Shown one piece after another: positions 1 to 40,547 of a stretch of 40,547 bases of DNA. The stretch spans positions 1-40,547 of IMG/VR virus record IMGVR_UViG_3300045988_136392. The stretch is one strand, 5' to 3'. Below the pieces are notes generated by a model, which ran no database searches, was not told where the DNA came from, and was given only the letters and a program-made list of their open reading frames with translations. Source of the DNA: a virus. How positions within the stretch are numbered: position 1 is the stretch's first letter; each line of letters begins with the position of its first letter. Both the position numbers and the translations under genes were made by a program.

Positions 1-80
1 ATAATACTTTCTTGCGCGCGGACGTGGCTCAGCTGGTAGAGCACAACCTTGCCAAGGTTGGGGTCGCGGGTTCGAACCCC
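1..80. repeat. 80-bp exact direct repeat, copy 1 (17 bp upstream + first 63 nt of tRNA-Gly); identical to 40468-40547
   Basis: Bases 1-80 are identical to 40468-40547, the last 80 bases of the window. The repeat may extend beyond the window end. Confidence 0.9.
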
Positions 81-93
81 GTCGTCCGCTCCA
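18..93 (+). tRNA. tRNA-Gly (anticodon GCC)
   Basis: Cloverleaf readable: acceptor GCGGACG/CGTCCGC, anticodon loop cTTGCCAa, T-loop GGTTCGAAC, 3' CCA encoded. Confidence 0.9.
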
Positions 94-141
94 TTTGATT
101 TCTCAAGCCGATTCGATTCTTTACGGTCGGCTTTTTTAATC

Positions 142-215
142 GGCGACGTGGCCAAGTGGTAAGGCAGAGGCCTGCAAAGCCTTTACCCCCGGTTCGAATC
201 CGGGCGTCGCCTCCA
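142..215 (+). tRNA. tRNA-Cys (anticodon GCA)
   Basis: Acceptor GGCGACG/CGTCGCC, anticodon loop cTGCAa, T-loop GGTTCGAATCC, CCA encoded. Confidence 0.9.
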
Positions 216-225
216 ATACGCACTC

Positions 226-258
226 AAAAGGGATTGCACACCGTGCAATCCCTTTTTT
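226..258 (+). terminator. Rho-independent terminator after the tRNA pair
   Basis: GC stem AAAAGGGATTGCAC / GTGCAATCCCTTTT followed by T-run; A-run upstream allows bidirectional function. Confidence 0.7.
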
Positions 259-647
259 GTTTCGCGTAAGGCGTGGTAGCGCTACGGGCAGGTTATAAGA
301 AATAGCGGGCTATAGGACAAAAAGCGTGTCCTATTTTGCATCTAAACCCCAGTTTGCAGCTCCAGTTTTAGCCGCTTAAAAAACCCAGACCCTTTAAGAC
401 GCCAGTAGAGAAGTGCGTTTGGCTTTAGCTTGGTGCTGCGGGGCGGGCCGCAAATTCAAACCCCTAAAAACAGCGAATGGGAAAGGAATATAGGTCATGA
501 ATTGCATCCATCCCCCTTCTCTGACTTTGCCCCGTTGCCATTATATGGGGTCCGCTTGGCTTTCGAGGGCTGCTTCATGGTGCTACAGGCCTGTTGCGAC
601 AGATCAGCCTGTTGAAAAACAAAAAATCCGACTTTTATGCAACTTTT

Positions 648-777
648 TTGCGATTAGGGACTCTTTTCGGTCCCTGGAACGTGCAAACAAGCTACTGTAC
701 GGCTGGTTACCTGCGGTTTTTACATCTTGAACCGCGATCGGGGAACTTGAACAATTCCTAATCGCAAAAAAGTTGCA
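648..777. repeat. 21-bp perfect inverted repeat pair (TGCAACTTTTTTGCGATTAGG / CCTAATCGCAAAAAAGTTGCA) flanking an 88-bp spacer; MITE-like or long-stem structure
   Basis: Arms at 648-668 and 757-777 are exact reverse complements. Lies downstream of the minus-strand transporter 3' end. Confidence 0.5.
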
Positions 778-1002
778 AAAGCGACCGTTATTTTGTTTTT
801 GGGTTCCCGAGGTTGCCGCGCGCAGGCTCCGTGGCGGGGTGGCGGCGCGCTTATGTTTCGACTGACCCGCTTTGCGGGGGAGTCGTGCTCGAATCATTTG
901 TTCGACCTAAACGGTGCGCAATCGCATCACTTGATACATTGCGCTTGGGCATAAAAGAAGCCGCTCGTGGCGGCTTCTCGGGTGGGTTATGTCCTGCTCT
1001 GC

Positions 1003-2325
1003 TTATGCTGCTGCTTTGGCGGCTTGGCGGGTTTCTTTGCGGTTCTCCAGGGCATTGACACATACAGCGGCGGACTGGTCGCCGGTGATGTTTACCACGG
1101 TACGCATCATGTCCAGAACGCGGTCTACGCCAGCTACGAGGGCGATGCCTTCAACGGGCAGGCCAACAGACTGGAGTACCATAGCGAGCATGATCATGCC
1201 GGAGCCAGGGACGCCGGCAGTACCGATGGACGAAAGCACGGCAGTGGCAACAATAACGCATTGTTGGCCAATGGTGAGGTCGATTCCGAATACTTGGGCA
1301 ATAAAGATGGCACAAACGCCTTGGTAAATAGCGGTGCCGTCCATGTTGATGGTAGCGCCAAGGGGCAGCACGAAGCTGGAAACTTCGCTGCGAACGCCCA
1401 GCTTCTTAGAGCATTCCATATTGATAGGCAGTGTGCCGACAGAGGATGCGGAAGCAAACGCAAATGCCATTGCACGCATCTGACCCTTGAAGAAGGTAAG
1501 CGGACCCATTTTCGCAATGGTTTTAACAGCGCCAGAATATACGACAACCATGTGCAGAATCATGGCCAAGTAGGCAATGAGAATGAGCTTCAGCAGTGGC
1601 AGCAGGATGTCTGGGCCGTTGGTGGCAACGACGGGGGTGATCAATCCAAATACGCCGAATGGGGCGATAGAGATGATCATATGCATGATCTTGATGCAAA
1701 CCTCGCTCATGCCGTTCACGAAGTCGGCAACAGGCTGAGCCTTTTTACCCGCTGCGAGGATACCGAAACCGAAGAAGAGGGCGATGACGATGATCTGAAG
1801 CATGCTGGCGTCAGACATGGGTTGGACGAAATTGCTGGGGAAAATGTTCACGATGGTATCGATAAACGAAGGGGCTTCTTTTGCCTCATAGTTCAGTTCA
1901 TCGGTAGAAAGAGTGTAGCCTGCTCCAACGTTGAGGACGTTGGCAATTACTAAGCCGATTACGATAGCGCATGCGGTGGTGCATAGGTAGTAGGCGATGG
2001 TTTTACCGCCGATAGCACCTACGCGTTTGATATCGGAAAGGCTGATGACGCCAGCAACCATAGAAAAGATAACCAGCGGAACAACGATCATCTTAATGAG
2101 GTTCAAGAAGATGGTTCCAAGCGGTTTTATGTACGTGGTTGCGATGTCGGGAGTACCTTGCAGAGCCAAGCCAGCTACAACACCCAATGCAAGTGCTATG
2201 AAGATCCAGGTAGTAAGCGAAAGGCGTTTGACCCAAGGCTTATTTGCCTTTTCGGCTGCAGTTGCTTTCTGAGCCTCCCTAATATCGGCTTTTGCCTCTT
2301 TTTCGAAGTCGGTTAATTCGGACAT
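1003..2325 (-). CDS. Na+/H+-dicarboxylate (glutamate/aspartate) symporter, DAACS family
   Basis: 440-aa polytopic membrane protein with the family hallmark ATINMDGTAIYQGV motif and re-entrant-loop serine-rich segments. Host gene. Confidence 0.9.
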   Translation of the reverse strand: MSELTDFEKEAKADIREAQKATAAEKANKPWVKRLSLTTWIFIALALGVVAGLALQGTPDIATTYIKPLGTIFLNLIKMIVVPLVIFSMVAGVISLSDIKRVGAIGGKTIAYYLCTTACAIVIGLVIANVLNVGAGYTLSTDELNYEAKEAPSFIDTIVNIFPSNFVQPMSDASMLQIIVIALFFGFGILAAGKKAQPVADFVNGMSEVCIKIMHMIISIAPFGVFGLITPVVATNGPDILLPLLKLILIAYLAMILHMVVVYSGAVKTIAKMGPLTFFKGQMRAMAFAFASASSVGTLPINMECSKKLGVRSEVSSFVLPLGATINMDGTAIYQGVCAIFIAQVFGIDLTIGQQCVIVATAVLSSIGTAGVPGSGMIMLAMVLQSVGLPVEGIALVAGVDRVLDMMRTVVNITGDQSAAVCVNALENRKETRQAAKAAA

Positions 2326-2552
2326 GGATGACCTTTCTTGCTCGATGTCCTTTTTTCGATTAAGCGCCTGGTGATTTACCGTGAGCGGCAGATGCAGACG
2401 TAACGATATATTTTACTCCATGGTTAGGTGTGGAGCTTCGTACGACAGCTGAAAAGTGTTATGAAGCTAAAATGCGAGCCAGACGGCACGTAGGTTAGTC
2501 TGGTTCGCATTCGTGAATAGAGACTGATGCATTGGTTAAGTTATTTTGGTTA

Positions 2553-2861
2553 TTACCCGATTGCGCTATCGAGTGCGGCTTCTAAGAATTCCCATTCGTC
2601 TTTTGTCGTTATGGGAAGAAGCTCGGTTTCTCTTAGCGGCATAGCGTTTGGGGTTTCGGCATTTGTCCTATACGCGGAGGCGAATACCGTTAGGGAACCG
2701 TCATCGCCGATGCTGTTGTCGGTGTATACCAGATAATTTTTGGTACCGCAGCTGCTTTCCACGAGCAGAAGCGCTTCGCATTCTGCGACCTGGCCATCTT
2801 CCATGATTAAGGGAAAACGAGTTTCTTTCATTCGGATGGAGCGCATCGGTACTCCTGTCAA
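2553..2861 (-). CDS. DUF1292/UPF0473-like small protein
   Basis: Pattern ..MEDGQV.ECE.L..VE......YLVY.D......DGSLTVFAS...E.EW. resembles the DUF1292 family common in Firmicutes. Confidence 0.5.
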   Translation of the reverse strand: MTGVPMRSIRMKETRFPLIMEDGQVAECEALLLVESSCGTKNYLVYTDNSIGDDGSLTVFASAYRTNAETPNAMPLRETELLPITTKDEWEFLEAALDSAIG

Positions 2862-2894
2862 TAACTACCCGTTAAACAGGTGTTTCAATGGATA

Positions 2895-3104
2895 CTAAAG
2901 ATAGATTTCGAGAAGTGCTTTTTGGACGATCTTGCGAGCGTCTTCGTTGAAAACGTTGTGCAATACCCTGAGTTCATTCAGGGTTATGGTTCCCGGATTG
3001 GCGTCCTTTTGGGCGAAGGCGTCACGGGAGAGGAACAACGCTGAAGCGCAGTCATCTAGGGACAGCCCAGAGGCTTCGCGCGCTTGTTGAACCCAGTTTT
3101 TCAT
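2895..3104 (-). CDS. small HTH DNA-binding protein, divergent from the host XRE-S24 gene promoter
   Basis: GGAGG RBS then ATG (MKNWVQQAREASGLSLDDCASAL...). Helix-turn-helix-like segment. Start chosen at the internal ATG with the best RBS spacing. Confidence 0.45.
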   Translation of the reverse strand: MKNWVQQAREASGLSLDDCASALFLSRDAFAQKDANPGTITLNELRVLHNVFNEDARKIVQKALLEIYL

Positions 3105-3211
3105 ACTCATCCTCCGCACTTGATCATTACCAGATTAACGGGTAAAAAACTGCTGTCAATCTGGGAATACCACCTTATTTGATAGCATGTTTCGCGTGGA
3201 TGGGAGGACCG

Positions 3212-3337
3212 ATGGAGAACTATATTGGCGATAGTTGCGTGAAATCATCAACGCACTTGATAAACGCAGCTCAAACGCTGAAAACGCTCCTAATCTCGTC
3301 TGCGCTGGGAAGAGTTTGGGAAGAATCGGCTCCAAAA
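3212..3337 (+). pseudogene. N-terminal remnant of host XRE-S24 gene left at attL (MENYIGD... then phage-derived out-of-context sequence)
   Basis: ATGGAGAACTATATTGGCGA encodes MENYIGD, matching MNYIGD at 39752. After the 15-bp core the sequence diverges into phage DNA and stops after 42 codons. Confidence 0.5.
3217..3231. repeat. attL core (GAACTATATTGGCGA), putative
   Basis: Exact 15-bp direct repeat of 39754-39768, about 40 bp from the integrase stop codon. Confidence 0.65.
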
Positions 3338-4455
3338 CGCTGAATTTTAGCGGTTTCTGCCGCCAAATCGCGCTCGTGAATCCTTGCGTATATGTCCATC
3401 GTTGTCGTTATGTCGCTGTGCCTTGCCATCTGCTGAATAGCCTTGATGTTCATGTCGCTCATGCAGAGATACGAGACGAACCAGTGGCGCAGATCGTGGG
3501 GGCGCGGGTCATCGAAGCCAAGCTCGGAACCGAGCTTCTTCCATGCCCTGTTGAGCGTTGAGTACGATTCCTGCTCATATATAAGATTGGTCGATACGTA
3601 CGTTTCGGGCGTTTGCGTCAGTTGAAGCGCCTTCATGTTGTTTGCCTGCGTCACGCGCCACATAGCGAGCATATCGGCAAGCGTGTCTATCATCGGGAGC
3701 GTTGCGTTCGCCGCCTTGCTCTTCGTCCCCTTGATCGTTATGAAGCCGCCCTGAATGTCCTTCCATTGCACAGCCAACGCTTCGTTTGCTCGGCAACCAG
3801 CGAGCAGGGCGAGCAGCAGAGCCATACAACGAGGGTCTTGCTGATCGTATATGTCGTAAGCCAAACGCTCGAACTGCTTAACGCTTATGGCGTTGACCTC
3901 TCGCTGATCCTTCTTCACGCTTGAGTACCCTGCAAATGGGTTGCGGCTTGCGTAGCCTTTGGGGATCGCAAAGTGCGTCATCATGCCAGAGAGCGCAGAG
4001 CAGTATATGTTGATGGTGTTACCGCTGTAGCGCCTTCCGCTGAGCGTCTTCCCATCTATCCAGCCTTTGACCATATCGACAACGTGCTTGTCGGTGATCT
4101 GCGACACGGGCAAGGCTCCGATACAATGGCAGACCGCCTTAACGGCACATTGGCGGGAGTACCGCGCATTTTCGGAAAGCTGGTGGAACGGATCGGCGGT
4201 ATCAAGCCAAAGCTCGCAGCATTGGCTGAGCGTCATCTTCTTCGATTCTGCGTGGCTCATCCCGAGCAGCTTGCGCTTGAAATCCTCGCGAGCTTGAACG
4301 GCTTCGGTGTAGCTGCCGTGAAAGGTCATCGCCCTTTGGGCATACTTTCCCGTGGCAGGGTTGATTCCTACGCTTATCTTGATCTTCCATTTGCGGCATT
4401 TCGATTTAGGCTTGTCCTCCATCGCGTATATGCCGCCTATGCCCTTCGTTCTCAT
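3271..4455 (-). CDS. int: tyrosine integrase (phage integrase family)
   Basis: C-terminal catalytic region with R...HDLRH....ARHSDITTTMDIYARIH (R-H-R-Y catalytic signature of tyrosine recombinases). N-terminal SAM-like domain. Confidence 0.95.
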   Translation of the reverse strand: MRTKGIGGIYAMEDKPKSKCRKWKIKISVGINPATGKYAQRAMTFHGSYTEAVQAREDFKRKLLGMSHAESKKMTLSQCCELWLDTADPFHQLSENARYSRQCAVKAVCHCIGALPVSQITDKHVVDMVKGWIDGKTLSGRRYSGNTINIYCSALSGMMTHFAIPKGYASRNPFAGYSSVKKDQREVNAISVKQFERLAYDIYDQQDPRCMALLLALLAGCRANEALAVQWKDIQGGFITIKGTKSKAANATLPMIDTLADMLAMWRVTQANNMKALQLTQTPETYVSTNLIYEQESYSTLNRAWKKLGSELGFDDPRPHDLRHWFVSYLCMSDMNIKAIQQMARHSDITTTMDIYARIHERDLAAETAKIQRFGADSSQTLPSADEIRSVFSV

Positions 4456-4467
4456 GGCAGCCGCCTT

Positions 4468-5212
4468 TCAGCTCATGATGCCGTACTCTGTTCTCTCGCT
4501 TATCGTCTCCCAGCCTTCATCGCCGTCTACTTGCCTGTACTTGAGCGCGTATATCGAGTATCCGTTTCTGTTGGAATCGAACTCGAGCATGTACCCATCA
4601 CGCTTGCGCCAAAGCACGTACTGCCCGTTTTCGAGGCTTCCGTCCTGCGTGTACCTCGTTGTTAACTGCATCGTGTCCTTGTTGTCGTAGGTGCACGGCG
4701 CGTCCTCGCCTGTAGGCACGCTGCATTCCACATAGCATTCGACAGGGCACCTTGGGGGGGTCTCCGTATGGCTCTGGCGGAATCGCTTTGATAACGCCGA
4801 ACGTGTAGTGGAACCTGCTCTTGTCCTTGTAGGACGGTCCAAGCACGCAGGCTTCCTTCATGATTCGTCCGTACTCGTTCGAGGGCCAGCCGTCCGTTGC
4901 GCGATCAGCTTGAGAGAACACGTACCAAGAGTGCAATATTGCCTGCATGTTTCTGGTGTAGTTCGGCTCTTCGAGGTCGCACCACTCGCTTTCTTCGACT
5001 TCGCCGGTTGCCTTGTCTATTCTTCGGCGTACGTGATAGCTGACGTTGCAGAAGTCGAACCCGCACGGCGCAACAGGCTCAAGCGTCCTGATTTCATCGA
5101 ACGTAAGGAACTCGTATCGCTTTTGTTCGCTTTGCGAAGTCGGTTCCTCCTGTGGCCTTGCGTGCTTTGCATTGATGACGTTTCTCTCCCCGAACCTTTC
5201 GAGCAATCCCAT
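4468..5212 (-). pseudogene. lysogeny-module gene of unknown function interrupted by a frameshift at a G7 (C7 on coding strand) tract
   Basis: ORFs 4598..5212 and 4468..4842 (minus) overlap in different frames. Removing one base from the homopolymer at 4754-4760 fuses them into one ORF of about 248 aa. Confidence 0.5.
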
Positions 5213-5225
5213 GTCTGAGACTCCT

Positions 5226-5894
5226 TTATAACCGAACGACCGCGTACACGACCTTGCCGAGAATCCTGACCTCTGGCGAAGATTGGTCTGTGGCATCGAT
5301 GATCATCCGCTTGTGGGACGGATTGGTGCTGTCAGGCTCAAGCACGATGAATCCGTCCATCTTCTTTATGCGCTTGACGGTAGCGTCATCGCCGTTGACC
5401 TTCACCAGCGCAACATCCCCGCTTTGAGCGTCAACGTGCGTATCTATCAGGGCGTACGACCCATCGGTTAGGACGTTGTTCATCGAATCGCCCGTTATCT
5501 GGATGAAGTAGTTCCCCTTTTTGCAATACTCTTCTGGGCATGGGATCGACCCGCAGTCAAGCTCGAACGCTGGGCATGGCTCGCCAGCGTATGCGGCTCC
5601 GATGATGGGAAGCGAGCCAGAAGCGGCAATGGGCTTTATCTTGCCATCAAATCCAGCAAGGCGCGTTTTGGCGTAATATCCATCGGAGTATCCGAACAGA
5701 TCGTTCTCCGTGACGTTGAAAACGCTGCAAAGTTGCTCGATCGCGTCTTTGCTGTTCGGACTTGTTCCCCTGTTCTCCCAATGGGAAACGGTTGCAGTTG
5801 TTATATCGAGTGCAGCGGCTAGCCTTGCCTGCGTCATATTCCTATCTTCGCGAAGAGCGCGGAGGTTCTTCCCGAAGTTGCTGTTTCGTGCCAT
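5226..5894 (-). CDS. CI-like prophage repressor (XRE-HTH + S24 LexA-like peptidase)
   Basis: N-terminal HTH (QARLAAALDITTATVSHWENG). C-terminal S24 with Ser (ITGDSM) and Lys (ATVKRIKK) dyad. Start at internal ATG 5894 with RBS. The upstream part of the long ORF lies in an AT-rich promoter region. Confidence 0.9.
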   Translation of the reverse strand: MARNSNFGKNLRALREDRNMTQARLAAALDITTATVSHWENRGTSPNSKDAIEQLCSVFNVTENDLFGYSDGYYAKTRLAGFDGKIKPIAASGSLPIIGAAYAGEPCPAFELDCGSIPCPEEYCKKGNYFIQITGDSMNNVLTDGSYALIDTHVDAQSGDVALVKVNGDDATVKRIKKMDGFIVLEPDSTNPSHKRMIIDATDQSSPEVRILGKVVYAVVRL

Positions 5895-6038
5895 AGGGTG
5901 TCCTTTCTTTCGCCCTATATACATTTTAGTTTTTATAAAAAAGTTTTGCATAAACCAAAAATATATATTTACAAACTTAAATGTATAAAATAATATATAC
6001 ATCAACGAAAGGAACCCAACCGAAAGGCGGCAGCGAAG
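5895..6038. promoter_or_regulatory. AT-rich divergent promoter/operator region of the genetic switch with TATACAT half-sites
   Basis: Markedly AT-rich 144 bp between cI-like (-) and the rightward early genes. TATATACAT at 5916-5924 and ATATATACATC at 5994-6004 match the half-site of the 6275-6298 palindrome. Confidence 0.55.
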
Positions 6039-6260
6039 ATGATGAACGCAGATGACATCAAAAAGGGCATCGAGTGCATGAAGGCTCAGAAGAAGAGCCT
6101 TGAGGAAGAGATGATTGATCTTAAAACGCACCTGGTCAGGGGCATTTACGACATGGGAAGCGAGGAGCTTATCATGGTTGCAAACAGGATCGCATACCTT
6201 GAGAAGCGAATCGAAGCGGGACGGGCGAAGATCGATCTTGCTGAGCTTATCGTCCGCTGA
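6039..6260 (+). CDS. small early protein (73 aa), coiled-coil-like, unknown function
   Basis: ORF with RBS-like AAAGGCGG upstream. No HTH recognisable. Confidence 0.45.
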   Translation: MMNADDIKKGIECMKAQKKSLEEEMIDLKTHLVRGIYDMGSEELIMVANRIAYLEKRIEAGRAKIDLAELIVR

Positions 6261-6274
6261 TTTTTTTTGCACTC

Positions 6275-6298
6275 GATGTATACAAAAACGTATACATC
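6275..6298. promoter_or_regulatory. perfect palindrome GATGTATAC-N6-GTATACATC (putative operator)
   Basis: 9-bp arms are exact reverse complements. Shares the TATACAT half-site with the cI upstream region. Confidence 0.55.
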
Positions 6299-6498
6299 AG
6301 TCAGTTAGCCGATGAATGGGCGGCTGCAAGCCGTATTAGAAGCGGGGATTTGGAACACACCGCAGCCGTTCATTCAGCGCCTAACGGCGGCGCTAAGCGC
6401 CTACGGGACTAAACACTTCTCCTAACCAGCGGATTCTTGCTAACCCTCCACCCGTAGGCGCTTTTAGAAAACAAAACGACAGACAGAAAGGAGTACGA

Positions 6499-6720
6499 AT
6501 GGACGAATGCGAGCATTACGAGAAGCGCGTTCTGCGGTATTGCGGATTCACGCCTACTAAGATGGCTCGAATCCTCGGTATCTCGCTTCCAACGGCAACG
6601 GCGAGGTTCAACGACCCGTCAACCCTCAAGGCTGACGAGCTGAAGCTTATGTTCGAGGAGCTTCACGATGATGACGCTAGGGAGATGTTCCTATCGATCA
6701 TCGGAAAAAGGAGCGCATGA
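6499..6720 (+). CDS. small HTH protein, Cro/early regulator candidate
   Basis: AAAGGAG RBS. Segment TKMARILGISLPTATARFN is HTH-like. Confidence 0.5.
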   Translation: MDECEHYEKRVLRYCGFTPTKMARILGISLPTATARFNDPSTLKADELKLMFEELHDDDAREMFLSIIGKRSA

Positions 6721-7127
6721 TGCGCGAAATCCAGCGATGGAGCAGAGCCGAGGACGCTGTTATCAGGCGCTATCGGGATCAGGGAGCTTACAGGATTCGC
6801 AAGCAGCTTCGCACCATGTGCGGCACGGATCGAACGATTGAAGCGATCCGCATGAGGGCAAGCCGCAAGGGCGTATCCCTTGCCAAATACAGGCAATGCG
6901 ATGTTTGCGGCGCTGTTCTCAACTCGCACAACAACAGCGGCAAATGCCCCGACTGCAACCTTGCAGACCGCATAGAGAACATGCAGCAGCGCAAGCGCCA
7001 CCTCGAATCGCTTGAGCGCAAGGAAGCCGATACCGAGCTAAGACGCATATACAACGCAGAGCGCCAGGCGGTGCGGCGAATGGAAAACCGCCTGAAAAAA
7101 AGTTCCGAAAAAAATACGGCGCTTTGA
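6717..7127 (+). CDS. zinc-ribbon protein (CxxC...CxxC), unknown function
   Basis: CDVCG...CPDC motif. Start overlaps the preceding stop (ATGA). Confidence 0.5.
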   Translation: MMREIQRWSRAEDAVIRRYRDQGAYRIRKQLRTMCGTDRTIEAIRMRASRKGVSLAKYRQCDVCGAVLNSHNNSGKCPDCNLADRIENMQQRKRHLESLERKEADTELRRIYNAERQAVRRMENRLKKSSEKNTAL

Positions 7128-7193
7128 CCAGGCAATTAACAGTTTTTGTAACGGAAATTCACGTTTCCAACACACAAGAAAGGACGAAGAAAG

Positions 7194-7547
7194 ATGGAAA
7201 AGAAGATCACGAAGAAAATCCGCAAGAAGGTCGCAGAGTGCATGAGTGAATCGATCGATGCAGTCGAGGTCATGCGAGTTTCGGAATCTATCGGAATCAC
7301 CGCTGACGCTATCTATGCGGTTCCTGGCGATGCTGTTCATCTTGCGAAAATCATCGTTCTTGGCGAGGACGAGGAGATTGACGATAAGCGATTAAACCGT
7401 ATCGCTTACGGTCTTTGGGTTTCCGTTGACGCGCTTGAGGAATGCGGCATCCACTTCGGCGGCGATGTCTACTGCACAACCGTCCTTGTCTGGCTCCGTA
7501 CTGATGGGAGCATCGCGCATGTTGCGATCATCGCTAAAGGAATGTAG
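7194..7547 (+). CDS. hypothetical early protein
   Basis: RBS GAAAGGACGAAGAAAG then ATG. No recognisable domain. Confidence 0.5.
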   Translation: MEKKITKKIRKKVAECMSESIDAVEVMRVSESIGITADAIYAVPGDAVHLAKIIVLGEDEEIDDKRLNRIAYGLWVSVDALEECGIHFGGDVYCTTVLVWLRTDGSIAHVAIIAKGM

Positions 7548-7549
7548 CG

Positions 7550-7786
7550 ATGGCAACGCGACTTTACACACCGCCTGAGCTGGCGAAACTGCTCAACGTA
7601 TCGGCTAAGACGATAAGGGAGAGTTGCGCGGCTGGGAGGATTCAAGCCTACGACTTCGGGGACGGAAGCTCCGTCATGTGGAGGATTCCGTTCGATGAAT
7701 CTGAGATGAAGAGCATCGGAAGGAGGAACGCAAAATGCGCCTATACGAAGGAAAGGCTCCGCGCCAACGCACAGCAAAACCGATGA
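7550..7786 (+). CDS. excisionase/MerR-type HTH (HTH_17-like) DNA-binding protein
   Basis: PELAKLLNVSAKTIRESCAAGRIQAY is the typical HTH_17/Xis-like N-terminal helix-turn-helix. Confidence 0.5.
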   Translation: MATRLYTPPELAKLLNVSAKTIRESCAAGRIQAYDFGDGSSVMWRIPFDESEMKSIGRRNAKCAYTKERLRANAQQNR

Positions 7787-7960
7787 TGCGGAAGCCTAAC
7801 CCACAACGCAATCATACCACCGCAGCAGCAGCGGAAAGGGAGCTGATGGCTTACGTGACGATCTTCTTCCTTGCCTTTTGGGCGATGGTTCTGCCCGAGT
7901 TCATAGCAGCAATAAGCAAGACCATCTTCGGATAAACGGAACCAGAGAGAAAGGAAAGGC

Positions 7961-8863
7961 ATGGAAGAAGCAAAGATCATCGAGAACGATCTTGCATTGA
8001 TCGAGATCGACACAGGCGAGGTAACGAGCCTGATCCTCGGCATGGATGCCGAGATAAGGAACTGCTCGGACATTGTAGCCGAGCTGAAAGGAAGCATCGA
8101 CCAGCTTCCAGAGATGCAGACGGAGGACGTTAAGCGCATCGCAACCGACATCAACGGGCATCTGAAACACGCAGATGAAGCGCGCAAACGCTTCAAGCGC
8201 GAGTGGAAGAAGCCGCAGGACAAGGTTGAAGCGGCTTTCAAGCAGGCGATTGAGCCTATGACCGAGCTTGTCAACGCCTACAAGGGCGAAGCGGCTAAAC
8301 GCGATCAGCAGATCAGGCAAGAGAGATATGAGCTGCTCTGCGAGTTTTACGAAGCCGATGCGCCAACGCTTGCGGCGCTTGTCCCGATCGAGCGTTTCGG
8401 GATCGTCAGAGACAAGATGAGCATTGCAAAGTCTTGGAGCCTGATAAAGGCGCAGGAGAAGCTTCACGCGCTGCTTGTGCAGGCGCTGAGCGATTGGGCG
8501 GCTCTGAAAACAAGTCACCTTGCGTTCGAGAAGGAAGCGGAAGCGGAGTTTTTTCGAACCCTCAGCCTACAGGCGGCGCTGAACCTCAACGCCATGAGGG
8601 AAGAGGAGCAGGCGCGGATCGACCAGCTCAACGCAGAGATGGGCGTTGCGCCAGAGCCAGAGCCGATGCCAGAACCAGAACCGCAGCAAGAGCCTATGCC
8701 GCAGGTTCAGCAGCAGGAACAGCCACCGTGCGAAGAAGAGCCTAGGAGCTTCACGATCACATGCAGGATGACGGAATGGCAGAAGCAGCAGGTCATCGGC
8801 TTTTTGAAATCAATCAGCGTATCAGGAACGATCAGGGAGGTTCGCGATGAACCAGCTATCTAA
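7961..8863 (+). CDS. phage recombination-module protein, DUF1351/Gp157-like
   Basis: Position immediately upstream of RecT and general composition. The family call is by recollection and not verified. Confidence 0.45.
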   Translation: MEEAKIIENDLALIEIDTGEVTSLILGMDAEIRNCSDIVAELKGSIDQLPEMQTEDVKRIATDINGHLKHADEARKRFKREWKKPQDKVEAAFKQAIEPMTELVNAYKGEAAKRDQQIRQERYELLCEFYEADAPTLAALVPIERFGIVRDKMSIAKSWSLIKAQEKLHALLVQALSDWAALKTSHLAFEKEAEAEFFRTLSLQAALNLNAMREEEQARIDQLNAEMGVAPEPEPMPEPEPQQEPMPQVQQQEQPPCEEEPRSFTITCRMTEWQKQQVIGFLKSISVSGTIREVRDEPAI

Positions 8864-9488
8864 AAGCTATGAAGCAAACGGGCAGTCGATTACCCTCACG
8901 GCGCAAGACGTGATCGACTACATCTGCCCACTTGCAACGCCAACGGAAGTGAAGATGTTCCTAGAGATTTGCGCTGCTTACGGCTTGAACCCGTACGTAA
9001 AGGACGCTCACCTGGTCAAATACAAGGCTAACTCGCCTGCAACGATGGTCGTGGGGAAAGATTTCTACACAAAGACTGCGGCGAGCAACCCGACATTTGA
9101 CGGAATGGAAGCGGGGATTTCCGTCATCGGAACCGATGGGTCGTTCCACAGGCGCGAAGGCTCGATGCTCATGCCGGGCGAGCAGCTTGTGGGTGGCTGG
9201 GCAAAAGTCCACATCAAAGGGAGAAGCGTTCCGAGCTTCGATGAAGTCGGTTTCAACGAGTACGCAGGGAAGAAGTACGATGGCTCGCTCAACCAGCAAT
9301 GGGAATCAAAGCCAGCAACGATGATCAGGAAATGCGCGGTTGTCCATGCCCTGCGCGAAGCCTTCCCCGCCAACTTCGCGGGACTTTACGACAGCGCGGA
9401 GATGGGGATCGAGCCAGAGGAGATTCCCGCTGCGACAGCACAGCAGACTGCTACAGAGCAAGAGCAAACTTACGAAGAGACTTTCTAA
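8847..9488 (+). CDS. recT: RecT-family single-strand annealing recombinase
   Basis: Conserved RecT segments ...ICAAYGLNPY..DAHLV... and ...TMIRKCAVVHALREAFP... Confidence 0.9.
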   Translation: MNQLSKSYEANGQSITLTAQDVIDYICPLATPTEVKMFLEICAAYGLNPYVKDAHLVKYKANSPATMVVGKDFYTKTAASNPTFDGMEAGISVIGTDGSFHRREGSMLMPGEQLVGGWAKVHIKGRSVPSFDEVGFNEYAGKKYDGSLNQQWESKPATMIRKCAVVHALREAFPANFAGLYDSAEMGIEPEEIPAATAQQTATEQEQTYEETF

Positions 9489-9503
9489 AAGGAGACAGAG
9501 CCA

Positions 9504-10133
9504 ATGGCAATCAACAAGGCAACCATCACGGGCAACATCACCCGCGATCCTGAGCTTCGACAGACGCAGGGCGGCACAAGCGTCCTCGCAATCGGCGTAG
9601 CGGTGAACGATCGCCGCAAGAACCAGCAGACGGGGGAATGGGAGGATTACCCAAACTTCATCGACTGCACGATCTTCGGGAACCGCGCAACGGGCGTTGC
9701 CCCTCACCTGGAGAAGGGCATGAAGGTAGCGATCGAAGGCAAGCTCAACCAGTCGCGCTGGCAGGCTGAGGACGGCACCAACCGCAGCAAGATCGAGATC
9801 ATCGTTGACGAGATCGAGTTCATGAGCCGCCAGCAGGGACAGACCGCGAGCAAGCCAGTACAGCAACAGCCGCAGCAGTTCGCCCCTCAGCCTATGCAGC
9901 AACAGGCGCAGCCGCAGCAGTTCGCCCCTCAGCCTATGCAGCAACAGGCGCAGCCGCAGCAGTTCGCCCCTCAAGCGGCACCGCAGCCTATGCAGCAACA
10001 GCCGCAGCAGTTCGCCCCTCAGCCTATGCAGCAGCCTATGCAGGCGGCACCAGTGCAGCAGGCTATGCCGATGATGCAGCAGCAGGCACCGCAGCAGGTG
10101 GCGAGCATCTATGACGAAGATATTCCGTTCTAA
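9504..10133 (+). CDS. ssb: single-stranded DNA-binding protein (SSB) with Q/P-rich repeat linker and acidic DEDIPF tail
   Basis: OB-fold N-terminus MAINKATITGNITRDPELR...W..., and a C-terminal DDIPF-type tip. Confidence 0.9.
   Translation: MAINKATITGNITRDPELRQTQGGTSVLAIGVAVNDRRKNQQTGEWEDYPNFIDCTIFGNRATGVAPHLEKGMKVAIEGKLNQSRWQAEDGTNRSKIEIIVDEIEFMSRQQGQTASKPVQQQPQQFAPQPMQQQAQPQQFAPQPMQQQAQPQQFAPQAAPQPMQQQPQQFAPQPMQQPMQAAPVQQAMPMMQQQAPQQVASIYDEDIPF
9862..10040 (+). repeat. 42-bp in-frame tandem repeats (about 3.5 copies) inside the SSB linker
   Basis: CAGCAGTTCGCCCCTCAGCCTATGCAGCAACAGGCGCAGCCG repeated, encoding QQFAPQPMQQQAQP. Confidence 0.85.
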
Positions 10134-10324
10134 GGGCGGGGATTGATCGTTTACGGGCGGGGTTGCGCTGGCTGCCAGACAATCCCGCAATCAATCCAAC
10201 CTTTGCAGGCTAAGGAGCTGCCAGGGACGATGCGACACGGCAATGTCATTGCCTACAGGGTATACGGATGCCGCTGCATCGAGTGCCAAGAGTGGCAGCG
10301 AAGGAACAGGAAGGAGGGCAAGAG

Positions 10325-10735
10325 ATGGAAGAGAACGTGATCGGGAACAGCTTCACCTGGTTCAAGCGGTTCAACGGGCAGATAGCCGAGATGACCGAGG
10401 AGGAGCAGTTCGCCTTCATTCCCGAAGTCGTTCTCTGGGCGGCGTTCGGCAGGGAGCCGAGCTTCATGGACGCTAAGGGGGATCAAACGGCTCGCTACCT
10501 AAAGCAGGCTTTCCTCGGGATGAAGAGCGACCTTGACAACTCGATCAGGTCGCAGAACCGCAACACTGGCGGCGCTCCCAAGAAGAAGAAGGCGAGCGGC
10601 AAGAAGAAGGGAACGGGGGACGATAACCCCCCTACAGAACCCCCCTCTGAAACCCCCCTCGATAACCCCACTGCGGAACCCCCTCAACAACGGGGGGAGA
10701 GAACCCCCATACAGAACCCCACTTCTATTCCCTAA
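10325..10735 (+). CDS. replication-module protein (putative initiator/replisome organiser) carrying iterons in its 3' end
   Basis: AAGGAGGG RBS then ATG 10325. Position directly upstream of the helicase-loader gene. C-terminus encoded by C-tract iterons. Confidence 0.4.
   Translation: MEENVIGNSFTWFKRFNGQIAEMTEEEQFAFIPEVVLWAAFGREPSFMDAKGDQTARYLKQAFLGMKSDLDNSIRSQNRNTGGAPKKKKASGKKKGTGDDNPPTEPPSETPLDNPTAEPPQQRGERTPIQNPTSIP
10625..10727. repeat. iteron array: AACCCC(C) motif at exact 13-bp periodicity (5 copies at 10625, 10638, 10651, 10664, 10677 plus 2 more at 10702, 10715), followed by an A-rich stretch; putative phage ori
   Basis: Directly counted motif starts. Adjacent AAACCAAACTAAACCAATCC A-rich tract. 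Confidence 0.55.
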
Positions 10736-10797
10736 ACCAAACTAAACCAATCCAAGAGAAGAAAAGGGAATCCAAGCCATCGTTTTCCCTTCAATGT

Positions 10798-11097
10798 TTG
10801 AAGGCTTTGAACGAGGAGCTTCGGGGCGTGGCACCAGTCGAGTTCACGCGCAACCCGAACGGCGAATACATCGCGAGCCTTGAGGGTAGATTCACGGTCG
10901 ATGACGTGCGCGAGATGGTGCGCTTCAAGCGCAAGGAATGGGAGGGAACCAAGTTCCAGCAGAACCTGAACCCAGGCACCCTGTTCTCGCCCGACAAGTT
11001 CGAAGGCTACGTAATCGCTTCGAAGATGAAGGAACCCGCGAAGAGCATCAGAGGAAGGAAGGTCATGGACGATGAGCTTGCAAGCTACGCTTCTTAG
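10798..11097 (+). CDS. hypothetical replication-module protein
   Basis: ORF between the iterons and the loader gene. TTG start as given by the ORF track. Confidence 0.4.
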   Translation: MKALNEELRGVAPVEFTRNPNGEYIASLEGRFTVDDVREMVRFKRKEWEGTKFQQNLNPGTLFSPDKFEGYVIASKMKEPAKSIRGRKVMDDELASYAS

Positions 11098-11755
11098 CAG
11101 CATCGAACGCTGCAAAGGCTTCTACACCCGCAACTCCGATGACGTTGAGCGTATCGAGCAGGACGAGCAGCGCATCAGGGCAGAGCAGCGCATCAGGGAG
11201 AGCGGAATACCGCGCGAGTTCGAGAGGGCAAACATCGCGAGCTGCCCACCTTCCGTTCTCGCGAACGCGCGGCAGGTTTACGCATGGTTCCTCGACAACC
11301 AGCGTCTAAGGCACCAGGGCAAGCGAACCCAGCCGTGGCACTCAAGCGACCTGCTGCTTGTCGGCAAGGTGGGTCGCGGCAAGACTTACGCAGCCTGTGC
11401 ATCGCTTGTTGCCTGCGCCCCAGTGTGCAGGATCAAGTTCGTCTCCTCGCAGCAGATAGCGGAGTGGGCGTGGAACCGCAACAAGGAGATGCTTAGCCGC
11501 TGCAAGGGCGTTGACTTCCTGGTGATCGATGACCTCGGGAACGAGGAGCCGAGGGGCATTCAAGCCGTGAAGGCGATCCTCGATGCCAGGCGATGCGAGC
11601 GACCCACGATCGTGACAACGCAGCTAACGCCAGACATCAGGAGCGAGCAGTTCGGCGATCTATACGGAGTTGAGACTGCCAAGGCTATGCAGTCAAGGCT
11701 CGCCCTGATGAAGAGCGTGAGCTTCACGGGCGCTGACCGAAGGAGCCGCCAATGA
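11072..11755 (+). CDS. DnaC/IstB-like AAA+ helicase loader
   Basis: Walker A (LLLVGKVGRGKTYAA) and Walker B (DFLVIDDLGNE). Confidence 0.8.
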   Translation: MSLQATLLSSIERCKGFYTRNSDDVERIEQDEQRIRAEQRIRESGIPREFERANIASCPPSVLANARQVYAWFLDNQRLRHQGKRTQPWHSSDLLLVGKVGRGKTYAACASLVACAPVCRIKFVSSQQIAEWAWNRNKEMLSRCKGVDFLVIDDLGNEEPRGIQAVKAILDARRCERPTIVTTQLTPDIRSEQFGDLYGVETAKAMQSRLALMKSVSFTGADRRSRQ

Positions 11756-12147
11756 GGTTCGAGATCGATTTCACGCCCACGAAGCGCCGTCCGAGGATCA
11801 AGCGCAACGGGCAATCCTACGACCCGAAGGAGAACCAGCGCGAGAAGAGGGCGATGGTGGCGGCATTCAAGGCTCAATGCGGCGCTGTGGCACCGCTAGA
11901 GGGCGCGGTTTCGGTGAAAGTGGACATCTACCGCCGAATGCCCAAGAACCGCCCCAAGAAGCTACTCAGAGAGTTCGACACGTACAAGCCAGACGCAGAC
12001 AACATCGCCAAGGCTGTGCTCGATGCGATGAACGGATTGGCATTCGTTGACGATTCGCAGGTCGTGAGCCTTACGGCAACGAAGCACGACCGAACGCACA
12101 GGGAGAGCGACATAGTGTCGGTAGAGATAGAGGAGGTCGCGAGATGA
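11752..12147 (+). CDS. rusA: RusA-family Holliday junction resolvase
   Basis: KPDADNIAKAVLDAMNGLAFVDDSQV, the conserved RusA catalytic region. Confidence 0.85.
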   Translation: MRFEIDFTPTKRRPRIKRNGQSYDPKENQREKRAMVAAFKAQCGAVAPLEGAVSVKVDIYRRMPKNRPKKLLREFDTYKPDADNIAKAVLDAMNGLAFVDDSQVVSLTATKHDRTHRESDIVSVEIEEVAR

Positions 12148-12353
12148 CACCAGCGGCGCAGGCAGAAGAGGAGGAGCGGGAGAGGATAGCGATGGCGAAG
12201 AAGCTACGTTGCATTGACTGCGATTCCGCCAGGGCGTGGTGCGTTGGCGGGACGAACATGCAGACAGGCTACTGCACGCTCAACGACATGCCGCTCTCGA
12301 GCAGCGAGCTGCAAAGCAGCCAATGGGACATGTGCGGGACTGATGCGCTGTGA
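12144..12353 (+). CDS. small Cys-rich protein
   Basis: CIDCD....C.....C motif. Translationally coupled. Confidence 0.35.
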   Translation: MTPAAQAEEEERERIAMAKKLRCIDCDSARAWCVGGTNMQTGYCTLNDMPLSSSELQSSQWDMCGTDAL

Positions 12354-12514
12354 TTACTGACAACGCGAACATCTTCCCACACGCTGTCCCGTTCGATTGG
12401 AACAGGAACCCAAGGCGCGTGAGGTGCCCCGTATGCGGTAGGGAGTTCGAACATATGAAGCCGAGCTACGGGTGGCACAACTGCCCTAACTGCGGAGCGG
12501 ATGTGGTCGAATGA
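12350..12514 (+). CDS. small zinc-ribbon protein (GTG start), not in supplied ORF track
   Basis: GTGA overlap with the upstream stop. CPVCG...CPNCG motif. About 54 aa. Confidence 0.3.
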   Translation: MITDNANIFPHAVPFDWNRNPRRVRCPVCGREFEHMKPSYGWHNCPNCGADVVE

Positions 12515-12726
12515 CGTTCTCCGAGTACATGCAGCTAAGGGAGAGGGCAGAAGCGGCTGGCATTGGCGATGACAAGTCTCTCGCTCGGTTGCTCCACTAC
12601 TTGAATCTTCAAGAGTTCGACACTCTCCGTTTTCAGGAGTACACGAGCGAGATGGAAGCACGGTGCAAAAACATCTCCAATGCGGTCGAATCTCTAATAA
12701 AAGAAGCGGAGAAGGTGATCGAATGA
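12511..12726 (+). CDS. hypothetical protein (71 aa)
   Basis: Coupled ORF. No recognisable domain. Candidate for an unknown regulator. Confidence 0.4.
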   Translation: MTFSEYMQLRERAEAAGIGDDKSLARLLHYLNLQEFDTLRFQEYTSEMEARCKNISNAVESLIKEAEKVIE

Positions 12727-12902
12727 GGGTCTACAAGTGTGACAGGTGCGGGGAGTACGTCTCGCGAACGGTTAGGGATTTCTTCGTGCACAATCCGACG
12801 AGGGGGATTTACAAGCTGAGCAAGAATATACACCTTTGCAACGACTGCGCGAATAGCTTCCGCGAATGGTTCAGCGAGTGCAAGAAGGAGCAGAGAGAAT
12901 GA
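12723..12902 (+). CDS. small zinc-ribbon protein
   Basis: ATG 12723 inside the longer ORF. CDRCG...CNDC motif. Confidence 0.4.
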   Translation: MRVYKCDRCGEYVSRTVRDFFVHNPTRGIYKLSKNIHLCNDCANSFREWFSECKKEQRE

Positions 12903-13198
12903 GCGAGATCGAGCTGAAGCCATGCCCGTTCTGCGGGAGCGAGGACGTAACCTGCGCCGCTGGGCTAGAAGATGAGTACTACGTGGAGTGCTGGGATTGC
13001 AGCGCAAAAGTCGAGTCGTACAACGGGCTGGAAGACGCAGTAGCAGGCTGGAACACGCGAGCCATAGACCGCGATGAGCTTTTGAAGATCGCTGACGAGC
13101 TTGAGAACGAATTCTTCGTGGTCTACGACAGCTACGAAGAGATAGATGATCATGCGGATTGCTTCGTTGAGCGGATCATGAAGGCGATCGGCGAATGA
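12899..13198 (+). CDS. Lar-family restriction alleviation protein-like
   Basis: KPCPFCGS..V........YV.C..C......AWNTRA pattern typical of the Lar family. Confidence 0.6.
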   Translation: MSEIELKPCPFCGSEDVTCAAGLEDEYYVECWDCSAKVESYNGLEDAVAGWNTRAIDRDELLKIADELENEFFVVYDSYEEIDDHADCFVERIMKAIGE

Positions 13199-13280
13199 TC
13201 GCGGACTGCGACACTGGCGGGACATAAGCGTTGCAGCGGGTTCTTTCACGTCACGCCTTTCTAACCGCTGTATCCTTTCG

Positions 13281-13324
13281 GCAACCCCCTGCCTTTTCGG
13301 TCGGCAGGGGGTTGTTCTTTTTTT
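13281..13324 (+). terminator. Rho-independent terminator
   Basis: CAACCCCCTGCC / GGCAGGGGGTTG stem followed by a T-run of about 9. Confidence 0.8.
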
Positions 13325-13376
13325 CTGCGCCCTGATACAAGCGCCGATCATCGGAAGCGGAGAGAAAGGAGCTGCA

Positions 13377-14561
13377 TTGAGACAGCAACCGGAGTTGACG
13401 GTCGAGGAGGTTCCGACCGATGAGCTTGTGCCTTACGCGAGAAACGCTAAGGTTCACACGAACGAGCAGATCGACCAGATCGTTAAGAGCATCGAGGAGT
13501 TCGGCTTCAACGACCCCATCGCCGTATGGCACAACGAAGATGGCGCAATGGAGATCATCGAGGGGCATGGGCGCGTTCTGGCGGCTAAGAAGCTCGGTCT
13601 TGACGTTCTGCCCGTTGTAACGCTCGATCACCTCACAAACGACCAGCGCAGAGCGTACACGCACGTTCACAACCAACTGACGATGAACACTGGCTGGGAC
13701 TTGGAAACGCTGAGCTTCGACCTTGACGAGCTTGATTTCGATTTCGAGGATTTCGGGTTTTCATTCGATGCAGATTTCAGGGGCAGCGAATGGGACGGCA
13801 CCGAGCTATCGACCGATGGAAGAGCATCGAATGAGGATTACGAAGCGTTTACAAGCAAGTTCGATCCTAAGCTGACCACAGATGATTGCTACACGCCCGA
13901 TTATGTGTATAAGGCTGTGAAGGAATGGGCGTGTGACGCTTACGGTATAGATCAGGACAAATGCGTTAGACCGTTTTACCCTGGCGGCGATTTCGAGAAT
14001 TTTGACTATCCCGAAGGCTGTACGGTTCTCGACAATCCTCCGTTCTCTATCATGGCGAGGATCATCGATTTCTATGAAGAACGAGGAATCAAGTATTTTC
14101 TTTTTGCACCTCAGCTTACGCTTTTCAGCGGGAACCGTCCGTGCAACTACATATGCGCAGGCATAACAATCGAATACGAGAACGGCGCAAAGGTTAATAC
14201 GGGATTTGTCACGAGCTACGGAGACTGGAAGGTTGACACGGCACCAGATTTGCATGAGCTGGTTGAGGATGCCCAGCGAAAGGCGAAGAACGAGCAAAAA
14301 GGCGAGCCGATGAACAGCTGGCAGCTTCCAGACAATGTGATAACGGCAGCGATGATGGCTAAGCTTGGAAAGCGCGGCATTTCCTTGCGCATTCCCGATG
14401 CTTCTTGCTCATTCGTTCGAAAACTTGATAACCAAAAGCCAGGCGCGGCTCTTTACGGGGGGGTTCCTGCTTTCAATGAGCGCGGCTGCGGACAAAGCGG
14501 CTGCGGACAAAGCGGCTGCGGACAAAGCGGCTGCGGAAGTTGTCGAGCTTTCCGATCGTGA
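13377..14561 (+). CDS. ParB-like nuclease domain protein with C-terminal methyltransferase-like (NPPF motif) region; C-terminus ambiguous because of a G7 tract
   Basis: N-terminal ParB/Srx-like LVPYARNAKVHTNEQIDQIVKSIEEFGFNDPIAVW...IEGHGRVLAAKKLG. Downstream CTVLDNPPFS resembles MTase motif IV. The alternative frame after 14457-14463 gives a more protein-like C-terminus ending at 14589. Confidence 0.65.
   Translation: MRQQPELTVEEVPTDELVPYARNAKVHTNEQIDQIVKSIEEFGFNDPIAVWHNEDGAMEIIEGHGRVLAAKKLGLDVLPVVTLDHLTNDQRRAYTHVHNQLTMNTGWDLETLSFDLDELDFDFEDFGFSFDADFRGSEWDGTELSTDGRASNEDYEAFTSKFDPKLTTDDCYTPDYVYKAVKEWACDAYGIDQDKCVRPFYPGGDFENFDYPEGCTVLDNPPFSIMARIIDFYEERGIKYFLFAPQLTLFSGNRPCNYICAGITIEYENGAKVNTGFVTSYGDWKVDTAPDLHELVEDAQRKAKNEQKGEPMNSWQLPDNVITAAMMAKLGKRGISLRIPDASCSFVRKLDNQKPGAALYGGVPAFNERGCGQSGCGQSGCGQSGCGSCRAFRS
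14482..14541 (+). repeat. 15-bp tandem repeat (GCGGCTGCGGACAAA x3 + partial)
   Basis: Directly visible. In-frame in both overlapping reading frames (CGQSG or AADKA repeats). Confidence 0.85.
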
Positions 14562-14615
14562 GCTAAAGATCGTAGATTCGCTTGCCTGATCTGAGCATGT
14601 GAGCATATCAACGCT

Positions 14616-14645
14616 CAAACCCCGCTTCGGCGGGGTTTTCTTTTG
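14616..14645 (+). terminator. Rho-independent terminator
   Basis: AAACCCCGC-TTCG-GCGGGGTTT stem-loop plus T-run. Confidence 0.8.
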
Positions 14646-14660
14646 CCCTGCGACACGCCA
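14646..14660 (+). promoter_or_regulatory. conserved late-operon element, copy 1 (CCCTGCGACACGCCA)
   Basis: CTGCGACACG core directly after a terminator, 15 bp upstream of the TerS start. Recurs at 19952-19966 and 36001-36015. Confidence 0.5.
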
Positions 14661-14674
14661 GCAGAATTAGCGGC

Positions 14675-15052
14675 ATGGCTAAAGAGAAATGCACAAAGGA
14701 CGTAATCAAGATCGCCGTGAAGCTCAAGAAGCACGGCGCTTTGGACAAGGACATCGCCCTTGCCTGCGGCGTATGCCCTCAGACGCTGAGCACGTGGATT
14801 CATCATCCGCAGACGGCTAACCAGCGCGAATTTTCCGAAGCCGTCAAAAAGGTCGAGGTCGATTTCAAGGACAAATTGACGCAGATAATCATGAGGGACG
14901 CTCAGGAAAGGGACTGGAAAGCGGCGGCGTGGCTGCTTGAAAGGAAGTATCCCAACGAGTACGGGCGAGTAACCAGGGTCATCGATGATTCGGGCGATTC
15001 CGAAGAGGTTCCGCGCATCGTGTTCAACCCGAAGAAGGGCGGCAAGGGATGA
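14675..15052 (+). CDS. terS: terminase small subunit
   Basis: HTH-containing about 125 aa protein immediately upstream of TerL. WKAAAWLLERKYP segment typical of Gram-positive phage TerS. Confidence 0.65.
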   Translation: MAKEKCTKDVIKIAVKLKKHGALDKDIALACGVCPQTLSTWIHHPQTANQREFSEAVKKVEVDFKDKLTQIIMRDAQERDWKAAAWLLERKYPNEYGRVTRVIDDSGDSEEVPRIVFNPKKGGKG

Positions 15053-16338
15053 GGAGCATCAACCTAGCCGACCTGACGATCAGCAAGTTTTACGGCGTTG
15101 TGGAGAGCGCATTGAACCACGACCACGGCGAGTTTTGGCTGATGGGAGGTCGTGCTTCGCTCAAATCGAGCGTCATCAGCCTTCTTATCGTCTGCCTGAT
15201 CGTTGCGTTCCCGTGGGCGAACGCCGTTGTCGTTCGGCGCTTCGGGAACACGCTTCGCGATTCCGTTTACGCGCAGATCATATGGGCGATCGACATCCTG
15301 GGTTTGTCGAGCTTCTTTCACGCGAGGGTTTCTCCGATGGAGATCGTTTACGTTCCCACCGGGCAGAAGATCGTTTTCCGAGGGATGGACGATCCCCTAA
15401 AGATGAAGGGCGTGAAGTTCGTTAAAGGCTACTGCGCCATCCAGTGGTTCGAGGAGCTTGACCAGTTCGAAGGCTGGGAAGCCGTGAGAAGCGCGTTGAA
15501 GTCTTTCAAGCGCGGCGGCTCGGTGTTCTGGACTTTCTATTCTTACAACCCGCCTAAGACGCTTTGGAGCTGGGTAAACCGCCAATGCCTTGAGATGCAG
15601 CGCAAGCCTGGTTGCCTGGTGCATCACAGCACGTACCTAGACGTTGTGGAGGGCGGTCACTCCGATTGGCTTGGAGAGCCTTTCATCGAGGATGCCGAGT
15701 GGTTGAAGCAGACCGACCTCGCAGCCTATGAATGGGAACTTCTGGGCAAGATCACGGGAACGGGCGGCTCGGTGTTTGACAACATCGTTGAGCGCAGGAT
15801 CAGCGATGAGGAAGTTGCAGGGTTCGAGCGCGTCAGGAATGGCGTTGACTGGGGATGGTTCCCCGATCCCTGGCGCTTCATTCGCGGCGAGTGGGTTCCG
15901 CGAGAGCGCAAGCTGATCCTGTTCGAGGAGCATTCGGCGAACAAGAAGCTTCCGAAGGAAACGGGCGAGATCGTAAGGCGATCGCTGACCTACCCCGATT
16001 ACCAGGGCGGCACCGCATACACGCACAAGGACGTTGTGTGGTGCGATGACACGGCAGACGGCAAGCAGCAGATGGCGGATTACCGCCGAACCTTCGGGAT
16101 CAACGCGAAGCCAGCGAGGAAGGGAAACATGCGGCGCATAAGCTACATGTGGCTCACAGGCTTGCGTTCCATCGAGATAGACCCGGTTAGATGCCCCTAT
16201 GCGTTCGAGGAGTTCAGGCTTAAGGAGTTCGAGCGCAACAAGGCGGGGGAGTGGATTGACGAGATTCCAGACGGCAACGACCACAGCATAGATGCCGTCC
16301 GTTACATGATGATGAGCGATGTTCTGAGGAGCGCATAA
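15049..16338 (+). CDS. terL: terminase large subunit
   Basis: N-terminal ATPase with Walker A-like LMGGRASLKS. C-terminal nuclease-like region with conserved acidic residues. Canonical position. Confidence 0.9.
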   Translation: MRSINLADLTISKFYGVVESALNHDHGEFWLMGGRASLKSSVISLLIVCLIVAFPWANAVVVRRFGNTLRDSVYAQIIWAIDILGLSSFFHARVSPMEIVYVPTGQKIVFRGMDDPLKMKGVKFVKGYCAIQWFEELDQFEGWEAVRSALKSFKRGGSVFWTFYSYNPPKTLWSWVNRQCLEMQRKPGCLVHHSTYLDVVEGGHSDWLGEPFIEDAEWLKQTDLAAYEWELLGKITGTGGSVFDNIVERRISDEEVAGFERVRNGVDWGWFPDPWRFIRGEWVPRERKLILFEEHSANKKLPKETGEIVRRSLTYPDYQGGTAYTHKDVVWCDDTADGKQQMADYRRTFGINAKPARKGNMRRISYMWLTGLRSIEIDPVRCPYAFEEFRLKEFERNKAGEWIDEIPDGNDHSIDAVRYMMMSDVLRSA

Positions 16339-17748
16339 GTGGCAAGCGAAGAAGTAGACTACACGGTTCCGTTGCATGTTCGGAAGTACCTTACGAGCCT
16401 AGGGTATGAGCTGTGCGATGGCGTTATGACCGACCTTATAGACCAATGGCGGGACTGCTACGCTTCCCGTGGCGAGTTTTACGACTACTGTGACAAGGAC
16501 AGCATGGGGCATACCCTCAAGGTTCACCGCCGATCCTGCAAGCCTGCGAAGAGGGTATGCAAGGAATGGGCGGCGCTGATGTTCAGCGACCCTATCACCG
16601 TCTCATGCGATGACGAAGTCTGCAACGCATGGCTTTCCGATTACCTTGAGCGCATCAACTTCTTCGGAAACGGAAAGCAGCTTGTGCAGGATGCCTTCGC
16701 CCTCGGCACTGGTGCTTGGGCGCTCTGGCTCGACCTCACGGCGCAGAAGATGCAGGTTCGCCGATACAAGGCGAAGCAGGTTCTGCCGCTTACGTGGGAC
16801 GATGACGGCGTTACGGAATGCGCGTTCACGAGCCGTGTTGCAATCGGCGGCAAGGTGCTCGATCAGGTGCAGTTGCACGTTTGCGAGCCTGACGGATACC
16901 ACATCAAGACGGTTCTCTTCGACCGAAAAACTGAGAAGCGCGTAGCCGTTGATGGCGTGGTCGATGACCTCTCCACCGGATGCGAAACGCCAACGTTCGC
17001 GCTTGTGAAGCCTGCGATCGCCAACACCTTCGTAGACATCACGCCTTACGGGCAGAGCGTTTTCGCCGATTCGATCGATGAGGTTCATGCGGTCGATCTT
17101 TGCTTCGATGCGATCTTCAACGAGGTCGATCTTGCTAAGCTCCGTATCTTCATCGATGACATGCTCATCGATGTGCAGGACAAGGACGGAAACCGCCAGG
17201 CTATCCCGTTCGGCAAGAACGACAACACGGTTTACCGCAAGGTCAGCGGCGTTGGCGATGGTCAGCCTATCGTCCCCTTTGCCCCGCAGATGCGAACCGA
17301 GCAGCAGGTCAGCGCGTACCGCCTGGCGATCCAGAAGCTCGGCGATGACTGCGGTTTCGGGAAGAAGTATTTCGACATCGATGCGGCAGGCGGCATGAAA
17401 ACCGCTCAGGAAGTCGTTTCCGACAACGCCGACCTGATGCGAAACATCAGAAGCCACGAGCGTTTAATGCAGGGAGCAATCGCCGACATCTGCCGCGCAT
17501 TGTGCCATTGCGCAACGAGGTTCCTCGGCGCTGGTCTGGGCGATCCTGGCACCATTACGGTCAACTGGGACGATTCTGTGATTGTCGATACGCAGGCTGA
17601 GAAGGCGCAGGATCAGAGCGAGCTTAACGTAACGCTGAATCCTTGGGAGTACCGCAGGAAATGGTACGGCGAGAGCGAGGAGGAAGCGAAGGCTAACGTT
17701 CCTGGCGCTATCGCAGAGGACGATTACGCGAGCTTCGGTGAGCAGTAA
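16339..17748 (+). CDS. portal protein
   Basis: 469-aa protein directly after TerL and before the MuF-like gene. Size and position typical of SPP1-type portals. Confidence 0.7.
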   Translation: MASEEVDYTVPLHVRKYLTSLGYELCDGVMTDLIDQWRDCYASRGEFYDYCDKDSMGHTLKVHRRSCKPAKRVCKEWAALMFSDPITVSCDDEVCNAWLSDYLERINFFGNGKQLVQDAFALGTGAWALWLDLTAQKMQVRRYKAKQVLPLTWDDDGVTECAFTSRVAIGGKVLDQVQLHVCEPDGYHIKTVLFDRKTEKRVAVDGVVDDLSTGCETPTFALVKPAIANTFVDITPYGQSVFADSIDEVHAVDLCFDAIFNEVDLAKLRIFIDDMLIDVQDKDGNRQAIPFGKNDNTVYRKVSGVGDGQPIVPFAPQMRTEQQVSAYRLAIQKLGDDCGFGKKYFDIDAAGGMKTAQEVVSDNADLMRNIRSHERLMQGAIADICRALCHCATRFLGAGLGDPGTITVNWDDSVIVDTQAEKAQDQSELNVTLNPWEYRRKWYGESEEEAKANVPGAIAEDDYASFGEQ

Positions 17749-19343
17749 TGCTTGACGAGGAGAAGGACGCTAGCGCCGAATCGGAGGACGCTCTAAGCGA
17801 TATGGAGCTTGCGATGCTCATCGCCACTGCTTCCGCCTTGCTTTCCGCTCCGATAGCGCACAAGGCTATCAGGAAGAGCGGGAGGGCGCTTCTCGCGAAG
17901 TTGCAGCAGATAGCGGGGGCGAACCGAGAAGCCGTCAACGAAGCCATCGAGCACGACTTCCGAGGTAGCTTCATACGCAACTGGCTTGCAGATATAGAGG
18001 ACGCTGGGAAGGCTACGCCGAAGGGGATAGCAAGCGCGGCGCAACGTGCTCAGATGCGAGCGAGGAACCCTGCAAGGACGGTTATGAAATACGCAGGCAA
18101 GCTGTCGCAGCAGATGGCGCAGAGCGCCTACATGGAGTATCTAAAGATAGCTTCGGAAGCGGCATTTGCGTCAACGGGCAACATCGATGATCCAGGCGTG
18201 GGGTACGAACGGGCGCTGTCGGCAGGAATCGCGAAGATGGCGCGTAAAGGCTTGACGGCTTCGACCTACACGCGCAGGGACGGGACGGTTGTTCATGTTC
18301 CCGTTGACGTTGGGATCAGGAGGGCGATTGCGGCAGAGGGACGCGAGCCGAAGATCAAGGCAACGCTCGATGCGGCTGACAGCTCGTTCGGCTTGGTCGA
18401 GGTCAGCAAGACGGCTAACCCCCGCGACACGCACCACCGCTGGGAGGGGCGAGTTTACTCCACGGGCGCTAGCACCGCAGGCTTCCCGAGCTTCGAGGAG
18501 GTCGTAGGCGATCAGATAAACGACTACAACTGCGGTCACCGCATCCGCGTTTTCAACCCGAACATTGGGCGGCGGTTCTCCGATCCGCTTGAGGGTACGG
18601 GATACACGGCTGAGGAATCGGCGGCGCTGCACACCGAGCAGGCTAAGCTTGAGAACGATATTCGAAAGCTAAAGCGCGAGCATGAGGTGCTTCACAGCAT
18701 GAAGCTCGATACCGAGGACGTTAACCGCCGACTGAAGTACAAGCGCAGCGAGCTGCAATACCTGCTGAGCAGGCATCCGAAGATTCTAAGCCGCCGCGAA
18801 TGGCGCGAGTACACATACGAGACGGCAAGGCGCAGGCTCGGACTTTACGGAAAAGTGCATATTGACGAGGATAAGCGGCTTGAGGTTCAGCTCGCCGATT
18901 CAAAGCGGTGGGAGGAAACAAGGAGCAGGCTTAACGCCAACAAACAGGCGTGGGTCGATTACAAGGCTCGAACGATGGACGAGGAGAAGCTTTCCATCAG
19001 AGCAGGAGCGCAGCGTAAGCACATCAAGGGAACCAGGGAATACGAGCAGCACATAGACGTTTCCAACAGGAAGGGGTTCCCCGAGCCGAGCCGAATAACG
19101 GTGAGCATCGAGGAAGCCGAAGAGTTGGTGCGCAAGTACGCTGGCAAGGGTACAATGAAAACGAAGCGTTCTGGCGGATGGAACGGCACGGAGATTTGCG
19201 CAGCCAACAAGGTAGTAGGGTTTGTCGTTCGCAAGGACGGAACGGAAGTCCCAACGCGCCTTTTTAAGATTCACTACAGCAAGACGGGAACGCACATCGT
19301 TCCGTATGCAAAGGATGGGAAGCCATGGAATGGCAAGAGCTAA
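17748..19343 (+). CDS. head morphogenesis protein (Mu F / SPP1 gp7 family) with long C-terminal extension
   Basis: MuF core ...NPRDTHHRWEGRVYS....DYNCGHRIRVFNP... within the first about 270 aa. About 260 extra residues follow: a coiled-coil and then a basic C-terminal domain of about 100 aa. Confidence 0.8.
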   Translation: MLDEEKDASAESEDALSDMELAMLIATASALLSAPIAHKAIRKSGRALLAKLQQIAGANREAVNEAIEHDFRGSFIRNWLADIEDAGKATPKGIASAAQRAQMRARNPARTVMKYAGKLSQQMAQSAYMEYLKIASEAAFASTGNIDDPGVGYERALSAGIAKMARKGLTASTYTRRDGTVVHVPVDVGIRRAIAAEGREPKIKATLDAADSSFGLVEVSKTANPRDTHHRWEGRVYSTGASTAGFPSFEEVVGDQINDYNCGHRIRVFNPNIGRRFSDPLEGTGYTAEESAALHTEQAKLENDIRKLKREHEVLHSMKLDTEDVNRRLKYKRSELQYLLSRHPKILSRREWREYTYETARRRLGLYGKVHIDEDKRLEVQLADSKRWEETRSRLNANKQAWVDYKARTMDEEKLSIRAGAQRKHIKGTREYEQHIDVSNRKGFPEPSRITVSIEEAEELVRKYAGKGTMKTKRSGGWNGTEICAANKVVGFVVRKDGTEVPTRLFKIHYSKTGTHIVPYAKDGKPWNGKS

Positions 19344-19540
19344 AGAGCATCGAGGAAACGCTATGGGATAACAACGTTGAGGTTCGATGCACCGATGGGC
19401 AGGTTGTGCGCGGCGCGTACTGGTGCCACAACGCATCGGAGGTCGAAGAGGACGACGAAATCGAGATAGACATCAAGCAGAAGGCGTTCTTCGTTAGCGT
19501 TCCTATCAATGAAATCGTTTCAATAACCGTTTTAGACTGA
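19325..19540 (+). CDS. small hypothetical protein (71 aa)
   Basis: ORF overlapping the MuF 3' end, followed by a terminator. Confidence 0.3.
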   Translation: MEWQELKSIEETLWDNNVEVRCTDGQVVRGAYWCHNASEVEEDDEIEIDIKQKAFFVSVPINEIVSITVLD

Positions 19541-19543
19541 TTA

Positions 19544-19588
19544 AAAGCCGCTTCCAAGGTCATTCGACCGAAGAAGCGGCTTCTTTTA
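19544..19588 (+). terminator. Rho-independent terminator
   Basis: AAAAGCCGCTTC ... GAAGCGGCTTCTTTT. Confidence 0.75.
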
Positions 19589-19648
19589 TGCAGCTGTGCG
19601 GGATTGTGGATAACTCGGGGGCAACAGCCCATGAACCCGCTAAGCCAT

Positions 19649-19710
19649 GTACCAGCCAACTGGTACAAAATACGCATGATTTGTACGGGCTAACTGGTAC
19701 AAAACACGCA
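19649..19710. repeat. palindrome GTACCAG-CCAA-CTGGTAC and 19-bp direct repeats AACTGGTACAAAA(T/C)ACGCA x2 in a 260-bp non-coding island
   Basis: Direct repeats at 19658-19676 and 19692-19710. Palindrome at 19649-19666. Confidence 0.6.
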
Positions 19711-19846
19711 CAAAAGGTATCAAGTATAGAGTTACTAGAGGATAGATATATGGGCATGGAAGAGGGATATTCCATATACCCCCAAGAAAGCCCCTTACCC
19801 ATTGTGGAAAACCCGCAACAGGCACGAACAAAGCGCCATAACCGAT

Positions 19847-19876
19847 GAAAGCCGCAAAAAAGCGGCTTTTCTTTTG
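19847..19876 (+). terminator. Rho-independent terminator
   Basis: AAAGCCGC-AAAAAA-GCGGCTTT plus T-run. Confidence 0.75.
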
Positions 19877-19951
19877 CCTATAAACAGGATTTCTGTTCAT
19901 AAGCCAAAAAAACGGCTTGTATTTCGGTCTATCGCCCTGACGCATCAAAGC

Positions 19952-19966
19952 GCCCTGCGACACGCA
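19952..19966 (+). promoter_or_regulatory. conserved late-operon element, copy 2 (GCCCTGCGACACGCA)
   Basis: Same CTGCGACACG core, 88 bp upstream of the scaffold gene, after a terminator. Confidence 0.5.
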
Positions 19967-20053
19967 AATAGATTCTTCCTTGCTTGGGATAGCGCAAAAA
20001 ACCCACCTAAGAGCGGAGAGAACCGCGCAAACAACCACTAGGAAGGAACAGGA

Positions 20054-20608
20054 ATGCAAAAGCAAAACGATCCAGAAGAGAACAAGCTTTCTGCGCAAGG
20101 AGCAGGCGAGAACGCCAACGGTGAAGGCGCACAGGGCGATAACGCCAATGGCGGCAACGCCAACGGTGAAGGCGCACAGGGCGAGGGAAACGATGGCGAT
20201 GACGGCAAGGTGCTAGACAGCCACGGTCAGCCAGGGATCAACAAGGAGCGCCACGACAAAGAGGTTGCCGAGTTGAGGAAGCAGATCGAGGAGCTTAAAG
20301 CCGATGCCGCAGAAGCCGCAGAATCGAAGGCTAAGCGCGCTGAGTACGAGCAGAAGGTCAGCGACCTTGAGGGCAAGCTTGCCGATTCCGAGCTGTCGCG
20401 AAAGCTTGAGAAGGTAGGTTGCCGATCCGTCAAGGCTGCAAAGGCTCTGCTTCCCGATTATGACGGAGACGTTGAGAAGCTACGCGCTGCCGAGCCGTTC
20501 CTGTTCGAAGAGGTCAAGCCTACTGGCTCCACGGGATTCAAGCCGAAGGCGGCTGATCCCAAGGACGATCAGGAGGAGCTTGACAAGCTATTCGGAATCA
20601 AGAAGTAA
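20054..20608 (+). CDS. capsid scaffolding protein
   Basis: Low-complexity acidic N-terminus, coiled-coil, and C-terminal ...LLPDYDGDVEKLRAAEPFLFEE... typical of Firmicutes phage scaffold proteins. Immediately upstream of the major capsid gene. Confidence 0.75.
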   Translation: MQKQNDPEENKLSAQGAGENANGEGAQGDNANGGNANGEGAQGEGNDGDDGKVLDSHGQPGINKERHDKEVAELRKQIEELKADAAEAAESKAKRAEYEQKVSDLEGKLADSELSRKLEKVGCRSVKAAKALLPDYDGDVEKLRAAEPFLFEEVKPTGSTGFKPKAADPKDDQEELDKLFGIKK

Positions 20609-20617
20609 GGAGCAATA

Positions 20618-21511
20618 ATGCCCGTAAACCTCGGAGATTACGCATCTAAATTTACTACGCAGCTCGATACCATCATCGAGCGCGAATCCCTGACCTCCGA
20701 CCTCGGAAACGGCGGTCTGCTCGGTGAGTTCACCGATGCAGGCGAGGTCAAGGTTCCCGACATCGTTGTCGAGGGACTGGCTGATTACAGCCGAACCGAT
20801 GGCTTTGTGTCCGGCGGATACACCTTCGGCTGGCAGACTTACAAGCTTCGCTACGATCGCGGTCGAGAGTTCAGCATCGACATCCTCGATGACGAGGAAC
20901 GCGCTAAGATCGTCTCCGCTAGCGTGATGAGCGAGTTCACGCGAACCAAGGTCATTCCAGAGATGGACGCTGTCCGATTCGCAACCATGCACGAGCACGC
21001 AGGCGTTCAGAAGGCTGAGACTATCACCACGCCCGAAGCAGCCGTGAAGGCTATCGAAGCTGCTGAGAACAAGATGCAGGACATCGGCATAGACCTCTCT
21101 GGCGTTGTGCTCTACTGCACCAGCGAGTTCAAGTCGCTTCTGCGAGCAGCGCAGAATTACCGCATGAGCCAGGGCGAGAACCCCAACGGTCGATTCACCT
21201 TCTACGATGACATGAAGATCGTTCCCGTGCCTTCCGCTCGATTCCAGACCAAGATCGAGCTGCTTGACGGCACCACTTCCAGCGAGGAAGCAGGCGGATT
21301 CAAGGCTGCTTCCGATGCGAAGCTGATCAACTTCATGCTTGTAGATCCTTCTGCCGCACTGGCAATCCAGAAGCACCAGACGCTTCGCTACTTCGCCCCT
21401 GCGGTAAACCAGAAGCGCGATGCGCATCTTTGGCAGTATCGCGTGTTCCATGACCTTCTCGTGCTCAAGAACAAGAAGGACAAGATTTACGCTTCCGTCC
21501 CTGCAGCTTAG
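20618..21511 (+). CDS. major capsid protein
   Basis: 297-aa protein directly after the scaffold gene with a strong RBS (AGGAGCAATAATG). Position and size canonical. Confidence 0.8.
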   Translation: MPVNLGDYASKFTTQLDTIIERESLTSDLGNGGLLGEFTDAGEVKVPDIVVEGLADYSRTDGFVSGGYTFGWQTYKLRYDRGREFSIDILDDEERAKIVSASVMSEFTRTKVIPEMDAVRFATMHEHAGVQKAETITTPEAAVKAIEAAENKMQDIGIDLSGVVLYCTSEFKSLLRAAQNYRMSQGENPNGRFTFYDDMKIVPVPSARFQTKIELLDGTTSSEEAGGFKAASDAKLINFMLVDPSAALAIQKHQTLRYFAPAVNQKRDAHLWQYRVFHDLLVLKNKKDKIYASVPAA

Positions 21512-21615
21512 GAGGGGTTTATGTCAACAATCGTAGGAAGCAACGGAACGCCATCCCCAAAGTGCAAGCCTAAGGCTCGGCCTTCGGCTGCTGGCGCCAA
21601 GGGGCAATAGGCCCC

Positions 21616-21954
21616 ATGGGAGCATACGACCCGACATACGCGGAGTTCGAGGCTTGGGGCGGCACGCTGCAGGAGGGTGCCTTCATGCAGCTGCTTCCAC
21701 AGGCGTGTGCCATGGTGCGTGACCTGGAGTTCCCGAACGAGCCGGACGATGCAACTGCTCAAGCGCACTGCAACGCCGTATGCGCCGCCATCTCGGCGGC
21801 GTCGTTGAACGGCGGTTTCGCAGGAGCTGGGTTCACGCTCGGCTCTTTCAGCGTGAGCGGCGGCGGCTACTCCGAAGCCACGCAAGCCGTTGCAGATGCG
21901 GCAAGGCGCGAGCTTGTGGGTTCTGGCTTGCTGTTCAAGGGGATGATCCGATGA
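21616..21954 (+). CDS. head-tail connector/head completion protein (candidate)
   Basis: Position after the major capsid gene. About 110 aa. Confidence 0.4.
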   Translation: MGAYDPTYAEFEAWGGTLQEGAFMQLLPQACAMVRDLEFPNEPDDATAQAHCNAVCAAISAASLNGGFAGAGFTLGSFSVSGGGYSEATQAVADAARRELVGSGLLFKGMIR

Positions 21955-22280
21955 TCCCGCCAATTCCAATATCGGTGCGCACATCGAGCATCCGGGTTCG
22001 CAAGCCTGTCGAGAGCGATTTCGGCGGCGAGTACGGCGAGCCTGAGACGATCGAGAACGTGCGGTTCGAGGGCGTTTCCGCGATGGTTCGCGATGAGTAC
22101 CGCCTTGTCGATGGCGCTAAAGGCTTGCTTTGGGTCGATGCAACCAGCAAGGGCGCGTTCGCGATCCCCGAAGGCTCGCTTGTGTCGGTTGACGGCGGCG
22201 AGTGGCTAACCGCCGCTTCCGTTGCCCCGTTCAAGGGTTTCGGAACGCGCATACACCATTGGGAGATTCAGCTGTCATGA
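21951..22280 (+). CDS. head-tail adaptor/head closure protein (candidate)
   Basis: ATGA-coupled. About 110 aa. Confidence 0.4.
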   Translation: MIPPIPISVRTSSIRVRKPVESDFGGEYGEPETIENVRFEGVSAMVRDEYRLVDGAKGLLWVDATSKGAFAIPEGSLVSVDGGEWLTAASVAPFKGFGTRIHHWEIQLS

Positions 22281-22615
22281 GCGATGGGATGCGTTTCAAG
22301 GTCGAGTTCGATGCTGAGGAGCTTCTTGGGCGCTTTGTGTCGGAGAACGCGAAGAAGGTTCTGCTCGATGACATCAAGGCGGATTCGAACGAGTACGTGC
22401 CAGTGCGAACTGGAAATCTCCGCGATTCTTGGGTTGTCGATGTCTCGGACGGCTCGGTTTCGTGGACAACGGAGTACGCGCAGGCGATGTACGAGCGCGA
22501 CCACGTGGGATCGACCAAGAACGACAAAGCCACGGGACACTGGTTCGAGACGGCTAAGGATAACCATCTAGACCAGTGGATTCAAGACGTTAAGGACGCT
22601 CTGTTCTCAAGATGA
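22277..22615 (+). CDS. HK97 gp10-family tail/neck protein
   Basis: VPVRTGNLRDSW motif (TG.LR.S) typical of the HK97 gp10 family. Confidence 0.55.
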   Translation: MSDGMRFKVEFDAEELLGRFVSENAKKVLLDDIKADSNEYVPVRTGNLRDSWVVDVSDGSVSWTTEYAQAMYERDHVGSTKNDKATGHWFETAKDNHLDQWIQDVKDALFSR

Positions 22616-23013
22616 AACACACTATCGACCTACCGATCGCAGCAAGGGACGCTGTCAGGGCATGGGGCTTTGCGGACGCTGAGTGCCGCAGGCTCGACAC
22701 CATGACGGGCAAGAGCGGGATCGTTGTTCGGCACATCGTAACAACGGTTTCGAGCGCCTACTACAACGGCGAGCGGACGCTTCGGTACGTGTACCAGGTT
22801 GTGAGCCGCAGGACATCTGCGGCGCAGGCGATGGAGGAAGTCGCAACAATCGCGTACATGATGGAGCACATGCCGCTGACCAGCTCAAACGGCTCTTTCC
22901 GCTTCATCGATCAAGAGATTTACACGGAACCGCACGAGATAGCGGTTGACGATTCAGGCTATCACGTTTGGGCGGTCGGCTTCGTTGCCGAGATCGTGCC
23001 GAACAGCCGATAA
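22612..23013 (+). CDS. tail completion/terminator protein (candidate)
   Basis: Position immediately upstream of the major tail gene. Confidence 0.4.
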   Translation: MKHTIDLPIAARDAVRAWGFADAECRRLDTMTGKSGIVVRHIVTTVSSAYYNGERTLRYVYQVVSRRTSAAQAMEEVATIAYMMEHMPLTSSNGSFRFIDQEIYTEPHEIAVDDSGYHVWAVGFVAEIVPNSR

Positions 23014-23024
23014 GGAGGAATCAC

Positions 23025-23720
23025 ATGGACATCGGATTCGCAATGAACTATGCGAACCTTTACGAGATCAACACCACGCCCGAAGCGGCGGCTCCAACGT
23101 GGGAGCGCGTTGCAGCAGGCATCAACTCCGTTGAGTGGGAGGGCAACGAAGAGGTCGCTCAGGATTCCTATTACGATGGGGACGGACTTTCCTCTTCCGA
23201 GGTCACTGGCGGTCAGATCGTAGGCACCTTCGAGGGGCATCGAATCCACGGCAACCCCGCGCAAGACTTCATCGCTTCCCGCCTGGTTGCCTACGGCGCA
23301 GACCGCAAGACCGACTTCAAGTGGATCGCCCCAGACGGTCAGACGCTTGAAGGCATCGTCACCATCGCGAACATCAATCCGCAGGGCGGCGATCCAAACG
23401 CAAAGTCGGACTTCGGATTCGAGGTTCACTTCAACGGAATGCCGCGCTTCACCGAGGGCGATTCCGACACGTTCCCCGAAGCAATCCAGGCAACCGCAGT
23501 AACGGTAAAGGTCGGCGAAACCGCAAGCGTGAACCCGACCATCACGCCTGAGAAGGCTTCCCCCGCCGTTGCCTACGCGATCGAGGACACGAATATCGCA
23601 ACCGTTGACGCTAACGGCACGGTTAAGGGCGTTAAGGCAGGCAAGACGAAGGTAACGATCAAGTCTTGCGTCCGCCCGATCATCGCGATTCAGGCAGATG
23701 TCACGGTGTCTGGCTCTTAA
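23025..23720 (+). CDS. major tail protein with C-terminal Ig-like (Big_2) domain
   Basis: Strong RBS AAGGAGGAATCAC then ATG. C-terminus TAVTVKVGETASVNPTITPE...VAYAIEDTNIATVDANGTVKGVKAGKTKVTIK is a Big_2-type Ig fold. A terminator follows. Confidence 0.7.
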   Translation: MDIGFAMNYANLYEINTTPEAAAPTWERVAAGINSVEWEGNEEVAQDSYYDGDGLSSSEVTGGQIVGTFEGHRIHGNPAQDFIASRLVAYGADRKTDFKWIAPDGQTLEGIVTIANINPQGGDPNAKSDFGFEVHFNGMPRFTEGDSDTFPEAIQATAVTVKVGETASVNPTITPEKASPAVAYAIEDTNIATVDANGTVKGVKAGKTKVTIKSCVRPIIAIQADVTVSGS

Positions 23721-23754
23721 GCCACGCCGTGCGACAAGCCACAAAGATATAGAG

Positions 23755-23799
23755 CCGTCAGGGGCAAGCACCGCACCGCTTCCCCTGGCGGTTCTTTTT
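23755..23799 (+). terminator. Rho-independent terminator after the major tail gene
   Basis: CCGTCAGGGG ... CCCCTGGCGG stem (9/10) plus T-run. Confidence 0.65.
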
Positions 23800-23837
23800 G
23801 TCTGCGGGTGCGGAAAGCAGATAGCGAGGTGCGGCAC

Positions 23838-24272
23838 ATGGCAACCGTAATCGGATTGAAAAAGACAAAGCAGGAGATCAAGATCGATGATTCCCCTGAT
23901 TCCCCGTCCTTTGTGATGGACATGGGCGCAACGAGCATATGGGGCAACGCGCAGAAGCTGCATTCCCTGCTCGGAGATGCGCGGAAGATCGAGCTTCTTC
24001 TGAGCGAGATCGATGAGGACAACCAGGCGCTTGCGGATGAAGCGGTTGCCAAGACCAACGAGCTTTATGAGACGATCATCGATTCCTATCTTGAGGAAGG
24101 CGCATACCAGCAGATCGTTGATTACATTTCTGGCGGCAACCGAACCGATGCGCTTTTTGCCCTGGCTCCGCTGATCTCGTTCTTCACCGAGAAAACCGTG
24201 GAGGTCATCGGCGAGCTTGATAAGGGCGCTAAGGAGAGGTACCTGGCAGATGTTGCAGCGCAAGCGCAGTAG
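23838..24272 (+). CDS. tail assembly chaperone (gpG position)
   Basis: GAGGTG RBS then ATG 23838. Located between the major tail and tape measure genes. Confidence 0.55.
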   Translation: MATVIGLKKTKQEIKIDDSPDSPSFVMDMGATSIWGNAQKLHSLLGDARKIELLLSEIDEDNQALADEAVAKTNELYETIIDSYLEEGAYQQIVDYISGGNRTDALFALAPLISFFTEKTVEVIGELDKGAKERYLADVAAQAQ

Positions 24273-24882
24273 GAAGCCAACGGCGTTCCTGTACGGCGGC
24301 GAAGAGGTGCTTGTCTTCGCCGATGCGCGAACATCGCTCAAGGTGATCGATCTCTTCAACGACGGCGAGCTTTACGAGGAGCTTAAAGCCGAGATTCTTC
24401 TTCGCCTTCTGTTCCCCGACCCTGCGGGAACGGTGAAGCGGCTCGGTGCAGGCTTCAAGCCGTTTCTCTCCGAGCTGCTTTGGGAGCTTTGCGGCTTGGA
24501 CGTTGACGGTACGCACAGCGGCGATGCAGGCGGTGAGCGCGTCATCGACTTCAAGCACGATTCCGAGCTTATAAGCGCATCGGTGATGGCTGCATACGGT
24601 CGCTCTTTTGACGAGCTGGCGAGCCAATGCACCCTGCGCGAGCTAACCGTGCTGCTCGGTCTTGCGCCCTATGAGACACCGATCGGGCAGGCGGTCTATT
24701 ACCGCACGGCGAAGCCGCCGAAGGCAACCAAGTACAACAAAGATGAAGTCGCTAGGTTCAAGCGGCTCCAAGAACACTACAGGATCAAAGACCAGGTGCG
24801 GGTTGGGGATTCGATGCAACGGCAGTCGCAGGCTGCCTTCGATGCTTTCAAATCGCTCAGCATATCAGCGAAAAGGGGTTAG
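24250..24882 (+). CDS. tail assembly chaperone gpT-position product (own ATG 24250, or +1 frameshift extension from 23838 ORF entering at 24217-24272)
   Basis: ORF in the +1 frame overlapping the gpG-like stop. AAGGAGAGG lies 12 nt before ATG 24250. Confidence 0.45.
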   Translation: MLQRKRSRKPTAFLYGGEEVLVFADARTSLKVIDLFNDGELYEELKAEILLRLLFPDPAGTVKRLGAGFKPFLSELLWELCGLDVDGTHSGDAGGERVIDFKHDSELISASVMAAYGRSFDELASQCTLRELTVLLGLAPYETPIGQAVYYRTAKPPKATKYNKDEVARFKRLQEHYRIKDQVRVGDSMQRQSQAAFDAFKSLSISAKRG

Positions 24883-24885
24883 CCT

Positions 24886-27402
24886 ATGGCGGCTGACGGC
24901 ACCGTAACAATCAAAGCCATCCTCGATGCCGCCGGGGTTACTGGCGGCATCAGGCAGATAAAGCAGGGTCTAGCGGACGTTAAGGACGCTGCAAGCAAGG
25001 TCACGTTCGAGGAGCTTAAGACTGGCGGCACCAACGCCACTGCCCTAAGCGGATCGTTGAAGAGCCTGGGCGGCACGGTAACGCAGCACGTGACAATGCC
25101 CATCGCAGGCATGGGGGCGGCTATCTTCAAGAGCGCGTCCGACTTCGATACTGCTGCAAGCAAGATGGCGGCTTCTCTCAACCTCCCGAAGGAGACGGCT
25201 GAGGAGTTCGCCCGAATCGGTCAGGGCATCTACACAAACGGCTGGGGCGAATCGCTCGGCGAGGTCAACGATGCTCTCTCTTATACCGCCCAAACGCTCA
25301 AGAACACCAGCGGCAACACGCAGGAATGGCAGAAAGACTGCGAGGTCGTAACGCAGAACGCGCTTGTGATGGCTGATGTTTTCGGCGCTGACGTGAGCGA
25401 ATCCGTGCGCGGCACGAACGCCCTCATGGAAGGCTTCGGCTTGTCGGCGCAGGAAGCAAGCGACCTCATGGCTGCTGGTATGCAGCGCGGATTGAACTAC
25501 ACCGATGAGCTGGGCGATAACCTGTCGGAATACTCCGTCCGCTGGGGCGAAGCAGGCATGAGCGCAAGCCAGTATTTCAGCTTGCTCGAAGCAGGAACCG
25601 CGAACGGCGCTTACAACCTCGATAAAGTCGGGGACTTCCTCAACGAGTTCCTTACGTCACTTTCAGATGGGCGCATGGAAGCGGGGATAGGCGCTTTCAG
25701 CCAGGGAACGCAGGACGTTTTCCGATCATTTCAGCAGGGCGGCGCAACAGCTCAGGACGTGCTGAACGCCGTTGTGGGTGAGCTTGGGTCGATGCCAGAC
25801 CAGTACCAGGCGGCGCAGATTGCATCCGAAACGTGGTCATCGCTCGGCGAGGACAACGCAATGGGGATGATCGAATCGCTTGCGAACGTCTCAGACACCT
25901 TCGGGGACGTTGACGGCGCTGCAAGCGAGATGGCGGACACAATGAGCCAGAGCCTAGGGGCGCAGGCAACGAGCGCGCTCCGCGAGCTGATGGCTGCATT
26001 GGAGCCTTTGGGCGAGCCGTTGGTGAACATCGCCAAATCGCTTGCTCCCGTGGTGAACGGCTTCGCGCAATGGTTCGCATCGCTCGGGAGCGGTGGGCAA
26101 ACCGCAATCGCCGTTATCCTCGGTATCGTTGCGGCGATCGGTCCATTGCTATCGCTTGCTGGAACCGTTATCACCGTCCTACCGATGCTCGGAGGCGTGT
26201 TCGCGGCGATCGCAAGTCCCGTGGGAATCGCAATCGCGGCAGTTGTTGGCGCTATCGCCGTTATCACGATCCTTTGGAACACCAGCGAGGAGTTCCGCAA
26301 CGCGGTAATGGCGATCTGGGACGGCATCTGCCAGGCGTTCTCGGCTGCTGGCGAGTTCATCGGCGCTGCAATCCAGGGCATCGTTGACTTCTTCGTCAAC
26401 CTTGACAACACGATTGCGAGCTTCGCAGGGGCGGTCGTGAACTTCTTCACGGTGACGATCCCCGAAGCGTTCAGCTCCTTCATCGAGTTTTTCGCTTCGA
26501 TCCCCGAAGCAATCGGGGCGTTCCTGCAAACGATCATCGATAGCGTTGTCAACTGGGTTTTGCAGATGGTGCAGAATGCGTACAACGCAGGCTCGCAGTT
26601 CGTGCAGACGATCATCGACTTCTATTCTCAGCTTCCTGGCAGGGTTTGGGAGTTCCTTTGCAGCGTGGTTTCCAACGTTGCGAACTTCGTCTCTCAGATG
26701 ATCGGCAAGGCACAGGAAGTCGGATCGCAGTTCCTTGGGAAGATCGTTGAGTTTTACTCTCAGCTTCCTGGGCGCGTTTGGGCGTTCCTGAGCGATGTCA
26801 TCGGCAAGGCGGCTAGCTTCGTCTCCGAGATGGCGGGGAAGGCTAGGGACGCAGGCTCGCAGTTCATGTCCAACATCGTCAACACGCTATCCCAGATTCC
26901 TGGCATGGTTTGGAACATCGGATCAAACATCGTCAGGGGCATCGTTGGCGGTATTCAGAGCAATATCGGGAGCATTGCCAACACGCTGTTAGGCGGCGTG
27001 AGGAACGCCATCGACAACGTGAAGTCGTTCCTCGGCATTCACTCGCCATCGCGCCTTATGCGTGACCTTATCGGTAAGAACATGGCGCTCGGCTTGGAGA
27101 TCGGCTACGAGCGCAACGACCCGATGGGCGCAATCGTAGACAGCGTCAAAGGCTTCGCATCTGACGTTAAGGGCGGCTTCGATTGGTACGCGAGCAGCAA
27201 GACGCTTGGGTGCTTGCAGACCGTTCCAGCAACGGCGGCGGTTGGAAGCGGTGCGGTGAGCACGACCAACAACAACACCGCGACAAACAACAGTTACACG
27301 TTCAGCGGTGACATCGTAATAAAGTGCGATGACGCTGAGCAGGTTCACGACATGGGCGAGCTTGCCCGTGCGATCATGAAGGCAGGTGGATACCGTGGCT
27401 GA
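24886..27402 (+). CDS. tail tape measure protein
   Basis: 838 aa. Long helical N-terminal part, hydrophobic glycine-rich central segment, repeated ...FYSQLPGRVW.FL.... segments. Confidence 0.9.
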   Translation: MAADGTVTIKAILDAAGVTGGIRQIKQGLADVKDAASKVTFEELKTGGTNATALSGSLKSLGGTVTQHVTMPIAGMGAAIFKSASDFDTAASKMAASLNLPKETAEEFARIGQGIYTNGWGESLGEVNDALSYTAQTLKNTSGNTQEWQKDCEVVTQNALVMADVFGADVSESVRGTNALMEGFGLSAQEASDLMAAGMQRGLNYTDELGDNLSEYSVRWGEAGMSASQYFSLLEAGTANGAYNLDKVGDFLNEFLTSLSDGRMEAGIGAFSQGTQDVFRSFQQGGATAQDVLNAVVGELGSMPDQYQAAQIASETWSSLGEDNAMGMIESLANVSDTFGDVDGAASEMADTMSQSLGAQATSALRELMAALEPLGEPLVNIAKSLAPVVNGFAQWFASLGSGGQTAIAVILGIVAAIGPLLSLAGTVITVLPMLGGVFAAIASPVGIAIAAVVGAIAVITILWNTSEEFRNAVMAIWDGICQAFSAAGEFIGAAIQGIVDFFVNLDNTIASFAGAVVNFFTVTIPEAFSSFIEFFASIPEAIGAFLQTIIDSVVNWVLQMVQNAYNAGSQFVQTIIDFYSQLPGRVWEFLCSVVSNVANFVSQMIGKAQEVGSQFLGKIVEFYSQLPGRVWAFLSDVIGKAASFVSEMAGKARDAGSQFMSNIVNTLSQIPGMVWNIGSNIVRGIVGGIQSNIGSIANTLLGGVRNAIDNVKSFLGIHSPSRLMRDLIGKNMALGLEIGYERNDPMGAIVDSVKGFASDVKGGFDWYASSKTLGCLQTVPATAAVGSGAVSTTNNNTATNNSYTFSGDIVIKCDDAEQVHDMGELARAIMKAGGYRG

Positions 27403-29338
27403 CGCATACAGCTCATGGATCGTTGAGTGGCACGGCGGCAAGACCAGGGCGTATGTTAACGCCTGGGTCGAGAGCCAGACGGACAAGAAGGCTGTTATCA
27501 GAATCCAAGGCTGCTGCAACGCGTGGAGGATCACGCAGTACGGGCGGCGAATCAGAATCTACGTTGACGGAAGGGAAGTCGGCACCACTACCGATGTGGT
27601 GTTCTCGCGCTACGGTGCGGGGAACTTCGGCTGGATCGACAAGCGCGTTACCGTTGATCGCCAGAGGAACGGTCGCAACGTCACATGCTCATGCCTGATC
27701 AAGAAGGAGGTGGTCAACGGCTACGGCGCATCCGGCAAGGACGAGCAGCGCACCGCTTCGGTTAAAGTCTGGGTCGGTGCCGCGATCCTTCGCCCTCCAT
27801 CCAAGCCTGGCAAGCCGAACGTCTCTCGTGGCAAGGCTGGGATCATCAACGTTGATTGGGAGAACAACGCAGCGAACGCCGTCAAAACGCAGGTTCAGCG
27901 CATGGAGTACGGCGGCGATTGGGCAACCGTGCTCAGCTCATCGAGCGTTGTAACGAGCTACAGCGATTCGGTTGGGGCGGGAACGTTCGCATACAGAGTT
28001 CGATACGAGAACGCAGACGGCTACTCTGGCTGGTCTGACGTATCGGAGTTCATCACGAGCCTTCAAGCACCAGCGGTGCCAACGATTATCTCCCCTTTGA
28101 ACGGCGATACTCTCAACATCTCTGACGGCAACCCCACTCTGAGGTTCGCACACAATCCGCAGGACGGCAGCGAGCAGACGGGCGCTCAGGTTCGGTGGCG
28201 AGCCGACACGGAAACCGATTGGCAGACGGTGACGCTAACCACGGAATCGTCCCTGCTGCTCAACGTCATCACCGATGCAACGGTGAACAAGAACATCACG
28301 TGGCAGGTTCGCACAAAGGGCGCATACGATGGCGGGGGGACGGCTGAGAATGCGTGGTCTGCGTGGAGCGCAGCGATCACCTTCTTCATCAGAACGGCAC
28401 CTCAGATTACCGTAAGCGTTGCGGAGAAGATCACCGAGGTTCCCGTCTCCGTGTCGTGGGACTACGAGGACGCAAGCGGCACGCAGGCTTACTATTCCGT
28501 GTCTTTCGTAAACGATGACGGCGTGGTTGTGTACTACGAGCGGTTAGAGGGAGCTGCCACATCGGTCGAGATCAAGCCTACGGACTTCACGCCAGTTCAT
28601 CAGCGCACGTACACGGTCGAGGTTTTGGCAGTGTCCGCAACGAGCCTTCAAGCGGTTGATTCCGCTTCGTTTACGGTCGATTACACCCCGCCAGCTGACC
28701 CAGTGTTCTCCGTGATGCTCGATCCTGACACGCACTCGAACGAGGTCACCGTTTACGACACCCTCAACGCCGTTGCAACCGAGCATTTCAACGTTTTCCG
28801 CGATGGCGAGCTCGTGGCAGACACGCTATACGATGGGCAAAGCTTCGTCGATGTTCTGCCGCCTTTGGACAAACCGATCACGTACCGTGTCGTTGCCTAC
28901 GCTGCTTCTGGCGCGGTTGCCGAAGCTTCGCAGACGGTGAAGGTGCCTTCAAACGGCTTCCTTTGCGTGAACTACGGCGCGGGGAACGCCAAGGTTGCGA
29001 AGATGCGGAGGAACCTGAGCAACCCCGATGGCGTTAAGGGCGAGAAGGTAATCAGAACCGTTGCAAGCTCGAAGCTACCGAAGGTTTTCTACGGAACACA
29101 CAAGACGCGAGAGAACACGGCTAAGGCTGACGTTTGGGCATTTCGCGATGTTCTTGGCGATGGCGATCTGGCAAGCCTTGCGGCGTTCATCGAGCTTGAG
29201 AACCACAACGGGGACGTGTGGCTGAGGTTCCCGTTCGGCGATCTGATCCTCGCAACGATCGACACATCGCACGACATGGACACTGGATCGCGCAACTGGG
29301 CAAGCGTCTCGATCGATTGGCAGGAGGTTTCCCGATGA
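27386..29338 (+). CDS. distal tail protein (Dit) with inserted FN3-like domains
   Basis: Immediately after the tape measure. PPSKPGKPN...FAYRVRYENADGYSGWSD FN3-like units. C-terminus resembles the siphovirus tail-family domain. Confidence 0.55.
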   Translation: MDTVADAYSSWIVEWHGGKTRAYVNAWVESQTDKKAVIRIQGCCNAWRITQYGRRIRIYVDGREVGTTTDVVFSRYGAGNFGWIDKRVTVDRQRNGRNVTCSCLIKKEVVNGYGASGKDEQRTASVKVWVGAAILRPPSKPGKPNVSRGKAGIINVDWENNAANAVKTQVQRMEYGGDWATVLSSSSVVTSYSDSVGAGTFAYRVRYENADGYSGWSDVSEFITSLQAPAVPTIISPLNGDTLNISDGNPTLRFAHNPQDGSEQTGAQVRWRADTETDWQTVTLTTESSLLLNVITDATVNKNITWQVRTKGAYDGGGTAENAWSAWSAAITFFIRTAPQITVSVAEKITEVPVSVSWDYEDASGTQAYYSVSFVNDDGVVVYYERLEGAATSVEIKPTDFTPVHQRTYTVEVLAVSATSLQAVDSASFTVDYTPPADPVFSVMLDPDTHSNEVTVYDTLNAVATEHFNVFRDGELVADTLYDGQSFVDVLPPLDKPITYRVVAYAASGAVAEASQTVKVPSNGFLCVNYGAGNAKVAKMRRNLSNPDGVKGEKVIRTVASSKLPKVFYGTHKTRENTAKADVWAFRDVLGDGDLASLAAFIELENHNGDVWLRFPFGDLILATIDTSHDMDTGSRNWASVSIDWQEVSR

Positions 29339-30447
29339 TCGACATGAACAAGGGAGGTCGAACGACCTCCTGGCGCTTCGTCCGCGTTCGGCGCGTGCTT
29401 GGCTGGAAGTCGGAAGCCTACGAGGACAACGCCTACGAGGAAGTGGGAACCGTAAGCGGCATCACGTCATGCCGAATCGAAGAAGCACAGCTTACGAGCC
29501 TTAAGGTTTCTGGCTCGATCGAATATGTTGACATGCCCGACCTTGGGGATGATCTTCTCCGCGTATACGCCGACATGGAGCTTGACGGCGAGGTTGAATC
29601 CAAATGCTACGGTACTTTCTTCGTTTACTCGAAGAGCGAGGAGATTTGCGAAGGCTCGCACGTGGGAACCGCCGACCTTTACAGCGTCCTTGTGCTGCTT
29701 GAGCAGCGCCTGCTTGAGGGCAATTACTCTGTAGGGGCGGCGTACACGGCTAATTACCTCCCCGTTGTCTCTGAGATGGTCTACGAGGTCGGCTTGCCGC
29801 TGATGCTCACACCAGGCGGCTGGGAGGTTGCAGCAATAAAGACATGGGAGGTCGGAACCTCCTTTCTAGAGATGGCGAACGACATCATGGAGCTTTACGG
29901 ATACGGCTCGCTCAACGTTGACGTTTGGGGGAACGTGATAGCGAAGCCTTACCAAGACCCTGAGACAGCTGTTGCGACCACGGTTTTCAGCGACACCGAA
30001 GAGGACGTTTCGGACGAGACGATCAAACGCGAATGGGACGTTCACGACACGCCAAACGTTGTGGTTGTGCGCTCCAAGCTCAAAGACGATTCAGAGGTAA
30101 TCGGATCGGCTGAGAACGCCGATCCGAACAACCCGTACAGCACGGCGGCGCGTGGGATGCGCATCGTGCGGTTCGAGGAGGTTGAGGGGCTTGAGACGAA
30201 GGCGCAATGCCAGGAGAAGGCTAAGGCGCTGCTGATCGAGGGGATGCAATCAATCGAGCGCCTTACGATCGGTCACGCAGGCAAGCGGTTCAACGCAGGA
30301 GATACCGTTGCAGTTGACTACCAGCGAAGCGGTTTGATCGGGAAATACAGCGCATACAAGCGCAGCGTGAAGGCAACCCCCGACACCGAGAGCGAGACAA
30401 CGATGAGAAGGACGGTGAAGCTTTATGGCAACGTGGCGAAATCCTGA
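29335..30447 (+). CDS. tail-associated/baseplate hub protein (Tal-like)
   Basis: ATGA-coupled to Dit. About 370 aa. Canonical position. Confidence 0.5.
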   Translation: MIDMNKGGRTTSWRFVRVRRVLGWKSEAYEDNAYEEVGTVSGITSCRIEEAQLTSLKVSGSIEYVDMPDLGDDLLRVYADMELDGEVESKCYGTFFVYSKSEEICEGSHVGTADLYSVLVLLEQRLLEGNYSVGAAYTANYLPVVSEMVYEVGLPLMLTPGGWEVAAIKTWEVGTSFLEMANDIMELYGYGSLNVDVWGNVIAKPYQDPETAVATTVFSDTEEDVSDETIKREWDVHDTPNVVVVRSKLKDDSEVIGSAENADPNNPYSTAARGMRIVRFEEVEGLETKAQCQEKAKALLIEGMQSIERLTIGHAGKRFNAGDTVAVDYQRSGLIGKYSAYKRSVKATPDTESETTMRRTVKLYGNVAKS

Positions 30448-30679
30448 TCAGCTCATAAAGGCGGTAGCCGATGCGCTAAAGCCTTTCTTGCGCAGGAATT
30501 ACTGCAAGATCACCACTGGCAAGGTTACGGATACGTTCGATGACGGAACGGCTTCGGTGACGGTGAACGGAAGCTCGCTTATGGCGGTTCGGTGCTGCTC
30601 TTGCGCAAAGGGGAACGTGGTTCTGATCGTCTCGCAGGCAAGCAACCATTACGTCATCGGCGTAAGGCAGGCATCATGA
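30425..30679 (+). CDS. small tail-module protein (84 aa)
   Basis: Coupled ORF. Unknown. Confidence 0.35.
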   Translation: MATWRNPDQLIKAVADALKPFLRRNYCKITTGKVTDTFDDGTASVTVNGSSLMAVRCCSCAKGNVVLIVSQASNHYVIGVRQAS

Positions 30680-31014
30680 TCGATTACGCTTTGCGGCTTG
30701 GCGTTGACAAGCCGATACAGAACAGGACGGTAACGCTGAGGAAGGGCGAGAAGGGCAACGCGCGGCTCACTATGCACGTATACCAGGCAGCCGAGGAGCT
30801 TGACCTGACGCTCTACGATGTGGCGCTTTGCGTCATGCCGCACGGCTACGAGCTGCAATGCTCTGTGCTCAACGGCGAGGTCGTATACGAGGTCGATGAA
30901 ACGCTTACGGCAATCGAGGGAGATTGCAGGGCGTATCTCCGGCTCTCGTATGACGAAACGGACGTGATTACAACGCAAGCATTCGACATTGAGGTAATGG
31001 AGGGCATCGCATGA
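30676..31014 (+). CDS. BppU N-domain-like small baseplate protein
   Basis: Paralogous to the N-terminus of the next gene (MIDYALRLGVDKP...RTVTLRKGEKGNARL vs MRYALTLDLAKPDDVRTIKIRKGEIGSVTL). Confidence 0.45.
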   Translation: MIDYALRLGVDKPIQNRTVTLRKGEKGNARLTMHVYQAAEELDLTLYDVALCVMPHGYELQCSVLNGEVVYEVDETLTAIEGDCRAYLRLSYDETDVITTQAFDIEVMEGIA

Positions 31015-32384
31015 GATATGCGCTTACTCTTGATCTGGCGAAGCCAGATGACGTTCGCACGATCAAGATTCGCAAGGGAGAGATCGGGTCGGTTACGCTC
31101 GCGATCGTTGTTAACGAGGACGGCGAGAAGGTTGACCTGACGCAGTACACGGCTGTACGCTTCTGCGCTTCGAAGCCTGACGGCGTGGTTTTCGAGAAAG
31201 TTTCCGTGATCGAGGACGGCACGGCAACGTACACGCTTCCCGCTTCCCTTGCTTCCGCACGGGGAAAGATCAGCGTAGCGTACGTGATGCTTGAGAAAGA
31301 GGGATACATCGGCACCACGCAATGCGTCTGCTTCGATGTGCTTGATGCTGTCCCGACCGCGCAGGCAGAAGCTGTTTACGTTCCCGAGTTCGAAGAGTTG
31401 AAGGGCAAGCTCGATGATTACGTTGTCCAGTACGCCGAAACCTTCAAAGCCATCGAGAAGGCAGAAGCAGACCGCGCAACCGCTGAGCAGGGGAGGGCAA
31501 GCGCCGAAACCGCGCGAACCGAAGCGGAAGCAGCAAGGGCGCAAGCCGAGGAAGCGCGTTCTTCGGCAGAAAGCGCACGTGAAGCAGCGGAATCGAAGCG
31601 CAGCGCGGCTGAATCGAAGCGAGCAAGCGAGGAGCAGAAGAGGGCAACGGCTGAATCTGGAAGGGTTCAGGCAGAATCCAACCGATCCTCGGCAGAAGGC
31701 ACCAGAAGCACAGCGGAGACGGCGCGAGCGGAAGCGGAAGCGAAGCGCAAGGCTGAGTTTGCGGACATGATCAGCGCAGCGCAGGGGACGAAGCTTCACA
31801 TCTGCGCAGACGGCGAGTTCGGGACTAACGGCGTTCCTACGCTTGCTGGCTCGCCTGGGATCATCTATCTTGTGCCTTTCGGGAAGCAAGGCGAGAACGA
31901 CCGTTACGCAGAGTGGCTATACGTGAACGGCAAATGGGAGAAGATGGGCATCACAGGCTCTAGCTTCGACCCTATCAGCACCGACACCATAGACGCTATC
32001 GCAGGGGGAGCCACCAAGGCAGGTGACGAGGTGGTGAACACCACTGGCTTGAGCTACTTCTTCACAAAGCTGAGCGGCATCTTCTCAAGGATCGGGCATA
32101 AGCACGGCAAAGCCGACATTACCGATCTTGCGGACTGGGCGAAGGCTGATAGCAAGCCGTCATACGCATACAGCGAGATCAGCGGCAAGCCAACGACCTT
32201 CATCCCGTCTATCCACACGCACAGCGCAGAAGACGTTGCGGCTGGAATCCTGCCGATTAAGCGCGGCGGCACTGGTGCTGCAACGGCTCCCGAAGCGTTG
32301 GAGAGCCTTGGGATCACGGTAGGCACTGGCGAACCGCCTGCAACGGGAACCCCTGGCTCTATCTACATCAAGCTCGGGGCATAG
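31011..32384 (+). CDS. baseplate upper protein/tail fibre (BppU-like) with coiled-coil shaft
   Basis: BppU-like N-terminal domain, then SAE(S/T)AR-type coiled-coil repeats, then a C-terminal globular part. Confidence 0.6.
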   Translation: MRYALTLDLAKPDDVRTIKIRKGEIGSVTLAIVVNEDGEKVDLTQYTAVRFCASKPDGVVFEKVSVIEDGTATYTLPASLASARGKISVAYVMLEKEGYIGTTQCVCFDVLDAVPTAQAEAVYVPEFEELKGKLDDYVVQYAETFKAIEKAEADRATAEQGRASAETARTEAEAARAQAEEARSSAESAREAAESKRSAAESKRASEEQKRATAESGRVQAESNRSSAEGTRSTAETARAEAEAKRKAEFADMISAAQGTKLHICADGEFGTNGVPTLAGSPGIIYLVPFGKQGENDRYAEWLYVNGKWEKMGITGSSFDPISTDTIDAIAGGATKAGDEVVNTTGLSYFFTKLSGIFSRIGHKHGKADITDLADWAKADSKPSYAYSEISGKPTTFIPSIHTHSAEDVAAGILPIKRGGTGAATAPEALESLGITVGTGEPPATGTPGSIYIKLGA

Positions 32385-32385
32385 C

Positions 32386-33381
32386 ATGGCATCATTCGCA
32401 TATAAAGATTACCTGAACTGGTGGTACAAGTACGCCGACAGCAACAAGACCAGCGGCGGATCGCAGTTCCGCGTGACGGCCATGCTCAACGTGAAGGAGT
32501 TCGAGGATGGCCGCATGAAGGCGTACGTCAAGGCAACCCTCGTTGTGCTGTCGAACAACTTCGAGGGCGCCAACTGCAACTACGCGCTGACGGTAAACGG
32601 GGAAACCAAGAAGAGCGGGTCTGAGAAGATTTACGCGGCAGGGGACATGCACACGTTCGCCGACAACCTCGACCTTGGATGGTTCGGCAGCGGAACCGAG
32701 ATAAGCATCAGCCTGCGATGCTGGTACACGGGTGGAAGCGGTACCACGTACCAGGCAACGGCATCGTTCAGCAAGGTTGCGAAGGGGTACGACGACTTCA
32801 TGCCGCCAGCGTTCACGGCTGTGATTGGCTCCGCAAGCATTACAGGCAACGTTGAGATGAAGCCAGGCGGCGGTTCTGTGCTCGTCACGGTTCCGCTTTG
32901 CACCGCCGCTCAATGGACTACGCCTGTTGCGCAGCTCGGACAAACATACCGTCCTACGAGCCTGATCATCGACTGTCTTGGAAACTCCCTCGCAAGCAGC
33001 AATACGACTGCGGCTACGTTGAACCTTGACCCAAAGAAGAAGCTCGCCGAGCTGTACGCAGCGAATGGGGGATACGAGGGGTACAGGGATGCAATAAACG
33101 AAGTATTCCCAAACACGCAGTTCGTGCGCGATGTCCCGAAGGGAACGATGGCGCTTGCCCTTCGCCAATATTTCAGCTACGGGAACGATGAGGTTGGGTA
33201 CCTAGGACGCAGCAGGTCTTACTACGTGCTGCTGAACGTGCTCTCAGGGAGCATTGCGGCTTACCCAGAGGACGGATCACCCAGGGAGGCAACCGTATAC
33301 GCGTACGACTCGAGCGGAAGCCTCCAAGAGTGCGAGGTTTACGTGTACGGCGAGGACGGAGCGCCGATCCAGGTGCAGTAG
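32386..33381 (+). CDS. receptor-binding protein candidate
   Basis: Last gene of the tail module after the BppU-like gene. No recognisable enzymatic motif. Confidence 0.45.
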   Translation: MASFAYKDYLNWWYKYADSNKTSGGSQFRVTAMLNVKEFEDGRMKAYVKATLVVLSNNFEGANCNYALTVNGETKKSGSEKIYAAGDMHTFADNLDLGWFGSGTEISISLRCWYTGGSGTTYQATASFSKVAKGYDDFMPPAFTAVIGSASITGNVEMKPGGGSVLVTVPLCTAAQWTTPVAQLGQTYRPTSLIIDCLGNSLASSNTTAATLNLDPKKKLAELYAANGGYEGYRDAINEVFPNTQFVRDVPKGTMALALRQYFSYGNDEVGYLGRSRSYYVLLNVLSGSIAAYPEDGSPREATVYAYDSSGSLQECEVYVYGEDGAPIQVQ

Positions 33382-33605
33382 GACCGAGGCCGTTTGCCGA
33401 TTTGATTGCAACCCAAAAGTTATAAAGCGGTAATAAAACGAAATACAGGCTGGTCATGCTCTATTTTTATAAGCATGGAAATGGAGTACGAAAGACGATT
33501 GCCGAGGCAGTTGATGCGCGGACGGAAGCGAACGTGCAGGCAGCCTAGGTGCGCGCCTACCCACCAGTAAAAGAAAGGGAAACCAAGAAAGTTAGGGGAA
33601 GGGAA

Positions 33606-34274
33606 ATGGTGCGCATTCTGATAGTCGAAGACGATGTGGTTCATGCACGAGAGATAGAGCGTGCGTTGGATGACATAGGGATAAGGCATCTGCATGCAAG
33701 GTGCGCTGAGGAAGCGATAAGGCTGGCAAGGCAGCACCGTATAAATATGTACGTGATAGACATCGATTTGCCTGGTGTAAGCGGATTCACGTTCGCGCAG
33801 GTGGTTAGAGACCATACGAACGCACCAGTGATATTCATGGGCGACATCGATAACGAAGCCCAGAAGGCAATAGGCTTCGAGATCGGAGGAGACGACTTCC
33901 TGGTGAAGCCTTTCGGAATGCTTGAGCTTTCATGCCGCATAAGGGCTATCCTGCGCAGATGCGAGATCAAGCGATATAGTGCCAGTAACGCGTTTAAGCT
34001 GAACCGAGACGATCATACGGTGGAAATCGATGGCAGAAAGATAAGGCTGACGAAACTCGAGTTCGACCTGATGTTCCAGCTCGTTATGGCGAACGGGGCG
34101 ACGGTAAGCAAGCAGACGCTCATTCGCGAGGTGTGGGGAGGAGATTCCATGGCAACCAACGAGGTGCTAAAAGCTCGCATGCATTCCTTGAAACCCAAGG
34201 TTGGCGTGGATCGCATCAAAGCCGTGTACGGCGATGGATACCGCATCATTACCAAATCATCACCGGTTGTGTAA
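33606..34274 (+). CDS. OmpR-family response regulator (REC + winged-helix), orphan
   Basis: REC: MVRILIVEDD..., acceptor Asp in YVIDIDLPGVSG, FLVKPF lysine. C-terminal Trans_reg_C: LTKLEFDLMFQLVMANGATVSKQTLIREVWG...GYRI. Strong RBS. Own terminator. ATA/AGG/AGA-rich codon usage unlike neighbouring genes. Confidence 0.85.
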   Translation: MVRILIVEDDVVHAREIERALDDIGIRHLHARCAEEAIRLARQHRINMYVIDIDLPGVSGFTFAQVVRDHTNAPVIFMGDIDNEAQKAIGFEIGGDDFLVKPFGMLELSCRIRAILRRCEIKRYSASNAFKLNRDDHTVEIDGRKIRLTKLEFDLMFQLVMANGATVSKQTLIREVWGGDSMATNEVLKARMHSLKPKVGVDRIKAVYGDGYRIITKSSPVV

Positions 34275-34315
34275 CCATTGCTTCAAGCGAAAAAACGAAT
34301 ATCTGAACTAACCAG

Positions 34316-34349
34316 GCAAGCCGCCCATCGGGGCGGCTTTCTTCGTTTT
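34316..34349 (+). terminator. Rho-independent terminator after the response regulator
   Basis: CAAGCCGCCC-ATCG-GGGCGGCTT plus T-run. Confidence 0.75.
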
Positions 34350-34359
34350 AGGAGCAGAT

Positions 34360-34840
34360 ATGTTCAACGGATACCAGCCATCGTTCCCAATGCCGTACCA
34401 GATGCCTCAGATGCAGCAACCGCCGCAGCAGGGCATCCAGTTTGTGAACGGCATCGAGTCAGCGCAGATGTACCAGCTGCCGCCGAACAGCCAGCAGATC
34501 CTCATGGACAGGAACCAGGCGCGGTTCTACATGGTGGAAACCGACGCAAGCGGGCAGAAGTCAGTGTCGGCGTACGACTTCCAGGCTGTAGCCGATGCTC
34601 CTACGGAGTACGCCACGAAGGACGACCTAAGGAGCTTGCATGAATCCGTTACTGAGCAGATCAAACGCGCAGTCGAGGCAGCAGCGCCCCGACCTGATGG
34701 GGTTCATCAGCCAAACGAATCCGCAGCAGGCCAGGCGGCAGGTGGAGCAGATGCTTCAAGACGGGCGAATCACGCAAGACCAGTTATCCCAGCTGTTTGA
34801 CCAGGCGAGGCAGATAGGGAAGAGCCTTGGGCTTAAGTAG
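34360..34840 (+). CDS. hypothetical Q/P-rich protein, apparently split into two frames (34360.. and 34640..34840)
   Basis: Two overlapping ORFs. Removing one base near the GCGCCCCGAC run (about 34688-34697) would fuse them. Confidence 0.35.
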
Positions 34841-34895
34841 CCACCTAACTCGCGAGAGGTGATTTATATGCAAATCTTAGAAGAAGGAGCACGAA

Positions 34896-35528
34896 ATGGA
34901 GACTTCTACCCCTAGCCTTTCGGACATCGCGGCGGTGACGAAGGACAACGACTTCGGCGGCGGAACCTGGATTTGGGTTATCGTCTTGTTTCTGTTCATG
35001 TGGGGCAACGGATGGAACCGCAACACGGGCAACGGCACCGAACCCGTCACCGAGGCGGGGCTTTGCAATGCCATGAACTTCAACAACCTCGAGAACGCCG
35101 TCGGTCGCATGAGCGACCAGCAGGCCGCAATCGCGCGCCAGACCGACAACGGAATCTGTAACCTCGGATACGAGAACCTGCGCAACTTCGCGCAGACCCA
35201 GCAGACCATCCAGAACGGCGACTACGCGCTCGCCCAGCAGATGTCCGATTGCTGCTGCAAGACCAACCGCAACATCGACGACCTGAAGTACAACGCTTCC
35301 ATGAATACGGCAGCCATCAACGAGAACACCACCGCTCAGGTGCAGAAGGTTCTCGACGCTATCTGCCAAGGCAAGATCGAGGCGCTTCAGGCTCAGGTAA
35401 GCCAGCTACAAATGCAGAACGCACTCTGTGGCGTGGTTCGATATCCAAGCGCAACAACCTACAACGCTGGCTTCAACCCGTACTTCAATGGCGCAGCCTG
35501 CGGTTGCGGAACCTCGTTTGCGGCGTAG
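34896..35528 (+). CDS. hypothetical membrane-anchored Cys-rich protein
   Basis: AGGAGCAC RBS. One N-terminal TM (WIWVIVLFLFMWG). Multiple Cys (CCC, GCGC). Confidence 0.5.
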   Translation: METSTPSLSDIAAVTKDNDFGGGTWIWVIVLFLFMWGNGWNRNTGNGTEPVTEAGLCNAMNFNNLENAVGRMSDQQAAIARQTDNGICNLGYENLRNFAQTQQTIQNGDYALAQQMSDCCCKTNRNIDDLKYNASMNTAAINENTTAQVQKVLDAICQGKIEALQAQVSQLQMQNALCGVVRYPSATTYNAGFNPYFNGAACGCGTSFAA

Positions 35529-35537
35529 GTGATCGCG

Positions 35538-35957
35538 ATGGGTTGCAAGATCGCACGCTTTATCTATGACAGCGACACAGCTCAGGCAGTGGCGGCTGGG
35601 CAGAACATCCTGTTCAGCAACGTTGTTAGCAAGACAAGGTCGATTCAGGGAAACGGTTCTGGTGGAATCCAGCTCAAAACGCCTGGGACATACCGTGTCA
35701 TCTCGAGCTTCACCATCGATGCAACGGCTGCTGGCGCTGTGAGCGTTCAGATGAGCAAGAACAACGTTGCGGCAACGGGAGGAAGGGCGGGTGCCACTAT
35801 GGCGGCTGCCGGAGACATTGCCACGTTGTCTATCGTCGATTACGTGACCGTTCTCCCTGGGGCGAGCGGGTCGTACGCAACTCTGACGTTCTCCCCCGAC
35901 TCTGGGGTTGGCGTTAGGACGGCAAGCGTGCTCGTCGAGAAAGCATGCTCCTGTTAG
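35538..35957 (+). CDS. hypothetical protein, possibly a C1q/BclA-C-like beta-sandwich
   Basis: AGGTGA RBS. Alternating hydrophobic beta-strand pattern. Confidence 0.4.
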   Translation: MGCKIARFIYDSDTAQAVAAGQNILFSNVVSKTRSIQGNGSGGIQLKTPGTYRVISSFTIDATAAGAVSVQMSKNNVAATGGRAGATMAAAGDIATLSIVDYVTVLPGASGSYATLTFSPDSGVGVRTASVLVEKACSC

Positions 35958-35960
35958 TAC

Positions 35961-36000
35961 GCAAGGCGCATCCCCTCAAGGCGGATGCGCCTTTTTCTTT
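35961..36000 (+). terminator. Rho-independent terminator
   Basis: GCGCATCCCCTCAAGGCGGATGCGC plus T-run. Confidence 0.75.
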
Positions 36001-36015
36001 GCACTGCGACACGAG
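36001..36015 (+). promoter_or_regulatory. conserved late-operon element, copy 3 (GCACTGCGACACGAG)
   Basis: Same CTGCGACACG core directly after a terminator, 43 bp before the holin start. Confidence 0.5.
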
Positions 36016-36057
36016 GCGAAGATTTCGCTGTATGCAATTAAGGCGAGGAGAGATTGT

Positions 36058-36414
36058 ATGGATTGTTTCTTTACAGAGGAGCAGCAATGGGTGATCTGGA
36101 TCACTGCCTCATTTGTGGTCCTCGACGTTGTGAGCGGAGTCATGAAGGCGGCTAAAGCGGGCGAACTGTCAAGCTCAAAGATGAGAGAGGGCCTTTGGCA
36201 CAAGTCTGGATACGTGCTGATCGTATGCCTTGCTGTGCTTATTGAGGTTGGGAGCCAGCATGTCAACATTGGGTTCGAGATGCCACTTATACTCCCTGCC
36301 TGCCTCTACATCATAGGCAGCGAGGTCATGTCAATCTACGAGAACGCGAAGGCGATAAACCCCGACCTTAACGATTCGAAGCTTTCCCAGTATTTCGAGA
36401 AGAAGGAGCAGTGA
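36058..36414 (+). CDS. holin
   Basis: Small protein with 3 TM segments and ..LDVVSGVMKAAKAGELSSSKMREGLWHK.. resembling the phage_holin_4_1 family. Directly upstream of the endolysin. Confidence 0.8.
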   Translation: MDCFFTEEQQWVIWITASFVVLDVVSGVMKAAKAGELSSSKMREGLWHKSGYVLIVCLAVLIEVGSQHVNIGFEMPLILPACLYIIGSEVMSIYENAKAINPDLNDSKLSQYFEKKEQ

Positions 36415-36531
36415 TGGGCGATTACGAGGTTGACACTTCAACAGTGGAAGAGCTTGCGGCGATGCCGAGCGAGACGGTTACGGACGAGGAGATTCCAGAT
36501 CAGACGGCTGAGGTGCTGGAAGGGAGAGAAG

Positions 36532-37377
36532 ATGGCAACTGCTAGCGACTTCGTTGCCGTGGCTGCAAGCCAGATCGGCGTTAAGGAGAACCCTGCGGGG
36601 AGCAACCACGTAAAGTACGGCGAGTGGTACGGACTTGATTACAACCCATGGTGCGATATGTTCGTGTCCTGGTGCGCAGACCAGGTGGGCGCTTTGGGAA
36701 TTGTCGGAAAGTTCGCTTACTGCCCCTCGCACGTCAACCACGCAAAGAAGCTTGGGCGTTGGCTCGACCGCGAGGAGAAGCCGCAGAAGGGCGATATTGT
36801 GTTCTTCTCGAACGGCTCCCGTGCCTGCCACGTGGGAATCGTGGAATCGCGCAACGGCTCCGCAAGTGTAACCACCATCGAGGGCAACACCTCGGTAAGC
36901 AGCAACGACAACGGGGGAGCTGTAATGCGCAGAACGCGATCCTACGGCGTTAAAGGCTCCAATTGGTTCATTATGGGGTTCTTCCGTCCCGCATGGGACG
37001 GGCAAAGCGCAAACATTCCTTCTCCCGAGCCTTCGCAGGATTCGACCAGCAACAGCGGTTGGTCGTTCTCCGATTGGGTGCGCCGTTTGCAGCGCGAGTG
37101 CAACGCTCAAGGCTACTCACATCAAGCGGTCGATGGCATTCCCGGTGCAAACACGCTGAACGGCTGCCCTCAGCTTGGGCGCAAATCGCGCGGGAACATC
37201 ACGGCGCTGATGCAAGAGCGTTTGATTGTCCTAGGCTACAATTGCGGCTCGTGCGGTGCTGACGGCATCAACGGTGGCGATACGCAGCGAGCTGTAAGGG
37301 CGTTTCAGGCTGACAACGGACTTGACGATGACGGTGTCGTTGGGCGCAACACATGGCGCAAGCTGCTTGGGCTGTAG
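36532..37377 (+). CDS. endolysin: CHAP peptidase/amidase domain + C-terminal PG_binding_1 repeats
   Basis: CHAP Cys (NPWCDMFVSWC) and His (ACHVGIV). C-terminal ...RAVRAFQADNGLDDDGVVGRNTWRKLLG PG-binding motif (x2). Confidence 0.85.
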   Translation: MATASDFVAVAASQIGVKENPAGSNHVKYGEWYGLDYNPWCDMFVSWCADQVGALGIVGKFAYCPSHVNHAKKLGRWLDREEKPQKGDIVFFSNGSRACHVGIVESRNGSASVTTIEGNTSVSSNDNGGAVMRRTRSYGVKGSNWFIMGFFRPAWDGQSANIPSPEPSQDSTSNSGWSFSDWVRRLQRECNAQGYSHQAVDGIPGANTLNGCPQLGRKSRGNITALMQERLIVLGYNCGSCGADGINGGDTQRAVRAFQADNGLDDDGVVGRNTWRKLLGL

Positions 37378-37388
37378 TAGGTTAGATA

Positions 37389-39341
37389 ATGAGAACGCAC
37401 ACAATCAAGGTACGCGGCCGCCGCGCCTCGATCGACGACCGCATGCTCGTTCAGGGCACCGTGGGCGAGGACGTGTTGGCGCTCGACTTGGACGAGGAGT
37501 GGGACGGCCTTGTGGTCACCGTAGCCTTCAAGTGGCAGCATGACTCCTCCATAGTCGCCAAGCAGGTTGAGGGCGGCTATGAGGTTCCATGGGAGTGCAA
37601 CCAGCAACCAGGCAAGGTACTCATTGCAGTCGAGGGAACCAAGGACGGCAAGGTGATGCGCCACGCGACCATCGGCCATCCCATGGTGGTGCTGCCGTCC
37701 GAGGAGGCATCGGGCACCTCCCCGACGGACCCCACGGTGAGCGAGTACCGCAAGGTGTACGAGGACGTGAAGCTGGCAACCGCCACCGCCAACGGGGCCG
37801 CCGACGATGCCAAGGAGGCTGCGGAGGATGCCCTCGTTGCGGCAGGCAACGCGGACGCTCAGGCCGCAGCCGCGCAGCTTGCATCGCAGGTAGCCGCCAA
37901 CGCCGCCGCCGACGTGAAGCGCCGCGCCGACTCGGGCGAGTTCAAGGGGGAGAAGGGCGACAAGGGCGACCCTGGCGAGCAGGGCATCCAGGGAATCCAA
38001 GGCGTTCCTGGGGCGCAAGGCGACCCAGGGGAGAAGGGCGATCCTGGCCCAAAGCTCACCTTCGCCGACCTGACGGAAGCCGACAAGTCTGAGCTTCAGA
38101 AGCCAGCCGCCGACGCGGCTGCAACGGCAAACGCTGCGGCGAAGGCGGCAAACGATGCGGCAGACGCGGCGAACACGGCTGCGGAAGCGGCCGTCTCCGA
38201 CGCGCAGGCCGCAATCGCCGAGGTCAAGGCAACCGAAGCCAAGCTGTACCCTGCGGCGGAGAACATCCTAGTCGGGAGCGAGACTGGAACGGTCGCGCAT
38301 GTGGAGGACGCTTTCTCTGGTGCGGCTCTGCGAAAAATCACGGTCGAGGGAGCTTGCAAGCAAGACGGAATCCCAAGCCCCGAATCGCCTAAGCCAATCA
38401 CGGTGATTGAGCATCCTGCCGTGAAGGTTGTGGGTCGAAACCTGTGGCCATTTGCTAGCTCTTATACGTCCATCGAGGGGCATCAGAACGAGTTCGTGAA
38501 TGACAAAACGCCACTCACGATTCTTCCTGGCACATACACGTTCCAGGCTGTCGGCTCGCTCGGGAACACGGATGCGCCGCTTTTCGGATACACGGCTACG
38601 GGCAAGCGCATCCAGCTCTTTCGAATCTTTCGTAATGTCAAAAACCCGAAATACAGCTTTACCGTCACGGAGCCTATCACCTCGGTTTACTTCGTATCGA
38701 ACGCGGCAGACTCCAACACAGGAACCATTTCCAGCATTCAGCTAGAGCGCAATTCAACCGCGACGGAATACAAGCCTCACACCTCCCAAACGCTAACCTT
38801 CGCACTCCCCGCAGAGCATCCCTACTTGGCCAAGCTCCCCGACGGCACGGCGGACGAAATCACGGTGGACAGAGACGGCAACGTCGAGCTTGTGACGCGG
38901 GTTGAGCGAGTGCTACCGAGTGATTATCGCAAGTTAGATTTCGGCGACGGTGGCGATGGTTCAGCGTATGTGTCGCTTAGACTTAATCATGCCAGCATAA
39001 TAGCAAACAGTCTTATGTGCAGCTCATATACGCCTAGCAACCCCACAATCAAAAGCGGGTTCATCTACACACCAAACTATACGAACATAGTGATTCGCGA
39101 CGACCGATTCACATCGAAAGATAAGGCAATCGAATTGTTGGATGGTGTAGTCGTGTATACCGCGGTGGAGCCGACGCGTTACCCCTTAGGAAAAATCGAG
39201 ATGCCAAAGGCGCAAGACAGCATCGTCAACACCTGGACTGACGCGGAAGTCACGCCGAACACAGGAATCAAGTACGTGCGCGACGTGAACATCGTCGTCG
39301 CGAACATCGAAAAGGCAATCGCATCCATCACCGAAGGTTAG
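37389..39341 (+). CDS. tail-fibre-like protein with collagen (G-X-Y) repeats and lower-GC C-terminal globular domain, located downstream of the lysis cassette
   Basis: GEKGDKGDPGEQGIQGIQGVPGAQGDPGEKGDPGP collagen run. Ala-rich coiled coil. N-terminal domain resembles BppU-type N-domains. Visible GC drop after about 38300. Confidence 0.7.
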   Translation: MRTHTIKVRGRRASIDDRMLVQGTVGEDVLALDLDEEWDGLVVTVAFKWQHDSSIVAKQVEGGYEVPWECNQQPGKVLIAVEGTKDGKVMRHATIGHPMVVLPSEEASGTSPTDPTVSEYRKVYEDVKLATATANGAADDAKEAAEDALVAAGNADAQAAAAQLASQVAANAAADVKRRADSGEFKGEKGDKGDPGEQGIQGIQGVPGAQGDPGEKGDPGPKLTFADLTEADKSELQKPAADAAATANAAAKAANDAADAANTAAEAAVSDAQAAIAEVKATEAKLYPAAENILVGSETGTVAHVEDAFSGAALRKITVEGACKQDGIPSPESPKPITVIEHPAVKVVGRNLWPFASSYTSIEGHQNEFVNDKTPLTILPGTYTFQAVGSLGNTDAPLFGYTATGKRIQLFRIFRNVKNPKYSFTVTEPITSVYFVSNAADSNTGTISSIQLERNSTATEYKPHTSQTLTFALPAEHPYLAKLPDGTADEITVDRDGNVELVTRVERVLPSDYRKLDFGDGGDGSAYVSLRLNHASIIANSLMCSSYTPSNPTIKSGFIYTPNYTNIVIRDDRFTSKDKAIELLDGVVVYTAVEPTRYPLGKIEMPKAQDSIVNTWTDAEVTPNTGIKYVRDVNIVVANIEKAIASITEG

Positions 39342-39350
39342 GAGACACCA

Positions 39351-39590
39351 ATGGCAGTTAAGAGCAAGGCACGGCACGACCTCACATTGCGCAGCATCAA
39401 GCGCGAGATTCAGGCGGGGCGCGACGTGGCGTTCTGGTTGGATAAGGCGTACACGCACCTGGATTCTGGTCTCTTCGACGAGGCCGACATCGCAGAGGTC
39501 GAGGAGCTTGCCGCCGCGTACTACGACGAGGAAGACAGGCTCTACGCCGACTTGGATGTGGACTCGGCAGAGGCGGCGGAGGCGCAGTAG
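39351..39590 (+). CDS. small acidic protein (79 aa), possible fibre assembly/accessory factor
   Basis: AGGAGACACCA RBS then ATG. Acidic C-terminus. Confidence 0.4.
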   Translation: MAVKSKARHDLTLRSIKREIQAGRDVAFWLDKAYTHLDSGLFDEADIAEVEELAAAYYDEEDRLYADLDVDSAEAAEAQ

Positions 39591-39631
39591 CAGAGTCCGA
39601 TCAGAAGTATTTTGATGAATAAATCCGACAC

Positions 39632-39670
39632 TGAGCGAGAACGAATCTGGGAAGAATCGTTCTCGTTTTT
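39632..39670 (+). terminator. Rho-independent terminator at the right end of the prophage
   Basis: GAGCGAGAACGAATC ... GAATCGTTCTCG plus TTTTTT. Confidence 0.75.
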
Positions 39671-39711
39671 TCATTCTCGATTTTCCTGTGTTCGGCAAAA
39701 TCTGCGTTTCC

Positions 39712-39737
39712 TCAGAACCGTCAGAACCCTCAGAACC
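39712..39737 (+). repeat. TCAGAACC x3 (9-bp period) direct repeats adjacent to attR core; candidate recombination arm/accessory sites
   Basis: Directly visible, ending 16 bp before the core. Confidence 0.5.
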
Positions 39738-39751
39738 ATAGGTGAATCCGA

Positions 39752-40417
39752 TTGAACTATATTGGCGACAACATTCATGCAATTCGCGGTAACTTCGGTT
39801 TGTCGCAAGAGCAGCTTGCAGCGATAGCGGAAGTGAGCCAGACTTCCGTCTCCGCCTGGGAATGCGGGCAGACTATCCCGCGTTTTTCCAATGCCGTGAA
39901 GATAGTTGAATCTTTGCCTAGCCTGACTATGGACGATGTGTATAGCCAGGTGCTTGGGTACGCGCGCAGGGTATTGCAGCAAGCGCATCCAGAGTCTGGA
40001 TCGTCGTTCGGATTTGTTCCCTTGTATGGATCTATTGCTGCGGGTGCTCCCATCGAGATGCTTCAGATCGAGGAAATCCATCCTGTGCCCAATGCGCTGT
40101 TGCTGCGTTATCCGAAAGCGTTTTATTTGCGCGTTAAGGGCGAATCTATGAATAGGGTCCTGCCCAACGGCAGCTATGCATTGGTTTGTCCCACTTCGGA
40201 AGTTGTAGACGGATCTGTGTATGCGGTAAGCGTTGGTTCATCGAATGCGACGGTGAAGCGGGTGCGAAAACTAAATAACGGAATTGCCCTAGAACCTGAT
40301 TCGAATGACCCCACCTATAAGTCTCAGGTATTTGATTACGGAGATGGGGAACGTGAAACCCTGTCTGTTATTGGCAGAGTCGTGTGGTTTTGTGTGCCTT
40401 ACGACTATGAGATTTAG
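39752..40417 (+). CDS. XRE-HTH + S24 peptidase (LexA/CI-like) regulator; host-side att target gene with phage-supplied 5' end
   Basis: HTH (LSQEQLAAIAEVSQTSVSAWECG). S24 Ser/Lys (VKGESM, ATVKRVRK). TTG start with an AGGTGA RBS lying in phage-derived sequence. Paralogous to the prophage CI (5226-5894). Confidence 0.8.
   Translation: MNYIGDNIHAIRGNFGLSQEQLAAIAEVSQTSVSAWECGQTIPRFSNAVKIVESLPSLTMDDVYSQVLGYARRVLQQAHPESGSSFGFVPLYGSIAAGAPIEMLQIEEIHPVPNALLLRYPKAFYLRVKGESMNRVLPNGSYALVCPTSEVVDGSVYAVSVGSSNATVKRVRKLNNGIALEPDSNDPTYKSQVFDYGDGERETLSVIGRVVWFCVPYDYEI
39754..39768. repeat. attR core (GAACTATATTGGCGA), putative
   Basis: Exact copy of 3217-3231. Forms codons 2-6 of the downstream XRE-S24 gene. 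Confidence 0.65.
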
Positions 40418-40467
40418 TCCCCTGAAATTTTTTCAAAAAAGGGGTTGCGCGTAAAACTGGTTTCCGT

Positions 40468-40547
40468 ATAATACTTTCTTGCGCGCGGACGTGGCTCAGC
40501 TGGTAGAGCACAACCTTGCCAAGGTTGGGGTCGCGGGTTCGAACCCC
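40468..40547. repeat. 80-bp exact direct repeat, copy 2 (identical to 1-80)
   Basis: Directly visible. Truncated by the window end. Confidence 0.9.
40485..40547 (+). tRNA. tRNA-Gly (GCC) second copy, 5' 63 nt only (truncated by window end)
   Basis: Identical to positions 18-80. Confidence 0.7.

Follow-up and report, generated by a model that had tools for sequence, protein, structure and literature searches.

The 40,547-nucleotide stretch of viral DNA analysed here (the window) carries a complete 36.5-kb temperate tailed phage, integrated in a regulator gene. The host is an uncultured human-gut Eggerthellaceae species resembling Eggerthella sp. CAG:209. Integration is by a lambda-type tyrosine integrase on a 14-15-bp core in codons 2-6 of a conserved gene. 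Our favoured reading of the sequences, to which we give a probability of about 0.8, is that this complete phage sits in the start of the regulator gene, that lysogeny most likely uncouples or silences a dispensable regulator, and that the re-capping of the gene by phage DNA is lineage-specific and not demonstrably selected. The idea that the phage rebuilds the start of its target is partly borne out; insertion into the 5' end of a gene is as such already known.

The prophage spans positions 3232-39753, as judged from PHROG matches, its absence from empty sites and its collinearity with two phage-only contigs, L005/L006 (IMGVR_UViG_3300045988_129151) and L135 (OHME01000291.1, 38,041 bp). Counted with a single copy of the core, the unique phage DNA amounts to 36,537 bp. 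PHROG matches identify genes for an integrase, CI, the large terminase, portal, major head protein and tape measure, as well as tail proteins, an endolysin and a tail-fibre/collagen-like gene. The tyrosine integrase (394 aa; 3271-4455, minus strand) matches Pfam PF00589 (E=2.9e-20) and phrog_1 (E=4.8e-57), and its catalytic residues are, by sequence, R222, H320-x-x-R323, H346 and Y356. The CI-type repressor (222 aa, starting MARNSNFG; 5226-5894, minus strand; Pfam and phrog_4 matches) combines an XRE helix-turn-helix (HTH) with an S24 domain.

The ends of the prophage are the two copies of GAACTATATTGGCGA. This sequence occurs on the plus strand of the window exactly twice, as the first-pass annotation had noted, at 3217-3231 (attL core, B-O-P') and 39754-39768 (attR core, P-O-B'); a search of the window found no third copy, even at two mismatches. 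The left copy ends 39 bp from the integrase stop, close to the 40 bp given previously. The ends are proven by recovery of all four att forms. attB is present in four phage-free contigs of the same species (L001-L004), 98-99% identical to both flanks. Their left-flank alignments stop at 3231 and their right-flank alignments begin at 39754, with an overlap of exactly 15 bp, and the only part of the window that they lack is 3232-39753. Their reading across the junction is MENYIGDNIHAIRG, and the continuous sequence that had been predicted for an empty site, ...GGACCGATGGAGAACTATATTGGCGACAACATTCATGC..., is present verbatim in all four. attP, also predicted, is contiguous across the core in the phage-only contigs, which join the two prophage ends; L135 carries int, the core and the P arm without interruption. 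The attL form was found again in contig L011, and the attR form in at least 10 other lysogen contigs that share the downstream host genes. The break in a reference scaffold (L035) falls exactly on the core and suggests mixed populations. Among the recovered att forms, no excision junction or empty site joins elsewhere.

The target encodes an XRE-HTH/S24 regulator of the CI/LexA-like, self-cleaving type. The re-capped gene (221 aa; 39752-40417, plus strand; TTG start) has HTH_3 and Peptidase_S24 domains and keeps the family motifs A98-G99, S133 and K170. The right GAACTATATTGGCGA copy forms codons 2-6 of this intact ORF, as first described, and Glu2 is the sole loss relative to the 222-aa native regulator. 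attB, attL and attR agree in placing the insertion at these codons, bearing out the claim that the phage enters the extreme 5' end of the gene. The left copy does lie in a 5' remnant (3212-3343, plus strand), in which the native ATG and codons 1-7 are fused to phage DNA. The remnant, in the context ATGGAGAACTATATTGGCGAT, is a 43-aa chimeric ORF (MENYIGDSCVK...) running antisense into the 3' end of int; upstream of the left core, the sequence is identical to that of empty sites.

The native promoter and translation signals (3178-3208, plus strand) are left at attL. They comprise a putative extended -10 element, TTTGATAGCAT (3178-3188), and the Shine-Dalgarno (SD) sequence GGGAGGA (3202-3208). 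TAGCAT at 3183 is the sole TANNNT of the intergenic region, and TTTGNTAGNAT is kept ahead of orthologues with 48-96% identity. Operator-like palindromes resembling TACCA-N7-TGGTA lie at 3128-3144 and 3168-3184 in the divergent host promoter region (3126-3184), together with a 14-nt inverted repeat (3126-3139/3155-3168). Orthologues have a similar TACCA..TGGTA palindrome overlapping the -10, and these palindromes presumably act as operators. The divergent partner gene, p69 (69 aa; 2895-3104, minus strand), is host DNA present at empty sites, and throughout Eggerthellaceae, at 30-72% identity, it pairs with regulator orthologues. In phage-free strains the regulator has been disabled three times independently, by a +1 T frameshift (L012, L014), by W36* (L015) and by a 2-bp deletion (L016). 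With knock-out alleles so often found in phage-free strains, the regulator is most likely dispensable.

It had been suggested that the target is a paralogue of the phage's own CI and may be the relic repressor of an older element. The C-terminal motifs common to the two proteins are real, but the argument for paralogy is weak: the proteins are only 31% identical, and ATVKR and G(D/E)SM are the catalytic Lys and Ser motifs of S24 domains, found family-wide. The relic idea does not agree with the conservation of the gene with p69 across Eggerthellaceae, where no integrase was found near the target and p69 orthologues. From these comparisons, the target is a conserved chromosomal gene with a 69-aa partner and not an evident prophage relic. 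Like CI/LexA-type S24 repressors, target and phage CI both carry an HTH at the N-terminus and, at the C-terminus, an S24 domain in which the Ala-Gly, Ser and Lys motifs are present, but the target differs from these repressors in being chromosomal with a conserved partner. Its score of 54.7 bits is far below the LexA equivalog cut-off of 110.95 bits, and its HTH is of the XRE type instead of winged. Cross-talk between the two repressors, also raised as a possibility, is unlikely: the TACCA-N7-TGGTA palindromes of the host promoter are absent from the phage immunity region, and the operators of the target would differ from those of the phage.

Integration rearranges the locus as follows. attL keeps the putative native extended -10 and the operator-like palindromes, together with the SD, the ATG and p69, and the orphaned promoter there now points antisense into int. 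The regulator body comes to lie at attR, behind the terminator of the phage late operon. In the lineage of the window, the phage arm ends in AGGTGA-N6-TT, which with the first core base, G, makes up an SD and an in-frame TTG. As read from the sequence, the ORF is thereby rebuilt minus one residue; no recognisable promoter provides for its transcription.

A different view, which we consider improbable but worth weighing, is that the phage evolved a replacement promoter, ribosome-binding site and start codon, and that the regulator is therefore functional in lysogens, a 5' mirror of the tRNA 3'-end strategy. The translation signals of the window fit it. AGGTGA (39740-39745, plus strand), complementary to the 16S rRNA 3' tail UCACCU, lies 6 nt upstream of a TTG composed of two phage bases and the first core base, G; both signals are also present in attP of L005 and L135, in agreement with the prophage origin ascribed to them. 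The ORF is intact save Glu2, and public assemblies contain its exact product (P0121) in abundance, on at least 41 contigs and in 75 index blocks. The full AGGTGA occurs exclusively in TTG P-arm haplotypes. A TTG with a perfect 6-nt SD is unlikely to have arisen by pure chance and the product is abundant, so selection for re-capping in the TTG lineage is possible. However, the replacement start is not conserved in the group. In sibling phages whose integrase is 98-100% identical and whose arms share the same layout, TTG is replaced by TTT or TTC, both in attP (L010/L022, L008, L023, L130) and in attR (L013, L018-L021, L115, L120, L124, L126, L127, L129, L134). Their SD is variable (AGGTAA, TGGTAA, CAGTAA), being weaker or absent, and the regulator gene of their lysogens is decapitated. 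All seven attR junctions in an unbiased DNA scan are TTT. Across collections, which were sampled differently, the relative frequencies of TTG and TTT lysogens are not comparable. The promoter that the phage was presumed to supply is not apparent either: the 79 bp from the strong terminator to the TTG (39673-39751) contain no TANNNT, a consensus scan finds no promoter, and the native extended -10 stays at attL. At attR, transcription from a non-canonical promoter or through the terminator, or a start of the leaderless type, is possible. Finally, outside the core the phage arm and the host 5' region show no homology, flank similarity being at chance level, and phage-free strains have repeatedly inactivated the gene.

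The precedent for a replaced 5' end is the family of dusA-specific integrases with their islands and prophages (Farrugia et al. 2015, NAR 43:4547, PMC4482086). There, as here, a tyrosine-integrase element enters a protein-coding gene at its 5' end. The displaced native 5' end persists as a remnant at the opposite boundary of the element, and new 5' sequence brought by the element regenerates the ORF. The dusA elements differ in their proteobacterial hosts and their target, and in a replacement that spans a structural element of the protein, whereas one codon is lost here. Putative -10/-35 boxes are reported after dusA integration, in contrast to the lack of a recognisable promoter here, and a start codon that is polymorphic among siblings sets our phage apart.

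Far less probable than a replaced 5' end is active lysogeny, in which reversible excision and re-integration would toggle the regulator and p69, and the orphaned, regulator-controlled attL promoter would modulate int by antisense. The Listeria comK phage provides a precedent. The geometry fits, the native promoter and operators (3126-3188) being directed at the 3' end of int. Metagenomes contain both attP and attB, and the broken reference scaffold suggests mixed populations. A second precedent is SpyCI, the phage-like chromosomal islands in the 5' end of Streptococcus pyogenes mutL (Scott et al. 2012, PMC3430984), where integration likewise parts the gene from its promoter and gene expression then relies on excision or element-borne promoter activity. 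SpyCI, however, is a satellite-like island whose excision and re-integration follow the growth phase. The present element is a complete, ordinary phage whose target ORF is translationally re-capped. Strain mixtures and ordinary induction already lead one to expect attB alongside attR in metagenomes, nothing supports excision without lysis, and the antisense effect is purely conjectural.

An exact 15-mer repeat is by itself unremarkable in a 40.5-kb window, which contains eight exact dispersed direct repeats of at least 15 nt (GAACTATATTGGCGA plus seven others) where shuffled sequences have about 0.9 repeated 15-mers. The case for the att sites therefore rests on position and, decisively, on the comparative evidence: independent contigs of all four att forms break precisely at GAACTATATTGGCGA, which refutes the notion that the repeat is fortuitous and the true prophage ends lie elsewhere. 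Also refuted is a 40.4-kb island in tRNA-Gly, or a circular replicon with a direct terminal repeat, bounded by positions 1-80 (plus strand; promoter and 5' part of the host tRNA-Gly(GCC) gene) and their 100% identical copy at 40468-40547; tRNA genes are classical att sites, but phage-free genomes (L001, L036-L040) keep both copies around SDF, p97, p69 and the regulator, longer contigs continue beyond the right copy into further host genes (TerC, NAD kinase), and empty sites miss 3232-39753 only. The duplication, which the first-pass annotation had named as a possible alternative excision site, thus belongs to the host.

The recombination site has the organisation of lambda Int/att, with a 15-bp identical core, int adjoining attP, inverted core-type sites around a 7-bp spacer and repeats on both arms. 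AACTAT (3218-3223) would be a core-type site and ATAGTT (3231-3236) its inverted partner; in the reconstructed attP, read directly, they bracket ATTGGCG, and strand exchange probably takes place in this 7-bp overlap (3224-3230). An insertion at a secondary site (attL in L007, attR in L024) has TATTGG(C/T)GATAG in common, consistent with an overlap within ATTGGCG. As in phages that restore the 3' end of their target (tRNA genes, or icd for e14 and phage 21), phage DNA next to the core completes the interrupted gene. Here it is the 5' end that is restored, so promoter and translation signals are at stake and not only coding sequence, and the phage DNA that takes the place of the host segment is not a homologous copy of it.

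Ahead of the right-hand gene, the P arm contains the three TCAGAACC direct repeats and the terminator described earlier. The repeats (39712-39737, plus strand; 9-bp period) lie 17-42 bp from the core. TCAGAACC is found five times in the window against 1.1 expected, and in two or three copies in each P-arm variant examined, making the repeats candidate sites for recombination proteins (Int arm, RDF or host factor). In the P' arm, TGGGAAGA(G/A)T occurs twice (3306-3328, plus strand; +89 and +100 from the core) and matches TGGGAAGAATCG in the P arm (39648-39659, -106); these repeats are candidate arm-type integrase sites. TGGGAAGAATCG is contained within the loop and stem of the intrinsic terminator that closes the phage late region (39636-39671, plus strand; 13-bp stem, 4-nt loop, T6).

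The window contains exactly two copies of the 15-bp sequence GAACTATATTGGCGA (3217-3231 and 39754-39768); a search allowing up to two mismatches found no third copy. The left copy ends 39 bp short of the stop codon of a tyrosine integrase gene (int; 394 aa, 3271-4455, minus strand; Pfam PF00589, E = 2.9e-20; phrog_1, E = 4.8e-57), whose product contains the R...HxxR...H...Y set of tyrosine recombinase catalytic residues (R222, H320xxR323, H346 and Y356). It lies within ATGGAGAACTATATTGGCGAT, which opens a 43-aa ORF (MENYIGDSCVK...). The right copy forms codons 2-6 of a TTG-initiated 221-aa ORF (39752-40417, plus strand) encoding an XRE-HTH/S24 regulator, and is preceded in turn by a terminator (hairpin and T6, 39636-39671), three TCAGAACC repeats (39712-39737) and the hexamer AGGTGA (39740-39745). 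The core copies, remnant ORF, TTG ORF, AGGTGA, repeats and terminator described in the first-pass annotation are thus all present. A repeated 15-mer is unremarkable by itself: eight exact repeats of 15 nt or more are dispersed over the window, and ~0.9 repeated 15-mers arise in shuffled sequences. The case for an att site therefore rests on comparative data.

When the 221-aa protein was used to search for homologues, it retrieved proteins of 222 aa starting MENYIGDNIHAIRG (P0001 and P0002). The four contigs that encode them have an empty host site (attB; L001-L004, where L numbers denote database contigs or loci compared with the window) and share the gene order SDF transporter (-), 97-aa gene (p97, -), 69-aa gene (p69, -) and regulator (+). 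They match the window at 98-99% identity on both sides of the prophage, as far as 3231 on the left and from 39754 on the right, with the same 15 bases included in both alignments, and their junction reads ...GGACCGATGGAGAACTATATTGGCGACAACATTCATGC... without interruption, as had been predicted for an uninfected strain. The phage-form site (attP) was found by an exact search for its predicted sequence in IMGVR_UViG_3300045988_129151 (L005/L006). A second attP is located inside the 38,041-bp human-gut contig OHME01000291.1 (L135), in which int, core and right-end phage arm lie in one piece and the two alignments to the window overlap by 15 bp; the excised junction proposed as a check has thus been recovered as contiguous sequence. 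The left junction (attL) is seen again in L011, and the right junction (attR) in at least ten other lysogen contigs, where the downstream genes, TerC and NAD kinase, are those of the host. The core is identical in attL and attR, and present as a single copy in the attB of phage-free genomes and in contiguous attP. These comparisons prove the att assignment of the prophage ends. The intervening DNA (3232-39753) codes for a CI repressor, large terminase, portal, major head protein, tape measure, tail proteins and endolysin, and the element is a complete prophage of ~36.5 kb. Among named genomes, that of Eggerthella sp. CAG:209 is closest to the host (99% identity). Scaffold FR884637.1 (L035) of this genome begins exactly at AACTATATTGGCGAC, an assembly break at the att core that suggests a mixed lysogen/non-lysogen, or multi-phage, population in that sample.

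As read from the sequence, attP has the form AACTAT-ATTGGCG-ATAGTT, a 6-bp inverted repeat about a 7-bp spacer. Inverted core-type sites around an overlap of 6-8 bp are what is found in lambda-type tyrosine-integrase systems, and this layout would correspond to the classical core site, overlap and second core site, with predicted cleavage points. A prophage in IMGVR_UViG_3300045988_174042, whose integrase is 99% identical, occupies a secondary site 3' of a radical-SAM/SPASM gene (attL, L007; attR, L024). This site has only TATTGG(C/T)GATAG in common with the primary one; it retains six of the seven bases of ATTGGCG plus ATAGT, and carries the host T in attL and the phage C in attR. Such a pattern fits an overlap within ATTGGCG. 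The phage arms contain further repeats, namely TGGGAAGA at -106, +89 and +100 relative to the core, and the three copies of TCAGAACC at -42 to -17, of which two to three are present in all arm variants examined. Both are candidate arm-type or accessory-protein sites. We also observed small indels at or near the core, namely an extra A following GGCGA in the attR of L013, a 1-nt deletion within the core in the attP of L009 (GAACTAT-TTGGCGA), and a duplication of TAGA directly after the core in the attP of L130. Such changes may be scars left by recombination or errors of assembly.

Integration separates the regulator from its native 5' end. The native ATG stays at attL together with the Shine-Dalgarno sequence GGGAGGA (3202-3208), the divergent 69-aa gene, two operator-like palindromes (3128-3144 and 3168-3184) and the only -10-like hexamer of the host intergenic region, TAGCAT at 3183, which is preceded by TG. 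Consensus scans for sigma-70 promoters gave no match at either attR or the native promoter. A TANNNT search combined with a phylogenetic footprint pointed to the latter instead: orthologues with 48-96% identity share TTTGNTAGNAT at 22-30 nt 5' of their start codons, and this motif is very probably the native regulator promoter. In the lysogen this orphaned promoter faces int in antisense orientation. At attR, the phage arm provides AGGTGA, six further bases and TT, and the first core base, G, completes a TTG codon. The regulator ORF of this lysogen is thereby regenerated, and the 221-aa product differs from the 222-aa native protein solely in the loss of Glu2. AGGTGA is a perfect complement of the 16S rRNA 3' tail. 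At least 41 contigs on record encode exactly this re-capped product (P0121).

Does this rebuilt start reflect a selected function of the phage? In its favour, a Shine-Dalgarno sequence and a TTG are jointly improbable by chance, the full AGGTGA is confined to TTG haplotypes, and TTG lysogens are abundant. Against it, the replacement start is not conserved across the element family. Sibling phages with 98-100% identical integrases and the same arm architecture have T or C in place of the G that completes the start codon. The triplet is TTT in the attP of L010/L022, L008 and L130 and TTC in that of L023; it is TTT in the attR of L013, L018-L021, L115, L120, L124, L126, L127, L129 and L134, and one unbiased DNA-pattern scan returned TTT at 7/7 attR junctions. 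The Shine-Dalgarno sequence of the siblings also varies (AGGTAA, TGGTAA, CAGTAA). The TTT lysogens are not supplied with a start codon, and in them gene callers predict products shortened at the N-terminus (205 or 162 aa), in which the HTH is partly or wholly missing. The claim of a replacement translation start consequently holds for the present lysogen, in which Shine-Dalgarno sequence and TTG rebuild the ORF, and fails in the TTT/TTC siblings.

A replacement promoter had been presumed to accompany the new start. No TANNNT is present in the 79 bp between terminator and TTG (39673-39751), the consensus scan at attR was negative, and the terminator lies directly upstream; promoter provision by the phage is unsupported at the level of sequence. 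That the phage arm is a host 5' UTR which has diverged was likewise rejected, as local alignments of the 30-bp flanks score no better than shuffled sequences. The regulator is moreover recurrently inactivated in phage-free strains. Three independent loss-of-function alleles were found in phage-free contigs: a +1 T frameshift in a T5 run (CCGCGTTTTTTCC; L012 and L014, from two samples), a TGG to TGA change at W36 (L015), and a 2-bp deletion converting GCGATAGCGG to GCGATCGG (L016). The gene is therefore dispensable. Taking both sides together, we consider functional, selected re-capping of the regulator doubtful, if far from negligible.

Integration at the 5' end of a gene is not a new principle. 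Islands of the dusA type, with putative promoters after integration, are found in >200 genomes (PMC4482086), and SpyCI in mutL is a 5'-end integration that parts the gene from its promoter and rescues it with an element-borne one (PMC3430984). The present prophage is of the same kind. It shares with lambda-type systems a tyrosine integrase beside the att site, a core in all four att forms and inverted core-type sites, and the concept does not go beyond dusA islands and SpyCI/mutL. What sets this case apart is that an S24 regulator of Coriobacteriia is the target, that the replacement is as small as one codon, and that a single-base polymorphism creates or abolishes the start codon. It is a natural case of 5'-end integration in which one base among sibling phages decides whether the start is rebuilt, and this difference makes it directly testable whether gene restoration is selected. 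If ATGGATAAC is found at the attL of G-type lysogens with E-type arms, the G at attR would be host-derived by heteroduplex segregation. A bolder reading, which we think improbable, is that this one att-edge base (G versus T or C) acts as a phage-borne allele that either re-caps or decapitates a conserved SOS-type host regulator (S24, self-cleaving type) and so would rewire the regulator/p69 module differently; the orphaned attL promoter, itself under control of the regulator and antisense to int, would couple prophage stability to the regulator. For this phage group, whose host is an uncultured Eggerthellaceae species of the gut, the att site is now fully documented in four forms (attB, attP, attL and attR), together with a secondary site. 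These data are useful for prophage boundary calling and potentially provide an integrase/att pair for Coriobacteriia genetics.

The target contains HTH_3 and Peptidase_S24 domains. A98-G99, S133 (GESM) and K170 (TVKR) are invariant in 11 orthologues, which is the pattern of a self-cleaving S24 repressor (CI/LexA-like), and self-cleavage is predicted. It is not LexA proper: the score against the LexA equivalog TIGR00498 is 54.7 bits, below the cut-off of 110.95, and the S24 half alone matches. The first-pass annotation regarded the target as a paralogue of the phage's own CI (5226-5894, minus strand), and hence perhaps a relic repressor of an older element. The resemblance is real, with 31% identity (E = 1e-33) and ...ATVKR... 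and G(D/E)SM in common. These motifs, however, contain the catalytic Lys and Ser of the whole S24 family, and therefore say nothing about a special relationship between the two proteins. Orthologues of the target (47-76% identity) are found across Eggerthellaceae, none with an integrase within 5 kb. A homologue of the 69-aa gene (2895-3104, minus strand) lies nearly always ~100 bp upstream of the orthologue in divergent orientation, and just downstream of it in one subgroup; it is conserved as the regulator's partner at 30-72% identity (L036-L078). Synteny with SDF, p97 and tRNA-Gly is restricted to the genus. The target and the 69-aa gene look like a conserved chromosomal two-gene regulatory module rather than a recent prophage remnant, and their arrangement recalls a chromosomal divergent switch of the CI/Cro type; an ancient phage origin of the target is conceivable. 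Searches of Pfam, PHROGs and NCBIfam with p69 and p97 gave nothing informative, p97 being weakly PRK13678/DUF-like.

Cross-talk between the two repressors, also proposed in the first-pass annotation, lacks sequence support. The palindrome TACCA-N7-TGGTA occurs twice at the host promoter, with a window-wide count at the level of chance, and is absent from the phage immunity region, which carries AT-rich ATGTATAC-type repeats instead. The comparison gave no support for operators common to the host regulator and phage CI.

Positions 1-80 of the window are identical to 40468-40547 and comprise the upstream region and 5' part of a tRNA-Gly(GCC) gene, a repeat to which the junctions might have mapped. 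In phage-free genomes the same two tRNA-Gly genes lie on either side of the SDF-p97-p69-regulator block, so the terminal repeat is neither a phage DTR nor an att site: it stems from the duplication of a host gene, and the contig ends there. As a warning, this 80-bp repeat could be misread as a viral DTR or a circular genome. An Rfam search of the whole window returned tRNAs only. Between tRNA-Cys and the SDF transporter gene, a host region of ~750 bp that is poor in ORFs contains a 60-nt imperfect inverted repeat (615-674 and 741-800; 77% complementary, 66-nt spacer), to which Rfam has no match.

Within the prophage, the immunity region (5900-6010 and 6270-6296) is strongly AT-rich, with TATATACAT/ATGTATA repeats, and a perfect palindrome, GATGTATAC-N6-GTATACATC, follows a 73-aa ORF at 6039-6260; these repeats and the palindrome are candidate CI/Cro operators. 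In-frame tandem repeats are found inside phage genes at 9853-10046 (42-nt units, Q/P-rich), 14482-14537 (15-nt units, GCGGCTGCGGACAAA) and 20105-20194 (15-nt units coding for peptides rich in Gly, Asn, Ala, Glu and Gln). The cassette between endolysin and attR (37389-39590) differs among lysogens (compared with L025-L034). It may hold a collagen/tail-fibre-like gene of 627-687 aa with a 79-aa gene, a shorter collagen-like gene of 308 aa (L033), Bro-N/ANT genes, or nothing, and is a mosaic 'post-lysis' module adjoining the att site.

Follow-up and report, generated by a model that had tools for sequence, protein, structure and literature searches.

An orphan OmpR/PhoB-type response regulator with an atypical receiver at the head of a conserved gene block in a gut prophage

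The response regulator and its missing kinase

The DNA analysed here, a stretch of 40,547 nucleotides referred to as the window, comes from a prophage whose host is a gut bacterium of the family Eggerthellaceae, for which few phages have, to our knowledge, been studied. The locus (Table 1) is centred on the gene for a response regulator, and the complete pair of receiver (REC) and winged-helix domains that the initial annotation had read in it is recovered by profile search, with Response_reg spanning residues 4-111 (Pfam, 2e-18, 67 bits against a cut-off of 30.2) and Trans_reg_C residues 143-214 (2.9e-12, 46.9 bits against a cut-off of 26.2). The protein aligns end to end with NCBIfam models of the OmpR family, misses each of their equivalog cut-offs, and falls into no named orthologous group such as PhoB, PmrA or CreB (CreB is the best NCBIfam model, at 124 bits against 273). 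By sequence its best solved relative is BasR/PmrA (PDB 8jo2 and 4s04), with a full-length alignment and an E-value of about 8e-27.

Table 1. Features of the regulator locus in window coordinates, in order of position.
Feature	Position	Strand	Description
Site U	33419..33434	+	Direct repeat GTTAT-aaagcg-GTAAT, preceded by AAAAG; candidate regulator site (autoregulation)
-10-like hexamer	33462..33467	+	TATTTT, 7 nt 5′ of the small-ORF ATG
Small ORF	33475..33570	+	31 aa, MEMEYERRLPRQLMRGRKRTCRQPRCAPTHQ; basic, two Cys; conserved leader ORF or small protein
Leader RNA structure	33548..33617	+	Predicted (MFE fold)
Response regulator	33606..34274	+	OmpR/PhoB family, 222 aa; REC and C-terminal winged helix
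Site D	34248..34275	-	Three half-sites, + strand ATTAC-N6-ATCAC-N7-GTAAC; orientation opposite to site U
Anti-start element	34297..34305	+	GAATAT / ATATCTG; complementary to the start region of g146
Hairpin and U-rich run	34318..34349 (hairpin 34318-34339)	+	G+C-rich hairpin with a U-rich run after it; resembles a terminator in the window
g146	34360..34800	+	First gene of the block; Q/P-rich N-terminus and small beta domain
g66	34640..34840	+	66 aa, strong Shine-Dalgarno, phrog_22984; shares DNA with the 3′ part of g146, read in a different frame
g210	34896..35528	+	Membrane-anchored, helical, Cys-rich; very large, highly conserved phage family
g142	35529..35957	+	Last gene of the block; weak BclA_C-like match
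Second hairpin	35978-35993		Terminator-like, after g142

The receiver retains Asp9, Asp10, the acceptor Asp52 and Lys101. Within the motif PVIFMGD, the position of the switch Thr/Ser is taken by Gly79, followed by Asp80 at T+1; the replacement of the switch residue alongside a retained acceptor and lysine had been noticed from the start. Nearly all members of the clade have Gly in place of the switch Thr, and every lineage that retains Asp52 combines it with Asp or Glu at T+1. In one sub-lineage (L002/L081) Ser stands in place of the acceptor Asp52, and position 9 holds Arg or Ser, so that one residue of the acidic pocket is gone as well; the sub-lineage nevertheless retains the same module and the same cis-elements. 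The full active-site quintet (two acidic residues, acceptor Asp, Thr/Ser and Lys) occurs in none of the clade members. The window protein does not belong among the Asp-less receivers, since Asp52 is present there and in most lineages and is lost in L002/L081 alone. The alpha4-beta5-alpha5 motif GxDD(Y/F)(L/I)VKPF...R.RA.LRR is invariant across the clade, and across at least 11 lineages the full-length ORFs are 50-65% identical, with 54 invariant columns over both domains. Shortened and fused variants are found in metagenomes, among them a 191-aa form in L010 and fusions of the P0014, P0017 and P0019 type.

Pfam searches with some 30 ORFs of the window gave no histidine kinase. A four-motif histidine kinase scan covering every ORF of 150 aa or longer was likewise negative for the window, whereas it was positive at 76 of 79 control loci, which carry ordinary OmpR-type regulators. 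Across 26 loci of the regulator family, histidine kinase-like ORFs occur in two, both more than 9 kb away in the host flank, and none is adjacent to the regulator. These scans confirm the absence of a kinase that had been stated for the window and extend it to the neighbourhood of the relatives, where an adjacent kinase had been named as a point to check. The protein is a genuine orphan OmpR-family factor carried on a prophage, with an atypical receiver. With Gly at the switch position in nearly every member of the clade, and with no acceptor Asp in L002/L081, action independent of a kinase, which the initial annotation had also considered, is plausible.

The clade is confined to gut viral and gut-metagenome contigs, integrated prophages included. 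It is represented in none of 185,579 species-representative genomes, and the closest chromosomal regulator, which the initial annotation had suggested looking for by profile search, is at most 36% identical. Its lineages, at least 11 in number, come from phages with a GC content of 42-64%. A near-identity DNA search of a phage collection returned nothing related, and a protein search of deposited phages gave generic OmpR matches only, at about 30% identity, many of the records being contaminated. Phage regulators of two-component type are catalogued as phrog_731 under the label 'unknown function', and our literature search found no characterised phage OmpR-type regulator, in agreement with the earlier remark that such proteins are rarely characterised.

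In composition the regulator gene differs from the flanking late genes (51.6% GC against about 57-59%), and half of its Ile codons (11 of 22) are ATA, compared with 64 of 511 in the other genes (Fisher p = 4e-5). The deviant codon usage first described in relation to all neighbours thus holds for ATA and for the lower GC content; the enrichment of AGA/AGG is not significant (p = 0.13). Nor is the gene unlike every other in the window, as had been supposed: the integrase and the cI-like repressor share its ATA-rich, lower-GC profile, and the holin gene is equally low in GC. Recent horizontal import was rejected as the cause of the bias, which is family-wide at 37-62% GC and common to int and cI.

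A conserved gene block downstream

The regulator had been described as sitting alone in a self-contained unit, but the same four-gene block, g146-g66-g210-g142, follows it in its relatives as well. The AlphaFold core of g146 has a pLDDT of about 88, and its fold matches no PDB entry and only uncharacterised phage proteins. A fusion of g146 with g66 through a +1 or -1 frameshift is discounted, as g66 has its own strong Shine-Dalgarno sequence and ATG. The structure model of g210 is unusable (pLDDT 45); its family comprises 2,495 protein clusters and was followed through 109 viral loci of 28-62% GC, most of which are without the regulator.

The regulator lies directly upstream of the g146 block in all relatives, L006 having a truncated g146 start and g142 only. 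It is the first long gene of the module whatever its upstream neighbour, which may be one of various tail genes or, in L328, an integrase, and the tail, holin and lysin families themselves vary between regulator loci. Immediately upstream of the block, 77 g210-bearing loci, all viral and not phylogenetically independent, carry the regulator in 6 cases, a small HTH gene of the sigma-r4/GerE type in 54 and neither in 17. This genomic context lends no support to a stand-alone conversion gene that rewires the host. In Gram-positive prophages the classic position of conversion genes is between the lysin and attR; that slot here holds a collagen-like gene (37389-39341), whereas the initial annotation had taken the place of the regulator, between the tail fibre genes and the lysis cassette, for the classic one.

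Repeat arrays, the small upstream ORF and RNA structures

Two arrays of short direct repeats flank the coding sequence of the regulator. Site U consists of two 5-bp half-sites lying 11 bp apart, centre to centre. Of the 12 tabulated loci, 11 share this layout, placed 27-28 nt 5′ of the -10 box, while the repeats of L325 are of a divergent GTTNA type. Variants include GTCAT-N6-GTCAC, GTCAC-N6-GGCAC and GCCAC-N6-GGCAC, and the version in L002, GTCAT-ATTTTG-GTCAC, is Pho-box-like. On the + strand of the window, site U is the sole match to GTDAY-N6-GTDAY, and the window contains three matches only to its own half-site pattern. Site D overlaps the last codons and the stop codon of the regulator, and its half-sites are spaced 11 and 12 bp; the same spacing recurs in all lineages at 24-25 nt from a (C/T)AT anchor, with GTGAC three times over in L328. 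The conservation of site D is not due to coding constraint, because the stop codon has no fixed place with respect to the anchor, lying at positions from -13 to -51. Both sites were found again at their positions in three lineages, L326 and L328 among them, that were fetched after the patterns had been defined. The half-site type co-varies between U and D, being GTWAT-like in the window and GKCAY-like in most other loci; against this, the types differ between the two sites in L002/L081.

Direct repeats at 11-bp spacing are a hallmark of DNA binding by the winged helices of OmpR/PhoB proteins, and the sequence pattern suggests that the regulator itself binds sites U and D. Another protein, for example an OmpR-family regulator of the host, could be the binder, which would speak against the explanation that we prefer. 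No convincing -10 box is present downstream of site D. The (C/T)AT hexamer past site D was rejected as such a box, as it is without the conserved final T and changes together with the start codon of the next gene. For a mirror-image promoter reading antisense from site D, inspection by eye showed no consistent -10 box. An RNA anti-start element accounts better for the hexamer, which pairs with 34354-34365 in the MFE fold, and compensatory variants occur across lineages (GAACAT:ATGTTC, AAACAT:ATGTTT and CAGCAT:ATGCTG).

The hairpin that follows (MFE -29.8 kcal/mol, z = -4.9) is kept in every lineage. The initial annotation had given the gene its own terminator; in the window the hairpin with its U-rich run is terminator-like, whereas the U-tract is weak or absent in the high-GC relatives L326 and L328, where the hairpin lies inside a larger stem involving the start codon of the next gene. 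A search of 33000-36500 against Rfam identified no family, the sole match being a sub-threshold one to ryfA on this hairpin.

Upstream of the regulator, the 224 bp previously taken for some 220 bp of AT-rich, non-coding DNA are only relatively AT-rich (48.7% GC), and they contain the 31-codon ORF. The conserved core of its product reads LPKQLMRGRKR(T/A)CRQPR(C/A)V. Codon differences in its frame are synonymous in 357 and non-synonymous in 121 cases, compared with 58/410 and 23/445 in the other frames; because the synonymous excess is limited to its own frame, the small ORF is coding and under purifying selection at the peptide level. The back-translated pattern matches in regulator-bearing viral contigs only. 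In relatives a poly-C tract, 7-14 C long, gives the peptide a C-terminal run of Pro (VPPPP or VPTPP); the window copy ends in PRCAPTHQ, with neither Pro-Pro nor RAPP and with no poly-C tract, and in L006 RAPP occurs within a fused N-terminal extension.

A strict scan for the two sigma-70 hexamers found no promoter in the region. A TAnnnT hexamer is located 6-7 nt upstream of the small-ORF start position in 12 of 12 tabulated loci, the start codon being ATA rather than ATG in L166. A leaderless transcript is predicted, because the ATG of the small ORF has no Shine-Dalgarno sequence before it and the -10-like hexamer is only 7 nt upstream. In the MFE fold of the leader, a stem joins codons at 33548-33557, in the 3′ part of the small ORF, to the start region of the regulator at 33608-33617, and it encloses C-rich segments paired to the G-rich Shine-Dalgarno sequence at 33595-33603; the segment 33475-33625 folds at -45 kcal/mol (z = -2.6), and 3 of 200 shuffles are as stable. 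Pairing of the poly-C tract with the Shine-Dalgarno sequence recurs in the MFE folds of most relatives and rests on single-sequence folds, as RNAalifold gave no consensus structure for the leader. The folds hint that the leader RNA might sequester the Shine-Dalgarno sequence of the regulator.

Possible control of the block and related systems

The explanation that we prefer, with a probability of about one half, is that a kinase-independent, autoregulated factor of the OmpR/PhoB type controls the adjacent phage block. The regulator would be the built-in control of an accessory module made up of the small basic ORF, the regulator and g146-g66-g210-g142. Transcripts would start without a leader at the small-ORF ATG, from a promoter composed of the -10 box and site U 27-28 nt upstream. 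The regulator would be made from this mRNA, and its translation would be coupled to that of the small ORF, whose 3′ part would mask the ribosome-binding site, in relatives by way of the Pro-rich, poly-C-encoded tail. The protein would dimerise or oligomerise without a cognate kinase and bind site U, for autoregulation, and site D; occupancy of site D would control the g146-g210 block, the start codon of which would otherwise be sequestered by the anti-start stem around the hairpin. Control could be exerted through a promoter, a roadblock or termination; counting against the reading, site D is reversed relative to site U, no convincing -10 box follows it, and the hexamer is more probably an anti-start element. 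We infer the direction of regulation by the regulator and, from predicted folds, the translational coupling. The clade would amount to a compact system, comprising a kinase-less regulator with an altered switch, two predicted operator arrays, a leader ORF and a candidate target, and would show how a receiver domain works without a kinase. With about 2,500 protein clusters, the g146-g210 block represents one of the larger families of uncharacterised genes in human-gut phages, and most of the copies examined are preceded by a small HTH gene, so that the role of the regulator could provide a handle on a widespread phage function.

Expression in the lysogen with host promoters as the main target, as in a moron-type conversion factor, is less likely than control of the module, and we regard it as a minor possibility. 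Morons, reportedly described by Hendrix and colleagues, are units of promoter, gene and terminator inserted between phage late genes; in such a case the hairpin would end the transcript of the regulator, linkage to the block would be merely positional, and the targets would be envelope or stress regulons or the control of superinfection. The predicted own promoter and the terminator-like hairpin would fit a moron, as would the patchy presence of the regulator among g146-g210 phages (6 of 77 g210 loci) and, in most relatives, a terminator that separates the unit from the tail operon. Expression in the lysogen would also agree with the lower GC content and the ATA-rich codons, both seen in int and cI, the two lysogeny genes, and this counts against the module-regulator reading. 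A moron, however, would hardly be fixed directly upstream of one and the same block even beside an integrase, at a position that a small HTH gene holds in most block phages without the regulator. The conserved, putative operator arrays around the regulator gene itself also argue against it, as do the mere three matches to the half-site pattern in the window and a clade spread over hosts of 42-64% GC, which is hard to square with one conserved host regulon.

Signalling through phosphorylation is about as doubtful as a moron-type role. In such a relay a histidine kinase of the host or acetyl phosphate would act on the regulator and, through it, on the phage module, for instance in lysis timing or induction. 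Conservation of Asp9/Asp10, Asp52 and Lys101 in most lineages and of the dimerisation-face motif would be expected of a relay, and the Pho-box-like repeats suggest possible cross-talk with PhoP/PhoB-type systems of the host. It is at odds with the Gly in place of Thr/Ser and the Asp or Glu at T+1 in every lineage that retains Asp52, with the intact module and cis-elements of L002/L081 despite Ser for Asp52 and a lost acidic residue, and with 26 loci of which none has a linked kinase. That the gene is a decaying remnant of a captured two-component system, its kinase lost and the rest kept by hitch-hiking, is highly improbable: atypical active-site residues, the 191-aa form and the fusions would agree with decay, whereas full-length ORFs that are 50-65% identical in at least 11 lineages, with 54 invariant columns, and cis-elements and a small ORF conserved under purifying selection would not.

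An extension of the module-regulator reading, quite unlikely as a whole, is that a leaderless, arrest-type leader gates the kinase-independent factor, which in turn switches on g146-g210, in what would be a new kind of phage switch. The Pro codons would double as an anti-Shine-Dalgarno sequence within a hypermutable tract of 7-14 C, and a phage function would thereby come to depend on the translational state of the host (Pro/EF-P) or on phase variation. Leader ORFs with ribosome-arrest peptides include SecM, MifM and the RAPP-type ApdA/ApdP (PMC7897499, PMC10951233). Shared with these are a small conserved ORF directly upstream, a Pro-rich C-terminus in the relatives and the predicted pairing of the ribosome-binding site with arrest-site codons. 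The system differs in that the window copy ends in CAPTHQ without Pro-Pro, the motif of the relatives is poly-Pro and not RAPP, a leaderless mRNA is predicted and no link to a protein-localisation gene is apparent here; stalling by the small ORF is hypothetical and drawn by analogy.

With OmpR/PhoB regulators in general the protein shares the REC and winged-helix domains, the alpha4-beta5-alpha5 motif and candidate 11-bp direct repeats, its own promoter included; it stands apart in the missing partner kinase, the Gly switch, the acidic T+1 residue and the sub-cut-off NCBIfam scores. HP1043, ChxR and actinomycete GlnR are atypical OmpR-family regulators that act independently of phosphorylation. 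These and the aspartate-less receivers would resemble the present family as orphans with degenerate receivers, presumed to be constitutive dimers on direct repeats, although most members of the clade retain the Asp and lose the Thr. Among temperate phages, OmpR-type regulators are found in Bacillus phage proCM3 (gp61), Stenotrophomonas phage Bhz63 (a PhoP-like protein) and Mycobacterium prophage prophiGD05-1 (gp76). They are likewise uncharacterised and located near genome ends or in late regions; they are about 30% identical to the window protein and, unlike it, have an annotated histidine kinase or a sensor-kinase-like gene (PRK11100 superfamily) next to them.

The regulator, its relatives and the absence of a kinase

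The regulator gene encodes a protein of 222 residues in which Pfam profiles recover both a receiver domain (Response_reg, 2e-18 over residues 4-111) and a winged-helix domain (Trans_reg_C, 2.9e-12 over residues 143-214), in line with the initial annotation. Alignments with many NCBIfam OmpR-family models span the whole protein, but every curated cut-off is missed by far (the best, CreB, scores 124 bits versus 273), which places the protein within the OmpR family and outside any named orthologous group. BasR/PmrA is the nearest solved relative by sequence (8e-27), PHROGs assigns the protein to phrog_731, labelled 'unknown function' (6.6e-47), and public records name it 'response regulator transcription factor [Eggerthellaceae bacterium]' or 'PhoP'. 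As noted from the sequence earlier, the switch Thr/Ser of the receiver is replaced while the acceptor Asp and the conserved Lys are retained: Asp9, Asp10, Asp52 and Lys101 are kept, and the Thr/Ser position is occupied by Gly79, followed by Asp80. This Gly is found in all lineages that retain Asp52; in the L002/L081 lineage position 52 is Ser and one residue of the acidic pocket is lost, and no member of the clade formed by the regulator and its close relatives has the full canonical quintet. The recognition helix of the window's regulator differs from that of the relatives at two positions (KARMHSLKPK vs KERMRNLRKK).

Protein searches return about 25 clusters at 50-99% identity, all from gut metagenomes, followed by generic OmpR-type proteins at 35% or less. 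None of 185,579 species-representative genomes contains a clade member, and the closest chromosomal response regulator among them reaches 36%. Six viral contigs of IMG/VR and about 23 contigs from metagenomes carry a clade member, and the DNA around these genes ranges from 42 to 64% GC. In the database proteins P0014, P0017 and P0019, from metagenome contigs, the receiver domain runs on into out-of-frame sequence or into the C-terminal portion of the downstream gene g210; the joins reflect either naturally occurring deletions or chimeric assembly. A different OmpR-type protein of 232 aa, found in more than 70 low-GC viral contigs of about 50 kb (L082-L155; e.g. L084, 9821-10519), has Gly in place of the acceptor Asp and Arg in place of the conserved Lys, and represents another atypical and abundant lineage of phage-carried OmpR-type regulators.

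The reported lack of a histidine kinase in the window was borne out by Pfam scans of about 30 ORFs and by a four-motif scan over all ORFs of at least 150 aa. Of 79 control loci with ordinary OmpR-type regulators, the four-motif scan flagged 76; among clade loci it flagged 2/26, in both cases over 9 kb from the regulator and in host flank. The three deposited phages with an OmpR-type regulator that were inspected all have an adjoining kinase-type gene, annotated as histidine kinase in proCM3 and prophiGD05-1 and encoding a hypothetical protein of the PRK11100 sensor-kinase superfamily in Bhz63; the kinase-less state is therefore a feature of the clade.

The regulator gene has a GC content of 51.6%, versus about 57-59% for the flanking late genes, and ATA makes up 11/22 of its Ile codons versus 64/511 elsewhere (p = 4e-5). 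The deviant codon usage described initially thus stands for ATA and GC but not for AGA/AGG, whose enrichment is not significant (p = 0.13), and it recurs in the integrase (ATA 12/25) and the cI-like repressor (9/22). Since this ATA-rich, lower-GC profile is also conserved in relatives whose genes span 37-62% GC, it is a trait of gene class and family and no sign of recent import.

Features of the window, with candidate elements marked
Feature	Position	Strand	Remarks
15-bp direct repeat GAACTATATTGGCGA	3217-3231 and 39754-39768		just beyond integrase; start of LexA-like gene
Integrase	3271-4455	-	lysogeny module
S24/HTH cI-like repressor	5226-6272	-	lysogeny module
Lar-like protein	12866-13198		early region
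Minor capsid protein 2 homologue	17748-19343		
GTGAT-N6-GTAAT match	30498-30513	-	inside small ORF starting 30426
Site U (candidate)	33419-33434		two 5-bp half-sites 11 bp apart, GTTAT-N6-GTAAT; 27-28 nt upstream of -10 box
TAnnnT hexamer (-10-like), TATTTT	33462-33467		6-7 nt before small-ORF start position in 12/12 tabulated loci
Small ORF	33475-33570		
Regulator	33606-34274	+	
Site D (candidate)	34248-34275		opposite orientation to U; three half-sites spaced 11 + 12 bp; + strand ATTAC, ATCAC, GTAAC
Terminator-like hairpin	34318-34339		then UUUCUUCGUUUU
g146	34360-34800		
g66	34640-34840		overlaps g146
g210	34896-35528		
g142	35529-35957		
Collagen-repeat protein	37389-39341		between endolysin and attR

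The leader ORF, the flanking repeats and the g146 junction

The stretch upstream of the regulator, initially read as AT-rich and non-coding, contains a small ORF for a peptide conserved across lineages, MEMEYERRLPRQLMRGRKRTCRQPRCAPTHQ. Synonymous substitutions, some of them switching from one Arg codon family to the other, have left its core, LPKQLMRGRKR(T/A)CRQPR(C/A)V, intact; counted pairwise, codon differences in this frame are 357 synonymous vs 121 non-synonymous, and the alternative frames give 58/410 and 23/445. Matches to the back-translated pattern are confined to regulator-bearing viral contigs. Because the ATG lacks a preceding Shine-Dalgarno sequence and follows closely on the -10-like hexamer, a leaderless mRNA is predicted.

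Most relatives have a poly-C tract that gives the small ORF a C-terminal run of Pro (L002, L003, L081, L172-L176, L010, L077, L079, L159-L164, L174, L175); this tract is missing from the window. The tract varies from 7 to 14 among otherwise near-identical contigs from different samples, which could reflect slipped-strand hypervariability or homopolymer assembly error, and its length alters the C-terminus of the small ORF and shifts the stop from 35 nt upstream of the regulator ATG to a position overlapping it. The stop overlaps the regulator start as ATGA in L326; L006 has an in-frame fusion of the small ORF with the regulator, with RAPP in the ORF part; and the ORF is degenerate in the L165-168 group. 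In single-sequence folds the C-rich segment pairs with the G-rich Shine-Dalgarno of the regulator, and the last codons of the small ORF pair with the regulator start (z = -2.6); RNAalifold found no consensus structure in the leader. Control by a leader ORF in the manner of poly-Pro or RAPP arrest peptides (PMC12992588, PMC10951233, PMC7897499) may be regarded as a lead, not a result.

Two conserved repeat arrays flank the regulator gene. Direct repeats spaced by one helical turn are the standard binding mode of OmpR/PhoB winged-helix proteins. Relatives have GTCAT-N6-GTCAC, GTCAT-N6-GGCAC, GCAAT-N6-GGCAC or GGCAC-N6-GACAC at site U, and site D is followed at 24 nt (25 in one lineage) by a (C/T)AT that is also conserved. 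As the stop codon of the regulator floats from -13 to -51 relative to this anchor and the spacers between half-sites vary, site D is not a coding constraint. Three lineages fetched after the rules for both sites had been defined (L325, L326 and L328) each carry the small ORF, keep the -10 spacing and show site D (GTAAC/GTGAC/GTGAC, GTCCC/GTGAC/GTTCC and three GTGAC, respectively); a canonical site U lies exactly 28 nt from the -10 box in two of them, L325 having divergent GTTNA repeats instead. Half-sites are GTWAT-like at both U and D in the window and GKCAY at both in most others. We infer that the regulator binds both arrays; putative action at site D could proceed via a promoter, a roadblock or termination. 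GTDAY-N6-GTDAY occurs three times in the window versus 0.81 expected, at U, at D and in a small ORF between a tail-associated gene and the baseplate genes; this last match has the same two half-sites as occur in site D and may have arisen by chance (about 0.08 exact matches expected, by estimate).

Downstream of the regulator, the hairpin (MFE -29.8 kcal/mol, z = -4.9) and the run that follows make the terminator proposed earlier plausible in the window, but high-GC lineages have little or no U-tract and the element also belongs to a structured 5' region of g146. The (C/T)AT anchor is part of a hexamer that complements the opening six bases of g146 (GAACAT:ATGTTC, AAACAT:ATGTTT, CAGCAT:ATGCTG; in the window, GAATAT or ATATCTG with 34354-34365), and these compensatory changes support an outer stem enclosing the hairpin.

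The downstream block as the proposed target

The orphan regulator is real and several details of its first description hold; the unit to which it belongs is larger and more structured. Far from sitting alone, it is followed in every relative by homologues of g146, the overlapping g66, g210 and g142, although L006 has lost all of g210 and most of g146. Tail-fibre genes, holin family and endolysin family differ around this assembly between loci, and in L328, where integrase is the upstream neighbour, g146 still comes directly after the regulator. The block has a much wider distribution than the regulator, with 2,495 clusters of g210 and 109 viral loci of 28-62% GC.

A lysogenic-conversion gene that rewires the host, as proposed initially, is the less likely explanation, since the regulator stays directly upstream of the g146 block, at a position held elsewhere by small HTH genes. 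Among 77 viral loci with enough upstream sequence, the block is preceded by the regulator in six, by a same-strand sigma-r4/GerE-type HTH gene of 66-84 aa in 54 and by neither in 17; the regulator thus occupies the spot where most block-bearing phages have such a gene. This shared position is the main argument that points to the adjacent block, rather than the host, as the target. On genomic context, we put at about 0.5 the probability that the protein is a phage-internal, probably kinase-independent regulator of this conserved module.

g146 is predicted to form a small beta domain (core pLDDT about 88), for which no solved counterpart was found. g210, usually preceded by g146, is helical and Cys-rich, with an N-terminal membrane anchor and invariant cysteines (C57, CCC at 119-121, C178); its structure model is unusable, it has no Pfam family, and it shows 43-89% identity across phages of 28-62% GC (L236-L314). 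For g142 there is a weak BclA_C-like match. About 160 nt (34640-34800) are shared by g146 and g66, which are read in different frames, both conserved in relatives, and g66 has its own AGGAG and ATG.

The prophage and its other genes

The sequence in the window is that of a temperate siphophage inserted into the chromosome of an Eggerthellaceae bacterium. To the left lie the host genes tRNA-Gly, tRNA-Cys and an SDF symporter (protein cluster named Eggerthella/Senegalimassilia/Eggerthellaceae). Among the early genes are RecT, SSB, DnaC-like and ParB-like genes and one for a Lar-like restriction-alleviation protein (9.4e-12); the late set includes terminase, portal, tape measure and a BppU-type baseplate protein. 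They are followed by the regulator, the four small genes, a holin (Phage_holin_4_1), a CHAP/PG_binding endolysin, a collagen-like protein and a LexA-like gene. The copies of the 15-bp repeat are likely attL and attR, and apparently the prophage (about 36.5 kb) inserted into the LexA-like gene at its 5' end, giving it a new TTG start. Positions 1-80 are identical to 40468-40547 and include the 5' part of tRNA-Gly(GCC) plus 17 nt upstream, which could represent two flanking tRNA-Gly copies or the way in which the ends of window or contig were cut.

A C-terminal Ntox50 'bacterial toxin 50' domain (6.4e-24) is present in the minor capsid protein 2 homologue, which is also unusually rich in ATA codons for a late gene. 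The region between lysin and attR is the usual spot for conversion genes in Gram-positive prophages; here it holds a collagen-repeat protein of 650 aa, with 64% identity to the copy in a UViG that is otherwise 98-100% identical.
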